Assembly: GCA_026397015.1 (NCBI GenBank)
Contig: JAPLVR010000003.1
Span: 224,001-288,000, forward strand
Origin: Candidatus Iainarchaeum sp.
Lineage (GTDB): Archaea > Iainarchaeota > Iainarchaeia > Iainarchaeales > JAAZKV01
DNA length: 64,000 nt
Reading direction: 5' to 3'
The notes beneath the pieces are model-generated. The model was given only the letters and a program-made list of their open reading frames with translations, did not search any database and was not told the origin of the DNA. The position numbers and the translations under genes were made by a program. Every line of letters starts with the position of its first letter. Positions within the stretch are counted from its first letter, which is position 1. This document shows, piece after piece, positions 1 through 64,000 of this stretch.

Positions 1-1
1 C

Positions 2-1021
2 TTTGAGAGGGCATTAAGGGCTTGCCTCCCGACAACGATAACAGTAAGCGAAGGCGGAAAAGAAATGGAAATAAATATTCTCGGGGTGGAGGACAACCTT
101 TGCAAATTAGAGGCAAAGACGGGCGATGAAAGCGGAACATACGAAATGATCTGCAAAATCCCCGACTTTTCTATGATAGGCTTGGGGCAATTCAAGCCGG
201 AAAAATACTGCGAGGGAACGCTGCTTGATTATATGGCAGGAAGTATAAGCCCAAAAACGTCAACAAGCAACCAGATACAAGCCCCATTAGAAGGACCAGA
301 GCTGATAATAGAGTCTGTGAAATGCGTATTTAATAATAACGCCAGTGGAACGCAGAAATGCTACGACAGCACAGGGGCATACGGGTGCGCAAATGAGCCT
401 AAAAGAGACAAAAGAGACTACTCAACAATGTGCACGCCCAAAACGGAACAGATTAAAGTCGGGGAAAGGATCGCAGTGAACGGCGGCGGGGCATATGAAG
501 GCAAAACACTGACAATAAACTTAACGGATACAACCGCCACAAACACCGACGAAACGACTATAAAAAGCGCATGGGCATTAAAAAACGGCGATGAAATGCT
601 GAAAACCGCCGAAACCATAAGGGGCAACACAAGCTCACAGGACGATCTCAGCTTGATATTCCGCGAATACATTGCCACAGGCACCTATATCCGCATCACG
701 GGCATAGTGCCAACAGGGGATAAATATGCCGTAACGCTGGTAACCACCTGCGAAACGTCCGATTACACTTCGTGCACTGCTGAAGTAAAGGGGGCCAAAG
801 GCACAAAGCTTACTTGGAAAAGCACATGCGGAGGATATGCATACACAACAGTGGACGGGGAAAACGAATATGCAGAATTCAAATGCGGATTCTGCGACAG
901 CTTAGACGAAGCGGGCTGTGAAAAAACAGAAGGATGCACCACCGTCCGTATTTCTGCACCACCAACAGGAGCAACAAGCGATACTGGTAAATTTGTTAGA
1001 TGCGAGGCGATAGTTCAATGA
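2..1021 (+). CDS. C-terminal part of a Cys-rich secreted/surface protein (5' end lies upstream of the window)
   Basis: Frame is open from base 2 through the ORF-track start at 65. Contains the module VKCVF..QKCY..C...CT.EVKG.KG.K.TWKSTCGGYAYT..DG.NEYAEF.C, also present twice in 25741..28380. Confidence 0.75.
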   Translation, partial: FERALRACLPTTITVSEGGKEMEINILGVEDNLCKLEAKTGDESGTYEMICKIPDFSMIGLGQFKPEKYCEGTLLDYMAGSISPKTSTSNQIQAPLEGPELIIESVKCVFNNNASGTQKCYDSTGAYGCANEPKRDKRDYSTMCTPKTEQIKVGERIAVNGGGAYEGKTLTINLTDTTATNTDETTIKSAWALKNGDEMLKTAETIRGNTSSQDDLSLIFREYIATGTYIRITGIVPTGDKYAVTLVTTCETSDYTSCTAEVKGAKGTKLTWKSTCGGYAYTTVDGENEYAEFKCGFCDSLDEAGCEKTEGCTTVRISAPPTGATSDTGKFVRCEAIVQ

Positions 1022-1215
1022 AAAAAATAATCGCAATAATGTTTGTCGGATTGCTTTTGGTAAGCATGATTTTCATTAACGGATGTACGGCTCCGGCTGA
1101 AGACGACAAGCCAAAAAATGATAATGAAGCAAGCAATGCCCTTTCAGACATGGGGAGCGATATCAAAGGAATAGGCGGCACGCTTGATGAAATCGACCAA
1201 AACTTCGGCCAATGA
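1018..1215 (+). CDS. Small putative lipoprotein
   Basis: ATG at 1018 overlaps the upstream stop (ATGA). MKKIIA + hydrophobic core + INGC lipobox-like motif, then an acidic tail. Confidence 0.7.
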   Translation: MKKIIAIMFVGLLLVSMIFINGCTAPAEDDKPKNDNEASNALSDMGSDIKGIGGTLDEIDQNFGQ

Positions 1216-1291
1216 CCAACAATAAACCAAAAATGCACTCTCAAACTTCTTTTCTTATTATTTTATTAATCTCTTTGCGCAGGATTAATTC

Positions 1292-2170
1292 ATGCGAAAA
1301 ACTTTTTTCCCGCCGCAATTCATCGAAAAATACAAAAAATTCTGCGGAAGCGAGTGGGGCGGCTTCTTCGAGTGCATTCAAAGAAAACAGCCGAAAGCAT
1401 TTTGGGTTAACACGGACAGGGCAACCGTCGAAGAGGTGAAAAAATCCCTCACCGCACAAAAAATAAAATTCGGACAGCTGCCCTTTCACGAGCAGGCATT
1501 TGCAATCGAGCTTCAAAGGCCCGGGAATTTGAGGGAATTCAAGGAAGGAAAAATTTCAATACAGGAAAAAGCGGCGATGCTGCCCGTGCTGGCGCTTGCG
1601 CCTACAAAAAAAGATTATGTTTTGGATGCATGCGCTGCACCGGGAGTGAAAACGATTCAATTGAGCAATTTTGCTGGAAAAGTGCTTGCGGTTGATGTGA
1701 ACAGCACGAGGATAAAGAGCCTGCTTTACAACAAAAAAGTTTTCGGGCTGAAAAATGTTGAGGTGGCGCGTAGCGACGCCAGAAATGTGAAGGAAACATT
1801 CGACAAAATACTGCTGGATGCGCCGTGCTCAAGCGAGGGGCTTGTAAGGAAAAGAATGGATGCGCTGGAGGGATGGTCGCAGAAGCTCGTACAAAGGAAA
1901 GCAAAGGTGCAAAAAGGGCTTATTTTGGGGGCGTTTGATTTATTGAAACCGAAGGGCGAAATGGTTTATGCAACATGCTCTTTCGCGCCGGAAGAGAATG
2001 AGGAAGTCGTGAAACTGCTGCTGGACAAGAGGAAAAATGCGGAGGTTCTGCCTGTTGAATTTAAAGGAGTTAAAATAAGGGAGAATAATTTGTGCAAAAA
2101 TTGCATTCGGCTTTGGCCGCAGGACAATGATACGCAGCAGTTCTTCTTCGCAAAAATTAGGAAAAATTAA
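1292..2170 (+). CDS. RsmB/NOP2-family RNA cytosine-C5 methyltransferase
   Basis: Motifs VLDACAAPG.KT, ILLDAPCS and YATCS (both catalytic Cys), PEENE. Confidence 0.93.
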   Translation: MRKTFFPPQFIEKYKKFCGSEWGGFFECIQRKQPKAFWVNTDRATVEEVKKSLTAQKIKFGQLPFHEQAFAIELQRPGNLREFKEGKISIQEKAAMLPVLALAPTKKDYVLDACAAPGVKTIQLSNFAGKVLAVDVNSTRIKSLLYNKKVFGLKNVEVARSDARNVKETFDKILLDAPCSSEGLVRKRMDALEGWSQKLVQRKAKVQKGLILGAFDLLKPKGEMVYATCSFAPEENEEVVKLLLDKRKNAEVLPVEFKGVKIRENNLCKNCIRLWPQDNDTQQFFFAKIRKN

Positions 2171-3277
2171 TTAGGGGATTATTTCGGCACAATTATATTT
2201 TAGGAATTCGAGCTGCTTCTTTTTTATTTTTCCGGAGGCGAGCAGCTTTTTTATTTCCGGAGAGATTCTTTCCATTTCACGGAGCAGATGTTTTACCGTT
2301 GCGCAAAGCTCATTTCTCCCTCTTTCCAGCCAGGGCTTTGTGATGTTTGAGTAAAGGCAGCGGCCGCCGCAGAGCCCGAAATCGGCACAGGAAACGCAGG
2401 GCTCTTTCACGGTTAATTTGAAAGGCAAATCGGTTGGATTCGAAGTCCGGATATCGCCGAGGTAGTAATCATTCATGCCGGACATTATGGGGCAGGCAGA
2501 AATCTTTCCGTTCGGGAGGATTGTGAAATTCCCTATTCCTGAGCCGCATCTCAAATAATACTTTTTTCCAAAAATAAGTGAATTAATTATTCCCATAAAC
2601 GGGTAAAGGCGCAGGACTTTTCCTTTCTTCAACTCTTTCAGCCAAAAATTCGCAAGCTTTGTTATTTGCTTGTTGTAATTCTTCGACCATTCCGGAAAGT
2701 TCCTTTTTTTATAGTCGTGCCACATGTTCGCATCAAGCTGCCAGTGGATTGAAACGAAAGGAAATTCCTTGTTTTTGAGCAGATGCATTAAGTCCTTGTA
2801 AAAATCGGTCGGCTCTTCGACGCACATCCGAGCGATTATTTCGCCTTTGAAGCCGTTCTTCTTCAGCAACTTTAAATTTGAAATTATTTTTTCATATGTT
2901 CCTTCGCCCCTGTTTCTGTCGGTCGTTTCCTTTGTGCCGTCAATGGAAACAAGTACTGTGTGAAATTTGTTTGAATACTTTGTGGGAAGCTTGTCGAAAA
3001 GAATTCCGTTGGTTTGAATCAGAAAATTTCTTGCTTTTGTAGAATCCATTATTTGCTTTATCGAATCGATTTCAAGCAGCGGCTCGCCGCCGTAAAAAAT
3101 TATTGAAACTCCTTCCTTGTCCTTTGAAAGAAAATTGTTGAGCTCTTGCATTGAGTATTGGATTTTTTGGGGAACTTGCTCGAATTTCAAATCGATTTCG
3201 GGTTCGTCAAAGGCTTTTTCGCAGCAGTATTTGCAGCACAAATTACATTCCGGAGTCGTTATTATGTGATAAATCAT
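2171..3277 (-). CDS. Radical SAM/SPASM protein, resembling the archaeal TIGR04084 (AF0577) family
   Basis: CNLCCKYC, FYGGEPLL, QTNG, SIDG; SPASM cysteines RCGSG..SACP..CVSC...LCGGRC..LC. Start set at MIYHII after a GGTGG SD-like site. Confidence 0.88.
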   Translation of the reverse strand: MIYHIITTPECNLCCKYCCEKAFDEPEIDLKFEQVPQKIQYSMQELNNFLSKDKEGVSIIFYGGEPLLEIDSIKQIMDSTKARNFLIQTNGILFDKLPTKYSNKFHTVLVSIDGTKETTDRNRGEGTYEKIISNLKLLKKNGFKGEIIARMCVEEPTDFYKDLMHLLKNKEFPFVSIHWQLDANMWHDYKKRNFPEWSKNYNKQITKLANFWLKELKKGKVLRLYPFMGIINSLIFGKKYYLRCGSGIGNFTILPNGKISACPIMSGMNDYYLGDIRTSNPTDLPFKLTVKEPCVSCADFGLCGGRCLYSNITKPWLERGRNELCATVKHLLREMERISPEIKKLLASGKIKKKQLEFLKYNCAEIIP

Positions 3278-3323
3278 AAAAAAAACCACCATTTCAATCA
3301 AATGAAAAATCTGAAATTAAAAG

Positions 3324-4196
3324 CTAAAATGCCGTTTCAAAGCTTAATCCTTTGGTATATCTATTCAAGCCAACCATTTTTTCTGGAATTTTTTCCCTGT
3401 CGGCGAATTTCTTGTAATCTAAAACTTTTTTCTTCCGAAGGAAGAGCGGAAGCTTTGAGGCGACGCCGTTGCCGCCGATGCAGCCGCCTTTGCAGAACAA
3501 AATGTCATAAAAAATTTTGTCGGAATGCGTTTCAAATAGTTTTAGCAAATCTGCGCAACCATCGCGGGAAACAGTCTCCCCCTCTTTCAAAATATCTTTT
3601 GAATGCAGTGTTTTACCGAGTCCCCCGGAGAGCGGGTAAATTTTAGTGTAATCGTTGTAGAAGCGGTCGAACAGATGCGAGCGACCGGACTTTTTTGGCT
3701 TTTCTTTTTCAATAATTCCTTTCATTTCCCTAAAAGTAAGCGCTGCTGAAATCAACCTGCCATTTTTTGCTTCAATTTTTTTCGCGGAGCAGGGGGCAAG
3801 AAAAACGATTTTGTGCTTCGGATATTCCTTATGAAGTATCTTTGCCATTGAAATCACTGGAGAATCAAAAGGCAAAAGGAATTTTTTTAATTCAGGGTGA
3901 CGGTTTTTCACCATTTCAACGGAAGTAGGGCAGACAGAGGAAATGAATTTCTCGTAGCCTTTCTTTCCTTTATTTTCTTTTATGTATTTGTGATAGTGTT
4001 CATTTACTATTTTTGCGCCGAAAGTGAGCTCGGTTATCCTGTCGAAGCCGAGCCCTTTCATCAAGGGAACAAAAGAAAGATAATCGAAGTCGACAACAAA
4101 AGAGGGCGCCGCCATCAAGCAAACTTTTTGCTTTTCATTCAAAAGCGACAGAACTTTTTTCTGGTCAGTGGAATAACTAAAATTTAGATCGACCAT
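3324..4196 (-). CDS. Minimal [FeFe]-hydrogenase-like protein (H-domain only, 290 aa)
   Basis: L1-like ISSVCP, L2-like APCSAKKIE and L3-like DILFCKGGCIGGNG motifs; N-terminal AAPSF and ELTFGA segments typical of the H-domain; no ferredoxin domain. Confidence 0.85.
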   Translation of the reverse strand: MVDLNFSYSTDQKKVLSLLNEKQKVCLMAAPSFVVDFDYLSFVPLMKGLGFDRITELTFGAKIVNEHYHKYIKENKGKKGYEKFISSVCPTSVEMVKNRHPELKKFLLPFDSPVISMAKILHKEYPKHKIVFLAPCSAKKIEAKNGRLISAALTFREMKGIIEKEKPKKSGRSHLFDRFYNDYTKIYPLSGGLGKTLHSKDILKEGETVSRDGCADLLKLFETHSDKIFYDILFCKGGCIGGNGVASKLPLFLRKKKVLDYKKFADREKIPEKMVGLNRYTKGLSFETAF

Positions 4197-4222
4197 CCTA
4201 AATGAGATGGAAAAGAAAGTAT

Positions 4223-5485
4223 TTATTTGTTGGGTTTGCGCTTCAGAACGAAAACCTTGTCATTCGGCCTGCATCTGCCGGAAACTTTTATTCCAACGAA
4301 TTCGCCTTGCCTAGCTTTTTTTATTTTCTTATGGTTGATTTCCATTGAGTCGAGTTTTTGCTCGATAAAAGTAGTTACGCCTTCAATAATTAATTTTTCA
4401 CCGGCAGAGAGCGGAGCAAAGAGTTTTACTTCTGCCACGCCCGGCTTAACAAAATAATGGGTTATGATGCCTACGTTAAATCTCTTCTGTGTTTGGACTG
4501 AACCCTGTCCTTTAGCTAAATCTTTTTCATCAGGAACGGAAAAAAAGAAACCATTTGAGAAGCCGCGGTTGTAAACTTTTTCAAGTTCTGAGTTCCAACG
4601 GGCAATTTTTTCTTTTGAAAAAGTGCCTTCAAAAACGGAGTCGATTGCCTGACGGTAACAGCGCGTTGCAACTGCAATGTAATCGGAAGGCTTTGTCCGC
4701 CCTTCAATTTTAAGCGAATCAACCCCCACCCAGATTATTTTGTCCAAAAAATCTATTGTTTTCAGGTCTTTGGCGGAAAGGATGGTGCTTCCGTCCAAAA
4801 AAATCTCCTTCTTTTCGAAATTCGGGAAGTCGCCGTCCAAAAAGTAGGCGCGGCGGCAGGGCTGGAGGCATTGTCCGCGGTTCGCGCTTCTTCCAAACAG
4901 TTCATGGCTAAGGAAGCAGCGGCCGGAAACGGAAATGCACATGGCGCCATGAATGAAACACTCAACTTCAATCCCAAGCTTTTTTGCAATTTTCTTTATT
5001 TTTGAAATCTGTTTCAGGCTGAGTTCGCGGGCGAGAATTATTCTTTTTATTCCTAGGGATGAGTATTGCTTCAATGCTTCCGAGTTGGAAACGCTGGCCT
5101 GCGTGCTGAGGAACGGTTTTAGTTTGAATTTTTTTGCGAGCGAAAGGACGGAAAAATCCCACAAAATTACGCCGTCAACTTTTGCCCTTTTTGCTTCCTT
5201 TAATATTTTTTCCACTTGCTTTATTTCCCCGTCAAAAATTATTGTATTCAGCGCAAGGTAGCCTTTCATGTCGCTCGCGTGAAGGGAAGCCATTAATTTC
5301 TTCATGTCGCTGGCGGAGAAGTTGGTGCCGAGGTCGCGCATATTGAAGCCGCGGACGCCGAAGTAAACCGCATCGGCGCCGTTCGTGGCTGCGGCTATCG
5401 CCGAGGCAAAGTCGCCGACGCCCACGCACAATTCGGGCTTTTTCGACATTGGAATCTTTTTTGCAGTTGAGTGATTACGGCGCAT
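4223..5485 (-). CDS. U32-family Fe-S protein (TrhP/RlhA/UbiU-like putative O2-independent hydroxylase)
   Basis: GADAVYFG, STQAS..N, LARELSL, HGAMCISVSGRCFLS, NRGQCLQPCR, LKIEGR; C-terminal beta-barrel. Alternative start at 5449. Confidence 0.92.
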   Translation of the reverse strand: MRRNHSTAKKIPMSKKPELCVGVGDFASAIAAATNGADAVYFGVRGFNMRDLGTNFSASDMKKLMASLHASDMKGYLALNTIIFDGEIKQVEKILKEAKRAKVDGVILWDFSVLSLAKKFKLKPFLSTQASVSNSEALKQYSSLGIKRIILARELSLKQISKIKKIAKKLGIEVECFIHGAMCISVSGRCFLSHELFGRSANRGQCLQPCRRAYFLDGDFPNFEKKEIFLDGSTILSAKDLKTIDFLDKIIWVGVDSLKIEGRTKPSDYIAVATRCYRQAIDSVFEGTFSKEKIARWNSELEKVYNRGFSNGFFFSVPDEKDLAKGQGSVQTQKRFNVGIITHYFVKPGVAEVKLFAPLSAGEKLIIEGVTTFIEQKLDSMEINHKKIKKARQGEFVGIKVSGRCRPNDKVFVLKRKPNK

Positions 5486-5491
5486 GATAGC

Positions 5492-5523
5492 ATAAATTAA
5501 ATAAAGAAACGCTTATAATTTTC
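5492..5523. promoter_or_regulatory. Overlapping divergent archaeal TATA promoters (U32 operon / ABC permeases)
   Basis: TTAAATA at 5497-5503 lies ~25 nt before ATG 5529 (+). On the minus strand, AAAATTATAAG lies ~25-30 nt before ATG 5485. Confidence 0.5.
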
Positions 5524-5528
5524 TGCAT

Positions 5529-6722
5529 ATGAACGCGATTGACATAACCGAGTTTGTAATAAAGACGTTCAGGGAGGGCAAACTTAGGACGTTTCTTACA
5601 CTTGTGGGGATAGTAATAGGCGTTGCGGCGATAACGACTCTTTTTTCAGTGGGCACTTCGTTGAATGCGACTATCGAAAACGTTTTTCTCGCATTTGGGA
5701 CCGACATGATTTACATAGAACCGGGAATGAGCATAAGCGAAATGATGACGACAAAGATAAGCGACGACGCGATAAAACTTGCTGAAGGGGTAAGGGGCGT
5801 AAAAGAAGTAATTCCCTTTTATGAGACGAGCAGCGTCGGAAAAATTGGAAGCACGGAAAGTGGTTTTTTTATATTCGGAATTGACCCGGCCAAATTTGCA
5901 ACGTTCGATGAGTCTGGTTATTTCACCGTGCTGGAAGGCAGACCGCTGAATAAGGGCGAGATATATTCAGTGCTTACATATAAAGACGCGCTAAAAAAAT
6001 CTTTCGGAAAGGAAATAAAACTCGGGCAGTCAATTGAATTCAACAAAAAAAAGTTCAAAATAGTCGGATTTCTCGCGGAAAACTCGATGATGAGCGTGAG
6101 CCTCGGAGGAACCAATCTGCTGATAGTAAGCGACACGGCTGCAAAGGAATTGTTCGATACAAAAGATGCGATGGAAGCGGCTGTGACAGTGTTTGAAGGC
6201 TATGACTTAACAGATGTCGGCAGCAAAATTGAAACCAAACTGGATGACAAATACGGAAAAGGGGTTTACACAATTCTGACGCCGGACGAGGCATTAGCGC
6301 AGGTCGGCCAAATAATACTTATTGTGCAGGTGGTGCTAGGGTTCATTGCATTCATTTCGCTTATCGTCGGAGGAATAGGAATAATCAACACGATGGTAAT
6401 GAATGTGAATGAAAGGGTTCAGGAAATAGGGACTATGAAAGCTATAGGCGCGACAAATACTACGATTGAAATGTTGTTTCTTTTTGAAGCGCTGATAATG
6501 GGGCTCGGGGGCGGACTGATAGGAGTTGTGATAGGATACATAATGACTTTTGCAGTGGTGCTGGTTGCAGGCGCAACAGGATTCCCGATGATTTTTACCA
6601 TTGACTGGGGGCTTGCAGGCGGAATGATTATTTTTGCGTGCGCAATGGGCGCGGTAGCGGGAATAATTCCCGCAAGAATTGCCGCATCAATGGAACCTAC
6701 AAAAGCGCTGAGGTACGAGTAA
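5529..6722 (+). CDS. MacB/FtsX-family ABC transporter permease
   Basis: RTFLTLVGIVIGVAA; GGIGIINTM...ERVQEIGTMKAIGA; PARIAASMEP.KALRYE. Confidence 0.93.
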   Translation: MNAIDITEFVIKTFREGKLRTFLTLVGIVIGVAAITTLFSVGTSLNATIENVFLAFGTDMIYIEPGMSISEMMTTKISDDAIKLAEGVRGVKEVIPFYETSSVGKIGSTESGFFIFGIDPAKFATFDESGYFTVLEGRPLNKGEIYSVLTYKDALKKSFGKEIKLGQSIEFNKKKFKIVGFLAENSMMSVSLGGTNLLIVSDTAAKELFDTKDAMEAAVTVFEGYDLTDVGSKIETKLDDKYGKGVYTILTPDEALAQVGQIILIVQVVLGFIAFISLIVGGIGIINTMVMNVNERVQEIGTMKAIGATNTTIEMLFLFEALIMGLGGGLIGVVIGYIMTFAVVLVAGATGFPMIFTIDWGLAGGMIIFACAMGAVAGIIPARIAASMEPTKALRYE

Positions 6723-6766
6723 ATATGTTTTGGGCGCAAACAAATATTTTTTGGGTGGCGAGTTAA

Positions 6767-7954
6767 ATGATTGACTTGGAACTTGTTAGGAGAGGATTTG
6801 GCAACATAAAAAATTACGGGCTCAGGAGCGCGCTCACAATACTTGGAATAATTGTTGCTGTTGCGTTAATAGTTGCGCTGATTTCAATAAGCAACGGTTT
6901 TTCCGCGAGCATTGACAAGCAGTTCGAATCGTTCGGAACGAACACCCTTATAGTAATGCCGGGAAAGAGTTCCATGGAAGGAATGTTTGCAAAACTTCAG
7001 GAAGGAGACGGAGCCGTTATTGAAAAAGTTTCAAGGGTAAAACTCGCGGTTGAAATATTTACCTCTTCCGTTGACGTAACTTTCAAAGGCGAAACAAAAA
7101 GAACGCCTGTTTACGGGGGATCGAGAAAAAACTTTTCAAATCTTGAATTCAATAATTTTATCACAATAGGGGAAGGAGCGCTCATACAAAAACAGAGCGG
7201 GCTGTTGGTCGGAGGGAAGTTTGCAACTGAAAAATTTGACAAAGAAATAACTCTCGGGTCGATGCTCCAACTGGGCGGAAAAGAATTCAATGTTGTCGGG
7301 ATTCTCAAAACATCGCAAAATTTCACATCTTCGATGTTTTCAAGCGCAATACTGATGGATTCTGATGAACTTAAGAAAATTCAACCGAGTATAGTGCCTT
7401 CAAGAATATTCGTGAAATTTGACGATACCGCAGATGTCGAAGAAATTAAAGACAAAATTACAAAAAAACTGAAGGATGCGCATGGAAAAGAAGATTTCAG
7501 GATAGTTGATTCGAAACAGCTGGCCCAATCGGCGACTTCCGTACTTGGAACAATACAGGTGGTGGTGCTCGGAATCGCATTCATTTCCCTCCTTGTGGGT
7601 GCAATCGGTGTAATGAATTTAATGTTCATGAACGTAAGCAACAGAACAAAAGAAATAGGGACTATGAAAGCGATAGGCGCGACCAATTATCAGGTGATGG
7701 TAATTTTCCTGACGGAAGCAATGCTTATCGGCACAATAGGGGGGCTAATAGGGGCGACAATCGGCATCGCGGTCGGAATTGCTTCGGAAGCGGTTGCAAA
7801 TGCCGCCGGGTTCGAACTGATACCGGTAATGGGAATCGATTTGATTTTGTTTGCAATATTTTTTGCCGGAATCATAGGGATACTTTCAGGCGTGCTGCCT
7901 GCAATAAGGGCTTCGCGGCTTGATCCTGTTGACGCAATAAGGCAAAGCAACTGA
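6767..7954 (+). CDS. MacB/FtsX-family ABC transporter permease (paralog)
   Basis: RSALTILGI; GVMNLM...RTKEIGTMKAIGA; PAIRASRLDPVDAIR. Confidence 0.93.
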   Translation: MIDLELVRRGFGNIKNYGLRSALTILGIIVAVALIVALISISNGFSASIDKQFESFGTNTLIVMPGKSSMEGMFAKLQEGDGAVIEKVSRVKLAVEIFTSSVDVTFKGETKRTPVYGGSRKNFSNLEFNNFITIGEGALIQKQSGLLVGGKFATEKFDKEITLGSMLQLGGKEFNVVGILKTSQNFTSSMFSSAILMDSDELKKIQPSIVPSRIFVKFDDTADVEEIKDKITKKLKDAHGKEDFRIVDSKQLAQSATSVLGTIQVVVLGIAFISLLVGAIGVMNLMFMNVSNRTKEIGTMKAIGATNYQVMVIFLTEAMLIGTIGGLIGATIGIAVGIASEAVANAAGFELIPVMGIDLILFAIFFAGIIGILSGVLPAIRASRLDPVDAIRQSN

Positions 7955-8009
7955 CACGCGAAACGAAATTGATCAATGGGCAATCGGGCTGAAAAAAATA
8001 AAAAATGTT

Positions 8010-8291
8010 TTACAGCGCGAGAATAATTCTTCTGATGTCGAGAAGCAGAGCCATTATTGAAACCATGAGCGCAATTTGAAGGTAAATAAAAATCTGGGAT
8101 TTTGGGAGTCCTGCCTGAATTGAGATTGCACCAAACATTATGCCGCCCAAAAAAACAAGAACAATTTTTACGAGAGAATGATGAGAAGTCCTTTCCCCGT
8201 CGAGGAACGACGAATTATGGTGGACCAAGCGCTCAAGGCTTCGCTGTTTTAAGGAAAATTTTTTTGAAAAGCCCCCGCTTTTTTGAACCAT
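8010..8291 (-). CDS. Small two-TM membrane protein, unknown function
   Basis: ATG start, two hydrophobic helices in the C-terminal half; minus-strand AAAAGCTTAAATAG promoter-like motif ~25 nt upstream. Confidence 0.65.
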   Translation of the reverse strand: MVQKSGGFSKKFSLKQRSLERLVHHNSSFLDGERTSHHSLVKIVLVFLGGIMFGAISIQAGLPKSQIFIYLQIALMVSIMALLLDIRRIILAL

Positions 8292-8408
8292 AAAATAATT
8301 ACTCGCCTCTCCTATTTAAGCTTTTGTTTGCCAAAATTTAGCGCCGATTTTCAAAAAATTTCTCGTGCCCTTCAGGTTTTTTAAATGTTTCCAGGCACTT
8401 TTTCTGCT

Positions 8409-8837
8409 ATGGGCATAACATATTTTTCTCTGCAGGGCGCAAATGAAAAAATACAAAAAATAAAGCCGATTATAGAAAGGATGCGCCAGCTTGTCGAGGA
8501 GCTTGATTTTCTTGATAACACAAAAATAGAACTAGAAAATGAGAGTACGGAAAGCCTTATGCTCGAGGTTGCATTGAACAAAAGCTTCCACGAAAAAAAT
8601 CTGGAATTGTATTCCCTGATAGAAAAGGTGATACGCGAAGGCTGCATAGTAAGGGACTTGCAAAGCATGGAAATCGATTTTTATTCAAAATTGGGGGAGC
8701 GAAATATTCTCCTGTGCTGGAAACGCGGAGAGGAAAAAGTACAGTGCTGGCACGAAACATTCGAGGATTGCTCGAAAAGGAAACCCGCCGTTTTAATCGA
8801 AAAAAATTACTTTGAGCAGCTCAAAAGGCTGCGGTAA
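8409..8837 (+). CDS. DUF2203-family protein
   Basis: YFSLQGANEKI N-terminus; IDFY..LGERNILLCWKRGEEKVQCWH.......RKP signature. TTTTAAAT at ~8379-8386 favours the ATG at 8409. Confidence 0.8.
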   Translation: MGITYFSLQGANEKIQKIKPIIERMRQLVEELDFLDNTKIELENESTESLMLEVALNKSFHEKNLELYSLIEKVIREGCIVRDLQSMEIDFYSKLGERNILLCWKRGEEKVQCWHETFEDCSKRKPAVLIEKNYFEQLKRLR

Positions 8838-8919
8838 ACCGATGTTTTTGCGGAGGCTGGAAAAGCTGCGTCCTCATAAAGACTTTTAAAGCTTTCTTAA
8901 TTAGAATCTGTTTGAAAAT

Positions 8920-9096
8920 AATTGCTTGGTAGCCATCGGCAGGTTAATTTTTTGGACGCGGGCTTTTATGGTTTTTAAAGGCCTAAGAAACGGAAGAGGG
9001 GCGGAGTTGCGTAATCATTGGGAAAATAACCTTTTATGGAAGTAAAAGCGCGTTATTTTTCCATTTAGCCTTTTTGCTGATGAATTGCTTGGCAGT
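8920..9096. mobile_element. Putative MITE-like insertion or structured leader upstream of rpoH
   Basis: Imperfect 14-bp direct repeats AATTGCTTGGTAGC (8920-8933) and AATTGCTTGGCAGT (9083-9096) flank inverted ends CATCGGCA (8934-8941) / TGCTGATG (9075-9082); two internal hairpins. Confidence 0.45.
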
Positions 9097-9120
9097 TACA
9101 AGCGCGAGCCTGGTGATTGA

Positions 9121-9351
9121 TTGGACTTTGAAATCAAAGATCATTATTTGGTTCCTGAGCACGTCCTAATTAGGAAGGAAAAGGTCGAAGAGTTAATGGC
9201 CGGGCTAGGAATAAGAAAAGAATCTTTGCCGAGAATTTCGAAAGTTGATCCTGCAATAAAACTTTTAAAACCGAAAAAAGGCGACGTTGTAAAAATAATC
9301 CGCGATTCGATAACCGCCGGGCAGACGGTATACTACAGGATTGTGGAGTAA
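9121..9351 (+). CDS. rpoH: RNA polymerase subunit Rpo5 (H)
   Basis: HYLVPEH, LPRI...DPA, GDVVKIIRDSITAG...YYRIV; TTG start after GGTGA. Confidence 0.96.
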   Translation: MDFEIKDHYLVPEHVLIRKEKVEELMAGLGIRKESLPRISKVDPAIKLLKPKKGDVVKIIRDSITAGQTVYYRIVE

Positions 9352-9394
9352 AATTTTTTGATTTCGGAACGATGAAGGATTGTGAGGGGTTTTT

Positions 9395-10858
9395 GTGGGC
9401 TGGGAACTGATTGAATCTTACTTCAAGAACAAAAACATCGCACAGATGGAGATTGATTCATACAACCAGTTCATCGAAAAAAAGCTTGACAATATTGTGA
9501 AGGAAAACGCGCTGATTGTTCCGAAAATAGAAGAAGTAAAAGTAGAGCTTTCAAATATCGAAATTCTGAAACCGAAAATTACTGAAGCGGATGGTTCGCC
9601 GCGCGAAGAGTTTACGCCGATGGAAGCGAGGCTGAGAAACAGGACTTATGCCGGACCGATTTATTTGGAAATGAGGCTTTACAGAAGGGATGTGGAACAG
9701 GATGCGAGAAGGGCGTACATCGGCGACATACCCGTAATGCTGAAATCAAAACTTTGCTGGCTGGACGGAAAAAGCCCGGAAGAACTTACTGAAATGGGCG
9801 AGGACCCCAAAGATTTCGGCGGATACTTTATTGTGAACGGTTCTGAAAAGGCGTTAATGACCCAGGAAGTTCTTGCATCCGACAGGGTATTAATTTCAGA
9901 AAGCGAAAAGGGGGTTGCCGCGGAAGTTATTTCAACGCGCGGAGCATTTAAAGGAAGAACAAGGGTTACGAGAAGCCCTGAGGGAATAATTTATGTTTCA
10001 TTCCCGACAAGCCCGAGAAAATTAATGATTGTCACGCTTTTCAAAGCGCTTGGATTAAAAACGAAGTCGGACGTCTTCGGCGCATTTCCGGAAGAAGTCG
10101 AAGTGGTAAACGATTTGTTATTGAACTGGGAAGAGTGCGAAATAAAGGATGAGGAGGAGGCGCTGGACAAAATCGGAAAATACGTTGCGCCCGGGCAGGT
10201 AATTGATTACAGGCTTAGAAGGGCAAGGGAAGTAATTGACGGCTTTTTGCTGCCTCACATAGGGCAGGAGGAACCGGCCAGATTGACGAAGGCATACTAT
10301 CTGGCAATGATGGCAACAAAAGCGATTGAAAGAAGCTACGGTTTAAGGGGAGAGGACGACAAGGACCATTACGCAAACAAGAGATTGGAGTTGAGCGGAA
10401 AACTGATGGAACACTTGTTCAGGTATTCATTCAAGTATTTTGTAAAGGATTTGAGATTCCAGATCGACAGGACTGTTACGAGAAGAAGAAAATTAAATAT
10501 TTCAACAATAGTCAGACCGGGCGCGATGACGGAAAGAGTCAGGTTTGCGATGAGCACGGGAAACTGGATAGGGAGAAGCACGGGCGTGGCAAAATTCATG
10601 GACAGGGTAAATTATTTGAGCCCTCTTACTGACATAAGAAAAATAAAGAGCCAGCTGAGCAAAACAAGGGAACTTTACGAGGCAAGGGACGTTCACGGAA
10701 CGCACTGGGGAAGATTGTGCCCGGTGGAAACGCCTGACGGTCCGCAATGCGGATTAGTAAAAAATCTCGGATTATTGGCGGAAGTTACGACCGAATCTGA
10801 TGAGAAGCCGATTGAGGATTTCCTGCACAATCAGGGAGTAAAGCTGAAGAAATTGTAG
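9395..10858 (+). CDS. rpoB2: RNA polymerase subunit Rpo2N (B'')
   Basis: PMEARLRNRTY, GGYFIVNGSEK, DKDHYANKRL, HGTHWGRLCPVETPDGPQCGLVKNL. Confidence 0.97.
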   Translation: MGWELIESYFKNKNIAQMEIDSYNQFIEKKLDNIVKENALIVPKIEEVKVELSNIEILKPKITEADGSPREEFTPMEARLRNRTYAGPIYLEMRLYRRDVEQDARRAYIGDIPVMLKSKLCWLDGKSPEELTEMGEDPKDFGGYFIVNGSEKALMTQEVLASDRVLISESEKGVAAEVISTRGAFKGRTRVTRSPEGIIYVSFPTSPRKLMIVTLFKALGLKTKSDVFGAFPEEVEVVNDLLLNWEECEIKDEEEALDKIGKYVAPGQVIDYRLRRAREVIDGFLLPHIGQEEPARLTKAYYLAMMATKAIERSYGLRGEDDKDHYANKRLELSGKLMEHLFRYSFKYFVKDLRFQIDRTVTRRRKLNISTIVRPGAMTERVRFAMSTGNWIGRSTGVAKFMDRVNYLSPLTDIRKIKSQLSKTRELYEARDVHGTHWGRLCPVETPDGPQCGLVKNLGLLAEVTTESDEKPIEDFLHNQGVKLKKL

Positions 10859-10891
10859 TTTATATTTTTAAGTTTGAAACGGTGAAAAAAG

Positions 10892-12706
10892 ATGGCAAAA
10901 TTTGCAAAGGTTTACATCAATGGAAGGCTGATAGGATTCCATGAAAACCCTGAAGAACTTACTGAAAAAACAATCGAATCGAGAAGAGCGGGAAGGATTC
11001 CAAAAGAAGTCAATGTGGCATTCCACAAGGACACAAACGAAGTCTACATCAACTCCGATGCGGGAAGATTGCAAAGGCCGGTAATTGTTGTAAAAAACGG
11101 GAAAAGCCTTTACACCGAAGAAATAAAAAAGAAGGTTGAAGACGGAAAGGCTTCCTTCAAACAGATTGTTGAAATGGGAATAATCGAATTTTTGGACGCG
11201 GAAGAAGAGGAAAATGCATTCATCGCGCAAGTGGACGAAGAACCTACAAAGGAACACACTCATCAGGAAATTGACGGCGCAAGCGTATTGAGCATAATAA
11301 CAAACCTCATACCTTACCTTGAGCATAACATGGCGGGAAAGGTTTTGCACGGTGCGAAAATGTTCAAACAGGCAATAGGAATGGGGGCAACAAACTACAA
11401 TTTGAGACACGACACCGAAGGGTACACTCTTTACTATCCGCAAAAAAGCATTGTAAAAACAAAAACGATGGACATACTGGAATTGGACAAAAGACCGTTA
11501 AACCAAAATTTTGTTGTCGCAATACTTCCATATTATGGGTACAATACGATGGATGCCGTTGTAATAAATCGCGGAGCGATTGAAAGGGGACTGGGCAGGG
11601 GCTCATATTACAGGAATTATGAAACGAATGAAAACAGGTATCCCGGCGGACAGAGGGACAGATTCGAGGTTCCGACCGAAGACAAGGTTGAGTTTGTTGA
11701 TGAAAAAGAATTCACAAAAATCGGGCAGGATGGATTAATACAATTGGAAGAGTTTGCCGGAGACCATGAAGTAATTATAGGAAAAACTTCGCCCCCAAGA
11801 TTTTTGGAAGAAATGAGCGATTTCGGAGTCGACCAGGAAAAGAGAAGGGACAGCTCTGTAAGGGTAAAAAAAGGAAAGCCCGGCTACGTGGACACCATAA
11901 TAATGACCGAAGGAGAAGACGGAAGCAGGCTTGTTAAATTGAAGGTAAGAACGCCGCTGATTCCAAGCGTTGGAGATAAGTTCTCTTCAAAACACGGGCA
12001 AAAAGGAATCGTTTCAATGATAGTTCCGGAAGAGGACATGCCTTTTACAATTGACGGGATAAAACCTGATTTAATTTTGAACCCGCACTCAATCCCTTCA
12101 AGAATGACGATGGGGCATCTGCTTGAAATGCTTGCGGGAAAAGCGGGGTGCATGAGCGGCCAAATAATTGACGGAACGCCTTTTGCCTCAATGAAAAGAG
12201 AGGAACTTGAACAGATGCTTTTTGAAAGGGGATTCAGGTCGGACAACAATCAGATTTTGTATGACGGGATTACCGGAAAGAGATTAGAGGGCGCGGTATT
12301 TACCGGAGTAATTGCTTACAAAAAACTTTATCACGTCGTTGCACACAAATTGCAGGCGAGGGCACGCGGGCCTGTACAAGTGCTGACAAGGCAGCCGACG
12401 GAAGGAAAAGAAAAAGAGGGAGGGCTAAGATTCGGAGAGATGGAGGGAGAAACTCTTGTCGGGCACGGAGCGGCGATGCTGTTGCATGAAAAATTACTTG
12501 AGGATTCGGATAAGACGGTTGAATTGGTGTGCGAAAAATGCGGCGTTGTCGCAATAAACGATGAAATAAGAAACAAGAGGTACTGCCCGTTATGCAAAGG
12601 TTCAAGCGTTTACCCTGTTGAGATGAGCTACGGCTTCAAGCTTTTGCTTGAAGAACTTAAGGCGCTGGGCATTTTGACTAAACTCAATCTGGCGGACAAG
12701 GTTTGA
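10892..12706 (+). CDS. rpoB1: RNA polymerase subunit Rpo2C (B')
   Basis: GDKFSSKHGQKG, NPHSIPSRMT, QPTEGKEKEGGLRFGEME, C-terminal Zn finger. Confidence 0.97.
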   Translation: MAKFAKVYINGRLIGFHENPEELTEKTIESRRAGRIPKEVNVAFHKDTNEVYINSDAGRLQRPVIVVKNGKSLYTEEIKKKVEDGKASFKQIVEMGIIEFLDAEEEENAFIAQVDEEPTKEHTHQEIDGASVLSIITNLIPYLEHNMAGKVLHGAKMFKQAIGMGATNYNLRHDTEGYTLYYPQKSIVKTKTMDILELDKRPLNQNFVVAILPYYGYNTMDAVVINRGAIERGLGRGSYYRNYETNENRYPGGQRDRFEVPTEDKVEFVDEKEFTKIGQDGLIQLEEFAGDHEVIIGKTSPPRFLEEMSDFGVDQEKRRDSSVRVKKGKPGYVDTIIMTEGEDGSRLVKLKVRTPLIPSVGDKFSSKHGQKGIVSMIVPEEDMPFTIDGIKPDLILNPHSIPSRMTMGHLLEMLAGKAGCMSGQIIDGTPFASMKREELEQMLFERGFRSDNNQILYDGITGKRLEGAVFTGVIAYKKLYHVVAHKLQARARGPVQVLTRQPTEGKEKEGGLRFGEMEGETLVGHGAAMLLHEKLLEDSDKTVELVCEKCGVVAINDEIRNKRYCPLCKGSSVYPVEMSYGFKLLLEELKALGILTKLNLADKV

Positions 12707-12741
12707 TTTTGATTAATGTGAAGTGTGAACGGTGTTGAAAA

Positions 12742-15357
12742 ATGTTGATGAAAAAAATCGGGAGCGTTGAATTCAATTTCCTGACCCCTGAACTGGTAAG
12801 GAAGATGAGCGCAATCGAAATAACAACGCCCGAAACTTACGATAAAGACGGATTCCCTATGGAAGGCGGCCTGATGGACCCGCATCTCGGGGTAATAAAT
12901 CCGGGCATAAGATGCAAGACATGCGGCCAGCAAATGAGGCAGTGCTCCGGCCACTTTGGGCATCTCGAACTTGAAAGGCCCATTGTTCATTCCGAATTCG
13001 GAAAAAAACTCGAACTTTTAATGCAAGCAACTTGCAAAGAATGCGGAAAAATACTTTTGCCGGATGACCAGATAGCAAAATTAAAGGAAATGTCAAGAGG
13101 CAGAACTGTAGATTACACAAAAAAAATAGTGCTCAAAACGAAGGACGTAAAAAAATGCCCTCACTGCAAAGGAGAGCATGGAAAAATGCTGCTGGACAAG
13201 CCAACGAACTTTTTCTACGACAAAGAAAGAATCTATCCGACACAGATAAGGGAATGGGTGGAAAAAATTACAAACGAAGACATCAAACTTTTCGGTTACA
13301 ATCCGGAAAGAATAAGGCCGGAGTGGTTCATACCGACAGTGCTGCAGGTTCCGCCGATTACGATAAGGCCGAGCATCACACTTGATTCCGGAATAAAGAG
13401 CGAAGATGACCTGACCCACAAATTGGTTGACATCATAAGAATTAATCTGAGGCTGAAGGACAACATCGAAGCCGGAGCGCCGCAATTAATCATTGAAGAT
13501 TTGTGGGATTTGCTCCAATACCACGTGACAACTTACTTCGATAATAACACTGCAGGGGTTCCACCGGCAAAGCACAGAAGCGGAAGGCCGCTGAGAACGA
13601 TTATTCAAAGGTTGAAGGGAAAGAAGGGAAGATTCAGGTATAACTTAACCGGAAAAAGGGTTAATCACGCGGCAAGATCAATTATTGTTCCGGACCCTTA
13701 CATAGATATTTCAGAACTCGGAGTTCCCGAAGACGCGGCAAAGGAACTTACTGTTCCTGAATTTGTAACGGAGTGGAATCTTGCGAACGTGAAAACACAA
13801 ATCAAGGAAAGCACCGCGCACGTTTACATAATAAGGCCGAACGGGACGAGAAGGAAAGTAACTGAAGAAAACAGGGAAGAAATTTTGAAGGAAGTTGACA
13901 CGGGATACAGAATCGAAAGAAATTTGCAAGACGGGGACATAGTGCTGTTTAACAGGCAGCCTTCACTGCACAGGATTTCAATGCTCGGCCACAAGGCAAG
14001 AATCTTGCCGGGAAAAGTTTTCAGGCTCAATCCGATTGTTTGTGCACCGTACAACGCAGACTTTGACGGAGATGAAATGAATTGCCACGTTCCGCAGACC
14101 GAAGAAGGAAAAGTGGAGGCAAAAAGGCTGATGATGGTTAGGGACCACATTATTTCTCCGAGGTATGGCGCGCCGATAATTGCGCCGAAAGAAGATATTG
14201 TTTCCGGAGCATTTGCTTTAACGATTCCGCAGACAAAATTCACGAAAGAAGAAGCGATGAGGCTGCTTTACAGCATGGGAGTAACGGAACTTCCAAAACC
14301 GGATTTGGGAAAAAATTATTCGGGCAGAATGATATTTTCGCACACGTTGCCGAAGGATTTGAACCTTGAATACGATTCTTACACGCACAAGATTCTGAAG
14401 AAAGCCGGGATATGCGAAGAAGATTGTAAGGAAAACTGCAAACACGGCGCATATGTGAAAATCGTTGACGGAAAATTGGTGAGCGGAATAATTGATTCCG
14501 CGTCGCTGAGCGAAGGAAAAGGAATTATAATTGACACGATTGCAAGAAACTATCCGAGCGAAGTAATTGAAAAGTTCTACCACAATTTGGCGAGACTGAC
14601 GAGCCACATTCTGACCGAAGAGGGAATGACTGCGAGCCTTGCGGAGTTTGACATCAGCGAAAATGCGAGGGCGATAAAGAAAAGAGTTTTAAGCGAAACG
14701 CTGAGAAAGGGCGAAGAACTCGTTGAGAAATACAAAAAAGAAACGCTTGAAATAATTCCGGGAAGAACGCTGGACGAAAGCTTTGAAATTTACATGATGA
14801 GGCTGGGCACGGAGGCAAAGGAAAAAGTTGAAATCGAAATAATGAAGGAAAAACTTGATTATGTTTTGTGCGAAAAAGTAATATTTAACACAATCGCAAT
14901 GATACTCGCAAAGTCAAGGGGAAGCGCAACTAACCTGATGAACATAGGCGGGTTCTGGGGACAGGCGTCCGTAAGGGAAGGAAGACCGAAAAAGGGCTTC
15001 GATAAAAGGCTTATCTCTTCAAATGAAAAGGGAGACGTTGGAATTCACGCAGGCGGTTTCATCGAGAGCAACTTCCTCGAAGGAATGACACCGAAAGAAT
15101 ACTTCTACCATTCGATGGGAGGAAGACAGGGAGAGGTTGATACAGGAGTATCGACAAAGGTTTCGGGTTACCTTTACAGAAGGCTTGCGAATTCGCTGAA
15201 AGATGTTCTGGCTGCGCCGGACGGAACTGTTAGGACTGCGGCAAACAACATAGTTCAATACACATACGGAGAAGACGGGGTATTCCCGAAAAACACAAAG
15301 AGAGGAGTGGGCGTAGACGTAAAAGAAGAATACGCCAAAATGAAAAGCGGAAATTAA
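12742..15357 (+). CDS. rpoA1: RNA polymerase subunit Rpo1N (A')
   Basis: Catalytic YNADFDGDEMN, LFNRQPSLH, N-terminal Zn clamp, TKVSGYLYRRL bridge helix. Confidence 0.98.
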   Translation: MLMKKIGSVEFNFLTPELVRKMSAIEITTPETYDKDGFPMEGGLMDPHLGVINPGIRCKTCGQQMRQCSGHFGHLELERPIVHSEFGKKLELLMQATCKECGKILLPDDQIAKLKEMSRGRTVDYTKKIVLKTKDVKKCPHCKGEHGKMLLDKPTNFFYDKERIYPTQIREWVEKITNEDIKLFGYNPERIRPEWFIPTVLQVPPITIRPSITLDSGIKSEDDLTHKLVDIIRINLRLKDNIEAGAPQLIIEDLWDLLQYHVTTYFDNNTAGVPPAKHRSGRPLRTIIQRLKGKKGRFRYNLTGKRVNHAARSIIVPDPYIDISELGVPEDAAKELTVPEFVTEWNLANVKTQIKESTAHVYIIRPNGTRRKVTEENREEILKEVDTGYRIERNLQDGDIVLFNRQPSLHRISMLGHKARILPGKVFRLNPIVCAPYNADFDGDEMNCHVPQTEEGKVEAKRLMMVRDHIISPRYGAPIIAPKEDIVSGAFALTIPQTKFTKEEAMRLLYSMGVTELPKPDLGKNYSGRMIFSHTLPKDLNLEYDSYTHKILKKAGICEEDCKENCKHGAYVKIVDGKLVSGIIDSASLSEGKGIIIDTIARNYPSEVIEKFYHNLARLTSHILTEEGMTASLAEFDISENARAIKKRVLSETLRKGEELVEKYKKETLEIIPGRTLDESFEIYMMRLGTEAKEKVEIEIMKEKLDYVLCEKVIFNTIAMILAKSRGSATNLMNIGGFWGQASVREGRPKKGFDKRLISSNEKGDVGIHAGGFIESNFLEGMTPKEYFYHSMGGRQGEVDTGVSTKVSGYLYRRLANSLKDVLAAPDGTVRTAANNIVQYTYGEDGVFPKNTKRGVGVDVKEEYAKMKSGN

Positions 15358-16860
<1,503 letters not shown>

Positions 16861-16890
16861 TTTTCACCAGCCTTTTTCGCAAAAAGGCTG
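16861..16890 (+). repeat. REP-like palindromic repeat copy
   Basis: TTTTCACCAGCCTTTTTCGCAAAAAGGCTG; 10-bp perfect stem immediately after the rpoA2 stop. Confidence 0.85.
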
Positions 16891-16934
16891 ATTTAAAAAC
16901 GTTAATGAAAGGGATTGTATAGTAATTGTTTTGC

Positions 16935-17010
16935 CTTGGGAAGCGGAAAGCGCGGAGTAAGGCGGTTAAAGAGTTAACTGCTTTTAATCCAGTGCTCCTC
17001 GACCCAGGTT
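16935..17010 (+). promoter_or_regulatory. Putative structured 5' leader of rpl30e
   Basis: Nested helices CTTGGG/CCCAGG, GGAGTA/TGCTCC and AGGCGGTTAA/TTAACTGCTT; TATA-like TTTAAAAA at 16892-16899. Confidence 0.5.
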
Positions 17011-17039
17011 ATTGGTGGGCGGACAGAAAGTGATTTATC

Positions 17040-17336
17040 GTGGAAATAAACAAGGAAATCAGGCGTGCGGTTGACACCGGAAAGGTTTCATTCGGGCAGA
17101 GACAGTGCCTAAAAAACCTTGCGAGCGGAAAGGGCGAACTGGTAATAGTCAGCGAAAATCTCCCGCGCAACGAAAAAGAAAAAGTAGAGCATATGGCAAA
17201 AATTGAAAATAAAAAATTCTACGTATTCAGCGGAAACGGGCTGACGCTCGGAAGCATCTGCGGAAAACCATTCGTAGTTTCGACAATGCTCGTGCTCGAC
17301 GCTGGAAAAAGCAAGGTGCTTGAAGCCGTGCAGTAG
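17040..17336 (+). CDS. rpl30e: Ribosomal protein eL30
   Basis: AVDTGKVSFG, LGSICGKPFVVS, DAGKS. Confidence 0.96.
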   Translation: MEINKEIRRAVDTGKVSFGQRQCLKNLASGKGELVIVSENLPRNEKEKVEHMAKIENKKFYVFSGNGLTLGSICGKPFVVSTMLVLDAGKSKVLEAVQ

Positions 17337-17369
17337 AAACAAAACAACATAAAAAAAGCAGTGGGAACA

Positions 17370-17765
17370 ATGAAGCTTTCAATGGATGAAATTCGTTTGA
17401 TGAACGCGCTTGAAAAAATTTCGGGGGCTAACGCAAAGGACTGCCTCGTTTCAGACGGCATGGTTTCGTTTCTTGTAAACGAAAGGGATGTCGGGAAGGC
17501 GATTGGAAAGAAAGCCTCCAATGCCAGGGCACTCGAAGAAAGCGTCAAAAAAAGAATTGAAATAATCGGCTTTCAGGAAAATCCTGAAGAGATGGTGAAA
17601 AAGGCGCTCGAAATAGAAACGATAGGGGCAAGAAAGGACTCTGAGAAAATTGTAATAAGATTGGATTCGATGAACAAAAGAAAATTGCTCAAAAAAAGCG
17701 CAAAGCTGAAGAGGGTAAGGGAATTCATAAAAAGAAATTTTAACTTGAATTTAACGGTAAATTAA
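17370..17765 (+). CDS. nusA: Archaeal NusA (KH domains)
   Basis: AKDCL, GKAIGKK..N...LEE...KRIEII; conserved position between L30e and S12. Confidence 0.92.
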   Translation: MKLSMDEIRLMNALEKISGANAKDCLVSDGMVSFLVNERDVGKAIGKKASNARALEESVKKRIEIIGFQENPEEMVKKALEIETIGARKDSEKIVIRLDSMNKRKLLKKSAKLKRVREFIKRNFNLNLTVN

Positions 17766-17835
17766 GATAGGTTAAAATAGTATTGTTACAAGAGAAATTA
17801 TGAGGATAAGAGAGTAAAAATTACAAGTGATTTTA

Positions 17836-18267
17836 ATGGGAAGAGGGGAGTTCGCAGCACTGAGCCTCGAGAAAAAGAGGAAAAAGTGGAAGAGAAAGGA
17901 CGGAAGGCATGCCAGAAAAATGAAGGCAAAGAACCGCGAATTTGACGACCTGCTGGAAGGAGCGCCGCAGGGAAGAGGAATCGTATTAGAAAAAAGAGGG
18001 GTAACGGCAAAGCAGCCCCACTCCGGAATAAGAAAATGCGTAAGGGTTCAGCTCATTAAAAACGGAAAACAGTTGACCGCATTGGCGCCAAGAGACGGGG
18101 CAATAAAATTTATTGACGAACATGACGAAGTAACTGTAAGCGGACTGGGGGGAGCGCAAGGCGGGCCTTCAGGAGACCTTTGGGGGGTAAAGTACAAAGT
18201 AACGCACGTGAACGGAATAAGCCTCGAAATGCTTAGGACAGGAAGAAAGGAGAAAGTAAAAAGGTAA
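17836..18267 (+). CDS. rps12: Ribosomal protein uS12
   Basis: [35 protein letters not shown]; decoding-loop variants are described in findings. Confidence 0.97.
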
Positions 18268-18560
18268 AAGCAAAAAAACTAAAAAAAATCAAAATGAAAT
18301 TAAGATAAAAGTAAATTAAGAAGAGAAAAAGTAAAATAGAACAAGGTAAAAAAATTAAAATAAAAGTAAATTAAAAAAAGAAAAATTAAAATAGAATAAG
18401 GCAAAATAAAGTAAAAAAATTGAAACTTAAAAAAGGAAAAATAAAATAAGTCATAAAAAAACAAATCTGGAAAAAATGAAAAATAATAATTAAAAAAATA
18501 AAGCAAAAAAAAATGGAAAAAGCAAATCTGAAAAAAACATAATGAAAAATAATACTTGGA
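18268..18560 (+). repeat. A-rich low-complexity spacer built from degenerate tandem duplications
   Basis: 42 of 60 bases are A in 18361-18420. TAAAAGTAAATTAA and AAAATAGAA recur at a 55-bp period; CAAATCTG recurs at a 61-bp period. Confidence 0.8.
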
Positions 18561-18570
18561 ATGTGGTAAT

Positions 18571-19419
18571 ATGGGCGCGGAAAAAGAAGAAAAAAAAGAA
18601 AAACAGGCAAAGGAAAAAGAACCTTCGGCGAAACCGGTGAAAGAAATGAAACCAGAAGTTAAGGCTGAGGTTCAGAAAACTGCGCCGCAGGAACACAAAC
18701 TTAATGCAAAGACACCGCAGGAAAACAAACCACGTGCCGAGCATTTGGCGGAAAAACAGTTCGCCGTTAATCCGGCGCCGAAAATTTTGGTGCCACAGAG
18801 AAAAAATCTTTTCCCTGAAAACAAGGTTTTCAACAGATGGTCATTCAATGACGTCAGAATAACTGATTTGGGCTTGGCAAGATACATATGCCTCGATTCA
18901 ATGATTCTGCCGCATTCTTTCGGAAGAAAGACCGGCGGAAAATTCGGGAAATCAAAAATTAATCTCGTTGAGAGGCTGGTAAACAAAGTTATGCGCTCGG
19001 GCCAGGGAAAAAGAAAACTCAGCGGAAAATTTATCAGAGGAAGGGGAAGCTGCGGAAAAAAAATGCAGGCAATGAGAATAGTCGAGGGAGCTTTTGAAAT
19101 AGTTGAAAAGAAAACAGGAAAAAATCCTGTTCAGGTGCTTGTTACCGCTATTGAAAACACTGCTCCGAGAGAAGACGTTACAAGAATAAAGAGAGGAGGA
19201 GTTCCGTACACCGTTGCAGTAGATGTTTCGCCGCAGATAAGGCTCGATGAAGCACTAAAAAACATCGCACTGGCCGGATTTGGAAATTCTTTCAACAAAA
19301 AAGTGAGCGCTGCGGAAGCCCTTGCGGAAGAAATGGTTGCGGCTTCGACCAACGACACGAAAAGCAGCGCGGCAAAGAGAAGGGATGAAATCGAGAGAAT
19401 CGCGAAGGCCTCAAGATAA
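18571..19419 (+). CDS. rps7: Ribosomal protein uS7 with an N-terminal K/E/P-rich extension
   Basis: VFNRWS...V...DLGL..YI, NPVQVLV.AIEN.APRED, RDEIERIAKASR. Confidence 0.96.
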   Translation: MGAEKEEKKEKQAKEKEPSAKPVKEMKPEVKAEVQKTAPQEHKLNAKTPQENKPRAEHLAEKQFAVNPAPKILVPQRKNLFPENKVFNRWSFNDVRITDLGLARYICLDSMILPHSFGRKTGGKFGKSKINLVERLVNKVMRSGQGKRKLSGKFIRGRGSCGKKMQAMRIVEGAFEIVEKKTGKNPVQVLVTAIENTAPREDVTRIKRGGVPYTVAVDVSPQIRLDEALKNIALAGFGNSFNKKVSAAEALAEEMVAASTNDTKSSAAKRRDEIERIAKASR

Positions 19420-19456
19420 AAAAAAGTTCCCGATTATTTTATTTTTTGGTGGTACG

Positions 19457-21649
19457 GTGGGAAGACAGGAAGACATGGCTTTGCTTGTTGAGAAGCTGAT
19501 GAGCTCGAGGGAAAATATCAGGAACATCGGCACTGTCGCACACATCGACCACGGAAAAACAACGCTAAGTGACACGCTAATTGCTGCTGCAGGGCTAATT
19601 AACCCTGAACTTTCGGGAAAAGTCCAGCTGATGGATTACGAGGACCAGGAGCAGGACAGGGGAATAACTATAAATGCGGCGAACATTTCAATGGCTTTTG
19701 ATTATGATGGAAAGAAAAATCTGGTTAATTTGATTGACACACCAGGGCACGTGGATTTTACAGGAGAAGTTATAAGGGCGATGAGGGCGGTTGACGGTGT
19801 AATACTTGTGGTGGATGCAGTCGAGGGAGTGATGCCGCAGACGGAAACTGTGATAAGGCAGGCGCTGAGGGAATATGTGAAGCCGGTGCTGTTCATCAAC
19901 AAAGTGGACAGGATAATAAAAGAATTGAACGCGACGCAGGAACAGATGCAGGAAAAATTTGTAAAAGTAATTGCACAGGTAAACATGCTGATTGAGAGGA
20001 ACGCACCTGCGCAATTTAAAGAAAAATGGAAAGTTAGGATAGAGGACGGCTCTGTTTCCTTCGGTTCGGCTAAGAGAAAGTGGGGGGTTTCGGTTCCTTA
20101 CATAAAAAAGACCGGAATAACGTTGAAGGATACTTATAATTATTTGAGGGAGGACAAGCAGGATGAGCTTGCAAAAAAGAGCCCTGTGAGCGAAGTGGTT
20201 CTGCAAATGGTTGTGGACCACCTTCCGAGCCCAATAGAAGCGCAGAAATACAGGATACAAAAAATATGGGGAGGCGATAGGGAAACAGAAGTTGGTAAGG
20301 CAATGGAATCATGCGACCCGAACGGACCGCTTTCAATGGTTATTACTGATGTGAGCGTTGACCCTCACGCGGGGGATGTTGCAACCGGAAGGATTTATTC
20401 AGGAACAATAAAAAACGGGGGCTTGGTTGTGCTGACGGGCTCGAAGAAGGAAATAAAGATACAAAAAGTCGGAATCTTCATGAGCAACGATTTTTTGACA
20501 ATCTCGAAGGCGCAAGCGGGAAACATTGCGGCGCTCGTCGGAATAAAGGATATTTATGCTGGCGAAACGGTTTCAACCCATGAAATGAAGCCCTTTGAAA
20601 GTTTCATGAGCAGGGTTGAACCGGTAATGACGATCGCAATTGAAGCAAAAAATCCGAAGGACCTTCCGAAACTTATCGAAGTGCTGAGAAAACTGGCGAA
20701 AGAGGATCCCAACCTAAGAGCGACAATAAACCAGGAAACGGGCGAGCATCTTCTTTCAGGAATGGGAGAGCTTCACCTGGAAGTAAATGTTTACAGGATT
20801 ACGACTACGAACAAAGTTCCTGTTCAGACGTCTGCGCCGATTGTGGTTTATCACGAAGCGATTAATGGAACGAGCCAGACTCTTGAAACAAAGAGCCCGA
20901 ACAAGCACAACAAATTCAAGATGAGGGCGCTTCCGCTGGACAAAAAAATTTTTGACAATTTAATCGAAGCAAAAATCGAGGGAAAATTAAAATTGAAGCA
21001 CGCGGAAACGATTGCAAAACTGCAGGCGGCCGGCTTTGATACGGACACTTCGAAAAAGGTTTGGGCGATTAGTAACGGCTCTGTTTTGATTGATAGGTCA
21101 AGAGGGGTACAGGCGCTGCACGAAATAAGGGAACTTGTAATTGAAGGGTTCATGGACGCGATGGCGGAAGGGCCGCTGGCGAAAGAAAAGTGCCAGGGGG
21201 CAGTAATAGAACTCGAAGATGCAATACTTCACGAGGACTCAATTCACAGGGGACCGGCACAAGTATTGCCTGCAATTACACGCGGAATATTTGCAACAAT
21301 GCTGCAAGCTGGCGCGGTTCTCTTTGAACCGAAACAAATACTTTCAATTATGGTCCCTGAAAATTACATGGGCGCGGCTTCGCGAGAACTGGGGTCGAGA
21401 AGGGTGCAAATAACAGAAATGAGGACGGAAGGGGATTCGAGCGTTATTATTGGAAAGGCACCTGTGAAGGAATTGATTGGGTTCAGCAGCACAATGAGAA
21501 GCGCGACACAAGGAAGGGCCGTTTGGACGGCGGAGTATTACGGCTATGAAATGCTGCCGAAGGAATTGCAAGCAAGCACAATAAAAGAAATAAGAAAGAG
21601 AAAGGGAATGGACGAGGAAGTAAAGAGCTGGCAGTTCTTCGTCGACTAA
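19457..21649 (+). CDS. fusA: Elongation factor aEF-2
   Basis: AHIDHGKTT, RGITI, DTPGH, NKVD, diphthamide loop HEDSIHRGPAQ. GTG start after GGTGG. Confidence 0.97.
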   Translation: MGRQEDMALLVEKLMSSRENIRNIGTVAHIDHGKTTLSDTLIAAAGLINPELSGKVQLMDYEDQEQDRGITINAANISMAFDYDGKKNLVNLIDTPGHVDFTGEVIRAMRAVDGVILVVDAVEGVMPQTETVIRQALREYVKPVLFINKVDRIIKELNATQEQMQEKFVKVIAQVNMLIERNAPAQFKEKWKVRIEDGSVSFGSAKRKWGVSVPYIKKTGITLKDTYNYLREDKQDELAKKSPVSEVVLQMVVDHLPSPIEAQKYRIQKIWGGDRETEVGKAMESCDPNGPLSMVITDVSVDPHAGDVATGRIYSGTIKNGGLVVLTGSKKEIKIQKVGIFMSNDFLTISKAQAGNIAALVGIKDIYAGETVSTHEMKPFESFMSRVEPVMTIAIEAKNPKDLPKLIEVLRKLAKEDPNLRATINQETGEHLLSGMGELHLEVNVYRITTTNKVPVQTSAPIVVYHEAINGTSQTLETKSPNKHNKFKMRALPLDKKIFDNLIEAKIEGKLKLKHAETIAKLQAAGFDTDTSKKVWAISNGSVLIDRSRGVQALHEIRELVIEGFMDAMAEGPLAKEKCQGAVIELEDAILHEDSIHRGPAQVLPAITRGIFATMLQAGAVLFEPKQILSIMVPENYMGAASRELGSRRVQITEMRTEGDSSVIIGKAPVKELIGFSSTMRSATQGRAVWTAEYYGYEMLPKELQASTIKEIRKRKGMDEEVKSWQFFVD

Positions 21650-21678
21650 TTAAATCGAGTAGTAAAACATGGTTGAAA

Positions 21679-21825
21679 TTGCGAAGCGTGACAAAACAGT
21701 TGTTTTGCCACGGTCTTTTTTTCGAAAAAAGGGCACTCCTGCGAAGCAGACAGTTTTTCGCCAGCCTTTTTCGTAAAAAGGCTGATGTGAAGCATTTTTT
21801 CGCCGGCCTTTTGCTAAAAGGCCGG
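21679..21825 (+). repeat. Composite cluster of REP-like palindromes (BIME-like)
   Basis: GCGAAGC mini-hairpins (21681, 21741); hairpins GTGACAAAAC/GTTTTGCCAC and GTCTTTTTT/AAAAAAGGGC; TTTTTCGCCAGCCTTTTTCGTAAAAAGGCTG (21754-21784); TTTTTTCGCCGGCCTTTTGCTAAAAGGCCGG (21795-21825). Confidence 0.85.
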
Positions 21826-21937
21826 GGGCAAGTATTTAAAAGGTTTCTTTAAAGGAATAGTAATATAGTTTTGCTGCGCAACTGGTGGGCGCGGCCGCAA
21901 CGATAAAATTTGGAATTTTTATTCGGAGGAATGTAAG

Positions 21938-23206
21938 ATGGCTGAAAAAAGTCTGATGAACATAGTTTTTATTGGTCACGTGGACCATGGTAAATCCACT
22001 TTAATCGGAAGATTGCTTTATGACGGTGGAGCTCTTTCAGAACAGGAATACAGAAAATTGGAAGCGGAAGCGAAGGAAAGGGGAAAGGGAACATTCGCCT
22101 TTGCATACGCAATGGACAAACTGAAAGAAGAAAGAGAAAGGGGAGTAACAATTGACGTTTCATACAGGAAGTTCGAGGCGAAGAAAAACACTTTCACAAT
22201 AATTGACGCGCCCGGACACAGGGACTTCGTAAAGAACATGATAACGGGAACTTCACAGGCGGATGCTGCAGTATTGGTAGTCGCCGCAAAAGAAGGCGTT
22301 CAGCCGCAGACAAAGGAGCACGCGTTCCTCGCCCAGGTAATGGGGATAAAACAATTAGTCGTTGTAATAAACAAAATGGACGAAGTGAATTATGAAGAGG
22401 CAAAATTCAACACTGTAAGCGCCGAAGTGGTAAAATTGCTGACAGGCGTTGGATACAAAGCTGATAACCTGAAAGTTGTTCCGGTTTCGGCTTGGAAAGG
22501 AGACAATGTAGTAAAAGCTACTAATAATCTAAAATGGTTCAAGGGAAAAACACTTTTGGATACGCTTGATGATTTGAAGGCGCCTCCATCACCGACAGAC
22601 AAACCGTTGAGGCTGCCGATACAGGACGTTTACAATATAAAAGGAATTGGAGCGATTCCTGTTGGAAGAATTGAAACCGGAATAATGAAGCCCGGCGACC
22701 AAATAATAGTAATGCCTTCGAAGAAAACCGGGGAAGTGAAAACAATCGAAGAGCATCACGAACAGCTGAGCCAGGGAGGTCCGGGAAACAACGTCGGTTT
22801 CAGCGTAAGAGGATTGAGCAAGGATGACTTGAACAGGGGAGATGTTGTTGGGCCGGTAAGCAAACCGCCGACGGTTGCAAAATCGTTCATCGGGCAGATA
22901 GTTGTGTTGAATCACCCTACTGCAATACCTGTGAATTACACGCCAGTGTTCCATGTCCATACTGCACAGATGTCAATGAGACTTGCTGAACTGCAGAAGA
23001 AACTGGACCCTAAAACGGGCGCTGTTGTGGAACTGAATCCAAAGTTCCTGAAAACCGGCGATGCGGCAATCGTAAAGATTGTTCCGTCAAAGCCGCTCTG
23101 TATTGAAAAATACTCTGAGTTCCCTCAATTGGGAAGGTTCGCAATCAGGGATATGGGTCAAACTGTTGCGGCGGGAATCGTTCTTGACATTGAAAAGGCG
23201 GAATAA
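21938..23206 (+). CDS. tuf: Elongation factor aEF-1A
   Basis: [43 protein letters not shown]; GGAGG SD; TATTTAAA promoter-like motif at 21833. Confidence 0.98.
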
Positions 23207-23293
23207 TCCCGTAGGGATTTTCGCAGGCCTTTGAAAAAGCTGGCAAAAGTTTTTCGCGAAAGTTTTTCGCCAGCCTTTTTCGCAAAAAGGCTG
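23205..23293 (+). repeat. REP-like palindrome cluster
   Basis: AATCCC/GGGATT hairpin, a degenerate copy at 23218-23249, and TTTTTCGCCAGCCTTTTTCGCAAAAAGGCTG at 23263-23293. Confidence 0.85.
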
Positions 23294-23360
23294 TGGGGGA
23301 GAGAGTTTTTTCTTTCTTCCAGCCATTGTTTTTATTTCAAATGGAAAGTAGGCGACAAAG

Positions 23361-23666
23361 ATGCAGACAGCACGAATAAAGCTTTCGAGCACTAATTACG
23401 GAACGCTGGAAGAAATTTGCAACAAAATAATAGATGTCGCCGAAAGAACCGGGGCAAAACACTCCGGAAAAATTCCTTTGCCGACAAAAAAATTAATTGT
23501 TCCCACTAGAAAGGGGCCTTCCGGCGGAGGAACTGAAAGTTATGAACACTGGCAGATGAGGATACACAAAAGGATGATTGACATACAAGCGGATGAAAGA
23601 ACTTTGAAAAGAGTAATGAGAGTTGAGATACCTGAAGATGTCCATCTTGAAATTGAATTGAAATAA
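23361..23666 (+). CDS. rps10: Ribosomal protein uS10
   Basis: ARIKLSST, GKIPLPTKKL.VPTRK.P.G.G, MRIHKR.IDI. Confidence 0.97.
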   Translation: MQTARIKLSSTNYGTLEEICNKIIDVAERTGAKHSGKIPLPTKKLIVPTRKGPSGGGTESYEHWQMRIHKRMIDIQADERTLKRVMRVEIPEDVHLEIELK

Positions 23667-23703
23667 GCTTTCTTTTTTTAATTGATTCGTGCCTAATTCG
23701 TCT

Positions 23704-24126
23704 ATGTTCGAGCTGTTTGAGCACAAGGCGGATATCGGTGTGCGCGGAATCGGCGAAACGAAAGAAGGGGCTTTTGCCGAATGCGCAAAAGCGCTTTTTG
23801 AAATAATGTGCGACACGAAAAAAGTAATTCCCTCGCAAAAAACCGAAATAATTGTTTCTTCAAACAAATTGGACGAACTACTTGTAGAATTTCTTAACGA
23901 ATTGCTGTATTTGAAAGACACCGAAAGAATGCTTTTCTCAAAATTCGAAATAAAAATAAAAAAAGTCGGAAAAAAATTCGGGCTGGAGGGAATCGCGTTC
24001 GGGGAAAAAATTGACGCAAAAAGGCACGAATTGAAAACGGAGGCGAAGGCGGCGAGCTACTCGCAACTGCTTGTTGAAAAAAACAAAAATGGAAAATGGA
24101 CGGCGCAGTGCATTGTTGATGTTTAA
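23704..24126 (+). CDS. Archease
   Basis: FEHKADIG, EAKAASY, C-terminal IVDV; directly upstream of rtcB. Confidence 0.93.
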   Translation: MFELFEHKADIGVRGIGETKEGAFAECAKALFEIMCDTKKVIPSQKTEIIVSSNKLDELLVEFLNELLYLKDTERMLFSKFEIKIKKVGKKFGLEGIAFGEKIDAKRHELKTEAKAASYSQLLVEKNKNGKWTAQCIVDV

Positions 24127-24151
24127 AAAAATGGTTGAAAAAGTGAAAAAA

Positions 24152-25603
24152 ATGGGTGAAATAAAAAAAATCAGCGAATTCATTTACGAAGTTCCGAAGG
24201 AGGGAAATATGCGTGTTCCTGGCAGAATTTACGGAAATGAAAACACCATCGCCGCGCTCAACGATGAATTCCAAAAAAACCCGAACTGGAATTCATTACA
24301 GCAAATGGAAAACGGTGCGGGGTTACCCGGAATTCAAAAATATTTATTTGCCTTGGCCGATGTGCACTGTGGGTACGGACTGCCGATTGGTTCGGTTTTT
24401 GCAGCAGATCCAAATGAGGGGGTAATCACCTTTGGCGGTATCGGTTTTGACATCAACTGCGGCGTGCATTCGCTGATTGTTCCTCTTAAAGCAAGCGAGG
24501 TGGAGAAAAAAAAGAAAGAAATCGCGGAGCAACTGTTCAGGGATGTTCCTGCGGGGCTCGGGAGCAAGGGAAACTTGGAATTGGGGAGCGGGGAGTTGGA
24601 TGAAGTGATGGAGAAGGGCGCCGAGTTTGTGGTGGAAAGAGGGTGCGGGAGAAGGGAGGAATTAAAATTCATTGAAGAAAACGGGTGCGTGAATGGCGCG
24701 GATCCGAAAAATGTTTCGGAGAAGGCGAAGCAAAGGGCGCTGAGGCAAATCGGAACGCTGGGCTCGGGAAACCATTACTGCGAAATCCAGGAAATTGAAA
24801 AAATATTTGATGAAGAGGCGGCAGAAGCGTTTGGGCTTGAAAAGGAAGGAGTTTTAGTTAGCATCCACTGCGGCTCGCGCGCTCTCGGACACCAAATCGG
24901 AACTGATTACCTTTCAATTTTGGCAGAGGCTTCGAGGAAATACAAAATAAATATTCCCGACAGGGAGCTGGTTTGCGCGCCGATTGAAAGCGAAGAAGGG
25001 CAGGATTTTTTTTCGGCTGTAAAATGCGGAATGAACGCCGCGTTTGCGAACAGGCAGGCGATTGCTTCGCTGGTTCGCAGAAGCTTTGCAAAAGTTTTCG
25101 GAATTTCTGAGGCGGAAGTAAAAACTCTCTATGATGTGGGGCACAATACCGCGAAAATGGAGAGGCACAAGGTGAATGGGAAAATGAAGGAGCTGTTAGT
25201 GCAAAGGAAGGGGTCGACGAGAGGATTCGGGCCGGATAGGGGAGAAGTTCCTTCGAAGTATAGGAAAGTCGGGCAGCCGGTTATTGTGGGCGGAACGATG
25301 GGAACGCATTCATTTATTTTGAAAGGAACGGAAAAAGCGATGGAGGAAACTTTCGGAAGCACGATTCATGGCGCGGGGAGGGCAATGTCAAGGACGCGGG
25401 CTTTAAAAATGTGGACTGGGTCGCAGATGGTTCAGGAGCTGGAAAAAAAAGGAATCCTGATAAAGGCAAAATCGCTGAAGGGGCTGCCGGAGGAGGCGCC
25501 GCTCGCGTATAAGGACGTGGAAGAGGTTGTGAACATAATGCACAAGGCGGGAATTTCAACAAAGGTTGCGATGGTTAAGCCGATGGTTTGCGTGAAGGGG
25601 TAG
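24152..25603 (+). CDS. rtcB: RNA-splicing ligase RtcB
   Basis: DVHCGYGLPIG, GFDINCG, GSGNHY, HCGSR, HN, HGAGR, EEAP.AYK. Start may be 24131 or 24152. Confidence 0.96.
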   Translation: MGEIKKISEFIYEVPKEGNMRVPGRIYGNENTIAALNDEFQKNPNWNSLQQMENGAGLPGIQKYLFALADVHCGYGLPIGSVFAADPNEGVITFGGIGFDINCGVHSLIVPLKASEVEKKKKEIAEQLFRDVPAGLGSKGNLELGSGELDEVMEKGAEFVVERGCGRREELKFIEENGCVNGADPKNVSEKAKQRALRQIGTLGSGNHYCEIQEIEKIFDEEAAEAFGLEKEGVLVSIHCGSRALGHQIGTDYLSILAEASRKYKINIPDRELVCAPIESEEGQDFFSAVKCGMNAAFANRQAIASLVRRSFAKVFGISEAEVKTLYDVGHNTAKMERHKVNGKMKELLVQRKGSTRGFGPDRGEVPSKYRKVGQPVIVGGTMGTHSFILKGTEKAMEETFGSTIHGAGRAMSRTRALKMWTGSQMVQELEKKGILIKAKSLKGLPEEAPLAYKDVEEVVNIMHKAGISTKVAMVKPMVCVKG

Positions 25604-25740
25604 AGAAATATGGACAAAAAGAGCATTGAAGAGTTTGCGCCTAAATTGATGGAAAATAATAATTTTGAGTGCAACTTAATTTTAGATGAAAGGCGAAGAA
25701 AAAAGGAACTAATATATACCTGTTCACGCCTTTATTAACT

Positions 25741-28380
25741 GTGAAAAAAGCCCTTTTAATAATCGCTGTAAGCGCCATTCTGCTCTTGTTTGGGTGCATA
25801 ATAGAAGGCCCCATGATGGAAGACATCGCAAAGAGTTCAGGAACAATTAACAGCTTTCTTGCAGAATACCCCGATGCGGAAGTAACCATCCAATTATTGA
25901 AAAAAGATGTTGTGGCAGCCGATCCAGATTTTATCGGATACTGCTCACAAGTCGAACCAAACGAATATTACAAAGTAACATTCACAGACAAAGCCTCCGG
26001 CTTGAAGGCTTTTGCATTCGTTGACAAAGACATAGGGGTAGTGTGCGCCCACAAAGAAGGCACGGAGAAAAAATGCGACAAAACAAAGGGCGCGGAATGT
26101 GAAACTGATTACGATTGCAGGGTTGGCTGCAAAAAAGAACCCTGCCCGCAACCGACATGCAACAAAGAAACCTGCAAATGCGAACCAGAGAAAAAGGAAG
26201 ACAAATGCAGTTGGATGCCACCACAACCAGGAGAAACAACCTGTGCCATGGTAATCGGGCCAGGATATTATTATGACTCGACAAATGTTGCTCAAACAAC
26301 GAGCTGTAAATATTTCTCAGGGGGCAGCGGATGCAGCGGCCCTCCGTTTAAAACAATTGAGGAATGCCAAGCGACCTGCGAAAATGAGCGCCACAAATGC
26401 AAAACGGATGCAGATTGTATGGTATTATACGAAGTGTTGGAAAAATGGGGCTGCAATGCAGGATGCTACAATAGAAACACTGTTTCTGGCGACAAAAAAT
26501 GCAAAAACATAAAATGGGAACTTATTCCTCCAGAAAACTGCAAATGCATAAATAACCAATGCAGGCTTGCCACTGAAAAATGTGGAATAACGAATTGCCA
26601 TGGATTGGATGTCACCTGCGGTTTTGTGACGAAACCACAAGCGTGCACTGCAGTTTACGAACTTGGGGACAGGTGCAGGAAATACGCTTCCTGTGGCACG
26701 ATTAACGGAGAATGCCTGCACAAATTGGAAAAAAAATTCGAACAATGCAAATCCTGCGTCGAAAAATGCAAGGATGAATTTGGAAACGACCCTGGGAACT
26801 ACATTAACCTCTTTAAATGCGAAGCAAAATGCGAGCCTGTTGCGGAACCCATTTGTGGCGACGGAAAGTGCGAGGCGAGCGAACAGAATCCACTAACTTG
26901 TGTGACTGTCGGCGGCAGGTGCGCGGGAAGCACGGGAATTGCCGAAACAATACCTTCTGTTAGCGCAATTTCGACAATAGATTCGAATAGCATAGACTCA
27001 AATATTGTGGATTCGAATAGCATGGAAGGCAGCACGGGAACCGGCAGCGCGGTAGTGGGCACAGGGGTGGCGGTGGATAGATGTGAAATAATAGAGGATT
27101 GCAGGCCGAATCCAAATTATTGCCCGGCAGACTGCAAAGAACCGATAAAAGAAACGGTTAAATGTGTATTTAGCGGCGCGAATGCTGCCCAAATTTGTTA
27201 TTCCATAAAAGGAAGCTGCACTGCCACGCCTATAACAACAGGCAGTACAAACGGCATGACAACAACAATCAGCACGAGTGCTGCAACGTGCACAGTGGAT
27301 GTGGAAGGGTATAAAGGGGAAAAAGTAACTTGGAAAAGCACCTGTGGGGGATACGCTTATACAACAATGGAGGGAATAAACGATTACGCAAAATTCCAGT
27401 GCCAAAAAGAATGTGAAACGGATAATGACTGTTACATATGCGGAGGCGACGGAGGTTCCAGCGGCACATCCTGCATAAACGGAATATGCAAGTGTGGTGA
27501 AAATACAGATCAAGGCCCTGTCACATGCACCTCGTGGGGAAAAACATGCGACAAACGGTGCGGCGCATCATGTGAAATTGATGCAGACTGCCCGCAAATA
27601 ACAAACTATCCGGAATGCGCCCTTGACGGCGCCTGCCTAAGAAATGTGTGCAATAAAGAAACTTGCAAATGCGAAACCCAAAAAAATACATGCTTGTCGA
27701 ACGCCGACTGCAAAAAAAATGAATTCTGTAACCGCGAAGGCTGCGTAGAAAAAGGAATTTGCACGGAACTTGGCAATGCCTGCATAACGCTCTATGACCC
27801 TGTTTGCGGGTGCGACGGAAAAACTTACTCAAACAGCTGCTTCGCAAATATGGCAAAAGTCTCAGTGGCATACAATGGGGAATGCGGGGCATGCGCGAAA
27901 GAAGGAGAACATACTTGCCCTAGTTGTACTGGAGGCTGGCACACGAAATGCTGCAGTGGATTGACAGAGATCGCACCTTCAGAATCATTTAATGAGACAT
28001 GCAACAACTTACAAGTATTAGGCCCGGGACCAGTCTGTACTAAATGTGGGAATGGAATCTGCGGAACAGGGGAAAACATTTGCAACTGCCCACAGGACTG
28101 CAAGGAACCCGTAAAAGAGACTGTTAAGTGTGTGTTCAGCAATGCCGGCGAAACACAGAAATGCTATGATGTCACAGGGACATATGGCTGTACAGCCAGC
28201 GCAACTCCTCCAATTGGCACTACGACTTCGTCGGCGACCGGCGCAACTGCTACATGTACGGTAGATGTGAAAGGAACCAAAGGGACAACAATAACCTGGA
28301 AAAGCACATGCGGAGAGTACGCATACACAATAATAGACGGGGAAAGCGAGTACGCTAATTTTGAATGCCAAGCAGAATAG
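25741..28380 (+). CDS. Large Cys-rich surface lipoprotein with Kazal-like and Kunitz-like modules and repeated disulfide domains
   Basis: LLFGC lipobox; Kazal CITLYDPVCGCDGKTYSNSC; Kunitz-like YYYD...CKYF..SGC...PFKTIEECQATC; CGDG.C / CGNG.C repeats; two WKSTCG domains. Confidence 0.85.
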   Translation: MKKALLIIAVSAILLLFGCIIEGPMMEDIAKSSGTINSFLAEYPDAEVTIQLLKKDVVAADPDFIGYCSQVEPNEYYKVTFTDKASGLKAFAFVDKDIGVVCAHKEGTEKKCDKTKGAECETDYDCRVGCKKEPCPQPTCNKETCKCEPEKKEDKCSWMPPQPGETTCAMVIGPGYYYDSTNVAQTTSCKYFSGGSGCSGPPFKTIEECQATCENERHKCKTDADCMVLYEVLEKWGCNAGCYNRNTVSGDKKCKNIKWELIPPENCKCINNQCRLATEKCGITNCHGLDVTCGFVTKPQACTAVYELGDRCRKYASCGTINGECLHKLEKKFEQCKSCVEKCKDEFGNDPGNYINLFKCEAKCEPVAEPICGDGKCEASEQNPLTCVTVGGRCAGSTGIAETIPSVSAISTIDSNSIDSNIVDSNSMEGSTGTGSAVVGTGVAVDRCEIIEDCRPNPNYCPADCKEPIKETVKCVFSGANAAQICYSIKGSCTATPITTGSTNGMTTTISTSAATCTVDVEGYKGEKVTWKSTCGGYAYTTMEGINDYAKFQCQKECETDNDCYICGGDGGSSGTSCINGICKCGENTDQGPVTCTSWGKTCDKRCGASCEIDADCPQITNYPECALDGACLRNVCNKETCKCETQKNTCLSNADCKKNEFCNREGCVEKGICTELGNACITLYDPVCGCDGKTYSNSCFANMAKVSVAYNGECGACAKEGEHTCPSCTGGWHTKCCSGLTEIAPSESFNETCNNLQVLGPGPVCTKCGNGICGTGENICNCPQDCKEPVKETVKCVFSNAGETQKCYDVTGTYGCTASATPPIGTTTSSATGATATCTVDVKGTKGTTITWKSTCGEYAYTIIDGESEYANFECQAE

Positions 28381-28721
28381 CAGATGTGTGGAATACGCGG
28401 TACACAACAATAAAAAGGAGAGACAAAAATTCAATGACGTAAGCGAACTAACTGCCAAACTCATAATTTCGATTCCGTCGACTGCTTATTTCACTTATTA
28501 CTATTCTTTGCATCCAATAATGGGGGCAATGGCTAGAACGCTGGCTGGACTTACGCCACCACAATTTACCTTGACCTAAAAAAAAAGGCAAATAGCACGA
28601 AACGGCTGAAAACCGCTTAAAATGCAGTTGAAAGCCACCTGCTTAAACTAACTTCTTCCCGTTAATAAGCGAAAGGTATTTATACTTGTTTGTAAGGGAT
28701 TACATTAGTGGGTTGAGGAAA

Positions 28722-30500
28722 ATGAAAAACAAAATCTTGCTTACAGCATGCTTTTTGATTGCAATAATAATTTTGGCGGGCGGAGTCATGGCTTGTTCGA
28801 TAGGAATAAGCAACTCTATGACGCAGCTCAGAAGCAATACCGACGGTTACGCGGAAGAAATCAGGGCTGAAAATAATTCGCCAATAGACATAAAAACTTC
28901 ATTTACGGTAGACAGTGTTTCCGGAAGCGACTGTTCAAACACAATTTATTCGAGGGCAAAAATTTACAGATACAATGACACGAACGGCGGATGGGATGAA
29001 ATAAAAACAACTACCTCACAAGGGAGAACTTTGAGCGCGGACGATTTTATTTTTACCTGGCCGGATGAATTTACAGCAAGTGAAACCTACCAAAAGTACA
29101 AAGTAGACGGGCAAATTCTTGACGGCAACACTGTTTTGGACACTACAAGCGGTTACGTTTACATAGGAGAAGGAGAATGCACCGGAATCGAACTTACAAC
29201 AAAAACGATTAATGTGGACGAAGGAAGCGACGCAACTGAAACTTTTAAAATAAAAAATACCACGGGAACGGATTTTAGAATAGAAAACGCGGACGTCACT
29301 TTTTCAAGCTCATTGATAAGTTCCGGACACGTATGGTTTGACAGCAGGACTGTTGAAAGCCATTCAACCGTGAACGTGGATGTCGAAGTCGAGGCAATCG
29401 AAGTTACAACTGACAGGAGCACGAGCGGAACATTCAAGGTTTCGGGATACCTCGGAAACACTTTTTGTTCATACACTTCGATAGGGCAGAAAAATTTTAG
29501 TGTAAATATAAAAAATCTGGAGGACGAGGGAGAGCCGAGCGCGGACTGCGCCGACTTGAGCCTGCACACCGCGGATTTTTCAATAAATGAGGGGGAAACT
29601 TTAATACAAAGCTTTTACCTTTCAAACGATTCGGAAAGAAAGTTTGAAATAACTGAGATAAGGCTTTCAAGCGAAGGCGTTGATTTGAGCGAATATTATT
29701 ACAAGCCGGCAATACCAAGCGGAGAAATCGGGGACATATTGATAAAGGCGGACGCGTCGACAAATGTGAATTATGACCAGACATACAGCAACACGATTGA
29801 AGTCGAAGGAAAATTCGGCGATGGAAAGAGATGTTCGTTTAACAGCATCGGCGGAAAGGGATTCAAGGTAACGATAAAAAATGTTTTTAGCGAACAGGCA
29901 AAGCCTGCTGTTCCATCACAAAGCTCCTATGCGGGATATGAAAATTATGCGCCGTCTTCGATTTATTTGACCGCGGAAGAGTGCAAAAATTTTTCAATTT
30001 TGGCAATAAACAATGTTTCAGTGAACGGGAGCGGAAATGTCCCTATAACAATAAAAAACGGCACCGGAAAAAGGGTTACAATAATCGTTGAAAGCAACGC
30101 GAAAACGGACCCTTCACAAATATCGGTTCCGGAATACACTTACATTACAAGGGAAATAAGCTTTGAAATGAACACAAGGGAAGGCGAAATAAAGCTGATT
30201 CCGCAGATGGACGGGTGCGCGATTGCCTCAACAACTATAAGCATACACAATAATTCGAATGTGATCGGAGGAACAAGCGGCGGAACAGGCACAGGCGGGA
30301 GCGGCAGTCTTCTTGGCTCGCTATTCTCCCTCGGAACCTCGGAATTTTTCGGAGCGCTGGCTTTGATAGGGCTGGTTGCCCTTGCCATCCTAATAATCGG
30401 GCAAGCAAGCCTTGGAACCGAGTACATATTAAGCGCTAATCTGACTGCGGAAGAGATTGAACAATTGAAAAGATGGAAAGCATACGGCGAAAACGCTTAA
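28722..30500 (+). CDS. Membrane-anchored surface protein with repeated beta-sandwich (Ig-like) domains
   Basis: Signal peptide; C..I/L.L....INV/I.EG....F.I.N repeats; Gly/Thr linker and C-terminal TM helix; GAAAGGTATTTATA promoter-like motif at ~28670. Confidence 0.8.
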   Translation: MKNKILLTACFLIAIIILAGGVMACSIGISNSMTQLRSNTDGYAEEIRAENNSPIDIKTSFTVDSVSGSDCSNTIYSRAKIYRYNDTNGGWDEIKTTTSQGRTLSADDFIFTWPDEFTASETYQKYKVDGQILDGNTVLDTTSGYVYIGEGECTGIELTTKTINVDEGSDATETFKIKNTTGTDFRIENADVTFSSSLISSGHVWFDSRTVESHSTVNVDVEVEAIEVTTDRSTSGTFKVSGYLGNTFCSYTSIGQKNFSVNIKNLEDEGEPSADCADLSLHTADFSINEGETLIQSFYLSNDSERKFEITEIRLSSEGVDLSEYYYKPAIPSGEIGDILIKADASTNVNYDQTYSNTIEVEGKFGDGKRCSFNSIGGKGFKVTIKNVFSEQAKPAVPSQSSYAGYENYAPSSIYLTAEECKNFSILAINNVSVNGSGNVPITIKNGTGKRVTIIVESNAKTDPSQISVPEYTYITREISFEMNTREGEIKLIPQMDGCAIASTTISIHNNSNVIGGTSGGTGTGGSGSLLGSLFSLGTSEFFGALALIGLVALAILIIGQASLGTEYILSANLTAEEIEQLKRWKAYGENA

Positions 30501-30667
30501 ATTGTTTCGCCATTTCAAAACCCCAAACTTTTTTTGCTAATTTTCAATATTTTCAGCGTTTTTCTTTTGCTGAAGATTACAATGGAAATCCAATAGGGTT
30601 TCTACATCGCCCCCAAAAAGCCAATCCTTTTAAACTTGAAAAACCCTATTTTTGACAAGGTTTTAGG

Positions 30668-32971
30668 TTGAAGAATTTAACATTTACAGCGGCTTGCCTG
30701 TTCGCGTTGCTTTTAGTTCTTGGCTGCACAATTAATGACCCGTTAGAAGCGGCGAAGTCTTCGCCGACTATTAAGGAGTTCCTCTTGCAATACCCCGATG
30801 CAAAGATAAACATTCAAATGACATCTGAAGCGGCGATAAAGACGGACTCTGACTTTAAATCCGACTGTAACGCTGTGGAACCGGCTGAATACTACAAGAT
30901 AGTGTTAACGGATAAAAATTCAGGATTGAAAGCGGTCGCCTTTGTTGGCATGCAGAGTCAAATGTCACTTGCACATTTAACTGTCGTTTGCGCATTTGAG
31001 TCGCAACCCTGCAATGAGGATTGGTCTTGCGAAGAATGGGCAGCCTGTACAAATGGAACCCAAAAAAGAAATTGTGATGATTTGAACAAGTGTTCGACAA
31101 CAGGCAACAAGCCGGTAACAAGCAAATCCTGTCAGGATGCAATAAAAACCTGCACTGAGAGCGACTGGTCGTCGACATTAAGCCCGAGCACTTGCCCGCA
31201 ATCAGAACAGCAAACAAAAATTTGGATAAAAACAAATGACTGCAACGCAGGAGTTACGCATCCATCGACAGAATCTATAACCTGTGACAGCCAGGCACCG
31301 ACATGCACCTCTTTTACATATTCTCTCTGGGAAAGCTGCACCCAAGGCGGAACACAAACAAGAACCATCGCCACCTCTTCACCAAGCGGCTGCACCGGCG
31401 GAAGCCCGGTAACTTCGCAAAGTTGCATCTATGTTCCAGTTTGCAGTGAAAACTGGTCCTGCACGAGCTGGACCGCCTGCAGCAGCAACGGCACACAGAC
31501 AAAGACGTGCACAGATTTGAGCTCTTGCGGAACGACAACAAGCAAGCCTTCTTTGAGCCAGAACTGCACTTATCACGCTCCAATTGAAATTAAAAATGAC
31601 CAGGTGTTTCCATACGATGCAACTCAAACAACCAACCCGGCATGGAAAGCATATGTGACATCTAACGGATCGGCAATAACTGGAATTTCAATCAAAAACA
31701 ACTGGAGCTATAACCAGCCGAAAACGGAAACATCCAATTCAAAATTAATGCTTGTCAAGGATGGCAACCTTAATTTCCCGCAAAACTATATAGTGTTTAC
31801 TTACAAAGGGCTGCAGGACCGCACAACAAATAACGCCACTATTGGCGGAAGCAGCATCACAATCACAGACACGAAAGGTATTTTGAGAACAATACCGTTG
31901 GTAATAGAGCTTGGAAGCGGGACAAATGAAATAACGATTGGCGGAAAACCATACATAATAGATGTAAACAAGCAAATTAACGCTGCAAGGTATTGGACAC
32001 TGTCAAGGTCGTCCGGTTCAACATCAGACCCGTGGGGTTCCTCATCGACACCCCCGGCGGGATACGCTGACGCTGGGTACACTGACAAGGGTGTAAACAC
32101 GGGCGCTGCAGTAGGGTTCACAGTTGATGCAGACTGGGAGAATTCTTCAAAAGGAAAAGTTAATTATTATCTTGGTGCAGACGAAACAAACAGCAAGTAC
32201 TGGTTGTTCTTAGCCGTACAGGATTTTGGCATGCCCTCAAGCACAATTGGTTTCAACGGGACTTACCTCACAAATTCGGATTTGAGAAACTACTACCTTC
32301 CAGACACAACAACATATAATGTTTTGACGGGCGAAGGCTTTGCCAAGGCGCCAAGCGAAGGGGATTCATATTCATTCACGGCAAAATTCAGCCTGACCGA
32401 CGAGGGTACCACCTCAATATACACAAATACTTCGACAGGTTATCTCGTTAACAGCACTGATGGAAAATCCAGGCTGTCGGCTGCAACTGCCGAAGTAATT
32501 CATCCTGGATTTATTCTTAATGAATACAGCACGGGCGTCACGAGACTCACACAAGGATACACTTATTATGGGACAAAAATTTCTGTTGGCGGCGGGGTTG
32601 CACAAATATATGCCCCTTCTTCAAAAAGATACGCGCTGGTAAATATGTACAAAGGCGCCACAAATCTTGGGGATGGAGAGGAAACAATTGCTTATAGCGA
32701 CTCTGAATTGACAGAATTCAGCAAAGTACTCGCTACCACCCCGACTTATTCTGAAAACGTTTCGGTTAGCAACACCCCGTTGTTACAGACAATTGCAGAT
32801 GGAATTACGCCAGGTGAAGTAGCCCTCTCAATAAACCAACAACAGGCAGTATATAACCTAACATTTATTGCCCCAATTCAATTCAACACATCCACTACAA
32901 TAAGCCTGCTGGGAAAGACTTACACCATAATCGAATCTTCTTCAACAAGGATCCTGCTTCAAGAATCTTAA
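30668..32971 (+). CDS. Surface lipoprotein with Trp/Cys (TSP1-like) repeats and a Ser/Thr-rich beta C-terminal region
   Basis: LVLGC lipobox; N-terminal domain paralogous to that of 25741 (AKSS.TI..FL..YPDA); four C..xW....W..C..G.Q.R.C repeats; TTG start. Confidence 0.8.
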   Translation: MKNLTFTAACLFALLLVLGCTINDPLEAAKSSPTIKEFLLQYPDAKINIQMTSEAAIKTDSDFKSDCNAVEPAEYYKIVLTDKNSGLKAVAFVGMQSQMSLAHLTVVCAFESQPCNEDWSCEEWAACTNGTQKRNCDDLNKCSTTGNKPVTSKSCQDAIKTCTESDWSSTLSPSTCPQSEQQTKIWIKTNDCNAGVTHPSTESITCDSQAPTCTSFTYSLWESCTQGGTQTRTIATSSPSGCTGGSPVTSQSCIYVPVCSENWSCTSWTACSSNGTQTKTCTDLSSCGTTTSKPSLSQNCTYHAPIEIKNDQVFPYDATQTTNPAWKAYVTSNGSAITGISIKNNWSYNQPKTETSNSKLMLVKDGNLNFPQNYIVFTYKGLQDRTTNNATIGGSSITITDTKGILRTIPLVIELGSGTNEITIGGKPYIIDVNKQINAARYWTLSRSSGSTSDPWGSSSTPPAGYADAGYTDKGVNTGAAVGFTVDADWENSSKGKVNYYLGADETNSKYWLFLAVQDFGMPSSTIGFNGTYLTNSDLRNYYLPDTTTYNVLTGEGFAKAPSEGDSYSFTAKFSLTDEGTTSIYTNTSTGYLVNSTDGKSRLSAATAEVIHPGFILNEYSTGVTRLTQGYTYYGTKISVGGGVAQIYAPSSKRYALVNMYKGATNLGDGEETIAYSDSELTEFSKVLATTPTYSENVSVSNTPLLQTIADGITPGEVALSINQQQAVYNLTFIAPIQFNTSTTISLLGKTYTIIESSSTRILLQES

Positions 32972-33039
32972 CCATTAAACCATTGTAGCGGGCGCCATAC
33001 TTTTCTTTTTAAACCTTTCCAAGAGAAAAATAATAGTTT

Positions 33040-33180
33040 GAGTACACTGTGTCAAAGGAGTTCTGGTGATTCCCCTGGCATAAATGCCAAATAGCTATTT
33101 ATTTGGTAAATTGTGAATTTTGCGCAGGAAAGTTCGGCGCATTTAAAACTCAAAGTGCCCGCATGGGCGGGCAGCGGCAA
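33040..33180 (+). promoter_or_regulatory. Putative structured 5' leader of the L3 operon
   Basis: TATA-like TTTTAAA at ~33007-33013; hairpins TGGCA/TGCCA, CCAAATA/TATTTGG, GAATTTT/AAAGTTC and TGCCCGC/GCGGGCA. Confidence 0.45.
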
Positions 33181-33238
33181 AAAAAAATTTTGGAACGTAG
33201 AAAAGGAAAAATTTGGTAAATTTTAAGAAGGGAAAAAA

Positions 33239-34300
33239 ATGTCATCATACACACAGCCAAGAAGAGGGTCAATGGCTTTCTACCCGAGGAAGAGGGCGCT
33301 AAAACAAACCCCGAGCATGAGGGCATATGGAAACGATGCGAAAGCACTGAATTTTTTGTGTTACAAAGTCGGGATGGTTCAAGTAATGGGAAAAAATATT
33401 CATCACGGAAGTCCTACTTTTGGGCAGGAAGTGGTAATTCCCGCAACTATAATCGTTTGCCCGCCGATGAAAGTATTTGGGGTAAGGGCGTACACCAAAG
33501 CAGAAATAGGCGTGGAAGTTCTGGGCGACGTGCTTGCCGAAAATACCGACAAAATTCTATTGAGAAAAATTTTGAATTTTAAAAAACCGAAAAAGAAAGA
33601 GGGAAAAGAGGCGGCGGAGAAAGGGGGGAAAGAAAAGGAAGGCAAGGAAAGCAAAGAGAAGGAAAAGAAAAAAGGCAAAGAGGCTCCTTGCACAATTTCT
33701 GATTTCGAAAAAGAACTCAACGACGTTGAATATTTCACGCTGCTTGCGCACACCGCACCGGACAGAGTGGAAATAAAAAAGACGCCCGATATTTGCGAAA
33801 TCTCAATCGGCGGAAAGAAAGAGGGGCAACTTGTCTATGCGAGAGAAAAACTTGGAAAAGAAATAAACATCGAAGAAATTGCGAAAGGCAATGACTTTTT
33901 GGATGTTAAGGCTGTTACGACCGGAAAGGGATTTCAAGGGGTAGTAAAAAGATTCCATGTAAGGATGCAGAGGCCAAAAGCGAAAACCAGAAGAGTGGTC
34001 GGTTCCATCGGACCGTGGCACCCCCATACAGTAATGTTCACCGTTGCAAGGGCGGGGCAGATGGGCTACCAATCAAGAACGGAATACAACAAAAGAGTGC
34101 TGAAAATTTCTGATAAGCCGGAAGAAATTAATTCGAAAAGCGGATTCATTAATTATGGAAACATAATAGGAAAATATGCCATAATACAGGGAACACTGCC
34201 CGGACCGACCAAAAGATGTATCGCAATAAGAAAAAGCACGAGGCCTGAAAGAAAGAAGGGAATAAAGCTTGAAACGGTGAGCAAAGTAATTGTAAATTAA
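33239..34300 (+). CDS. rpl3: Ribosomal protein uL3 (with a K/E-rich insertion)
   Basis: PRRGSMAFYPRKR, YKVGM, GKGFQGVVKR, GSIGPWHP, RAGQMGY..RTEYNK. Confidence 0.97.
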   Translation: MSSYTQPRRGSMAFYPRKRALKQTPSMRAYGNDAKALNFLCYKVGMVQVMGKNIHHGSPTFGQEVVIPATIIVCPPMKVFGVRAYTKAEIGVEVLGDVLAENTDKILLRKILNFKKPKKKEGKEAAEKGGKEKEGKESKEKEKKKGKEAPCTISDFEKELNDVEYFTLLAHTAPDRVEIKKTPDICEISIGGKKEGQLVYAREKLGKEINIEEIAKGNDFLDVKAVTTGKGFQGVVKRFHVRMQRPKAKTRRVVGSIGPWHPHTVMFTVARAGQMGYQSRTEYNKRVLKISDKPEEINSKSGFINYGNIIGKYAIIQGTLPGPTKRCIAIRKSTRPERKKGIKLETVSKVIVN

Positions 34301-34372
34301 ATTTGAAAAGAAGGGGAAGCAAAAAAAGAAAAAAAATTGAAAGATTGTTTTTGAAAATAAAAGGTTGTTTTT

Positions 34373-35335
34373 ATGAAAGTGAAAGTTGTGGGAATGGACG
34401 GTTCTTCTAAAGAAACTATGGAGCTGCCTGAAGTTTTCAACAGCGAGTACAGGCCGAGAGTAATACAAAGGGCAGTTCTCGCAATGCAAACCGCAAAAAA
34501 ACAGCCGAAGGGAGCTGACACGAGAGCGGGAAAAAAGAACACCGCGACCTATGTCGGTACGAGAGGACCGCCCGCAGAACGCAGAACAATAAACGTAGAG
34601 CACGCGAGATTGCCGAGGCTCAAAAACAAGCGCGCTTTGCTTTACGGAAGAGTTGCAAGAGTCCCGCACTCCGTCGGGGGAATGGCTGCGCACCCGCCAA
34701 AATCCTGGAAAATTTATGTTGAAAAAATAAATAAGCGCGAAAGAAAAGAAGCCCTCAAGAGCGCAATTGCGGCAACGGGAAATAAGGAACTGGTCGCAAA
34801 AAGATTTATTTTTGATTGCGAACTGCCGCTGATAATTGAAGGAAAATTTGAAAAGGTTCCAAAAACAAAAGAAGTTGTCGCAGTCCTGGAAAAAGCCGGC
34901 GTGGGAAAGGATTTGGAAAATGCGAGGGAAAAAACTGGAAAGAGGGCCGGAAAGGGAAAAACCAGGGGAAGAAAATTAAAGGTGAAAAAAAGCGTTCTTA
35001 TTGTGACGGCACAGAATGAAAAAGTTTTGAAGGCTGCGAGGAATTTAATCGGGGTTGACGCGGTAACGGTAAATTCCCTTAATGTGGAGTTGCTCGCGCC
35101 GGGCGGAGAAGCCGGAAGACTTGTTGTGTGGACAAAGGACGCAATCATTGCGCTTGGAAAAAAAAATGAAAAGGGGATTCACGCGGAAAAGGGCGAAAAT
35201 AAAAAAAGCGCGGAAGTAAGCGCGAAGAAAAACAAAATTGACCCGAGAAAAAAAAACAGGCTTTTGAGGAAAAAAAGGGATGCGAAAAAGAAGGGCGCGG
35301 CGAAGGGCAGAAAAGAAAATGAAAGGGGCGAATAA
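34373..35335 (+). CDS. rpl4: Ribosomal protein uL4
   Basis: LPEVF...RP.VI.RA, AHPPK, KINKRE, AARNL.GVD, LAPGG..GRL.VW. Confidence 0.96.
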   Translation: MKVKVVGMDGSSKETMELPEVFNSEYRPRVIQRAVLAMQTAKKQPKGADTRAGKKNTATYVGTRGPPAERRTINVEHARLPRLKNKRALLYGRVARVPHSVGGMAAHPPKSWKIYVEKINKRERKEALKSAIAATGNKELVAKRFIFDCELPLIIEGKFEKVPKTKEVVAVLEKAGVGKDLENAREKTGKRAGKGKTRGRKLKVKKSVLIVTAQNEKVLKAARNLIGVDAVTVNSLNVELLAPGGEAGRLVVWTKDAIIALGKKNEKGIHAEKGENKKSAEVSAKKNKIDPRKKNRLLRKKRDAKKKGAAKGRKENERGE

Positions 35336-35337
35336 AG

Positions 35338-35745
35338 ATGGTAAAACTGAAAGCCGAGGAAATTAGGCAGGCAAAGGCTGAAAAAGAAGCAAAAAAGAAA
35401 GCTGAGGAGAACAGGGCGCCGGCAAAGGTTGCTGTAAAAAAAGAAGGGGGAAAAGGAGAAGGAAAAATAAAGATTGCGGAAACGGAAGAAAGTTTTAATG
35501 TGGTTTATTACCCGCTGGTTACCGAAAAGGCGGTGAACATGATCGAATCGGAAAACAAACTGACATTTATCGTGAGCAATCATGCAGGGAAGAAACAAAT
35601 AAAAGAGGTAATTGAAAAGGCATATTCAGTAAAGGTAAGGGGAGTAAACGTTGTAAGGGACAGAAAAGGAAGAAAAAAAGCGATTGTCAGGCTCGCTCCG
35701 GAATTTAAGGCGCAGGAGCTCGCCACAAAACTGGGAGTGCTGTAA
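35338..35745 (+). CDS. rpl23: Ribosomal protein uL23
   Basis: PLVTEKA...IE.ENKLTFIV, KKAIVRL. Confidence 0.96.
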   Translation: MVKLKAEEIRQAKAEKEAKKKAEENRAPAKVAVKKEGGKGEGKIKIAETEESFNVVYYPLVTEKAVNMIESENKLTFIVSNHAGKKQIKEVIEKAYSVKVRGVNVVRDRKGRKKAIVRLAPEFKAQELATKLGVL

Positions 35746-35787
35746 AATTTTTTAATTTTGATTTGTAAAATTTTTGGTTGATGAAAA

Positions 35788-36501
35788 ATGGGAAAAAGAT
35801 TGATATCGCAGAGAAGGGGAAGAGGGACACTCACGTTCATAGCAAAGCTCAAGGGATATGAGGCAAAGTACATTAACCAGAATGGAAACGAATTGATAAA
35901 AGGGGAGATAACGGATTTGATAAAGGAGAATGGCAGAAATTCATTGCTTGCGGAAATTACATTCAATGACGGCCAAAGTGAAATAATAATCGCGGCCGAA
36001 GGGATAACGATTGGAAAGAAAATGGAACAGGGAAAAGGCGCGGCAATCGAGATAGGAAATGTCGCATTTTTACAGGACATACCCGAAGGGTGCCCGATTT
36101 TTGGCATTGAAAGGGTTCCGGGGGATGGTGGCACAATGATAAAGAGCGCCGGAAGCTACGCTTTGCTTATAGCGAAAGACAGCAAGAAGGCAATAATAAA
36201 GATGCCTTCAAACAAGATGGTAACGCTGCTGTTGAATTCAAGGGCAACTATAGGAAATATTTCCTGCGGCGGAAGGGGCGAAAAACCGTTTGTCAAAGCC
36301 GGAAACAAATTCCACGCGATGAAGGCAAAAAGAAAGATATATCCTTGGGTAAGGGGAGTCGCGATGAATGCAGTTGACCACCCATTCGGCGGAAGCCAGC
36401 ACCACCCGGGAAAATCAAAGAGCACTTCAAGAAATGCGCCGCCAGGAAGAAAGGTTGGTGCGATTGCTTCGACAAGAACGGGAAGGAGGAAGAAGAATTA
36501 A
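35788..36501 (+). CDS. rpl2: Ribosomal protein uL2
   Basis: MGKRLISQRRGRG, VRGVAMNAVDHPFGG, PPGRKVG. Confidence 0.97.
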   Translation: MGKRLISQRRGRGTLTFIAKLKGYEAKYINQNGNELIKGEITDLIKENGRNSLLAEITFNDGQSEIIIAAEGITIGKKMEQGKGAAIEIGNVAFLQDIPEGCPIFGIERVPGDGGTMIKSAGSYALLIAKDSKKAIIKMPSNKMVTLLLNSRATIGNISCGGRGEKPFVKAGNKFHAMKAKRKIYPWVRGVAMNAVDHPFGGSQHHPGKSKSTSRNAPPGRKVGAIASTRTGRRKKN

Positions 36502-36547
36502 GGGCGCACGGCGAAAAGGCGCTTATTAAAATCAAAAAGGTGTTTTT

Positions 36548-36940
36548 ATGGCTAAAAAAGAATTTACTTTCAGGGGAAAAAATATTCAGGAATTAAAGGC
36601 GATGAGCGTAGAGCAGTTCGCGGAGCTATGCAACTCAAGGGCGAAAAGGAATTTGAAAAAGGGAATTGACAAAAAGTTCATGAAAAAAATAGAACGCGCA
36701 AGCAGGGATTCCAAAGCAAAGCCCGTAAAGACACATTTGAGGGACTTGATAATAGTGCCTGCAATGATTGGAGTAAAGATTGCGGTTCACAGGGGAAACA
36801 CTTTTGAAACAGTGGATGTTAACGAAAAAATGCTCGGGCATTATATCGGGGAATTCGCACTCACAAGAAAAAGATTGAGTCACGGAAAAGCAGGAATCGG
36901 AGCGACAAAAAGTTCGACCGCGATAACTGCAAGAGGATAA
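36548..36940 (+). CDS. rps19: Ribosomal protein uS19
   Basis: FTFRG, KTHLRD, GHYIGEF, GIGATKSS. Confidence 0.97.
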   Translation: MAKKEFTFRGKNIQELKAMSVEQFAELCNSRAKRNLKKGIDKKFMKKIERASRDSKAKPVKTHLRDLIIVPAMIGVKIAVHRGNTFETVDVNEKMLGHYIGEFALTRKRLSHGKAGIGATKSSTAITARG

Positions 36941-37050
36941 AAAAGATTTAAAAAATGGAAAGGGAAAAAAGAATTAAAAAAAATCAAAAAAAATAAAACA
37001 AAAAAACTAAAAAAATAAAGCCAAAAAAAATGGAAAAAAGAGGTGAAAAA

Positions 37051-37524
37051 ATGGTGAAAAAAAATTATCAGGCGCTGCCGGGAAAGCAAAGCAAGACCGC
37101 AAAAGCCCTGATAACGAATGCACCGGTTTCACTCAAGTATTCCACTGAAATATGCAATCAAATCAGGGGAAAACCCGTTGAAAAAATGATTGAATGGATG
37201 AAAAGAATAATTTTACATGAGGACCATTTGCCGCTCAGGATGTACCACAAAAAGGTCGGGCACAGAAAAGGCACTGCAAAACAGGGAGTAAAAGCCGGAA
37301 GGTATCCTGAAAGAAACGCCGCAAAATTCATAGAACTTCTGGAGCTGGCAAAATCAAACGCCGACTTCAAGGGGCTTGATACAGAAAAACTAATAGTGCT
37401 TACCGCATTCGCATCGCAGGGAGTGAAAAAATACGGCCACCAGAGCAAGGGAAGAATCAGCGGAAAGGTTCATTTGAGAAAATCCACAAATATCGAAGTG
37501 ATTGTTATGGAAGTGAAAGCATGA
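37051..37524 (+). CDS. rpl22: Ribosomal protein uL22
   Basis: VSLKYSTEIC..IRG, GRYP, NA..KGLD; GAGGTGA SD. Confidence 0.96.
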   Translation: MVKKNYQALPGKQSKTAKALITNAPVSLKYSTEICNQIRGKPVEKMIEWMKRIILHEDHLPLRMYHKKVGHRKGTAKQGVKAGRYPERNAAKFIELLELAKSNADFKGLDTEKLIVLTAFASQGVKKYGHQSKGRISGKVHLRKSTNIEVIVMEVKA

Positions 37525-38426
37525 TAGAAAGATTTTTCATCCAGCAGAATATAAAAAAAATGGAGCTTGAAGAGTATATCGGCAAAAAACTTGACAGGGC
37601 CGGTTTCACGCACATAGACATAGTTAAGACGCCGCTGATTACAAGAATTGTGCTTCACGTCGCAAAGCCCGGGCTGGCAATCGGAAAGGGCGGGCAGACA
37701 ATAAAACAGCTTACAACATTAATAGCTGAAAAGTACGGAATTGACAATCCACAAATCGAAATACAAGAAATAAAAAATCCGAACATGAATGCGAAGGTTA
37801 TTGCCGACAGAATGGCATCGCTGATACAAAAAGGATTTTCCTGGAGAAGCGTTGTTTTCAGAAGCGTTAGGGACATAATGACGGCGGGGGCGCAGGGAGT
37901 TGAATTGCAGGTGAAGGGAAAGCTCTCCGGAAAAGGCGGAAGGAAAAGAAAGCAGAGAATCGCATTCGGGTACATGAAAAAAGTCGGCGACCAAACGAAA
38001 TATGTTGATTACGCAAAAACCGCGGCCTATCCAAAAGCAGGTGCAATCGGAATAAAGCTTAGAATAATACATCCGGAAGCGGTGTTTCCGGACAAAGTGG
38101 ATGTTTTAAAAGTCGTTGAAAGCGTAAAGAAGGCTGGGGCGGCAAGCGCTTCGGTAGTGGCACACGCACCGGCGGCAGAAGCGGAGATAACAGAAAAACA
38201 AAATGTCGAGGAAACAAAGCCCGAAGAATCAATTGCCGGGAAAATAGAGGAAATTTTTGAAAAGAAAAAAGAAGAGCACAAAAGCGAGAATGCCAAAACA
38301 AAGGAGGCGCAAATAGAAAAAGCAAAAGAAAAGCCAGAGGAAAAAAGCTCAAAACCGAAAGAAATTCAACTCCAAAAGGCGGCTGAAAAAAAGGAAAGAA
38401 GGAAAAGAAAAGTTGAAATGAAATAA
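37521..38426 (+). CDS. rps3: Ribosomal protein uS3 with a long C-terminal K/E tail
   Basis: KPGLAIGKGG.TI, AGAQGVE...GKL, GAIGIKLRI. Confidence 0.96.
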   Translation: MIERFFIQQNIKKMELEEYIGKKLDRAGFTHIDIVKTPLITRIVLHVAKPGLAIGKGGQTIKQLTTLIAEKYGIDNPQIEIQEIKNPNMNAKVIADRMASLIQKGFSWRSVVFRSVRDIMTAGAQGVELQVKGKLSGKGGRKRKQRIAFGYMKKVGDQTKYVDYAKTAAYPKAGAIGIKLRIIHPEAVFPDKVDVLKVVESVKKAGAASASVVAHAPAAEAEITEKQNVEETKPEESIAGKIEEIFEKKKEEHKSENAKTKEAQIEKAKEKPEEKSSKPKEIQLQKAAEKKERRKRKVEMK

Positions 38427-38496
38427 AAAATGAAAATTAATTGAAAAAATAGGATGAAAACAAAAAATGGGAAATAAAAAAAAATGAAAAGTGATT
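38420..38496 (+). repeat. 77-bp intergenic direct repeat, copy 1
   Basis: Identical to 48503-48578 apart from one A in a homopolymer run. Confidence 0.9.
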
Positions 38497-38499
38497 GTT

Positions 38500-38727
38500 A
38501 TGAAGTACAAGGAAATTGAACAAATGGGCGTCGTGGAAATCAGGGAAAAAATAATCGAGAACAGGCAGGCGCTGGCGAAAGAAAGGGCGACAATCGCATC
38601 AGGAGTTAGAAGCGAAAATCCAGGAAAAATAAGAAAGCTTAGGAGAGAGGTTGCGAAGATGCTTACCGCGTTAAATGTTAAAATGAAAAGCAAAACGGAG
38701 GAGAAGAAAAAGAATGCAGGAAATTGA
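38500..38727 (+). CDS. rpl29: Ribosomal protein uL29
   Basis: ENPGKIRKLRREVAKMLT; follows S3. Confidence 0.93.
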   Translation: MKYKEIEQMGVVEIREKIIENRQALAKERATIASGVRSENPGKIRKLRREVAKMLTALNVKMKSKTEEKKKNAGN

Positions 38728-39016
38728 CAAGATCAGCGGGCTTCCCAAAGACCTTTTTGACATAAATAAAATCACAAAGGAACAGCAGAAAATAAAAATT
38801 ATTGTTATAAAAAGGAAGTTCTCGAAAGTTGTAACAATAGTTTCTGGTTTCGAAGACCAGGAAACTGCAAAGGAAATGGGAAAGGAGATGAAAAGAAAGT
38901 TTGCATGCGGAGGAACAACAAAAGGAACGGAAATAGAGCTGCAGGGAGACCACAAAAGAAAAGCAAAAGATTTCCTTTTATCAAAGGGTTATAATGAAGA
39001 ATTAATTGATGCGTGA
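38714..39016 (+). CDS. Translation initiation factor aIF-1 (SUI1)
   Basis: GLPKDL, KRKFACGGT, IELQGDH. Confidence 0.95.
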   Translation: MQEIDKISGLPKDLFDINKITKEQQKIKIIVIKRKFSKVVTIVSGFEDQETAKEMGKEMKRKFACGGTTKGTEIELQGDHKRKAKDFLLSKGYNEELIDA

Positions 39017-39021
39017 TAAAA

Positions 39022-39336
39022 ATGAAAAAAGAAACGGAAAAAATTGATGCAGGGGCAAAGTACTGCGTAACAAAGGAAAACGCCGCTTTTCACGAGCTAA
39101 TAGGGCTCGGTGTCAAGGTTGTGGGTGGAAATTGCCAAGAAAGAAATCAGTTGAAAGGCAGGATAATGGATGAAACTAAAAACACCTTTGTAATAGAAAC
39201 GAAAAAAGGAGAAAACGTTGTTCCAAAATGTGAATGTATTTTTGAATTTGAGCTTGGAAAAAACGGAAGCGTTGTCATTGAGGGAAAGAAAATTTTGAAA
39301 AAACCTGAAGACAGGGTAAAAGAGTGGAGGAATTAA
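39022..39336 (+). CDS. rnp1: RNase P protein Rpp29
   Basis: HELIGL.VKV, G.I.DETKNT, VPK...IFEF, PEDR. Confidence 0.93.
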   Translation: MKKETEKIDAGAKYCVTKENAAFHELIGLGVKVVGGNCQERNQLKGRIMDETKNTFVIETKKGENVVPKCECIFEFELGKNGSVVIEGKKILKKPEDRVKEWRN

Positions 39337-39337
39337 A

Positions 39338-39682
39338 ATGGCTGCTGCAAAAAAAATGGAAACGGAAAAAGTTGCAGGCAAAGGTGCCGGCGCCGGGGGA
39401 TCCTTCGCGGTTGTCGACGGCAAAAAAATTTATCCGGTAAGAGGAAACATATTCGAGGGAAAAGTCGTTTCAGCCAAGGCAAACAAAACCGTTGCGGTTG
39501 AAAGAGAGTTGACACACTATGTGAGGAAGTACGAAAGGTACAAGAAAATAAAATCAAAGATAAGCGCGCACAATCCCGGCAACAGGGCAAAGGAAGGAGA
39601 CACTGTAAGAATCGGGGAGACGAGAAAGATTTCAAAAACGAAATCATTTGTTGTGATGGAAATTTTAGGTGAAAAGAAATGA
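39338..39682 (+). CDS. rps17: Ribosomal protein uS17
   Basis: VRG.IFEGKVVS, KYERY, AHNP, ETRKISKTK.F. Confidence 0.96.
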   Translation: MAAAKKMETEKVAGKGAGAGGSFAVVDGKKIYPVRGNIFEGKVVSAKANKTVAVERELTHYVRKYERYKKIKSKISAHNPGNRAKEGDTVRIGETRKISKTKSFVVMEILGEKK

Positions 39683-40077
39683 AAGCAATGAGCATCAAGA
39701 ACAATAAGGCGCTCACATTGAAGAGCCACGTGCTTTGTGCGGACAACAGCGGAGCAAAGGAGGTTTACATAATTTCTGTTTTCACCTACAAGACCAGAAA
39801 AAAAGGAAACCCGAAAGCCGGAATCGGCTCTTTGGTTAATGTAGTGGTAAAAAAAGGGAAGCCCGAAATGAGGGGAAAAATTGAAAGGGCGGTTGTTATA
39901 AGGACGAAACAGGAATACAGGCGGCCGAGTGGAATGAGGGTTAAGTTTGATGATAACGCGGTAGTGCTGGTTGATGAAGAAGGGCTGCCGAAAGCGTCCG
40001 AAATAAAGGGCTGCGTTGCAAGGGAAGTCGGGGAAAGGTTTCCGAAGATAGCGGGCCTGGCGCCGACAGTTGTTTGA
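39679..40077 (+). CDS. rpl14: Ribosomal protein uL14
   Basis: CADNSGAK, VKKGKPEMR, KFDDNAVV. Confidence 0.97.
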   Translation: MKAMSIKNNKALTLKSHVLCADNSGAKEVYIISVFTYKTRKKGNPKAGIGSLVNVVVKKGKPEMRGKIERAVVIRTKQEYRRPSGMRVKFDDNAVVLVDEEGLPKASEIKGCVAREVGERFPKIAGLAPTVV

Positions 40078-40100
40078 GGAACAAAAAAAGGTGGACAAAG

Positions 40101-40457
40101 ATGGCAAGCAAACCAAGAAAAGTGAGAAAGGGATTTTACAACATGAAAGCGCACAAGCGCGCAAAAAAAATTGCGGCGCACCTTAGCGAGAAGCTGGCAA
40201 AAGAACACAACAAAAGGGCATTGTCCATAAGAAAGGGGGATATTGTAAAAGTTATGCGCGGTAATTTTAAGGGCAAAGAGGGGAAGGTAAGCGGAATTGA
40301 CAGGGCAAAGCTGAAAATTTTTGTCGACAAGGTTATGAGAAAAAAAAGTGATGGAACGGAAATGAAAGTCGCGATTGACCCTTCAAAAGTAGTTTTGATT
40401 GAGCTTGAAAAAAGCGACAAAAAAAGAACAAAACCTAGGAAAGGTGAAAAAAAATGA
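40101..40457 (+). CDS. rpl24: Ribosomal protein uL24
   Basis: SKPRKVRK, IRKGD.VKVMRG, IDPSKV. Confidence 0.96.
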   Translation: MASKPRKVRKGFYNMKAHKRAKKIAAHLSEKLAKEHNKRALSIRKGDIVKVMRGNFKGKEGKVSGIDRAKLKIFVDKVMRKKSDGTEMKVAIDPSKVVLIELEKSDKKRTKPRKGEKK

Positions 40458-41170
40458 GCACCAAAGGGGAAAGCAAATCATGCAAGGCAAGAAGCGCGCC
40501 GAAAGCTGTTCATATACCAAGAAAGGAAATGGTTTGGACGGTAAGGGCGAAGGCTGGGCCGCACAAACGCGAGATGGCTGTTCCGCTAGGAATAATTTTA
40601 AGGGATTCGATTAAAATAGGGAGAACCATGAAAGAGGCGAAAAAAATAGCCAATGCCGGACTGGTAAAGGTAAATGGGATGGCAAGAAGGGACTGCCAGT
40701 TCGCCGTGGGAATTTTTGACACTGTTGTAATTGAGGCGCAAAAATTGTTTTACAGAATAATTATCGACAAACAGGGAAGGCTTGTAATAAAAGAAATGAA
40801 AAAACCAAGCAATGAAAAACTGTGCAGAGTAGAGGGGAAGAAGAACACAAAAGAAGGAATTGTAATAAGAACAAATGACGGAAGAACCTTGAAAGGGGTC
40901 AAGGCAAGCGTCGGAGATACAATAAAAATTTTGGTGCCGGAAAACAAAGTGGAAAAAATATTTGAACTCAAAGAAGGCGCGTTGGCTTATCTCATCAACG
41001 GGACGCATGCGGGCGAAACGGCAAAAATAAGGAAAATAGTTTCCGGAACGGTAACGAGAAAAAAACTTGTAAAATTAGAGGCGAATGGAAAAGAATTCGA
41101 GACAACCATCGAAAAAGTTTTTGTAATAGGAGACAAGGAAGCTGGATTAGAGGAATTGGGGCGGATTTAA
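40454..41170 (+). CDS. rps4e: Ribosomal protein eS4
   Basis: AGPH...AVPL..ILRD, VKVNG, KLCRV, DGR, G.HAG. Confidence 0.95.
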   Translation: MSTKGESKSCKARSAPKAVHIPRKEMVWTVRAKAGPHKREMAVPLGIILRDSIKIGRTMKEAKKIANAGLVKVNGMARRDCQFAVGIFDTVVIEAQKLFYRIIIDKQGRLVIKEMKKPSNEKLCRVEGKKNTKEGIVIRTNDGRTLKGVKASVGDTIKILVPENKVEKIFELKEGALAYLINGTHAGETAKIRKIVSGTVTRKKLVKLEANGKEFETTIEKVFVIGDKEAGLEELGRI

Positions 41171-41197
41171 GAGAGTTAAATGGCGGGGTGAAGCTTG

Positions 41198-41698
41198 ATG
41201 AATATGAGAGAAATATTGATTGACAAGGTAGTAGTCAATATGGGCGTTGGCGGAGACCCTGAAGAGATGGCGAAGGCGCAGAAAATAATCGAGCTGATAA
41301 CAAAAAGGAAAGCGGTGAAAACAAAAGCGAAGGTGAGGGCTCCGGAGTGGGGACTGAGGCTTGGATTGCCGATAGGACTGAAGGTTACTCTCCGCGGTGA
41401 TGCTGCGCGAAAATTTTTGGATGATGCATTTACGGCAAAGGATAAAAAAATAAATGCGAGTAGCTTTGACGGGCGCGGCAATTTCGGTTTCGGAATCGGG
41501 GAATACATTGATTTGCCGAACGCGAAGTACGACCCGAAAGTCGGAATAAGAGGCTTTGATGTTTTGGTTTCGCTGAAAAGAAGGGGATACAGGGTAAAAT
41601 TGAGAAAAATAAGGCCGGCGCACGTCGGAAAAAACGGCCTTATATCGAGCGAAGAGGCGATTGAGTTTGTGAAAGCTATGGGGGTCGAGGTCAAATGA
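41198..41698 (+). CDS. rpl5: Ribosomal protein uL5
   Basis: KVVVNMGVG, PIGLKVTLRG, FD..GNFGFGI.EYID.P..KYDP. Confidence 0.97.
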   Translation: MNMREILIDKVVVNMGVGGDPEEMAKAQKIIELITKRKAVKTKAKVRAPEWGLRLGLPIGLKVTLRGDAARKFLDDAFTAKDKKINASSFDGRGNFGFGIGEYIDLPNAKYDPKVGIRGFDVLVSLKRRGYRVKLRKIRPAHVGKNGLISSEEAIEFVKAMGVEVK

Positions 41699-41856
41699 GT
41701 TACCCAAAAGCAAAAAATGAAAAAATGAAAAAAAGAGACAGGGTTTGCAAAATGTGCGGAACGAGAAAAGGGCTTGTCAGAAAATACAAGATAGGAATTT
41801 GCAGAAGATGCTTCAAAGACAACGCAGAAAAGTTAGGTTTTAAAAAATACGATTAA
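41695..41856 (+). CDS. rps14: Ribosomal protein uS14, zinc type (not in the ORF track)
   Basis: Manual translation: MSYPKAKNEKMKKRDRVCKMCGTRKGLVRKYKIGICRRCFKDNAEKLGFKKYD; lies between L5 and S8. Confidence 0.95.
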   Translation: MSYPKAKNEKMKKRDRVCKMCGTRKGLVRKYKIGICRRCFKDNAEKLGFKKYD

Positions 41857-41865
41857 GGTGAAAAA

Positions 41866-42258
41866 ATGAGTCTCATGGATCCAATAGCAGATGCGTTAGT
41901 ACAAATCAAGAACGCGGAGGACGCTTCAAAGAAAGAATGCGCCATACAGCACGGGTCAAACTTCCTGGGTGAAGTATTGAACACTATGAAGGAAAACGAG
42001 TACATTGAAAGCTACGAGAAAAAAGTGGAAGGAAGCATAATCACTTACAGCGTGAAACTCGGGGGAAAAATAAACGAATGCAAGGCGATAAAACCAAGGT
42101 ACGCGGTAAAAAAAGACGCATACGAAAAGTACGAAAAAAGATACCTGCCGGCCAGAGACATAGGATTGCTCATAGTTTCAACGTCACAGGGTGTAATGTC
42201 GCACACGCAGGCAAAATCGAAAGGCCTCGGGGGAAGACTGGTGGCATTCGTATACTAA
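41866..42258 (+). CDS. rps8: Ribosomal protein uS8
   Basis: DPIADAL..IKNAE, IKPRY, YLPA.D.G.LIVSTSQG. Confidence 0.97.
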   Translation: MSLMDPIADALVQIKNAEDASKKECAIQHGSNFLGEVLNTMKENEYIESYEKKVEGSIITYSVKLGGKINECKAIKPRYAVKKDAYEKYEKRYLPARDIGLLIVSTSQGVMSHTQAKSKGLGGRLVAFVY

Positions 42259-42302
42259 ATAAGGAAAATTTGAAACGAAATAAAAAAATGAGAGTGGTTT
42301 TT

Positions 42303-42908
42303 ATGGCAGAAAAAGAGCTTGTGCAAAAGGTAATTATTCCGGAGGAAATAAGCGCTGAGAACCCGGACAAAAACACGCTCGTGTTAAAGTCCCCCAAAGG
42401 AATGATAAAGAGGACCTTCAAAAGCCACAGGTTGAAGATAAGTTTGCGCGGGAGAGAAATAATTCTTGAGGGGACGCCTGCAAACAAGCAGACAAGGGCG
42501 CTCCTGCACAGCGTTGTGGCACACATAAAAAATATGGTTGAAGGATTGCTTTACGGTCACAAATATGATTTGAAAATTGTTTACTCGCATTTTCCCCTTA
42601 CCGCCGAAGTCGAAGGCGGAAAGGTTAAGATAAAGAATTTCACCGGGGAAAAATTCAACAGATGGGGAAAAATAATCGGAGATGCAAAAGTTGCGGTGAA
42701 GGGGCAGGAGATTACGGTAACGGGGCTGGACAAGGAATCTGTCGGGCAGACGGCCGCAAATATGGAACTCGCAACAAAGGTAAGAAAAAGAGACGTAAGA
42801 AGATTTCAGGACGGAATTTATATCGTAAAAAGGGGAAATATCGAGGAAAAGAAAAAAGGAGCCGCAATAGCAACGGAAAAAGAAACTGAAGTAGTAAAAT
42901 CAAAATAA
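42303..42908 (+). CDS. rpl6: Ribosomal protein uL6
   Basis: AHIKNMV.G, VYSHFP, VGQTAAN.E, D.R.FQDGIY. Confidence 0.96.
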   Translation: MAEKELVQKVIIPEEISAENPDKNTLVLKSPKGMIKRTFKSHRLKISLRGREIILEGTPANKQTRALLHSVVAHIKNMVEGLLYGHKYDLKIVYSHFPLTAEVEGGKVKIKNFTGEKFNRWGKIIGDAKVAVKGQEITVTGLDKESVGQTAANMELATKVRKRDVRRFQDGIYIVKRGNIEEKKKGAAIATEKETEVVKSK

Positions 42909-42922
42909 GGGGGGTGAAAAAA

Positions 42923-43543
42923 ATGGCTAAAAAGGAAAAAAAGAAAATAAAAAAAGATTTTGAAGGGGCGGCAAAGGAAGCAAAATTAGGAGCAACTTCA
43001 AAAACGGCTGAAAAAAAGGCGGAGGAGAAAAAGGGGGAAGCAAATGCGGCAGCGGAAACTTCCGAAAAGAAAGAAAAAAAAGAGGAAAAGGGAAAAACAG
43101 CGGAAACCGCGAAGAAGATTGTTAAGAAAAAATTCATTGCAAGAGAAAAGAAAATCGAGATGAAGAAAAGCGCCGAGGCGCTTGAATTGCAAAAGAAACT
43201 TAAGGGGAGAAAGTGGCACCCAGTTTTTAGAGGCCGTTTCGGAAAGAAGTGCATCAGGAGAAAGTCAATTGAAAAATGGGACAAGTGGAGGAAAAGCAGG
43301 AGCATTGATTCTGACACGGGATTGAGGCACGGATTCAAGCCGAAAATAGGATATGGGAATCCAGCGGAAATAAGGGGCATTCATCCGTCTGGATATGTTG
43401 AGGTAAGGGTTCATAATGTGAAAGAACTGGAAAAAATAAATCCAAAAACCGAGGCTGGAAGAATTTCAGCGACTGTCGGAAAGAAAAAGAGGAATGAAAT
43501 AATTGTGAGAGCAAATGAAAAAAAAATAAAAATTTTGAATTAA
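42923..43543 (+). CDS. rpl32e: Ribosomal protein eL32 with a long N-terminal K/E/A extension
   Basis: KWRK.R.ID, PKIGYG.P..IRG.HPSGY.EV.VHN, KILN. Confidence 0.94.
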   Translation: MAKKEKKKIKKDFEGAAKEAKLGATSKTAEKKAEEKKGEANAAAETSEKKEKKEEKGKTAETAKKIVKKKFIAREKKIEMKKSAEALELQKKLKGRKWHPVFRGRFGKKCIRRKSIEKWDKWRKSRSIDSDTGLRHGFKPKIGYGNPAEIRGIHPSGYVEVRVHNVKELEKINPKTEAGRISATVGKKKRNEIIVRANEKKIKILN

Positions 43544-43556
43544 TTTGGTTGAGATT

Positions 43557-44003
43557 ATGGAACTGGACAAAGTAAAAAAGCTGGCTGCGAAAGTGCTCAA
43601 GGTCGGGCCGAAAAGGGTTTACATCGACCCTGAACAGATCGCGCGGGCAAGGGAAGCGATGACAAAGGAAGATGTGCGCGGATTGATAAGCGAAAGAATA
43701 ATCAAAAAAAGACACCATCAGGGAAAAAGCAGGGCTGGCGCAAGACTGCTTGCGGAAAAAAAGCAAAAGGGGAGAAAAAGAGGAAAGGGAAAAAGAACCG
43801 GAACAAAAAAAGCGAGAGTCGAGAAAAAAAGCAACTGGATAAAAAAAGTGAGGGCGCAAAGGAGAATGCTTAGAGAATTGAAAAAGAGCAATCCGAAAGC
43901 GGTTGAAGAAAAAGGTTACAGGAATATTTACAGAAAGATAAAGGGAAATTATTTCAGGGGAAAAAATTATGTTAAGGAATATGTTGAAGGGGGCAAAAAA
44001 TAA
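43557..44003 (+). CDS. rpl19e: Ribosomal protein eL19
   Basis: KLAA.VLKVG..RV.IDP, G.G.R.G.K.AR, WI.KVRAQR. Confidence 0.96.
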   Translation: MELDKVKKLAAKVLKVGPKRVYIDPEQIARAREAMTKEDVRGLISERIIKKRHHQGKSRAGARLLAEKKQKGRKRGKGKRTGTKKARVEKKSNWIKKVRAQRRMLRELKKSNPKAVEEKGYRNIYRKIKGNYFRGKNYVKEYVEGGKK

Positions 44004-44572
44004 TGTCAATTGACAGAACATACAGGCTTCCTTTCAGAAGAAGAAGGGAAGGAAAAACGGACTACCGAAAAAGACTTGCATCCGTAAAATCAAAAAAGAT
44101 AAGGCTCGTGGTGAGAACGACAAACAAAAGAGTGCTTGTTCAGGCGATAAGATTCAACCCGAAGGGGGATGAAACAATCGCGTCCGCGGATTCACGCGAA
44201 CTTAACAAATTTTCTTTTTATGGAACGAACAATACTCCGTCTGCGTATCTAACAGGATTGCTGCTCGGAAAAAAACTCATCGAAAAGGAAAAAGAAGGAG
44301 TGCTTGACATTGGATTGAAGACGCCAAGTCACGGAAGCATAATATTCGCAGCCTTGAAAGGGATAAGTGACGCGGGAATAAAAGTTAAGTTCGGGGAAGG
44401 GGCAGTTCCGAGCGAAGACAGGATAAACGGAAAACTGCTCGACAAATACGCGCTGAGCTTGGGAGAAAGGGCAAAAACGGTTTTTTCAGGATACATTAAG
44501 GCTGGAATCGGAGTGGGAGAAATTTCAAAAGCTTTTGAAAATGCGAAATCGCAGATAATAAAGGTGAAATAA
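44003..44572 (+). CDS. rpl18: Ribosomal protein uL18
   Basis: FRRRREGKTDY.KRL, N.PSAYLTGLL, LDIG. Confidence 0.96.
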   Translation: MSIDRTYRLPFRRRREGKTDYRKRLASVKSKKIRLVVRTTNKRVLVQAIRFNPKGDETIASADSRELNKFSFYGTNNTPSAYLTGLLLGKKLIEKEKEGVLDIGLKTPSHGSIIFAALKGISDAGIKVKFGEGAVPSEDRINGKLLDKYALSLGERAKTVFSGYIKAGIGVGEISKAFENAKSQIIKVK

Positions 44573-45273
44573 TGGGTTTTAGAAAAAGAAAAGAAAGGGA
44601 GCCTGACGCGGACCAGATTGCGGCCGAAATAGCAAGAAAACAGAAAACATTGAACGACTGGGTTCCAAAAACGGCACTTGGAAGAAAAGTTAAAGTCGGC
44701 GAAATCACTTCAATTGAAGAAATATTTGAAAAGGGGTGGAAAATCTTAGAGCCCGAAGTGGTTGATTCGCTTTTGCGCCTCGAAGAAGAAACTATTGAAG
44801 TCGCAAAAACAACAAGGGTAGTTACTTCCGGAAGAAAATTTTCATTTAGGGCGACGGTAATGGTCGGAAACAGAAACGGTTACATAGGGATAGCAACGGG
44901 AAAGGCGACTGAAAAGTTTCCTGCCATAGAAAAAGCAAGCAAAAAGGCAAGACTAAACATTAAAAAAATAGTTTTGGGTTCGGGATCGTGGGAAGAACAG
45001 CCGACAAGCGACAAACATTCCATTCCGTTCAAAGTAATTGGAAAATGCGGCGGAGTAAAGGTTACGCTGCTTCCTGCGCCGAAGGGAACCGGTCTGGCAG
45101 TTGGAAAAAATATAAAAAAAGTTTTGGAATTTGCAGGAGTTAGAAATGTTTGGAGCAAAGCGAGAGGAAGTTCCGATACAAGACTAAACTTCGTGTTAGC
45201 GGCAATAGACGCGCTTGAAAAAACCGCCCAAATGCGGGTATCAAAAGATGTGGAGAGAAAAATTTTCAAATAA
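44572..45273 (+). CDS. rps5: Ribosomal protein uS5
   Basis: WVPKT.LG, GR...F...VMVGN.NG.IG, GSWE, PAPKGTGL. Confidence 0.97.
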   Translation: MGFRKRKEREPDADQIAAEIARKQKTLNDWVPKTALGRKVKVGEITSIEEIFEKGWKILEPEVVDSLLRLEEETIEVAKTTRVVTSGRKFSFRATVMVGNRNGYIGIATGKATEKFPAIEKASKKARLNIKKIVLGSGSWEEQPTSDKHSIPFKVIGKCGGVKVTLLPAPKGTGLAVGKNIKKVLEFAGVRNVWSKARGSSDTRLNFVLAAIDALEKTAQMRVSKDVERKIFK

Positions 45274-45347
45274 AAAAATAAAAAATAAAAAGTGTTGAAA
45301 AAATAAGGCTAGGAAACAAAAAAATGGGAAAAACTGAAAGGAGATGA

Positions 45348-45842
45348 ATGAATTTTATGTACGCTGCAATAAGGATTAGGGGACAGGTAAACCTTAATCA
45401 CAAGATGAAAAAAGCGCTTGACATGCTTAATTTGAAGAAAGCGAACCACCTAAGCCTCTGGCCGGAAAGCAAAGGCGCGAAAAAAATGCTTGAAAGGACG
45501 CAGGGAAACATAACATTCGGAGAAATTGATGACGCAACATTGAAAGAACTTCTGGAAGAAAAGGCCGAAGTGAGTGTGCCGTCAAAAAATAAAAAGGGAG
45601 AAAAAACGAAGGCGAAAAAGGCGGGAGCAGAGAAAACAAGGGCGGAAGTTGATGTAAAACAAGTAATTGAGCTTTTAAAAAAATGGAAGAGCCCGAAAGA
45701 GGCGGGAATAAAAAATTGTTTCAGACTCGCGGCGCCGACAAAAGGATACGAAAGGGGCGGAATAAAAAAACCCTACAAACTCGGCGGAGCGCTGGGATAC
45801 AGGGGAAAAGAAATAAACGCGCTCATCAAAAAAATGCTTTAG
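45348..45842 (+). CDS. rpl30: Ribosomal protein uL30
   Basis: AAIRIRG, TFGEI, FRL..P.KG, GGALGYRG..IN.L...M. Confidence 0.95.
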   Translation: MNFMYAAIRIRGQVNLNHKMKKALDMLNLKKANHLSLWPESKGAKKMLERTQGNITFGEIDDATLKELLEEKAEVSVPSKNKKGEKTKAKKAGAEKTRAEVDVKQVIELLKKWKSPKEAGIKNCFRLAAPTKGYERGGIKKPYKLGGALGYRGKEINALIKKML

Positions 45843-45908
45843 CGGAAAACGAAAAAGTGAAATTTGGAAGAACAAAAAAAGAAATAAATGGAATTTTTGG
45901 GTGAAGAA

Positions 45909-46418
45909 ATGGTTGAAAGGAAAAGAAGAAGAAAAAATAAGGTAAGAGGGGAAAGGACCCACGGAATGGGCGGCACTAAAAACAACCGCGGAGGCGGATG
46001 CAGGGGCGGAAGGGGAAATGCGGGCGCAAACAAACACAAATTTCACAGCCTCAAAAGGCTTTACCCAAAAAAGATAAGGCTCAACGCAAAACCCATTAAA
46101 GAAAAAATAATAAGTTTGGGGGATTTAAACAAAAAGCTTGATAAAATGCTGAAAGACGGAAGGGCTGGAAAGAAAGGCGCAATCATAGTGATTGGAGAGG
46201 ATAGCGGATACACCAAGGTTCTGAGCGGCGGAAATATCGACAAAAAAATTATTCTAAAAATAAAGGCGTCGGAAAAAGCCGTGGAAAAAATAATTTCTGC
46301 CGGCGGAAAAGTGGAAACCGAGGGCGCAAAAACGAAAATGAGTTCAGACAGCGAAGACGAGGACGAAGAACTTGAATTTGAGAGCAAAGAAGAATTCGGC
46401 AAGGGAGAAGAGAGTTAA
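45909..46418 (+). CDS. rpl15: Ribosomal protein uL15
   Basis: RG.RTHG.G, RG.G.RGGRGNAG..KHK, GY.KVLS.G, A.EKI..AGG; acidic C-terminal tail. Confidence 0.95.
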   Translation: MVERKRRRKNKVRGERTHGMGGTKNNRGGGCRGGRGNAGANKHKFHSLKRLYPKKIRLNAKPIKEKIISLGDLNKKLDKMLKDGRAGKKGAIIVIGEDSGYTKVLSGGNIDKKIILKIKASEKAVEKIISAGGKVETEGAKTKMSSDSEDEDEELEFESKEEFGKGEES

Positions 46419-46479
46419 TCCGAAAAAAACAATTTTTTGAAATCTGAGGATAAAGTTTGAAAAAGGGCTGTTGATACGA

Positions 46480-47853
46480 ATGGGAATAGTTGATTATTTT
46501 GTAGGGCTGTCCGCCGTGCTGCCGGAAATAAAGGCGCCGGAAAAGGAAATTCCGTTCAAGGAAAAACTTTTTTGGACAATACTTGCAATAATAATATTTT
46601 TCGTTCTTGGAAACATTTGGGTAATAGGGCTCGATTTAAACAACCTGAATGTGCAAAACATAATATTCTACCAGACACTTCTTGCGAGCCACACGGGAAC
46701 GCTGATAAGCTCGGGAATCGGCCCGATAGTAATGGCGTCAATATTTTTACAGCTTTTCGTCGGCGCAAAAATATTGAACATAGATATGGCAGATCCGACC
46801 GGACGGGCAAAATTCCAGGCACTTCAAAAAATATTTACAGTAGTATTGTGTGTCGTTGAGGGATTTATTTTGGCAGCATCCGGAATGCTTATGCCGATTG
46901 GAGGAAATTTTATTGGAAATCCTGTGCTTTGGATTGTAACGGCACAGGTCGCGCTGGGTTCGCTAATATTACTTTATCTTGATGAAATAGTTTCAAAATA
47001 CGGAATAGGGTCAGGAGTAAGTCTGTTCATTGCGGCGGGAGTAAGCTCGGAAATTTTCTGGCAAATATTCATGCTGCCGATAACTTCAGGGTTTAATCCT
47101 GCGCTTGCAAACGGAGGGCTGCTGTGGAGGGCATTCACCACCGGAAACGGGCTGGTGCTGCTGCCGATACTGGGGCTTGTGGCAATATTCCTTGTTGTTA
47201 CCTTTGCAGAAGGAATGCACGTAAATATCCCAATTACAATGGGGCACAGGGGAACAGGCGGAAGGTATCCTGTAAAATTTTTGTATGTGAGCAACATGCC
47301 TGTAATACTCGCGATGGCATTATTTGCGAATATCAGAATTTGGGCGGTTTTTTTGAAGAACGTTCCGATAATGGGGGATTTGATGAACGGGGCATCATGG
47401 GCGGTCGGAGTGCCAAATGTCGGAGGAATGACTCTTCTAACAGCGATTTTTGTTCAGGGAATAAATTCAACAACACTTGCAGCGGCTGGACAAGCCGTAA
47501 TATTCCTCTCAATTTTGATAATTGTTTGTGTTGTATTCGGGTGGTTCTGGGTTCAAATGGGAAACCAGAGCGCGGAGGCTGTTGCGGGACAACTGCAGAG
47601 CTCAGGAATGCAGATTCCGGGATTCAGGAAGGACAAGAGAATAATTGAAAGGGTGCTTGCGAGGTACATCCCGCCGATAACAATATTGGGCTCAATATTT
47701 GTTGCGTTGCTCGCGGGATTCGGAGACATGATACTCAGCAATCTCTCCTCCGGAACTGGAATATTGCTCACAGTCGGAATTGTTTACAGGTTTTATGAAG
47801 AGATAGCGAGAACGCAGGCGGAGAAATTGGCGCCGCTGCTGGGAAAATTTTAA
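46480..47853 (+). CDS. secY: Preprotein translocase SecY
   Basis: GIGPIVMASI.LQL, GIGSGVSLFI, YPVKFLYVSNMP, GMQIPGFR, GTGILLTV. Confidence 0.97.
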   Translation: MGIVDYFVGLSAVLPEIKAPEKEIPFKEKLFWTILAIIIFFVLGNIWVIGLDLNNLNVQNIIFYQTLLASHTGTLISSGIGPIVMASIFLQLFVGAKILNIDMADPTGRAKFQALQKIFTVVLCVVEGFILAASGMLMPIGGNFIGNPVLWIVTAQVALGSLILLYLDEIVSKYGIGSGVSLFIAAGVSSEIFWQIFMLPITSGFNPALANGGLLWRAFTTGNGLVLLPILGLVAIFLVVTFAEGMHVNIPITMGHRGTGGRYPVKFLYVSNMPVILAMALFANIRIWAVFLKNVPIMGDLMNGASWAVGVPNVGGMTLLTAIFVQGINSTTLAAAGQAVIFLSILIIVCVVFGWFWVQMGNQSAEAVAGQLQSSGMQIPGFRKDKRIIERVLARYIPPITILGSIFVALLAGFGDMILSNLSSGTGILLTVGIVYRFYEEIARTQAEKLAPLLGKF

Positions 47854-47894
47854 TTTAACGGAAGGGGAAAAAAAACGGTGAAAAAGAATGGACG

Positions 47895-47914
47895 CAAAAA
47901 AAGTTTTATATACC
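47895..47914 (+). promoter_or_regulatory. BRE/TATA promoter for the DUF106-L34e segment
   Basis: CAAAAAAAGTTTTATATACC between secY and the next gene. Confidence 0.55.
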
Positions 47915-47964
47915 ATTGGTTCCAGAGAATCTGTCAATGGTGGGCCGGGCGGGGGCGGTTCATA

Positions 47965-48516
47965 GTGAATTTCATCAGCCCCGCAGTGGTAATATTCGCG
48001 GTTTCATTTGTAATGGTAATCGTTTCAGAATTGATAAAATGGAAGTTTTTTGACAAAGAGAAGGTAGACGGACATCAGAAAGAAATGAAAAGGAAACAGG
48101 AATTAATGAAGGAATTGATAAAGGAGGGCGACAAAAGAAAAAAAGAGATTGACAAACTACAGGAAGAAATGCTTGACCACACCAGAGAAATATTGGGTGC
48201 AAGTAACAAATTGATGTTTGTTTCGCTTCCGGTTTTCATGGTATTATTTTTGGTGCTCGGAATGCTTTATGGCGGAAAAATGTTTGACGCGTTGTTTCCG
48301 CTGCCAAAGTTTGAAAATTTTTTCCTGCTGAACCCGCTCAGCTGGTTCAGTTGGTTCAGGCTTGATTGGCCCCCGGTGGTTTTGACAATGAAAACGGGAT
48401 ATTACAAAGCGTATTTTTTCTCATATCTTGTGTCGTCAATCGTAATTTCGATTCTGAGAAAAAGTGTTTGGCAAAATTTTAAGGGAAAAATGCCGAAATT
48501 GGGAAATAAAAAATGA
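47965..48516 (+). CDS. DUF106 / EMC3-TMCO1 (Oxa1 superfamily) membrane protein
   Basis: TM - coiled coil - TM...TM architecture; conserved position between secY and L34e; GTG at 47965 lies downstream of the TATA box. Confidence 0.85.
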   Translation: MNFISPAVVIFAVSFVMVIVSELIKWKFFDKEKVDGHQKEMKRKQELMKELIKEGDKRKKEIDKLQEEMLDHTREILGASNKLMFVSLPVFMVLFLVLGMLYGGKMFDALFPLPKFENFFLLNPLSWFSWFRLDWPPVVLTMKTGYYKAYFFSYLVSSIVISILRKSVWQNFKGKMPKLGNKK

Positions 48517-48578
48517 AAATTAATTGAAAAAATAGGATGAAAACAAAAAATGGGAAATAAAAAAAATGAAAAGTGATT
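48503..48578 (+). repeat. 76-bp intergenic direct repeat, copy 2
   Basis: Matches 38420-38496. Confidence 0.9.
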
Positions 48579-48581
48579 TTT

Positions 48582-48917
48582 ATGGTGAAACCGCACGAAA
48601 AAACAATGAAGAAAAAAATGAGGAAAACTCCTTCAAAAAATAAAAGGGTTTTCTTCAAGGAAAAACCTTCAAAGAAAACATGCCCCGTAACGGGAGAAGC
48701 GTTAAAAGGGGTTCCGCATGCAAGAAAATACAAGGCAAATAAACTTAGCAAAACACAGAGGAGACCGAGCGTGCCTTTTGGGGGCGTTCTTTCGGCGAGA
48801 GCAAGGGAACAGGTTTTTATTGAAACTGGAAAAATCGCCGCAGGCGTTAAAAAAATTGATGATATCGACGAGAAATACAAAAAATTTGTAAAACAGGCGC
48901 TCAAGAGGTTCGAGTGA
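48582..48917 (+). CDS. rpl34e: Ribosomal protein eL34
   Basis: RKTP, C..TG..LKGVP, KT.RRP..PFGG.LS. Confidence 0.92.
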   Translation: MVKPHEKTMKKKMRKTPSKNKRVFFKEKPSKKTCPVTGEALKGVPHARKYKANKLSKTQRRPSVPFGGVLSARAREQVFIETGKIAAGVKKIDDIDEKYKKFVKQALKRFE

Positions 48918-48947
48918 AAAAAAACGTTTGGGTGGCAAGGAAAAAAA

Positions 48948-49175
48948 GTGAAACTTATGGAAATAGGGCAAATTTGCATCAAGACAAAAGGGAGAAGCGC
49001 CGGCAGAAAGGTAGTAGTGCTGTCTGAAGTGAAGAACGGAAAGATTTTGGTTGACGGCATAAATGTCAAAAGAAAGGAGTACAATGCAATGCACCTGTTT
49101 CCGACAAAAGAGAAAGTGAAATTAAAAAAAGAGGCGACACACAAGGAAGTGGAAAGCGCACTCAAAAAGCAGTGA
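48948..49175 (+). CDS. rpl14e: Ribosomal protein eL14
   Basis: EIGQICIKTKGRSAG.KVVV, VKRK..N..HL.PT. Confidence 0.93.
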   Translation: MKLMEIGQICIKTKGRSAGRKVVVLSEVKNGKILVDGINVKRKEYNAMHLFPTKEKVKLKKEATHKEVESALKKQ

Positions 49176-49194
49176 GTATGAAAAGTGATTCAAA

Positions 49195-49692
49195 ATGGCT
49201 GAACTAAAGTACATAGTAAGATTGATTGGAAAAGATTTGGATGGGACAAAGGCCGTTGAAAATGGAGTTTGCGGAATAAAGGGGGTAGGCAAAAGAATGG
49301 GAATGATAATAAGCGGCCAATTCAAAAAAGAAAACGGAATAAAGGGAATGAAAAAACTCGGAGAGCTTAACGACGAGGAAATAAAGAAGCTTGAAGATGT
49401 AATTACAAACCCTGCAAAGCACGACATCCCCGGATGGGCGCTTAACAGGCAAAAGGATTTTGAAAGCGGAGAAACCATGCATAAAACAATGAACGAACTG
49501 GATTTCGGGCTGAGAACAGATTTGCAGAGGCTCGCGGAAATAAAATCCTACAGAGGGCTTAGGCACATGTGGGGGCTTACTGTAAGAGGGCAGAAAACGA
49601 GAAGCACCCACAGAGGAAAAGGCGGCGTTGTCGGAGTTGTAAAGAAAGATGTTAAAAAAGCCGGCGGCGGAGCAAAAGAGGAAAAAAAATAA
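49195..49692 (+). CDS. rps13: Ribosomal protein uS13
   Basis: IVRL.G.DLDG, P.W.LNR.KD, SYRGLRH..GL.VRGQ.TRS. Confidence 0.97.
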   Translation: MAELKYIVRLIGKDLDGTKAVENGVCGIKGVGKRMGMIISGQFKKENGIKGMKKLGELNDEEIKKLEDVITNPAKHDIPGWALNRQKDFESGETMHKTMNELDFGLRTDLQRLAEIKSYRGLRHMWGLTVRGQKTRSTHRGKGGVVGVVKKDVKKAGGGAKEEKK

Positions 49693-49734
49693 AATTGAAA
49701 TTATGAAAATTTTAAAACTGAAAAAGTGATGCAA

Positions 49735-50415
49735 ATGGGAGACCCGAGAAAAAGAAGGAAAAGTTTCGAATGGCCGAAAAAGCCTTTCGAGAAGGAAAGA
49801 ATTGACACGGACAGGGTGCTCAAAAAAACTTACGGGCTAAAAAACAAGCAGGAACTTTACGAAGCGAGGACAATTATGCGAAGGAAGAGGACCAGCGCAA
49901 AGAAACTGCTCGCATTGAATCTGGAAAAGAGGCTCAGAAAAGAAAAAGAGCTGCTTGAATCGCTTAAAAAAATGGGAATACTTTCCGGAAACCCTTCGCT
50001 CGAAGATGCGCTGATGCTTAATGAAAATGACCTGCTCGAAAGAAGGCTTCAGACAATCGTTTTGAGAAAGGGGCTGGCGAATACCACAAAACAGGCAAGG
50101 CAGTTTATTGTGCACGGGCACATAGCAATAAACGGGAAAAAAATGGACAAGCCGAGCTACATAGTGCCTGCAATGGAAGAAGACAAAATAAGCTATTACG
50201 GGAAAGAAATAAAATTTGAGCAAAAAAAAGTAAAGCCGGTGAAAGGGGCGAAAGAAAAAGGAAAAATTGACGAGCTCAGGGAAGAATTTGAAGAGGCAAA
50301 ACCGGACGAAGAAATTATGGGCGCGGATGCGACCGAAGAAATCGAAATCGCGGGAAAGAAGACGAAAGGGGAAGAAGAGGTTGCAGGAGAGGGAGGGGAA
50401 GGTGAGAAACAATGA
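49735..50415 (+). CDS. rps4: Ribosomal protein uS4
   Basis: [31 protein letters not shown]. Confidence 0.97.
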
Positions 50416-50801
50416 GTGAAACAAAAGGAATAATCCATATTTATGCAACGCATAACAACACGATGCTTTTGCTTACCGACCTTACGGGCGCGGAAACAAT
50501 TGCAAAAAGCACCGGTGGGATGGAAACCAAATCACAGCACAAAGAAGGAACGCCCTATGTTGCAATGAAACTGGCGGCGAATGTTGCGAGCGCGGCAAGA
50601 GAAGCGGGAATAAGGGAAGTTTATGTCAGGGTAAGGGGCCACGGCGGAAACAGAAGCACTTCGGCGGGCGCTGGAGCGGAAGCGGCAATAAGGTCGATTA
50701 CAAGAAACGGAATCAGAATAATTTCGATAGAAAATGTTACTCCCCAGCCGCACGACGGCTGCAGAAAGAAGAAAAAATTCAGGGGAAAATCAAAGGCTTA
50801 A
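50412..50801 (+). CDS. rps11: Ribosomal protein uS11
   Basis: HIYA..NNT....[22 protein letters not shown]. Confidence 0.96.
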
Positions 50802-50823
50802 ATTTGAAAAACTGGTGAAAAAA

Positions 50824-51573
50824 ATGGAAGTAAAAAAAATATTTGAAGAAGGAAATATTTCAAAGTACCTTGTAAAGGGGACGACGCCCGCTTTCATGAA
50901 TACTTTGAGAAGAACAATAATGAACAACACTCCTTGCCTCGCCATCGATACCGTGAGAATCTACAACAACGATTCGGTAGTGGTAGATGAAATGCTGGTG
51001 AACAGATTGGGGCTATTGCCTCTAAAAACCGACATAAAGGGTTACAAAAAGGGAAACACTGTAAAACTCGTGCTTGACGCAACCGGGCCGAAAACGGTTA
51101 CAAGCAAGGACATAAAGTGCACGGACCCAAAAATAGAGGTTACGGACAAAAAGATTCCAATAACCAAGCTCGGAAAGGAGCAAAAATTGAAATTGGAAAT
51201 GACTGCGATAATGGGCACAGGGTATGAACACGTAAAATTCCAGCCGGCAATTGTTTCTTACAACGAGGTTCCAACAATAAACAATGAAAAGGCATATTCG
51301 AACACGAAAGAACTTATTGACGCGGCACCGAAAGGCCTTATCGAAGCAAAAGCTGGAAAATTATTCCTCCTCGACCCCTACAATATAAAATTTGCGACGC
51401 AACAGGAAGACCTGCTTGCAAAGCACGGAGTAGAACTCGAATATATTGAAGACGAATTCGTGCTCACAATAGAAAACAACGGGCAGTTAGACCCCAAGGA
51501 AATAATTGAACTTGCGACGGATTCGCTGGCTGAAAAGCTGGAAGAATTCGGGAAAGAAATAAAAAAAATATGA
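50824..51573 (+). CDS. rpoD: RNA polymerase subunit Rpo3 (D)
   Basis: NTLRR, N.SV..DE.L..RLGLLPL, GP..V...DI, G.G.EH.KF.P. Confidence 0.95.
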   Translation: MEVKKIFEEGNISKYLVKGTTPAFMNTLRRTIMNNTPCLAIDTVRIYNNDSVVVDEMLVNRLGLLPLKTDIKGYKKGNTVKLVLDATGPKTVTSKDIKCTDPKIEVTDKKIPITKLGKEQKLKLEMTAIMGTGYEHVKFQPAIVSYNEVPTINNEKAYSNTKELIDAAPKGLIEAKAGKLFLLDPYNIKFATQQEDLLAKHGVELEYIEDEFVLTIENNGQLDPKEIIELATDSLAEKLEEFGKEIKKI

Positions 51574-51613
51574 TGCAAAGCATCATAAAACCCGAGCATA
51601 GAACATTTATGCG

Positions 51614-51829
51614 GCAGGGGTTCCCGAGCGGTCAAAGGGGCAGGACTTAAGCAGCCTTTTTAAAAAAAAGGCTGGCGAAAAAAAGCTAGCGCGGCAGCCT
51701 TTTAAAAAAAAGGTCGTGATGAATTAAACTCATCACGCTTCGCAAAAGCTTTGCTTTTGCTTAATGGAGAAAAGGTTTGAGTAATCCTGTGGCTTAGTGC
51801 CTTCAAGAGTTCGAATCTCTTCCCCTGCA
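51614..51829 (+). tRNA. tRNA-Leu(UAA) with a 132-nt intron at position 37/38 (intron 51652-51783)
   Basis: Acceptor GCAGGGG/CCCCTGC + A; D-arm; anticodon arm CAGGA-CT-TAA-G|A-TCCTG; long variable arm; AAGAG-TTCGAAT-CTCTT T-arm. Canonical BHB: CTTA/TGAG central helix, AG|C and TA|A bulges, outer helix AGCCTTTT/AAAAGGTT. Usual position after rpoD. Confidence 0.95.
51652..51745 (-). repeat. Inverted composite REP-like element inside the tRNA-Leu intron
   Basis: Reverse complement reads TTGCGAAGCGTGA...TCACGACCTTTTTTTTAAAAGG...TTTTTTTCGCCAGCCTTTTTTTTAAAAAGGCTG, collinear with 21679-21784. Confidence 0.8.
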
Positions 51830-51894
51830 TAGGGTCAAGAAAAAAAATAAGAAAATCGAATTTAATAATTAATTAAGATAGAAAGTGAAAAAAA

Positions 51895-52245
51895 ATGACA
51901 AAAAAATTGGAAACGGTAAAGCTGATTGCGGCGCTCGAAAAGAAAGGCCGCAAGACCAAGAAAAAATTATGGAAGGACCTTGCGGAAAGGCTCGGAAGCC
52001 CGAGAAGAAATGAGGCTGTTATAAATGTCGGAAAAATAAACGCAATCGCGAAAAAACAAAAAGGAAAAACAATAATTGTTCCCGGAAAGGTTCTTGGAAA
52101 AGGAGACCTTGAAGAAAAGGTGACTGTTGTGGCGGTTGAAGCGTCGGCGGAAGCGGCAAAAAAAATCGCGGAAAAGGGAAAATTTATTTTGTTAAAGGAT
52201 TACATTGAAAAAGGGGAAACAAAAAACACTGTAATTGTAAAATAA
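51895..52245 (+). CDS. rpl18e: Ribosomal protein eL18
   Basis: LW..LAERL..PRR...INVGKI, VPGKVLG.G. Confidence 0.95.
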   Translation: MTKKLETVKLIAALEKKGRKTKKKLWKDLAERLGSPRRNEAVINVGKINAIAKKQKGKTIIVPGKVLGKGDLEEKVTVVAVEASAEAAKKIAEKGKFILLKDYIEKGETKNTVIVK

Positions 52246-52296
52246 AATGCGAACAAAAAATTTATTTGGAATGAATAAAAAAATTAAAAAAAGGTA

Positions 52297-52722
52297 ATGG
52301 GAATGTTGGTTGATGCAAACGGAAGGATTGCGGGAAGGCTTTCCACAAGAATAGCGAAAGCGCTGATAAACGGCGAGAAGGTAATACTGATTAATGCGGA
52401 AGGAGCGTTAATAATTGGAACAAAAGAGGACATCTTGGAAAAGTTCAGGAGAAAAATCGATGCAAGCGTGAAATCAAACCCTGACTACGGCCCGAAATAC
52501 GACAGGATTCCGAGCAGGATGCTGAAGAAAATGGTGAAGGGAATGCTGCCGAACAAAAGCAGAACCGTTGAAAGATTGCTGAAAAATTTGAAGGTTTATA
52601 ATGCCGTGCCGAAAGAAATGAAGGACAAAAAATTTGACGATGTCGGAGCGGAAAAATATGACGAAAGGCATGATTTCATGACTCTTAAAGAAATTGCATG
52701 CATGTTCGGTGGAAGATGGTAA
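52297..52722 (+). CDS. rpl13: Ribosomal protein uL13
   Basis: DA.G.I.GRL.T.IAK.L..GE.V..INAE, GP...R.P, VKGMLP. Confidence 0.95.
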   Translation: MGMLVDANGRIAGRLSTRIAKALINGEKVILINAEGALIIGTKEDILEKFRRKIDASVKSNPDYGPKYDRIPSRMLKKMVKGMLPNKSRTVERLLKNLKVYNAVPKEMKDKKFDDVGAEKYDERHDFMTLKEIACMFGGRW

Positions 52723-53276
52723 AAATGGAAGAAGCGGTAAAGATGGAAGAAAAGAAAATCGTTGAAAGCGCAGGGGTGCCAGTGGGCGTGTTGATCGGGG
52801 CGCCTGTTGAAGAAACTATGGACATTGATGATTTAGACGAAGTAATTGACGTGAAAAAAAAGGTCAAGGCTGCTTCAAAGAGGGCCGGAATGATTGTTAA
52901 GGCAAAGAAAAAAACAGCCGTTGCAAGGGGGGTAATAAAAAAAGGAACCGGAAAAATAAAGGTAAACAAGATGAATCTGAAAGCATATGCGATGGGTTAT
53001 GTGCTTGAATTTATTTCGGAGCCCCTGAAGCTTGCGAAAGACGATTTTAAGGATTATGACATCACAATAACAGTAAAGGGTTCGGGATTCATGAGTCAGG
53101 CAGTTGCGATAAGGGCTTGCATAGCAAAGGCAATCGTGAGGGCGAAGGGCAAAAAATACAAGGAAATATTCAACAATTTCGACAGAATGCTTCTTGTTGA
53201 CGATGTGAGAAAGGTTGAGAGCAAAAAGCCGCTTGGAAGAAAAGCGAGGAAAAAGTGGCAGCACAGCAAAAGGTAA
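52716..53276 (+). CDS. rps9: Ribosomal protein uS9 with an N-terminal extension
   Basis: KKTAVAR, G.G...QA.A.R..IA, DR.LLV.D.R..E.KK..G..AR...Q.S.R. Start uncertain. Confidence 0.95.
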   Translation: MVKMEEAVKMEEKKIVESAGVPVGVLIGAPVEETMDIDDLDEVIDVKKKVKAASKRAGMIVKAKKKTAVARGVIKKGTGKIKVNKMNLKAYAMGYVLEFISEPLKLAKDDFKDYDITITVKGSGFMSQAVAIRACIAKAIVRAKGKKYKEIFNNFDRMLLVDDVRKVESKKPLGRKARKKWQHSKR

Positions 53277-53335
53277 ATGGTGTTTTGGAAAATTGTGCGT
53301 TATTGGAAAAATTTGTTTTTTGAGGTGTTGGTTGG

Positions 53336-53530
53336 ATGATAATGCCGGTAAGATGTTTTTCATGCGGAAAACCCGTTGCGGGATTTTATGAGGAATTCAA
53401 AGAAAGAACTGAAAAAGGGGAAAGCCCTGAAAAAGTTCTTGACGATTTAAAGGTGAAAAGATATTGCTGCAGAAGGATGCTTCTGGGGCACGCGGACCTC
53501 ATTGACGAAGTAATGAAATACAAAAAATAA
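53336..53530 (+). CDS. rpoN: RNA polymerase subunit Rpo10 (N)
   Basis: [16 protein letters not shown]. Confidence 0.97.
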
Positions 53531-53548
53531 GGAAAAACGTGAAAATGC

Positions 53549-54355
53549 ATGAAAAGAAAAACGGAAGAAGCGATTGAAAAGGAAAATTTGCGAAGGCGCG
53601 AGAGGGCAAAGGCGGAAGCAAATGCCAACCCCGACGGGGAAGAAGCGATTAAAGAAGTGGATGAGGTGATCGTTGGAACGGCAAGCAATCTGTTGGCAGA
53701 AACAGAAAAATATTTGAAGAGCGGAGTTCACATAGGCACGAAATTCAAAAGCGATGAGATGAAGAGGTACATAAGGAAAAAAAGAAGCGACGGCCTGATG
53801 ATGTTTGACATCGAAACAATCGATAAGAGAATAAGAATGGTTGGAAAAATACTTGCAAAGTACAGGGGAGAAGAAATTGCAGTTGTTTCAAGAAGGCTTT
53901 ACGGGCACAAAGCGCTGAAAAAGTTTGCCGCGATGACGGGCGCAAAAATATTCATTTCAAGGTTCATTCCGGGCACATTTACCAATCCGAATTCACGCGG
54001 ATTCTTTGAACCGAAAATAATTATGGTTTGCGACCCGATGAGCGATTTCCAGGCGGTAAAGGAAGCTGCTTCAATAAGAATCCCTATAATAGCGATTGCA
54101 GGAAGCGAATCGCCGCTTAAAAATGTCGATTTGATAATAGCCGCAAACAACAAGGGAAGAAAATCTTTGGCATTAATATTCTACCTGATTACACGGGAAA
54201 TCCTGGCCGAGAGGGGGGAAATTTCAAGAGAAAATTTTAAGGAAAAAATAGAGGATTTCGAGCAGGAAGTGGAGGAAAAAAAACTCGAAGAGGCCAAGAA
54301 AAAATTTACAACAAGGCGCTTCAGCAGGGGCGGCTTTAGGCGCCAAAACCGATAA
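53549..54355 (+). CDS. rps2: Ribosomal protein uS2
   Basis: YLKSGVHIGTK, RFIPGTFTNP, NNKGRKSLA. Confidence 0.97.
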   Translation: MKRKTEEAIEKENLRRRERAKAEANANPDGEEAIKEVDEVIVGTASNLLAETEKYLKSGVHIGTKFKSDEMKRYIRKKRSDGLMMFDIETIDKRIRMVGKILAKYRGEEIAVVSRRLYGHKALKKFAAMTGAKIFISRFIPGTFTNPNSRGFFEPKIIMVCDPMSDFQAVKEAASIRIPIIAIAGSESPLKNVDLIIAANNKGRKSLALIFYLITREILAERGEISRENFKEKIEDFEQEVEEKKLEEAKKKFTTRRFSRGGFRRQNR

Positions 54356-54416
54356 AAGAAGTGGTTAAAACCGCTTTAAATCACTCTTTAACATGCCCAA
54401 ATTGTTTGTGAAGGAA

Positions 54417-54466
54417 TACTACCGAGAGTAAGTTTATAAACCAATTAAGCTCCCTATATATAGGGA
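54417..54466 (+). promoter_or_regulatory. Promoter of the TrmB-family gene with two palindromes
   Basis: TACT-N6-AGTA (54417-54430), TTTATAAA TATA box (54433-54440), perfect 16-bp palindrome TCCCTATATATAGGGA (54451-54466). Confidence 0.6.
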
Positions 54467-54488
54467 ATAAGTGAATACAGTGGGCGAT

Positions 54489-55229
54489 ATGGGCGAAACT
54501 GATCCGAACACTCTGCTGGAGAAGCTCGGGCTTACGGAATACGAGGCAAGGACTGTAAGCACGCTATTCAAGCTTAAGGAAGCGGAAGCGCCGGCTATTT
54601 CAAGAAGCGCACAGGTTCCAAAAACCAGGGTTTACGATGTCTTGGAAAAACTTATTGAAAGAAATATTATAATCGAAATAAAGGGCAGGCCAAAACTTTA
54701 CAGAATCATTGAACCGGAAAAAGCAATCGATTCGCTGATAACTGCAAAAAAGGAACAATTGAGAGAACTTGAAAAAGACGCCGTTTCCTTGAAAGAAAGC
54801 ATCATTACCTATCCGGACAAAGACGAATTCGGGGAAAAAATGATGAAGGTCAAGGACAAACAGGACTTCGAAAAAATATTGGGGCAGGAACTTTCAAAAG
54901 CGAACAAAACCATACAAGGACTTACGGAAATCACTGATGACCACGACATAATATACGAAGAGCTGGTGAAAGCGAAAAAAAGAAATGTTACAATAAAACT
55001 CTTGAACGCATACCAGTCAAAGAGGCTTAAGGACTGCTGTAAAGTCAGGCATCTTGAACACGGGCTTAATGCATTTATAATCGACGGAAAAAAAGTCGTG
55101 CTTGCAATTTCGGATTTCAAAAAGTCGAAGCCGGCGTACCATTTCACAATCCTGAACGACCATCAGCCGGTGGCAAACGCGCTCTCGCATTATTTCAACG
55201 CGCAATGGGAAAGCGGAAAAGAATACTGA
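54489..55229 (+). CDS. TrmB-family transcriptional regulator
   Basis: LGLTEYEA, IS..AQVPKTRVYDVL..L, GRP..Y; C-terminal PLD-like domain (IIDGK.V). Confidence 0.92.
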   Translation: MGETDPNTLLEKLGLTEYEARTVSTLFKLKEAEAPAISRSAQVPKTRVYDVLEKLIERNIIIEIKGRPKLYRIIEPEKAIDSLITAKKEQLRELEKDAVSLKESIITYPDKDEFGEKMMKVKDKQDFEKILGQELSKANKTIQGLTEITDDHDIIYEELVKAKKRNVTIKLLNAYQSKRLKDCCKVRHLEHGLNAFIIDGKKVVLAISDFKKSKPAYHFTILNDHQPVANALSHYFNAQWESGKEY

Positions 55230-55351
55230 TTTTCATTTCGACTTCCAAGCTCGCCGACACAAAAGAATAAAATAACTCCCCCACTTCCTTCTTTTAAGGG
55301 TACAAATCCCAATAACGCTTGGGCGCTGCAAACCCGGAAGCGGTGCGGAAG

Positions 55352-57019
55352 ATGGAAAAAGTAAGGGCAATGGCGCTGAAGTACGCCATCAAGAACGCCT
55401 ATTCCCATGGGGGAAAGGCGGATGTCGGCGCGGTAATAGGAAAAATGAAGGCGCTTTTCCCCGACCTTGATATTGCGAAAGCTATGCCTCACATAAGCGG
55501 AGCGGTGAAAGAGGCAAACGAAATGAAAAAAGAACAGCTCGAAAAAAAGTTTTTGGAGTTTGAAAAAGAAGGGTGGGAGCTAAAACACGTTGAAAAGGAA
55601 AAAACGCTTCCCGAATTAGAGTGGATCGGAAAAGAAAAATTGGTCACAAGGGTTGCGCCGAACCCGAGCGGAGCGATGCACCTCGGCCATGCAAGGCCGG
55701 CAATTCTAACGGATGAATATGTGAAAAAGTACGGCGGAAAATATATTCTCAGGTTTGATGACACCGACCCGAAAATAAAGGTGCCTGTCGCGGGAATCGA
55801 AAAAGAGTTTTTGGGGGAATTTAGGTGGCTGGGAATAAAAATTGATGAAACTGCGAATGCGTCCGACAACTTGAAAGAATATTACAATGTTGTCGAAGAG
55901 CTAATCAAAAAAGGAAAAGCCTATGTCTGTTTTTGCGAAGCTGAAGAATGGAGAAAACTAATCTCAAAATCAAAGGAATGCCCCTGCAGAAAAAAGGATG
56001 AAAAGGAACAGATGGAAGAATGGAAGAAAATGCTAACGCACGAAATCAAAGAAGGCGAAGCCGTTGTAAGGATAAAAACTGACTTGAAAAACAAGGACCC
56101 GAGCGTAAGGGACTGGTGGCTGGCAAAAGTTGTTGATGCGGTGGAGCATCCGAACAGGGAAGCCGCGAAAATGCACGTGTGGCCGAGCTACAACCTTGCA
56201 TCCTCGGTTGACGACCATCGGATGGAAATAAATTTCATAATAAGGGGGCAGGAGCACGCGCAAAATGAAACAAAACAACGCTACTTATACGAATACATGA
56301 AATGGAAGTATCCTCACGCGCTCTACCACGGGAAGCTCGCGAAGGTCGGGGACATGCTCTTGAGCAAGAGCAAAATAAGCGAACTGATGAAAAAAGGGAG
56401 CATCACTTCGGATGACGACCCGCGGCTGGCAACGCTAAAAGCGTTAAGGAGAAGGGGTTTTACCCCGCAGGCGATTAGGAAAATAATTGTTGATATGGGC
56501 GTGAATCCGAGCGAGGCGAAGGTTTCGATGGAAAACTTTGCGGCGGCAAACAAATCTGTGCTCGGGAATGTTGCAGAATTTCCTTTTTTTGAAGAAGCGG
56601 TTGAAGTAGAAGCGTATAACGTTGGGAACGGCGCAGGGGAATGCTACGGAGAAAAAATCGAATTTGAGGGGCCAATTGAAAAATTTTTGGTGGACAAAAA
56701 GGAACTGAAAAGGCACAAAGCCGGAGAAATTATCAGGTTCAAGAAGGCTTTCAATGTTAAGCTGGACGAGGTTTCGGAATATGGAGGAAAAGCAACATTC
56801 TCTTCCTACTCAAAAGCGGATGCGAATTATCCAATCGTTTCATGGCTTGAGAACCAGGTTGATGTTGAACTTTTAATGAGCGATGGAACTAAGAAAATGG
56901 GTTTCACTGCGCCGAGCATTTTGGAAGCGAGTGGAGTAATCCACTTTGAAGGCGTAGGGTACGCGAATATTGAAGCGAAATCGGAAGGAATGGTTAAGTG
57001 CGTTTTTAGTTACGAATAA
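55352..57019 (+). CDS. gltX: Glutamyl-tRNA synthetase (archaeal type)
   Basis: R.APNPSG..HLGH, LRFDDTDP, P.YN....DDH, IRG.EH, LSKS, DDPRL.TL....RRG. Confidence 0.96.
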   Translation: MEKVRAMALKYAIKNAYSHGGKADVGAVIGKMKALFPDLDIAKAMPHISGAVKEANEMKKEQLEKKFLEFEKEGWELKHVEKEKTLPELEWIGKEKLVTRVAPNPSGAMHLGHARPAILTDEYVKKYGGKYILRFDDTDPKIKVPVAGIEKEFLGEFRWLGIKIDETANASDNLKEYYNVVEELIKKGKAYVCFCEAEEWRKLISKSKECPCRKKDEKEQMEEWKKMLTHEIKEGEAVVRIKTDLKNKDPSVRDWWLAKVVDAVEHPNREAAKMHVWPSYNLASSVDDHRMEINFIIRGQEHAQNETKQRYLYEYMKWKYPHALYHGKLAKVGDMLLSKSKISELMKKGSITSDDDPRLATLKALRRRGFTPQAIRKIIVDMGVNPSEAKVSMENFAAANKSVLGNVAEFPFFEEAVEVEAYNVGNGAGECYGEKIEFEGPIEKFLVDKKELKRHKAGEIIRFKKAFNVKLDEVSEYGGKATFSSYSKADANYPIVSWLENQVDVELLMSDGTKKMGFTAPSILEASGVIHFEGVGYANIEAKSEGMVKCVFSYE

Positions 57020-57135
57020 TAAAAATATCTCAGAGTTTTTTGAACAGGGAATATAAAACTGCACAAATTTAATTAAAGTTTAAAAAATTTTTTCAAATAG
57101 AATATTCTAAATCCATAAATCGGTGTGAATAATAA

Positions 57136-57558
57136 ATGCAAACCGCCTATAAAGTACACAAATTAATTAATCGCGAACGGAAAAAGCGTGGTTTGCATCA
57201 TTTGCAATGGGATAGGAGGCTTGCAAAATTAGCCTTCAGACAAGCCAAATATTGTTCCAAAGTTCATCGGCTAGTACATTCTAAACGCTATGCTTTTCAG
57301 GGGGGAGAGAATCTAGCACTGGGCGGGAGACATTTTAATCCAAAGGCCATTGTAACTTGTTGGATGCATAGTAAAGCTGGCCATAGAGAGTATCTATTAA
57401 GTCCTCGAGCAACAAAGGCTGGCGTGGGAGTAGTAAAATCCCGCAAAAAGACGTATGTAGCATGGGCGTTTAGTGATGAATTCACTATCGAGTCCTTACA
57501 CATTCCAAGAAAAATTAGAAAACTAATTCAGGGATTCGCAACTTTTCTTAATAGATAA
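57136..57558 (+). CDS. CAP (SCP/PR-1) domain protein, probably acquired horizontally
   Basis: IN.ER...GL..L.WD..L...A, H, GENLA, WM.S.AGHR..LL, GVG; AT-richer codon choice than its neighbours. Confidence 0.88.
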   Translation: MQTAYKVHKLINRERKKRGLHHLQWDRRLAKLAFRQAKYCSKVHRLVHSKRYAFQGGENLALGGRHFNPKAIVTCWMHSKAGHREYLLSPRATKAGVGVVKSRKKTYVAWAFSDEFTIESLHIPRKIRKLIQGFATFLNR

Positions 57559-57634
57559 ATAATAAAAAAACTCTTTTTTTGGAACAGGTGCTCCGCTTTT
57601 TAAAACTTTCTGGGGCAAGGGTTTACTGCAGAAT

Positions 57635-57770
57635 GGCTAGTTTCTGCCAATGAAACTGATGTCAAAGCAGTTGATTGTGCCGAACGAATGTGAGGCAAGC
57701 TGTATCGAGCCCAAAGGCGAAGATACTGCCCGCATGTCAACTGGGCGCGACAGTTGAAGTGGAGGTGTTT
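57635..57770 (+). promoter_or_regulatory. Structured 5' UTR of rpl7ae with candidate kink-turn/K-loop motifs
   Basis: TTTTTAAA TATA at ~57597-57604; TGCC-GAAC-GA-ATGT-GA-GGCA (57678-57697); GTATC-GA-GCC-CAAA-GGC-GAA-GATAC (57702-57726); GGAGGTG SD. Confidence 0.6.
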
Positions 57771-57772
57771 TA

Positions 57773-58132
57773 ATGGCGGGATATGTAAAGGTTGAGCTTA
57801 CAGCGGAGCTTAAAAAAGAAGTCGCTGACCTTTTGGACAAATCAAAGAAGGGAAAAATAAAAGCGGGAATCAACGAAGTGACTAAGGCAATTGAGAGGGG
57901 TAACGCGAAATTCGTGGTAATAGCGGAGGACGTAAGCCCTGCGGAAATAGTAATGCACTTGCCTTTGCTTTGCAACGAAAAGCAGGTTCCGTGCGCGTAC
58001 ATTGCAACCAAGAAAGAACTCGGAGAAAAATCGGGCATGAATGTGCCGACTTCTTCAGTTGCGATAATAAAATCGCCTGTTGAAAAGGAGCTCCAGAATC
58101 TTGGAAGCAAAATCGCGGAGCTGAAGAAGTAA
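57773..58132 (+). CDS. rpl7ae: Ribosomal protein eL8 (L7Ae)
   Basis: G.NEVTKAIERG.AK.VVIAEDV.P.EIV.HLPLLC.EK. Confidence 0.97.
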   Translation: MAGYVKVELTAELKKEVADLLDKSKKGKIKAGINEVTKAIERGNAKFVVIAEDVSPAEIVMHLPLLCNEKQVPCAYIATKKELGEKSGMNVPTSSVAIIKSPVEKELQNLGSKIAELKK

Positions 58133-58155
58133 ACTTTGCGGAAGGGGAATAAAAA

Positions 58156-58362
58156 ATGGAAGATGAAAGGGGAACTCCTGCAGAGGTAGTTGAAATAGTA
58201 AAGAGAACCGGCGTTCACGGAGAGGTAACGCAGCTTCTGTGCAAAATACTTGAGGGACCGGAACAGGGAAGGGTAAAACGAAGGAACATCAAGGGGTTGG
58301 TGCAGAAGGGCGACATATTAATCCTGCTGAACACGGAAAGGGAAGCAAAAGAAATCAAGTAG
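58156..58362 (+). CDS. rps28e: Ribosomal protein eS28
   Basis: PAEV.EI..RTG..GEVTQ, RN.KG.V..GDIL.L..TEREA. Confidence 0.96.
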
Positions 58363-58371
58363 GTGATATGA

Positions 58372-58620
58372 ATGGTGAAATGCGCATTTTGCGGCGAGGA
58401 TTTGCCGCTCGGCGGGGGAAAAATGTACGTCAAAAAAGAAGGGGCGGTTTTTTACTTCTGCTCGAGCAAGTGCGAAAAAAACCAAATCGGCTTGGGAAGA
58501 AAACCTGCAAAAACCGATTGGACGGAAGAGCACTACAAGTTGAAAAAAATTTCCGCACCTGAAAGAAAGCAGGCAAAGGAAGAAGGCGGCGGGAAAAAAA
58601 AAGATGAAAATGTTGTCTGA
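58372..58620 (+). CDS. rpl24e: Ribosomal protein eL24
   Basis: C.FCG...G.GKMYV, FCSSKCEKN, R.P....WT. Confidence 0.96.
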   Translation: MVKCAFCGEDLPLGGGKMYVKKEGAVFYFCSSKCEKNQIGLGRKPAKTDWTEEHYKLKKISAPERKQAKEEGGGKKKDENVV

Positions 58621-58740
58621 ATCCGGAAATTTTTTTCAAATAAAAAATTAAAAAATCGCCTAAAAAGAAGCGATAAGAAAAATGAAAAGCGGTGAAAGGA
58701 AATAGCTGTGAGAGTAATTGCAAAAACGGTTGTGATTGAA

Positions 58741-60504
58741 ATGATAAGGCAGCCGATAATAACTGTGTTGGGTCATGTCGACCATGGAAAAACGAGCCTC
58801 CTTGACGCGATAAGGAACACGGCGGTGGCTTCGAGGGAGGCGGGGGCGATAACGCAACACATAGGCGCAACGGAAGTTCCATTAAAGGCAATAATGAAAA
58901 CTGCCGGTCCGCTCATAAAAAAATTTGGATTCGATTTGAAAATTCCGGGGCTGCTTTTTGTAGATACCCCGGGGCACGAGGCATTTACAAACCTGCGAAA
59001 ACGCGGAGGAAAAATTGCGGATTTGGCGGTACTAACGATTGATGCCACGCAGGGGCTGCAGAAACAAACAATCGAAGCAATCGAAATTCTGCGGGAATAC
59101 AAGGTTCCTTTCATAATTGCGATGAACAAAATCGATTTGCTGAATTTTTATTCCTCAAAAGAAGGAAGTTTTTTGGAAAATTTTTCAACCCAAAACGAGA
59201 ACACGAAAAAACTTATGGAAGAAAAGCTTTACACCCTCGTCGGACAACTGTACAAGCACGGGTTCGAGGGCGAAAGGTTCGACAGGTGCGAATTCGGAAA
59301 ACAAATACCAATCGTGCCGTGTTCGGCGGAAACAAAGGAAGGGATTCCTGAAATCCTGACTCTGCTTGCCGGGCTTTCACAAAAGTATTTGGCAAAACAG
59401 CTGGAAATAAGCGAAGGTGAGAGGGGAGAGGCGGCGGTGCTGGAAGAGAAAGAAGAGAAGGGGCTTGGAAAAACAATCGATGTTATTCTTTACAAGGGAA
59501 CGCTAAGCGTGAATGACCCGATTGCTGTTGTAGGAAAAAACGGGGTAATTGAAACCAAGATAAGGGCACTGCTGCAGCCAAAACCGTTGCAGGAAATAAG
59601 GAACACTAACGAAAAATTTAACTCCGTGAAAAAGGTTTTCGCCGCAACAGGGGTAAAAATTGCCGCGCCAAATCTTGAAGGAATTGTTGCTGGAACAACG
59701 CTTCTTGTCGAGGCGACTGGAAACGAAAAACGGGAACTGGAAAACGAAATGGAAAGCATAAAGATTGATTCCACGAACAAGGGAATAATTTTAAAGGCGG
59801 ACGCGATAGGGTCTCTTGAAGCGCTCATCGGGCTTTTGAAAAAAGAGGGAATACCGATAAGAAAAGCCGATATCGGAAATGTAAACAGAAAAGATGTGAT
59901 GGAAGCGTCGTCTCTTTTGGAAGAAGAAAAAACGCTTGCATGCATTCTGGCTTTCAATGTCGAAGTGGAAAAAGAAGCCGGAAAAGAAGCGGAAAAAAAT
60001 GGGGTTCAGCTTTTCGATGAGAAGGTGATTTACAAACTTTTGGATGATTACAAGGAATGGTCCGAGAAAACGAAACGCGCTGCAAAGGAGCAAAAGCTTT
60101 CCTGCCTAGTGATGCCCGTTGAGTTCGAAGTGCTGCGCGGAAACATTTTCAGGAACACGAAGCCGGCAATCGTCGGAGTAAAAATTCTTGGCGGAAAACT
60201 GCGCGAAGGCTGGAAGGTCATGAACAAAGAGGGAAAAATAATCGGCAAGGTAGAAGGAATGCAAAAAAATTCAAAAAGCGTAAAGGAAGGAGCCAAGGGG
60301 GATGAGATAGCGGTGTCAATAAGAGGCGCCAATGTCGGAAGAAATCTTTTCGAAGGCGACCACCTATTCTCATGCATACCTGAAAGCCATTACTGTGAAT
60401 TGCAGTGCTGCCTGGAAGATCTTTCGGAAGAGGAAAAATCCCTGCTTGAAAAAATAAAAGAAAAACAATTAAACTTAGGACAAAATAAGGAGGAAGCAGC
60501 ATGA
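58741..60504 (+). CDS. infB: Translation initiation factor aIF5B (IF-2)
   Basis: IRQPI..VLGHVDHGKTSLLD, EAGAITQHIGA, DTPGHEAF.NLR.RGG, NKID. No intein. Confidence 0.97.
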   Translation: MIRQPIITVLGHVDHGKTSLLDAIRNTAVASREAGAITQHIGATEVPLKAIMKTAGPLIKKFGFDLKIPGLLFVDTPGHEAFTNLRKRGGKIADLAVLTIDATQGLQKQTIEAIEILREYKVPFIIAMNKIDLLNFYSSKEGSFLENFSTQNENTKKLMEEKLYTLVGQLYKHGFEGERFDRCEFGKQIPIVPCSAETKEGIPEILTLLAGLSQKYLAKQLEISEGERGEAAVLEEKEEKGLGKTIDVILYKGTLSVNDPIAVVGKNGVIETKIRALLQPKPLQEIRNTNEKFNSVKKVFAATGVKIAAPNLEGIVAGTTLLVEATGNEKRELENEMESIKIDSTNKGIILKADAIGSLEALIGLLKKEGIPIRKADIGNVNRKDVMEASSLLEEEKTLACILAFNVEVEKEAGKEAEKNGVQLFDEKVIYKLLDDYKEWSEKTKRAAKEQKLSCLVMPVEFEVLRGNIFRNTKPAIVGVKILGGKLREGWKVMNKEGKIIGKVEGMQKNSKSVKEGAKGDEIAVSIRGANVGRNLFEGDHLFSCIPESHYCELQCCLEDLSEEEKSLLEKIKEKQLNLGQNKEEAA

Positions 60505-60977
60505 AATTCGTTGTAAGCGAGCCAAAAACGAGAAAGGCATACAGCATGAACTCGGACAAAATAACTTTTGCCGGAAAAAAAATCGGCGAAGTGATAAAAT
60601 TGGACGAGGTCGGGCTGCCCGGCTATGAAGGAAAAATAACCGGCGGAAGCGACAAACAGGGATTCCCGATGAACAAATCCGTTCAAGGGGCCATGAGAAA
60701 AAAAATATTCACAGGAAACGGAGTAGGCTTCAATGCCGAAAGAAAAGGCGAGCGAAAAAGGGTTTCAGTGAGGGGCAACACAGTAAGCGAAGAAACTGCA
60801 CAGGTAAATCTAGTGGTGACAAAAGTTGGCTCTGTTGAACTGGACAAAATTCTGGCAAAGGGCGCTCCAAAAGAAGAGGATACACTAACTGCAAAAGAAA
60901 GGGCTGTAAAAACAAGCCTCGAAATGGCCGGCAGTGCTGAACTCGGAGCCGCACCGAAAAAAACAGGCAGGCACTAA
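60501..60977 (+). CDS. rps6e: Ribosomal protein eS6
   Basis: GKKIG, ITGGSDK.GFPM, GERKR..VRGN. Confidence 0.96.
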   Translation: MKFVVSEPKTRKAYSMNSDKITFAGKKIGEVIKLDEVGLPGYEGKITGGSDKQGFPMNKSVQGAMRKKIFTGNGVGFNAERKGERKRVSVRGNTVSEETAQVNLVVTKVGSVELDKILAKGAPKEEDTLTAKERAVKTSLEMAGSAELGAAPKKTGRH

Positions 60978-61008
60978 AAATAGTTCGAAAGAATTTGGGT
61001 TTGTTTTC

Positions 61009-61094
61009 GCGCTTCAGCGCTTGAAAACGGAAGCCAGGAGGCTTCATCCGTCGCCTAAGGCGACGGTTTTCGCCGGCCTTTTGTCAAAAGGCCG
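61009..61094 (+). repeat. Hairpin array ending in a REP-like copy, directly before the aIF2gamma SD
   Basis: GCGCT/AGCGC, GAAGCC/GGCTTC and CCGTCGCC/GGCGACGG hairpins, then TTTTCGCCGGCCTTTTGTCAAAAGGCCG (61067-61094). Confidence 0.8.
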
Positions 61095-61104
61095 AGGTGG
61101 AACT

Positions 61105-62394
61105 ATGCAAAAAAAAGAAAAAACTGGGAAGGCGAAAGAAAAGAAGCCGAGGGCGGCGCACGCGAAAGCACTAAAAAAAATAAAAGCGCACGCGCATAAA
61201 GAGAAACACAATAAAGGGGCGGCCGCACAGCCGGAAATAAATATCGGCATGATAGGCCACGTTGACCACGGCAAAACCTCGCTCACCAAGGCGCTCACCG
61301 GAAAGTGGTGCGACACGCACAGCGAAGAAATGAAGAGGGGAATTTCAATAAGGCTTGGATACGCCGACACCACTTTTTACAAACTCAAAACGAATAACGG
61401 AATAATTTACAGCAATGACAAAAGCAAGGGAACGGTGATGAGCGAGAGATTGGTTTCTTTTGTTGATGCGCCAGGACACGAAACCCTTATGACGACAATG
61501 CTGAGCGGAGCTGTATTGATGAATGGGGCGGTGCTTGTAATAGCGGCAAACGAAATATGCCCGCAACCGAGAACAGTCGAACATCTGATGGCACTTAAAT
61601 TTGCCGGCGTCGAAAAAATTGTGGTGGCACAAAACAAAGTTGATTTGGTGGATGCGGAGAAGGCAAAACAACAACAGGGAGAAATAAAAAAATTTTTGAA
61701 AGAATACGGGTATGAAAACGCGCCGATAATTCCGACTGTTGCAAATTTCGGGACAAATATTGATTACCTTATAGAGGCGATTGAAACGCACATCCCTACG
61801 CCGAAATATGAGTTGCACAAGGGGCTGAAAATGTTTATTGCAAGAAGCTTTGACATCAACAGGCCTGGAACAAAAGTCAAGGAAATGAAGGGCGCTGTTG
61901 TCGGCGGAAGCATAACACAGGGAAAAATAAAATTAGGCGATGAGGTCCAACTGTACCCGGGCATCAAGGGAAAAACAATAACAAAAGTTATAAGTCTTGC
62001 AACCGATTCTGGAATGCTGAATGAAGCCGTTCCGGGCGGACTTATTGCGGTTGGGACTGAAATTGATCCGAGCATAGGGCAGAATGACAGGTTGAGAGGG
62101 CAAATAATCGGAAAGCCCGGTTCGATGCCTGAACCGACAAAAGTTGTTTTATTGAAATTAAATCCTTTTGAAAGAGCCGTCGCAATCGACCAAAAGGCGG
62201 AGATAAGAAGCAACGACATAATTGTTTTGACAATCGGAACAAATACCGCAATCGGAACGGCGGCGCAAAGTGCTGGCGGGAAAGTTATTGTTTCTTTGAA
62301 GAACGAAGTGGTTGCGGAGAAGGGAGAAAAAGTTGCGGTGAGCAAGAACTTAAATAACCAATGGAGGCTAGTGGCGTATGGGGAGGTCTTGTAA
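61105..62394 (+). CDS. eif2g: Translation initiation factor aIF2 gamma subunit
   Basis: [53 protein letters not shown]; GAGGTGG SD before ATG 61105. Confidence 0.97.
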   Translation: MQKKEKTGKAKEKKPRAAHAKALKKIKAHAHKEKHNKGAAAQPEINIGMIGHVDHGKTSLTKALTGKWCDTHSEEMKRGISIRLGYADTTFYKLKTNNGIIYSNDKSKGTVMSERLVSFVDAPGHETLMTTMLSGAVLMNGAVLVIAANEICPQPRTVEHLMALKFAGVEKIVVAQNKVDLVDAEKAKQQQGEIKKFLKEYGYENAPIIPTVANFGTNIDYLIEAIETHIPTPKYELHKGLKMFIARSFDINRPGTKVKEMKGAVVGGSITQGKIKLGDEVQLYPGIKGKTITKVISLATDSGMLNEAVPGGLIAVGTEIDPSIGQNDRLRGQIIGKPGSMPEPTKVVLLKLNPFERAVAIDQKAEIRSNDIIVLTIGTNTAIGTAAQSAGGKVIVSLKNEVVAEKGEKVAVSKNLNNQWRLVAYGEVL

Positions 62395-62770
62395 GGTTTT
62401 ATTGGACACAAATTTTCTCCTCGGCATCGCAAGGCTAAAAATCGATGTTTTCGGGGAAATAAAAAACAAATTTTCGGAAAACGGGGTTGAAACGGAATTT
62501 TTTGTGCTTGGCGGCGTAATGGATGAATTGAAAAAATTGGGTGCGAATAAAACGCTGGAAAAGGGGGCAAAAATAGCAAAAAAATTGCTTGATGGGAACG
62601 GCGCAAAGGTGTTGGACGACAAGGGCGATGTGGACACATTATTAGCCGAAAAAAGCCCGGAATACTGGATCGCAACCAACGATAGTGCACTTAGAAAAAA
62701 GATAAAAAGCTTTGGAGGAAGAACCATATACATCAGAAAAAGGTCTTTTGTCGAAATAGATGGCATTTAA
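62378..62770 (+). CDS. PIN-domain protein (Fcf1/Utp24-like)
   Basis: LLDTNFL, V..EL..L, D.., ATND..LR; conserved position after aIF2gamma. Confidence 0.92.
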   Translation: MGRSCKVLLDTNFLLGIARLKIDVFGEIKNKFSENGVETEFFVLGGVMDELKKLGANKTLEKGAKIAKKLLDGNGAKVLDDKGDVDTLLAEKSPEYWIATNDSALRKKIKSFGGRTIYIRKRSFVEIDGI

Positions 62771-62866
62771 ATCACTGATGTTTTTAAAGTTTTTCAGAGT
62801 TTAATTTGTTGTTTAATTGGTTGTTTTTATTATTTGAAAAATTGTTTCGAAGCGAAAGGTGAGCAA

Positions 62867-63511
62867 ATGTACTACAAAACAAAAATAATTGATAAGGTGA
62901 GGGTCCCTCCAAAAAATCTTGGGGCGAAAATAAAGGAATCAATACTGGGAATATGCAAGGAAGATTACGAAGGAAGAATAAATGACGAATATGGAATAAT
63001 CGTTGCCATAACGGGAATAGGCAAAGTTGGGGACGGGCACGTAATACCCGGAGACGGCGCGGTTTATTATGAAACTGAGATAGAAATGCTGACATACAAG
63101 CCGCACATACAGGAAATCACAAGAGGAGTTATAACTGAAGTAACCGAGTTCGGCGCATTTGCAAGAATCGGGCCGATTGAAGGATTGATACACGTGAGCC
63201 AAATAATGGACGATTACATAAATTATGACGCGAAGCTGCCGGGATTTGTCGGAAAGAAAACCGGAAAAAAACTTGTCGGAGAGGATTCGGTGCTGACCAG
63301 GGTCGTAACAATTTCAATGAAGGGGCACACGCCAAGCTCCAAAATAGGATTGACAATGAGGCAGCCTTTCCTCGGAAAACCGGAATGGGAAAAAATTGAT
63401 GATAAGCTTGCAAAATCTATAAAGGATGAGAAGGGAAAGAAAGGAAAGGCGCCTGTTGTGGAAAAAGCCGAGAAGGCGAAGAAAAAAGAAAAAGAGGCCG
63501 AAAAGAAATGA
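62867..63511 (+). CDS. rpoE1: RNA polymerase subunit Rpo7 (E')
   Basis: VRVPP, GDGAVY, FGAF..IGP.EGL.H.SQI.DD, IGLTMRQP.LGK.EW. Confidence 0.96.
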   Translation: MYYKTKIIDKVRVPPKNLGAKIKESILGICKEDYEGRINDEYGIIVAITGIGKVGDGHVIPGDGAVYYETEIEMLTYKPHIQEITRGVITEVTEFGAFARIGPIEGLIHVSQIMDDYINYDAKLPGFVGKKTGKKLVGEDSVLTRVVTISMKGHTPSSKIGLTMRQPFLGKPEWEKIDDKLAKSIKDEKGKKGKAPVVEKAEKAKKKEKEAEKK

Positions 63512-63702
63512 TAAAAGAGAAGGCGTGCAGAACATGCAGATTCATTGTTGAAGATGCGAAGGTTTGCCCAAACTGCGGCGGAAACACCTTCACAACATTC
63601 TGGAGAGGGTATATAGTAATAACAAAACCTGAAGAATCGGAGATAGCAAAAAAAATGGGAATAACAAAACCAGGCAAATTTGCCCTGAGGCTCAGCAGGT
63701 AA
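63508..63702 (+). CDS. spt4: Transcription elongation factor Spt4 (RpoE'')
   Basis: ACR.C, CP.CG, W.GY..I..PE.S.IA, PG.FAL. Confidence 0.96.
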   Translation: MIKEKACRTCRFIVEDAKVCPNCGGNTFTTFWRGYIVITKPEESEIAKKMGITKPGKFALRLSR

Positions 63703-63805
63703 AAAAAAATTGTGCAAAAAAAGCTGGAAAAAATAAAAAAGGAAATTTAGGGAAAACAAAAAATGAAATTTAGGAAAAATAAAAAAGAACTTAAAGGTGT
63801 GAAAA

Positions 63806-64000
63806 ATGAAATTGGATATAAAAACAAACAACAGGAATGAAACGCTGAAGAGAAACGAGGTGACGGTTGAAACCGAAGAAAAAGTAACCCCCTCAAGGGC
63901 CGCGCTCAGGGAAAAACTTTCGGCCGTTTTGAATGCTCCGCAGGAAAAAATAATTATCGACAAAATAGAAACAAAATTCGGGAGCCCGAAGGCAACTATT
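63806..64000 (+). CDS. rps24e: Ribosomal protein eS24 (truncated by the window end)
   Basis: Manual translation: MKLDIKTNNRNETLKRNEV...TPSRAALREKLSA.LNA..EKIIIDKIETKFG. Confidence 0.9.
   Translation, partial: MKLDIKTNNRNETLKRNEVTVETEEKVTPSRAALREKLSAVLNAPQEKIIIDKIETKFGSPKATI

Follow-up and report, generated by a model that had tools for sequence, protein, structure and literature searches.

The window (the whole 64,000-nucleotide stretch of Candidatus Iainarchaeum DNA analysed here) contains short tagged palindromes beside rpoA''-L30e, in the EF-2/EF-1a, EF-1a/S10 and S6e/aIF2-gamma spacers, and in the intron of a tRNA-Leu(UAA) gene. All of the copies listed in an earlier note on this DNA were found at their places. 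The copies and the related features are as follows:

16861..16890, plus strand: full copy directly after the rpoA'' stop codon, with the tag variant TTTTCAC and its hairpin at 16868-16890
16890-16901: TATA-like box of L30e, following the 16861 copy
21688..21711, plus strand: variant hairpin GTGACAAAAC-N4-GTTTTGCCAC, another module of the same repeat system
21711..21736, plus strand: degenerate copy with a weak fold (z +0.40)
21739..21749, plus strand: small GC hairpin CTGC-GAA-GCAG, ahead of the tag of the next copy
21754..21784, plus strand: full copy in the EF-2/EF-1a spacer
21796..21825, plus strand: full copy with a CGGCC/GGCCG stem; next comes the TATA-like box of EF-1a (21832-21843)
23207..23243, plus strand: small hairpin (23207-23217) directly after the EF-1a stop, then a degenerate copy (23218-23243)
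23263..23293, plus strand: full copy in the EF-1a/S10 spacer
51614..51829, plus strand: unannotated tRNA-Leu(UAA), split at 37/38 by a 132-nt intron into exons 51614-51651 and 51784-51829
51652..51682, minus strand: full copy antisense to tRNA-Leu(UAA), its hairpin at the first intron bases and flush with the 5' splice site
51695..51716, minus strand: second, degenerate copy in the same tRNA-Leu(UAA) intron (z -0.97)
57704..57756, plus strand: related leader cassette in the 5' leader of L7Ae (gene 57773-58132)
61048..61094, plus strand: full copy (61067-61094) in the S6e/aIF2-gamma spacer, preceded by a GC hairpin (61048-61066)

The repeat is composed of a single-stranded tag (T4-7CGC) and then a 9-11 bp hairpin of the form CRGCC-T(3-8)-loop-A(3-8)-GGCYG. 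The pattern TTTTCRCCRGCCTTT with at most one mismatch has eight matches in the window against 0.27 expected, and none of 100 shuffles reached eight. Seven of these matches are the sites of the earlier note; the eighth (49248-49262, minus strand, one mismatch) has no palindrome and was dropped. The six full copies, at 16861, 21754, 21796, 23263 and 61067 on the plus strand and at 51652-51682 on the minus strand, form 9-10 bp hairpins with a 3-nt loop and leave the tag unpaired, with folding energies of -11.7 to -16 kcal/mol and z-scores of -2.1 to -4.4. The degenerate copies at about 21711, 23218 and 51695 fold weakly (z -0.97 to +0.86). The proposed stem covariation holds well beyond the window: in this genome (G000) and its congener (G001), 54 copies carry CAGCC/GGCTG and 20 carry CGGCC/GGCCG, with only 3 mixed at that pair, and several double stem changes (for example, CAACC/GGTTG) were also found. 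The one-sided tag, the covarying palindrome and the free loops describe a genome-wide family. GCGAAGC showed no enrichment, since this heptamer occurs 14 times in the window against 12.0 expected, and genome-wide 23 of 194 occurrences are intergenic while intergenic DNA makes up 12.3% of the genome. The Rfam search of the window gave no match at the gathering threshold. In a set of 20 archaeal loci, nothing but tRNAs scored at or above a family's gathering threshold, and in 20 further loci, of which 18 are bacterial and 2 archaeal, that score was reached only by a tRNA adjoining an archaeal copy.

Several of the window sites could be compared with the congener. Its rpoA''-L30e site has the TATA-like box and no repeat copy, and its EF-2/EF-1a spacer lacks the entire repeat cluster and holds a different gene. 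The ortholog of the 23263 copy differs from it in the loop, with tag and stem identical; at S6e/aIF2-gamma the congener also keeps a copy, in which the T/A runs are longer and the closing pair is G-T. The TATA-like boxes reported after the copies at 16861 and 21796, and the Shine-Dalgarno sequence reported after the copy at 61067 (GAGGTG, then ATG at 61105), are all present. The L30e and EF-1a boxes stand at the same places in the congener without an upstream repeat copy, and relatives have a matching box ahead of EF-1a. On the explanation favoured below, the copies in the rpo, EF and S6e spacers are ordinary family members, not operon-specific regulators. Other modules recur as well: the GTGACAAAAC-N4-GTTTTGCCAC hairpin also stands ahead of copies on contig C2. 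The 57704 cassette consists of a covarying stem with an apical GAGC..GCGAA and then a hairpin CAACTG..CAGTTG; a cassette of this type precedes about 14 tRNAs in this genome, and the leader cassette is also located in the 16S-tRNA-Ala spacer.

The tRNA-Leu(UAA) gene was missed by ARAGORN at default settings and by Rfam at the gathering threshold, and was also unseen in the earlier note. In-silico removal of the 132 nt gave a recognised tRNA-Leu(taa). In the predicted minimum-free-energy fold, bases of the anticodon loop pair with the 3' end of the intron, and a 3-nt bulge is present on the 3' side only. The two copies previously described as inverted, at 51652 and about 51695, do exist; their setting, however, is this tRNA intron.

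About 43 tagged copies are found in the 898,628 bp genome, none within a credible coding frame; exact matches to the 15-mer number 39 in this genome and 56 in its congener (reversed control, 0). Nearly half of the copies in the two genomes (45/95) abut tRNA exons, where they precede the 5' end, follow the 3' end or open a long intron. Of the 44 copies in this genome, 8 run up to the 5' end of a tRNA, 7 begin at the 3' end of one, 4 lie at the start of an intron and 25 are elsewhere; the corresponding numbers for the 51 copies in 657 kb of the congener are 8, 12, 6 and 25. All 45 tRNA-abutting copies have the hairpin toward the exon and the tag away from it, and the opposite orientation was never seen. 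The same tRNA-boundary contexts were observed in four distant genomes of the order. Moreover, one copy with a T7 run separates a candidate 16S processing stem from the 16S 5' end; the congener has retained this copy. Among the spacers bounded by protein genes only, copies occupy 9/399 tandem, 3/131 convergent and 0/127 divergent ones; all 12 occupied spacers include a gene 3' end, and both orientations relative to the protein genes occur. Multi-copy clusters are direct tandems on the same strand, and the sole inverted pair brackets tRNA-Ser(CGA). The association with highly expressed operons drawn in the earlier note is incomplete, the strongest association being with tRNA and rRNA exon boundaries. 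The niche of the family appears to be transcribed DNA that is discarded or untranslated, namely tRNA leaders and trailers, long putative bulge-helix-bulge (BHB) introns, the 16S leader and spacers that include a gene 3' end.

The family is neither confined to the sites first listed nor invariant among relatives, so that the outcome named in the earlier note as refuting a mobile family did not arise. In collinear spacers of the two genomes the copy is kept at 10 of 12 and missing at 2, and no target-site duplication of the kind that MITEs leave was noted at the orthologous sites compared. Across nine orthologous pairs, identity is 45/45 positions in the tag, 79/90 in the stems and 7/24 in the loops; three orthologous sites switch stem type on both arms. 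The flanking genes are only 68-87% identical in most of the compared spacers, and up to 96% identical beside the rRNA locus. The exact 15-mer was found in 66 of 215 genomes sampled from the phylum, all of them in one order and spread over many of its families, and 149 genomes have no exact copy. Bursts of 15-56 copies adjoin congeners with 0-1. Patchy copy number, presence that differs at orthologous sites and new introns made from copies are the behaviour of a proliferating repeat, as had been proposed.

The new introns are found in the congener. The tRNA-Asp gene has no intron in 11 of 16 genomes, among them this one and the more distant relatives; in the congener it has a 105-nt intron consisting of two copies. 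Similarly, tRNA-Thr(GGU) is unbroken across 37/38 in 7 of 11 relatives and split in the congener. Both intron-bearing genes align with the intronless genes of this genome, and both introns are made of these copies. The introns of other relatives also open with a hairpin, which is unrelated to the repeat. The congener also carries, 49 nt ahead of its tRNA-Asp gene, a 15-nt duplicate of that gene's 5' end, which a repeat copy directly abuts; the flush hairpin before tRNA-Asp itself is absent in most relatives.

The same tag and palindrome are also multicopy in some gut Clostridia, and the term "archaeal analogue" is therefore too narrow. For example, 5 of the 11 copies in one Clostridia isolate lie 2-30 nt after the end of a co-oriented ORF.

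Genes for a mobilising enzyme were also searched. PF01797 was not found in eight motif-bearing genomes of the order, namely this genome, the congener, G005, G020, G036, G039, G166 and G182 (83-99% complete, with 5-56 copies each). In this genome and the congener, none of four families (Y1_Tnp, TnpB-type, Cas1 and DDE_Tnp_1) was found. Y1 transposases are present in three other genomes of the order (G188, G107 and G165); none of the four Y1 loci examined is flanked by the motif, and Y1 is absent in three of five motif-rich Clostridia. As a separate observation, tyrosine recombinase genes adjoin two repeat-carrying tRNAs.

With middling confidence, these palindromes are best explained as a short, non-autonomous, proliferating hairpin repeat of transcribed but discarded or untranslated DNA. 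Copies would survive only where they fold on themselves and leave together with the spacer. Within introns, the hairpin starts 1-3 nt past the 5' splice site and might serve as an outer helix beside the splice bulge; in leaders and trailers it might prevent base pairing between the tRNA and the RNA beside it. Behind protein genes, a copy would act at most as a 3' hairpin or a weak oligo-U stop. The invariant tag may be the handle for whatever factor copies or recognises the element. Several findings weigh against this explanation. No mobilising enzyme was found in this genome or the congener, and no target-site duplication was noted at the compared orthologous sites. The orthologous copies are intact, with an unchanged tag, despite the divergence of the flanking genes, which is not how a purely selfish, decaying repeat would behave; this points to host-factor selection or ongoing conversion. 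The uniform polarity at tRNA exons is likewise not explained by tolerance alone, and the occurrence in Clostridia suggests a sequence-specific role or carrier.

A bolder extension of this explanation is speculative, and we consider it rather unlikely. The tagged hairpin of about 30 nt might act as a minute mobile element, or as a site recognised by a cross-domain factor, that targets the borders of structured-RNA genes and provides raw material for new archaeal tRNA introns, with the same element working in one DPANN order and in gut Clostridia. If true, this would imply cross-domain spread, or a universally conserved enzyme that has so far not been linked to repeats.

The strongest alternative is a host RNA signal, which remains a lesser but real possibility. 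The tag and hairpin would be bound by a conserved protein, such as an Sm-like or a decay or processing factor, that flags leaders, trailers, introns and 3' UTRs to be trimmed, degraded or protected, and the signal would have spread via its usefulness alone. The invariant tag with compensatory stem changes and drifting loops is consistent with such a signal, and so are the exact 15-mer kept across the families of the order and the Clostridia copies soon after stop codons. Moreover, in 45/45 copies the cut site is next to the hairpin, on the side opposite the tag, and a single-stranded U-run is placed between two hairpins, an arrangement which we take to resemble an Sm/Hfq-type site. However, the signal would be dispensable, because most of the sampled genomes have no exact copy and the congeners of burst genomes have at most one. 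The congener does without a copy at the rpoA''-L30e site, most relatives do without the flush hairpin before tRNA-Asp, and RNase P RNA is present, so that ordinary leader removal is available.

The copies are improbable as ordinary archaeal oligo-T terminators, made bidirectional by the T-run/A-run palindrome and standing at the ends of transcription units. T4-7 runs occur once or twice in each copy, the small GC hairpins with the T-run tag behind them have the look of intrinsic terminators, and copies follow tRNA 3' ends where other tRNAs carry a plain T-run; the gene 3' end in every occupied protein-only spacer, with divergent spacers empty, also fits. However, polymerase must read through the T7 copy in the 16S leader, which lies inside the candidate processing stem, and 16 copies stand flush before tRNA 5' ends and 10 at intron starts. 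The two orientations relative to protein genes and the variation of copies among relatives also argue against termination. As to transcript 3' ends at the T-runs, the RNA runs found contained just 6-8% of the sampled words.

A REP/BIME element mobilised by a RAYT (HUH/Y1) transposase, as proposed in the earlier note, is very unlikely. The one-sided tag and palindrome, the extragenic and multicopy distribution, the lineage-specific bursts and the Y1 transposases elsewhere in the order are all in its favour; whereas PF01797 was not found in the eight motif-bearing genomes searched, none of the four Y1 loci examined is flanked by the motif, three of five motif-rich Clostridia lack Y1, and the clusters are direct tandems rather than inverted pairs. 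Equally doubtful are promoter-like DNA palindromes whose T/A core or T-run tag would be bound by TBP/TFB at tRNA and translation genes: the lineage's TATA-like boxes read (C)CTTTTAAAAGG, close to loop-less copies, the tag T-run lies about 23-33 bp before the tRNA +1 in flush copies and the centre of one reversed copy is about 27 bp ahead of tRNA-Gly(CCC), but the spacing to +1 varies by about 9 bp with extra rather than fewer bases in longer hairpins, tRNA-3' and intron copies would drive antisense transcription into the tRNA, the L30e and EF-1a boxes lie downstream of copies and persist in the congener without them, and arms and loops of variable length with kept complementarity fit a hairpin rather than a fixed dimer site.

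The proliferating hairpin repeat shares several properties with the RAYT-associated REP, BIME and REPIN elements, which are also short, extragenic, tagged and multicopy palindromes with covarying stems, often lie past gene 3' ends and have lineage-specific copy numbers. However, no Y1/RAYT gene was found in the copy-rich genomes here, and the copies form direct tandems instead of inverted doublets. About half of them lie flush with the boundary of a tRNA exon, in a strictly kept polarity, and some make up tRNA introns; to our knowledge, no REP does either. In Neurospora mitochondrial DNA, GC-rich palindromes flank tRNA genes and could mark processing sites. They resemble the present family as a repeated palindrome directly beside tRNA genes; whereas they belong to another domain of life, are unrelated in sequence and have no intron role.

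Two further systems also involve tRNA genes. In the integration-linked model of tRNA gene disruption, as presented in PMC3293823, the element is 1.8 kb and carries a recombinase. Both systems feature intron gain, and stray pieces of tRNA close to tRNA genes (here, the 15-nt tRNA-Asp fragment of the congener), although the inserts here are 50-130 nt and gene-less. Intron "transposition" in the tRNA genes of Thermoproteales (Fujishima et al. 2010, as described in PMC4090602) also resembles the present case: near-identical sequences occur in the introns of different tRNAs, gain followed the split of species, and the mechanism is not known. As far as that description goes, the difference is that the shared 30-nt module here forms the 5' part of an intron whose remainder differs between introns, and that it also occurs in leaders, trailers, the 16S leader and mRNA spacers.

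The palindromes listed in the earlier note were all found at their places in the window, and they belong to a real repeat family. Each copy is a unit of ~30 nt, composed of a single-stranded tag (T4-7CGC) and a covarying CRGCC/GGCYG hairpin. The sequence TTTTCRCCRGCCTTT, with no more than one mismatch, occurs 8 times in the window against 0.27 expected. Folding of the full copies gives a hairpin of 9-10 bp that has a triloop and leaves the tag unpaired; the three copies regarded as degenerate fold poorly. The GCGAAGC mini-hairpin present in the clusters shows no enrichment. The repeat matches no Rfam family. The two inverted copies are also present, but they are situated at the start of a tRNA intron, in a gene overlooked both by ARAGORN at its defaults and by Rfam at the gathering threshold. 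This tRNA-Leu is an example of the tRNA genes that such repeats hide from annotation. The features of the window are as follows.

51614-51829: tRNA-Leu(UAA), located between rpoD and L18e; intron of 132 nt
Transcription and translation genes by Pfam: rpoB'/B''/A'/A'', L30e, NusA, S12, S7, EF-2, EF-1a, S10
Further genes by Pfam: archease, RtcB
Further genes by Pfam: rpoD, L18e, L13, aIF5B, S6e, aIF2-gamma

Immediately 5' of S10 (window 23295-23320) is another hairpin, with the pattern GGGRnnGGA-T5-7-TCCnnYCC and a T-rich loop, which most of the relatives examined share; it does not belong to the repeat family.

The source genome is an archaeal assembly of 898,628 bp in six contigs (42% G+C), in which the window spans C5:224001-288000, and a profile search of it detected 43 tagged copies in 32 clusters. 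ARAGORN, with introns allowed, predicted 37 tRNAs, and an intron of 17-148 nt was called in 13 of them (58-148 nt in 12). The tRNA contexts were counted with one relaxed pattern in this genome and in 657 kb of a congener (G001). Of the 44 copies in the source genome, 8 finish 0-3 nt upstream of a tRNA 5' end, 7 begin 0-3 nt downstream of a 3' end, 4 stand in antisense at the opening of a tRNA intron, and the remaining 25 are in other places. The congener has 51 copies (8 before 5' ends, 12 after 3' ends, 6 opening introns and 25 elsewhere). All 45 tRNA-abutting copies of the two genomes are oriented alike, with the hairpin next to the exon and the tag on the far side, and the leader, trailer and intron contexts recur in four distantly related genomes of the same order. 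The niche of the family is discarded RNA beside exon borders. So strict a polarity suggests that the copies either insert by a mechanism targeting the borders of RNA genes or act in processing; for prokaryotic repeats, either one would be new. Behind the copies that follow tRNA-Ile(UAU) in the source genome, a unit of ~24 nt ending in GGCGAAAA is repeated three times in tandem and is followed by shorter GGCGAAAA repeats (C3:18486-18640).

The copies turn over between the relatives. Of 12 collinear spacers, 10 contain a copy in the congener; the two without one are rpoA''-L30e and EF-2/EF-1a. In nine orthologous pairs the tag is identical at 45/45 positions, the stems at 79/90 and the loops at 7/24, and the stem type is switched on both arms at three orthologous sites. 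The flanking genes share 68-87% identity for most spacers compared, rising to 96% at most next to the rRNA locus. Of the 215 genomes sampled from the phylum, 66 contain the exact 15-mer of the motif, and these all belong to one order (reversed control, 0); within this sample, bursts of 56, 39, 22, 20 and 15 copies adjoin congeners with 0-1.

Some tRNA introns are built from these copies. The tRNA-Asp gene has no intron in 11 of 16 genomes, including the source genome and more distant relatives; the congener has a 105-nt intron consisting of two copies, and four genomes of another genus have unrelated introns of 79-84 nt. Similarly, tRNA-Thr(GGU) is unbroken in 7 of 11 relatives, and in the congener it has an intron of 110 nt made up of copies. 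One review (PMC4090602) calls the mechanism by which archaeal tRNA genes acquire introns unknown, and a 2026 preprint on Asgard archaea states that intron arrival "remains open". Here, sister species differ by introns made of extragenic repeat copies, with distant relatives representing the intronless state; this difference supplies a concrete donor sequence together with testable filled and empty sites.

Duplicates of tRNA ends were considered as insertion footprints and rejected; only 1/37 and 3/36 tRNAs had a duplicate that was not due to a neighbouring tRNA gene. Both tRNA-Gln genes of the congener are followed by an insert of 57-58 nt (C2:87235-87307 and C3:22328-22402; also locus L016). 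The insert begins with TTTTCGC and a hairpin, ends on 15 nt that repeat the tRNA 3' end, and has the look of a short inserted element with a long duplicated target; a distant genome has a comparable duplicate of the tRNA-Gln 3' end. A second intron family occurs in tRNA-Thr(CGU), tRNA-Tyr and tRNA-Glu(UUC) of the source genome (C2:5062-5227, C5:191849-192022 and C6:28304-28483); its introns have a purine tract behind a polypyrimidine/polypurine hairpin (CCCTTTTCTTTT..AAAGAAAAG).

The hairpin is also one module of a larger system, since a cassette of 60-70 nt precedes ~14 tRNAs. In the cassette, a small hairpin is followed by an 8-bp stem that covaries and bears GAGC-N3-5-GCGAA at its apex; a short linker then leads to the terminal hairpin, which abuts tRNA +1 and is either the family palindrome or of a CAACTG..CAGTTG type. 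Since TATA-like boxes are situated 5' of the cassettes, the leaders of these tRNAs are probably long and structured; the genome contains an RNase P RNA. The letters GAGC..GCGAA seemed to us reminiscent of a known k-turn. The cassette was not assigned as one, because the covarying stem imposes a register that leaves no 3-nt bulge. An antisense variant copy (AAACC..GGTTT plus tag; C6:77066-77094) is located within the RNase P RNA gene (C6:76951-77220) and may have been inserted into a peripheral helix. The L7Ae gene (window 57773-58132) has a long leader with elements at 57646-57661 and 57704-57756. Of 23 genomes examined, 11, the source genome among them, have a box C/D-like ATGA-N3-CTGA element 5' of L7Ae; it may be the self-regulating k-turn known from other archaea. 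A tRNA-type cassette lies between this element and the SD of L7Ae in the source genome and in two other genera.

The earlier note had placed the family in the spacers of highly expressed operons and considered termination among its roles. The copies occupy 9/399 tandem, 3/131 convergent and 0/127 divergent protein-gene spacers, in both orientations relative to the genes. Their protein neighbours are mixed (EamA transporter, Alba, Fic, adenylate kinase, KaiC and giant surface proteins), and therefore the family is no mark of highly expressed operons. The rRNA locus bears on termination.

C6:40006-41489: 16S gene

Reading by eye revealed an 11-bp complement ~167 nt before the 16S 5' end and 45 nt after the 3' end, which looks like a processing stem and has both strands retained in the congener. 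Inside this candidate stem, ~100 nt 5' of the 16S, is a copy with a T7 run, likewise retained in the congener. The polymerase must thus pass this copy, as it must the leader and intron copies, and the required passage argues against efficient termination. A search for sequencing runs turned up two RNA runs, in which just 6-8% of the sampled sequence words were present. Wobble pairs were tried as an indicator of the folding strand and set aside, with only three mixed closing pairs (two G-T read tag-first and one A-C), too few for a decision. A triple helix was rejected on inspection because the strands are out of register: CGC alone separates the T-run of the tag from the hairpin base, and the A-T pairs begin five pairs up.

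When one genome per species was scanned with the 25 fixed bases of the motif, at least 122 stretches matched; among the matches listed were archaeal MAGs, including some titled 'Candidatus Iainarchaeum', and many Clostridia. Five of these bacterial genomes contain 7-43 exact 15-mers each, of both stem types (control, 0). In a cultured Clostridium-class isolate (genome G215), each of the 11 copies examined begins a four-hairpin repeat of ~120 nt, and 5 of the 11 lie 2-30 nt past the end of a co-oriented ORF. This composite repeat is found at L281:1455-1610 and 10 further places; its first hairpin has a tag and stem identical to the archaeal motif, and its last has TTTTCGC/GCGAAAA arms. The identity of the motif across the two domains is unexpected. 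A cultured host permits experiments impossible in the uncultured DPANN archaea. As for carriers, a phage collection gave no match, and one match was in an Anaerotruncus plasmid.

A RAYT (Y1_Tnp, PF01797) had been proposed as the mobiliser. The search for Y1_Tnp found none in 8 motif-bearing genomes of the order; the domain is present in three other genomes of the order, and the motif flanks 0 of the 4 Y1 loci examined. Nor was a TnpB-type, Cas1 or DDE_Tnp_1 gene found in the source genome or the congener. A RAYT or one of these other transposases is disfavoured as the mobiliser in the genomes searched. Three tyrosine recombinases are encoded in the source genome, two of them beside tRNAs. The recombinase genes at C3:120396-120893 and C5:163309-163734 lie ~550-650 bp downstream of tRNA-Ser(GCU) and tRNA-Glu(CUC), each of which has a flush copy at its 5' end.

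Literature searches yielded no description of the motif or of hairpin repeats common to tRNA leaders, trailers and introns. Both the function of the family and the mechanism that copies it are inferred. It differs from the bacterial REP in having no link to a RAYT; in form, however, the two are alike.

Follow-up and report, generated by a model that had tools for sequence, protein, structure and literature searches.

This study asked how the tRNA-Leu(UAA) gene of a small archaeal genome (approximately 0.9 Mb, 85% complete) came by an intron whose sequence recurs beside other tRNA genes and in the spacers of operons. A sequence-only reading of the window, the whole 64,000-nucleotide stretch of DNA analysed here, had offered two answers: either a repeat colonised or created the intron, or an excised intron seeded the intergenic copies. 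Our results favour the movement of a repeat into the intron and make the creation of a new intron less likely than the colonisation of an existing one. We consider it fairly probable that an old hairpin-type intron was filled by a copy of a REP-like repeat family and that the insert is rendered harmless by splicing.

Using ARAGORN with introns allowed, we located the tRNA-Leu(UAA) gene at window positions 51614-51829 (contig C5, 275614-275829), with an intron of 132 nt. Neither default ARAGORN nor Rfam at gathering scores found the gene in the window. The ARAGORN call carried the label Ile(tat) and set the intron 2 nt too far 5'; we assigned the anticodon UAA and the intron borders on the basis of the long variable arm of class II and the BHB cleavage rule. 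At the cuts that the BHB demands, the anticodon loop reads CUUAAG↓A (arrows mark the cuts), hence Leu(UAA). The splice motif comprises a CAGGA/TCCTG stem, a 4-bp CTTA/TGAG helix, and two 3-nt bulges on opposite strands (AG↓C and TA↓A), and its outer helix pairs AGCCTTTT with AAAAGGTT. The ARAGORN call and direct pairing thus agree with the intron and the canonical BHB of the sequence-only reading, which had also placed one end of the repeat at the start of the intron and made its arm a strand of the outer helix; AGCCTTTT is indeed the 5' arm of H1, the first hairpin of the intron. A domain search of the genome gave one match to EndA (PF01974), in a 195-aa frame on contig C2, and the genes of RtcB (24302-25600) and archease (23707-24123) lie within the window, as had been claimed. 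With its 37/38 site, two 3-nt bulges, and endonuclease and ligase genes in the genome, the insert has the features of an archaeal BHB (hBHBh') tRNA intron.

A fold forced to contain the BHB reached -50.4 kcal/mol versus -52.9 kcal/mol for the unconstrained MFE, a difference of 2.5 kcal/mol. The unconstrained fold retained the cloverleaf arms, and local folding of H1 is predicted to compete for the outer-helix strand. The gene stands inside a row of ribosomal-protein genes, with the S11 and RpoD genes on one side and the L18e and L13 genes on the other. The T5 in the hairpin arm adjoining exon 1 is a candidate archaeal terminator signal, and passive read-through of the intron is an assumption that counts against our main reading. 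Among the RNA contigs of four lake metatranscriptome runs, none extended across the repeat part of the intron. The joint 51652>51784 was present in RNA contigs of two runs; the contig inspected has 4 exon 2 differences and carries flanking sequence, and it probably derives from an intronless relative. A spliced product of the present organism was not seen among these contigs.

The intron of archaeal tRNA-Trp encodes a C/D box guide RNA, which needs a C box (RUGAUGA) and a D box (CUGA). A guide RNA of this type in the Leu(UAA) intron was considered and rejected: GTGATGA is present at 51716-51722, but CTGA occurs nowhere in the intron. The hairpin that carries this C-box-like motif has a different sequence in other copies of the module.

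Table 1. Positions of the gene parts, splice-motif halves, module parts, and repeat units within the window.
Feature	Position	Strand	Basis or remark
Exon 1 (tRNA positions 1-37)	51614..51651	+	ARAGORN, introns allowed; direct reading
Intron, 132 nt, canonical 37/38	51652..51783	+	ARAGORN; direct reading; BHB-constrained fold
Exon 2, with long variable arm	51784..51829	+	ARAGORN; direct reading
BHB 5' half: CTTA central helix, AG↓C bulge, AGCCTTTT outer-helix strand (the H1 5' arm)	51646..51660	+	Direct pairing; fold
BHB 3' half: AAAAGGTT outer-helix strand, TGAG central helix, TA↓A bulge	51770..51784	+	Direct pairing; fold
H1 unit: hairpin CAGCCTTTTT-AAA-AAAAAGGCTG, then GCGAAAAAAA	51652..51684	+	One of 43 strict units
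H2 hairpin: CAGCCTTTT..AAAAGGTCG	51695..51716	+	Aligned to H2 of other long modules
H3 hairpin: CGTGATGA..TCATCACG (other copies GTGGCAAAAC..GTTTTGTCAC)	51715..51737	+	Alignment; direct reading
GCTTCGCAA motif and H4 hairpin GCAAAAGC-TTT-GCTTTTGC	51737..51760	+	Alignment; direct reading
Inverted long module copy in the EF2-EF1A spacer: TTGCGAAGC, H3, H2, then TTTTTCGCC and H1-type hairpin	21679..21784	+	
Further unit in the EF2-EF1A spacer: TTTTTCGCC and GGCCTTTT..AAAAGGCC	21796..21824	+	
Unit 8 nt past a gene end	16860..16890	+	
Unit downstream of EF-1alpha	23263..23293	+	
Unit ending a second, five-copy composite element, between S6e and the next gene	61066..61094	+	

The repeat is modular, and the unusually long intron consists almost wholly of it. 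In the long form, which spans approximately 125-140 nt, the parts follow in the order H1, GGCGAAAA, H2, H3, GCTTCGC, H4, and GGCGAAAA, and the first unit is the CAGCCTTTTT..AAAAAGGCTG hairpin with GCGAAAA after it. The intron, when reverse-complemented, had been described as collinear with the spacer between EF-2 and EF-1alpha, and the comparison bore this out. The local score of 34.5 was significant against 1000 dinucleotide shuffles (11.0 +/- 1.9, maximum 20), in which hairpins are not preserved, and BLAST gave 68% identity over 106 columns (E = 2e-7). The spacer is flanked by the EF-2 and EF-1alpha genes, and direct reading found all of the motifs previously named for the intron and the spacer in their places.

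The best match of the intron is the 3' trailer of tRNA-Ile(GAU) on contig C2, which is collinear with intron nt 1-122 in direct polarity (score 57.5, shuffles 12.0 +/- 2.1; BLAST 76% identity over 127 columns, E = 3e-17). The matching sequence starts directly after the 3' end of this tRNA, the shared module ends in TTARTGGCGAAAA after H4, and the module in the trailer extends beyond the equivalent of the intron end. The H3 of the intron reads GTGATGA..TCATCAC versus GTGGCAAAAC..GTTTTGTCAC elsewhere and deviates from the form common to five other long copies. An nhmmer profile built from six long copies yielded 46 genome matches at E < 0.01. Seven copies are long: the Ile(GAU) trailer, the Leu(UAA) intron, the EF spacer, the Ser(CGA) and Pro(UGG) leaders, the Lys(UUU) trailer, and the Lys(UUU)-Lys(CUU) spacer; six of the seven long nhmmer matches are training sequences, which match by construction.

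The smallest unit of the family, TTTTCGCC joined to an H1-type hairpin, occurs in 43 strict-pattern copies in the 898,628-bp genome. The earlier claim of a repeat family common to the intron and intergenic spacers holds. The direct match to the Ile trailer, a fixed polarity at tRNA boundaries, and the presence of the same units in at least three other introns go beyond that claim. Nearly half of the units (21 of 43) are found no more than 4 nt from the boundary of a tRNA: nine flank a 5' end, eight a 3' end, and four a 5' splice site, and none of the 43 adjoins a 3' splice site. In all 21, the hairpin is on the tRNA side and the TTTTCGCC/GGCGAAAA flank points outward. In 2000 trials of random placement in non-coding DNA, the mean number of tRNA-abutting units was 0.15 and the highest was 2. 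Leader modules are accordingly the mirror image of trailer and intron modules, and the copy in the Leu(UAA) intron is oriented as in a 3' trailer. Random insertion does not account for so strict a polarity or for the abutment on tRNA genes. Behind both there may be a mechanism, or else selection that favours a role at the RNA level or in termination.

The 22 units that have no tRNA neighbour occupy spacers downstream of genes or between them, and both orientations relative to the genes are seen. An Rfam search at E <= 0.1 of fifteen stretches around such units returned only 16S rRNA and RNase P RNA and revealed no abutting RNA gene. Rfam gave no match for the unit in the window at gathering scores or at nine loci of other genomes that carry it, and at E <= 1 one Clostridial locus gave only weak matches far below the cut-offs. 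In the unit stems, the second pair is A-T in 30 cases, G-C in 14, and non-Watson-Crick in 6; the stems are conserved by compensatory change. The H1 stem reads identically on both strands. After nine tRNA 3' ends, the 5' arm of the hairpin is the first T run (at least 5 T on the sense strand); a sequence of the oligo-T terminator type is present at these ends, and the arm is a candidate terminator. Thirteen other tRNA genes have a plain T run within 12 nt downstream.

Signs of a known mobile element were sought in the family. No target-site duplication or conserved target sequence was seen at the intron borders or the tRNA junctions, and the 85% complete genome gave 0 matches to the Y1 transposase (PF01797) and 0 matches to TnpB (PF07282), all of which counts against the main reading. 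An IS200/IS605 origin, prompted by the hairpin repeats, was dropped on the lack of a Y1 transposase or TnpB match; the available part of a study on circular omega RNAs reports no BHB there (PMC12558985). A viral origin was set aside after 0 exact unit matches were obtained in viral contigs. A kink-turn in the conserved leader loop, examined by hand, has a register that is incompatible with a Watson-Crick stem. A BHB between leader and trailer of tRNA-Ser(CGA) and tRNA-Arg(UCU), also examined by hand, lacks the second bulge at a distance of 4 bp.

Other introns of this genome carry the same sequence. The introns of tRNA-Gly(GCC), tRNA-Gly(UCC), which ARAGORN labelled SeC, and tRNA-Leu(CAA) begin with the same H1 unit as that of Leu(UAA). 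The Gly(UCC) intron is similar, in inverted polarity, to the 5' leaders of six tRNAs (E down to 5e-11), and that of Gly(GCC) gives direct-polarity matches to trailers. The Leu(CAA) exons are identical to those of Leu(UAA) at 75 of 84 positions, with no difference from the variable arm onward. The Leu(CAA) intron, 58 nt long, has its first approximately 28 nt (H1 and GGCGAAAAA) and its last approximately 15 nt (AAAGGGTTTGAGTT) in common with the Leu(UAA) intron. The Tyr and Glu(UUC) introns have another sequence in common (81% over 52 nt). For six of the 12 introns called by ARAGORN, the rest of the genome gives no match at E < 1e-3, which counts against the main reading.

Standard tRNA finders missed or mislabelled repeat-bearing tRNA genes, and repeat-bearing tRNA loci break assemblies. 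In the congener G001, contigs break at the repeats beside tRNA-Ser(CGA).

We compared the orthologous gene in 19 genomes of the same family, in which exon 1 is identical or differs by one base. Seven of the 19 have no intron, and in the other 12 the same site holds a shorter intron, of 41-81 nt. These introns are unlike the present one, except that one of the 12 (in G004) begins with an H1-like hairpin followed by GGCAAAAAA. The interior of the intron is absent from the orthologues of all 19 relatives; conservation of the same long intron in relatives that lack intergenic copies, a result that would have spoken against the sequence-only reading, was not observed. A further comparison concerns the congener G001. 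Its tRNA-Arg(UCU) gene is intronless versus an intron of 148 nt here, with hairpin units on both flanks in both genomes and no inversion of the tRNA cassette through the palindromes. The EF2-EF1A spacer of G001 contains no units and has an antisense reading frame. The Leu(UAA) locus of G001 is at a contig break, and the relatives examined include no clean empty-versus-filled pair for the intron interior, a point that counts against the main reading.

In two sister genera, a different hairpin (..CTTCTTTTGC..GCAAAAGACC..) opens the Leu(UAA) intron of G005 and G013 and lies directly 3' of the same tRNA in G018, G020, and G022, so that the pairing of a place after exon 1 with a place after the 3' end recurs. 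This hairpin is not a high-copy sequence (1-4 copies per genome in 5 genomes). Hairpins of unrelated sequence abut the 5' end of Leu(UAA) in several relatives and the 5' ends of five further tRNAs in the present genome. Distant Leu(UAA) genes on four metagenome contigs have introns of 45, 107, 107, and 123 nt, all of which start with CAGCCTTTT, as the search pattern required; the intron of L182/L183 contains GCTGGCGAAAAAA and ends in AAGGTTTGAGTT. Because the hairpin-type intron ends recur in Leu(CAA) and in the distant metagenomic Leu(UAA) genes, these ends predate this genome. The part restricted to this genome is approximately 75-90 nt of the interior (H2-H4).

The unit itself is widespread. 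The exact unit, a pattern of 25 specified bases, was found in at least 117 stretches of species-representative genomes. Among the matches listed were MAGs labelled Candidatus Iainarchaeum, Pacearchaeota, Woesearchaeota, Micrarchaeota, and Altiarchaeota, together with many copies in Clostridia, including the isolate Butyricicoccus pullicaecorum DSM 23266; the listed Clostridia copies are multi-copy and without tRNA adjacency. In the listed loci of other genomes, 8 of 124 exact-unit occurrences abut a tRNA boundary, all 8 in the same polarity, and 3 of the 8 come from two of the three concerned loci that look closely related to this genome. Some of the named MAGs among the matches listed bear DPANN labels.

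In the explanation that we favour, an ordinary tRNA-Leu(UAA) would be interrupted at 37/38 by a protein-spliced (EndA/RtcB) intron. The old ends of this intron form the BHB (C-AGCCUUUU at the 5' side and AAAAGGUU-UGAG-UA at the 3' side), and its body (nt 1-122) would be a copy of the approximately 125-140-nt module of a palindromic hairpin repeat family. The family would have spread at the DNA level through the non-coding parts of the small genome. This spread may have involved insertion, or else non-reciprocal recombination that begins in the H1-GGCGAAAA unit common to the copies; the latter route is plausible. The insert would be tolerated owing to its removal by splicing, and the first arm of its hairpin would double as a strand of the BHB outer helix. 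One possibility is that the repeats act as bidirectional oligo-T and hairpin punctuation, as bacterial REP elements do.

We infer that the transfer ran from the family to the intron. This direction is favoured because 43 copies are present here and the unit is found in many other genomes, because the interior is absent from the orthologues of the 19 relatives, and because the H3 of the intron departs from that of five other long copies. Colonisation of an existing intron is preferred to the creation of a new one because both ends recur in Leu(CAA) and in the distant Leu(UAA) genes. The findings fit a family that turns over quickly in non-coding DNA and that entered or enlarged an old intron.

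Other explanations of the resemblance were weighed against this one. Low-complexity palindromic sequences inflate local scores, and likeness between A/T-rich hairpins could in principle arise by chance; however, the two scores lie 12 and 22 standard deviations above those of dinucleotide shuffles, and four different hairpins and three linkers keep a constant order in seven copies. With so many independent family members chance is untenable, and its probability is negligible. A reversed transfer is improbable: excised circular Leu-type introns, ligated by RtcB, would have been copied back into DNA and would have seeded the other copies. In its minimal form, a BHB intron is already an H1-like hairpin, and H1 with GGCGAAAA is found in Leu introns of distant lineages. 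Nevertheless, the unit is also present in bacteria, which lack BHB splicing; the intron has the odd H3 among the long copies; and the ends of the copies differ from the intron borders, with the Ile trailer module running past the point equivalent to the intron end. It is also conceivable, although very improbable, that the apparent intron is a spacer between co-linear half genes, in which the T5 of H1 would terminate transcription, an A/T-rich stretch of the module would start the 3' half, and the halves would be joined in trans through AGCCUUUU/AAAAGGUU. The sequence 3' of exon 1 also follows the 3' ends of nine complete tRNAs, where it supplies the first T run, TTTTAAAAAAAAGG at intron nt 49-62 resembles a TATA element (putative, by its sequence), and split tRNA genes with adjacent halves are described in the available part of a published report (PMC3218864). 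However, the helper helix would have only 8 A/U-rich base pairs, and read-through transcription is suggested by the position of the tRNA gene, which has rpoD and the L18e gene as neighbours and no T run 3' of it.

Alternatively, the modules could be functional RNA elements of pre-tRNA maturation, selected wherever part of the precursor (leader, trailer, or intron) is discarded, whose likeness would result from constraint and concerted evolution. Such an element might bind or position a processing or chaperone protein, or it might shield the ends of RNAs. Several observations agree with this idea: H1 is palindromic on both strands, so that leader, trailer, and intron RNAs would show the same hairpin by the cut; stem pairing is kept through compensatory changes; unrelated hairpins take the same place at the Leu(UAA) 5' end in relatives and at the five further tRNAs; and the hairpin of the sister genera follows exon 1 of Leu(UAA) in some genomes and its 3' end in others. 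The strict polarity and the abutment on tRNA ends could likewise reflect selection at the RNA level and not mobility. In contrast, 22 of the 43 units have no adjacent tRNA and, according to Rfam, no RNA gene abutting them. Beyond H1, leader and trailer modules are reverse complements, so that their RNAs would differ. The exact unit is multi-copy in Clostridia without tRNA adjacency, and positions differ between congeners. We regard a maturation element as unlikely and the filling of an old intron by a repeat copy as the better account.

Bacterial REP and BIME sequences are short imperfect palindromes with compensated stems, present in tens of copies, often in arrays, in intergenic positions within or after operons. 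The present elements are similarly short imperfect palindromes, numerous (43 copies), often arrayed, situated in intergenic spacers inside operons or behind them, and compensatory in their stems. They differ in that no RAYT/Y1 transposase (PF01797) was found, the host is archaeal, the elements are tightly attached to tRNA ends, and one copy is inside a spliced intron. Unlike a MITE, they show no target-site duplication at the intron borders or the tRNA junctions.

Related introns in different tRNA types have been described in Thermoproteales as "intron transposition" (Sugahara 2008 / Fujishima 2010, as cited in bioRxiv 10.64898/2026.10.13.758758). As far as that partial account goes, the present case resembles these families in having related, BHB-removed introns across tRNA types of one genome, here Gly(GCC), Gly(UCC), Leu(CAA), and Leu(UAA). 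It departs from them in that the shared sequence is also found in tRNA leaders, trailers, and operon spacers with a fixed polarity, in that all of the introns are at the canonical position, and in that the shared part is a modular hairpin repeat and not the whole intron. IStrons and transposon-derived introns, in the portions of the reports at hand (PMC4227781, PMC11282704), are mobile DNA spliced out by self-splicing group I ribozymes or the spliceosome. In both cases mobile or repeated DNA is made harmless through splicing from RNA, which is predicted here; those elements encode or derive from transposases, whereas here a host protein endonuclease would splice and there is no known transposase. 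A Caldiarchaeum tRNA gene is disrupted by a 1.8 kb recombinase-encoding mobile element (Sugahara 2012, PMC3293823). To the extent that this source was available, that case similarly ascribes intron gain to mobile DNA and shows variation among close relatives, whereas the modules here measure 30-140 nt and are non-coding. Split tRNA genes, as described in the section at hand of Chan, Cozen and Lowe 2011 (PMC3218864), share with our gene an exon 1 followed by gene-end-like sequence, but a single canonical BHB intron is the simpler reading here. Searches of published full texts yielded no report of a repeat common to archaeal tRNA introns, tRNA flanks, and operon spacers. The locus thus combines known kinds of element, namely a BHB intron, REP-like repeats, and intron families.

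According to the accessible part of a 2026 preprint on Asgard archaea (bioRxiv 10.64898/2026.10.13.758758), the route by which tRNA introns arrive is still open. A bolder interpretation of our findings, possible although we hold it to be doubtful, is that a tRNA-boundary-seeking family constitutes a previously undescribed route of gain, enlargement, and exchange of archaeal tRNA introns, in which a trailer or mirrored-leader cassette recombined behind exon 1 and its first hairpin arm became a strand of the splice motif. If this interpretation is true, the origin of protein-spliced introns would be testable where congeners differ in gain or loss. In this genome the donor pool of the intron is visible, since the same module is present in the intron, in trailers and leaders, and in operon spacers, and the presence of introns differs among close relatives. 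If the polarity rule reflects a mechanism, it would link tRNA-end processing sites to intron sites and would provide a concrete system for testing intron gain. A hairpin module that lies beside many tRNA gene ends may therefore be a source of sequence for archaeal tRNA introns.

The tRNA genes of the source genome were searched with ARAGORN, which called introns in 12 of the 37 tRNA genes found; 10 of these introns measured 58-148 nt. ARAGORN labeled tRNA-Leu(UAA), whose intron is our main subject, as Ile(tat) and tRNA-Gly(UCC) as SeC(tca), both wrongly, because the intron was placed a few bases off. The comparison with the congener G001 revealed that tRNA-Arg(UCU) carries a 148-nt intron in this genome whereas its counterpart carries none, and in each of the two genomes the gene has hairpin units (an H1-type hairpin with a GCGAAAA flank) directly adjoining its 5' and 3' ends. 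The two genes are a clean intron presence/absence pair inside one genus.

Three introns, in tRNA-Thr(CGU), Tyr, and Glu(UUC), share a common start, CCCTTTTCTTTT..AAAAGAAAAGTG..ATCCCAAAAGAAA, which differs from the H1 unit; over 52 nt, the Tyr intron matches its Glu(UUC) counterpart at 81%. These three introns constitute a second intron family. At tRNA-Leu(UAA), we compared loci from sister genera (L015 and L019 versus L003, L010, and L021); the hairpin CACTTCTTTTGC..GCAAAAGACCTGCAC forms the start of the intron in G005 and G013, whereas it lies directly 3' of the tRNA 3' end in G018, G020, and G022.

A structured 5' leader was observed in the approximately 80 nt upstream of tRNA-Cys, Trp, Met (on C5), Glu(CUC), Glu(UUC), and Ala(UGC), and the same leader precedes tRNA-Tyr, Asn, Val, and Ile (UAU, on C3); it was also identified upstream of tRNA-Leu(UAA) in three loci from elsewhere (L008, L013, and L015). 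The leader starts with UUGCGAAGC, followed by a stem of covarying sequence, a nearly invariant loop (GAGC-N3-4-AGCGAA), UUUUCGCC or CAAGUGCC, and a 3' hairpin that ends at the first base of the tRNA.

Units were also located at other RNA genes. A pair flanks 16S rRNA and its downstream tRNA, and a hairpin of this type, followed by GCGAAAA, falls within the RNase P RNA match, possibly inserted into a peripheral helix. A second composite element, present in five copies in the genome, comprises a GAAGCC-NNNN-GGCTTC hairpin, a variable hairpin, and a TTTTCGCC hairpin unit; it had no Rfam match at E <= 0.1.

Coordinates of tRNA genes, introns, and hairpin elements (C, contig of the source genome unless stated; L, locus from another genome or metagenome)
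Feature	Location	Position	Setting
tRNA-Leu(UAA)	window	51614-51829	
tRNA-Gly(UCC)	C1	177553-177719	
tRNA-Arg(UCU)	C6	82090-82312	
tRNA-Arg(UCU)	G001 C12	~3619-3693	
tRNA-Thr(CGU), with intron	C2	5062-5227	
tRNA-Tyr, with intron	C5	191849-192022	
tRNA-Glu(UUC), with intron	C6	28304-28483	
AAACCTTTTT-CG-AAAAAGGTTT, then GCGAAAA	C6	77066-77087	within RNase P RNA match 76951-77220
Unit, first of pair	C6	39902-39936	~80 nt 5' of 16S rRNA 5' end
Unit, second of pair	C6	41803-41837	directly 3' of tRNA-Ala(UGC) gene after 16S rRNA
Second composite element	window	~61000-61094	between S6e gene and next gene
Second composite element	C3	near 24010, 30219, 81538	
Second composite element	C5	near 125501	
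Second composite element	L136		
Exact unit, Clostridia	L053	1513-1539 (minus strand)	

Multiple copies of the exact archaeal unit, TTTTCGCCAGCCTTTT..AAAAGGCTG, were additionally found in MAGs of gut Clostridia as well as in Butyricicoccus pullicaecorum DSM 23266 (loci L023-L138), where they sit in arrays of G+C-rich hairpins 3' of genes, within which the words GCGAAA/TTTCGC are repeated. Its occurrence in both Archaea and Clostridia may reflect a cross-domain shared origin or convergence.

Two breaks in the G001 assembly (contig ends: start of C5 and end of C3) fall at the tRNA-Leu(UAA) locus and at repeat units next to tRNA-Ser(CGA). The repeats are a probable cause of assembly fragmentation in this group.
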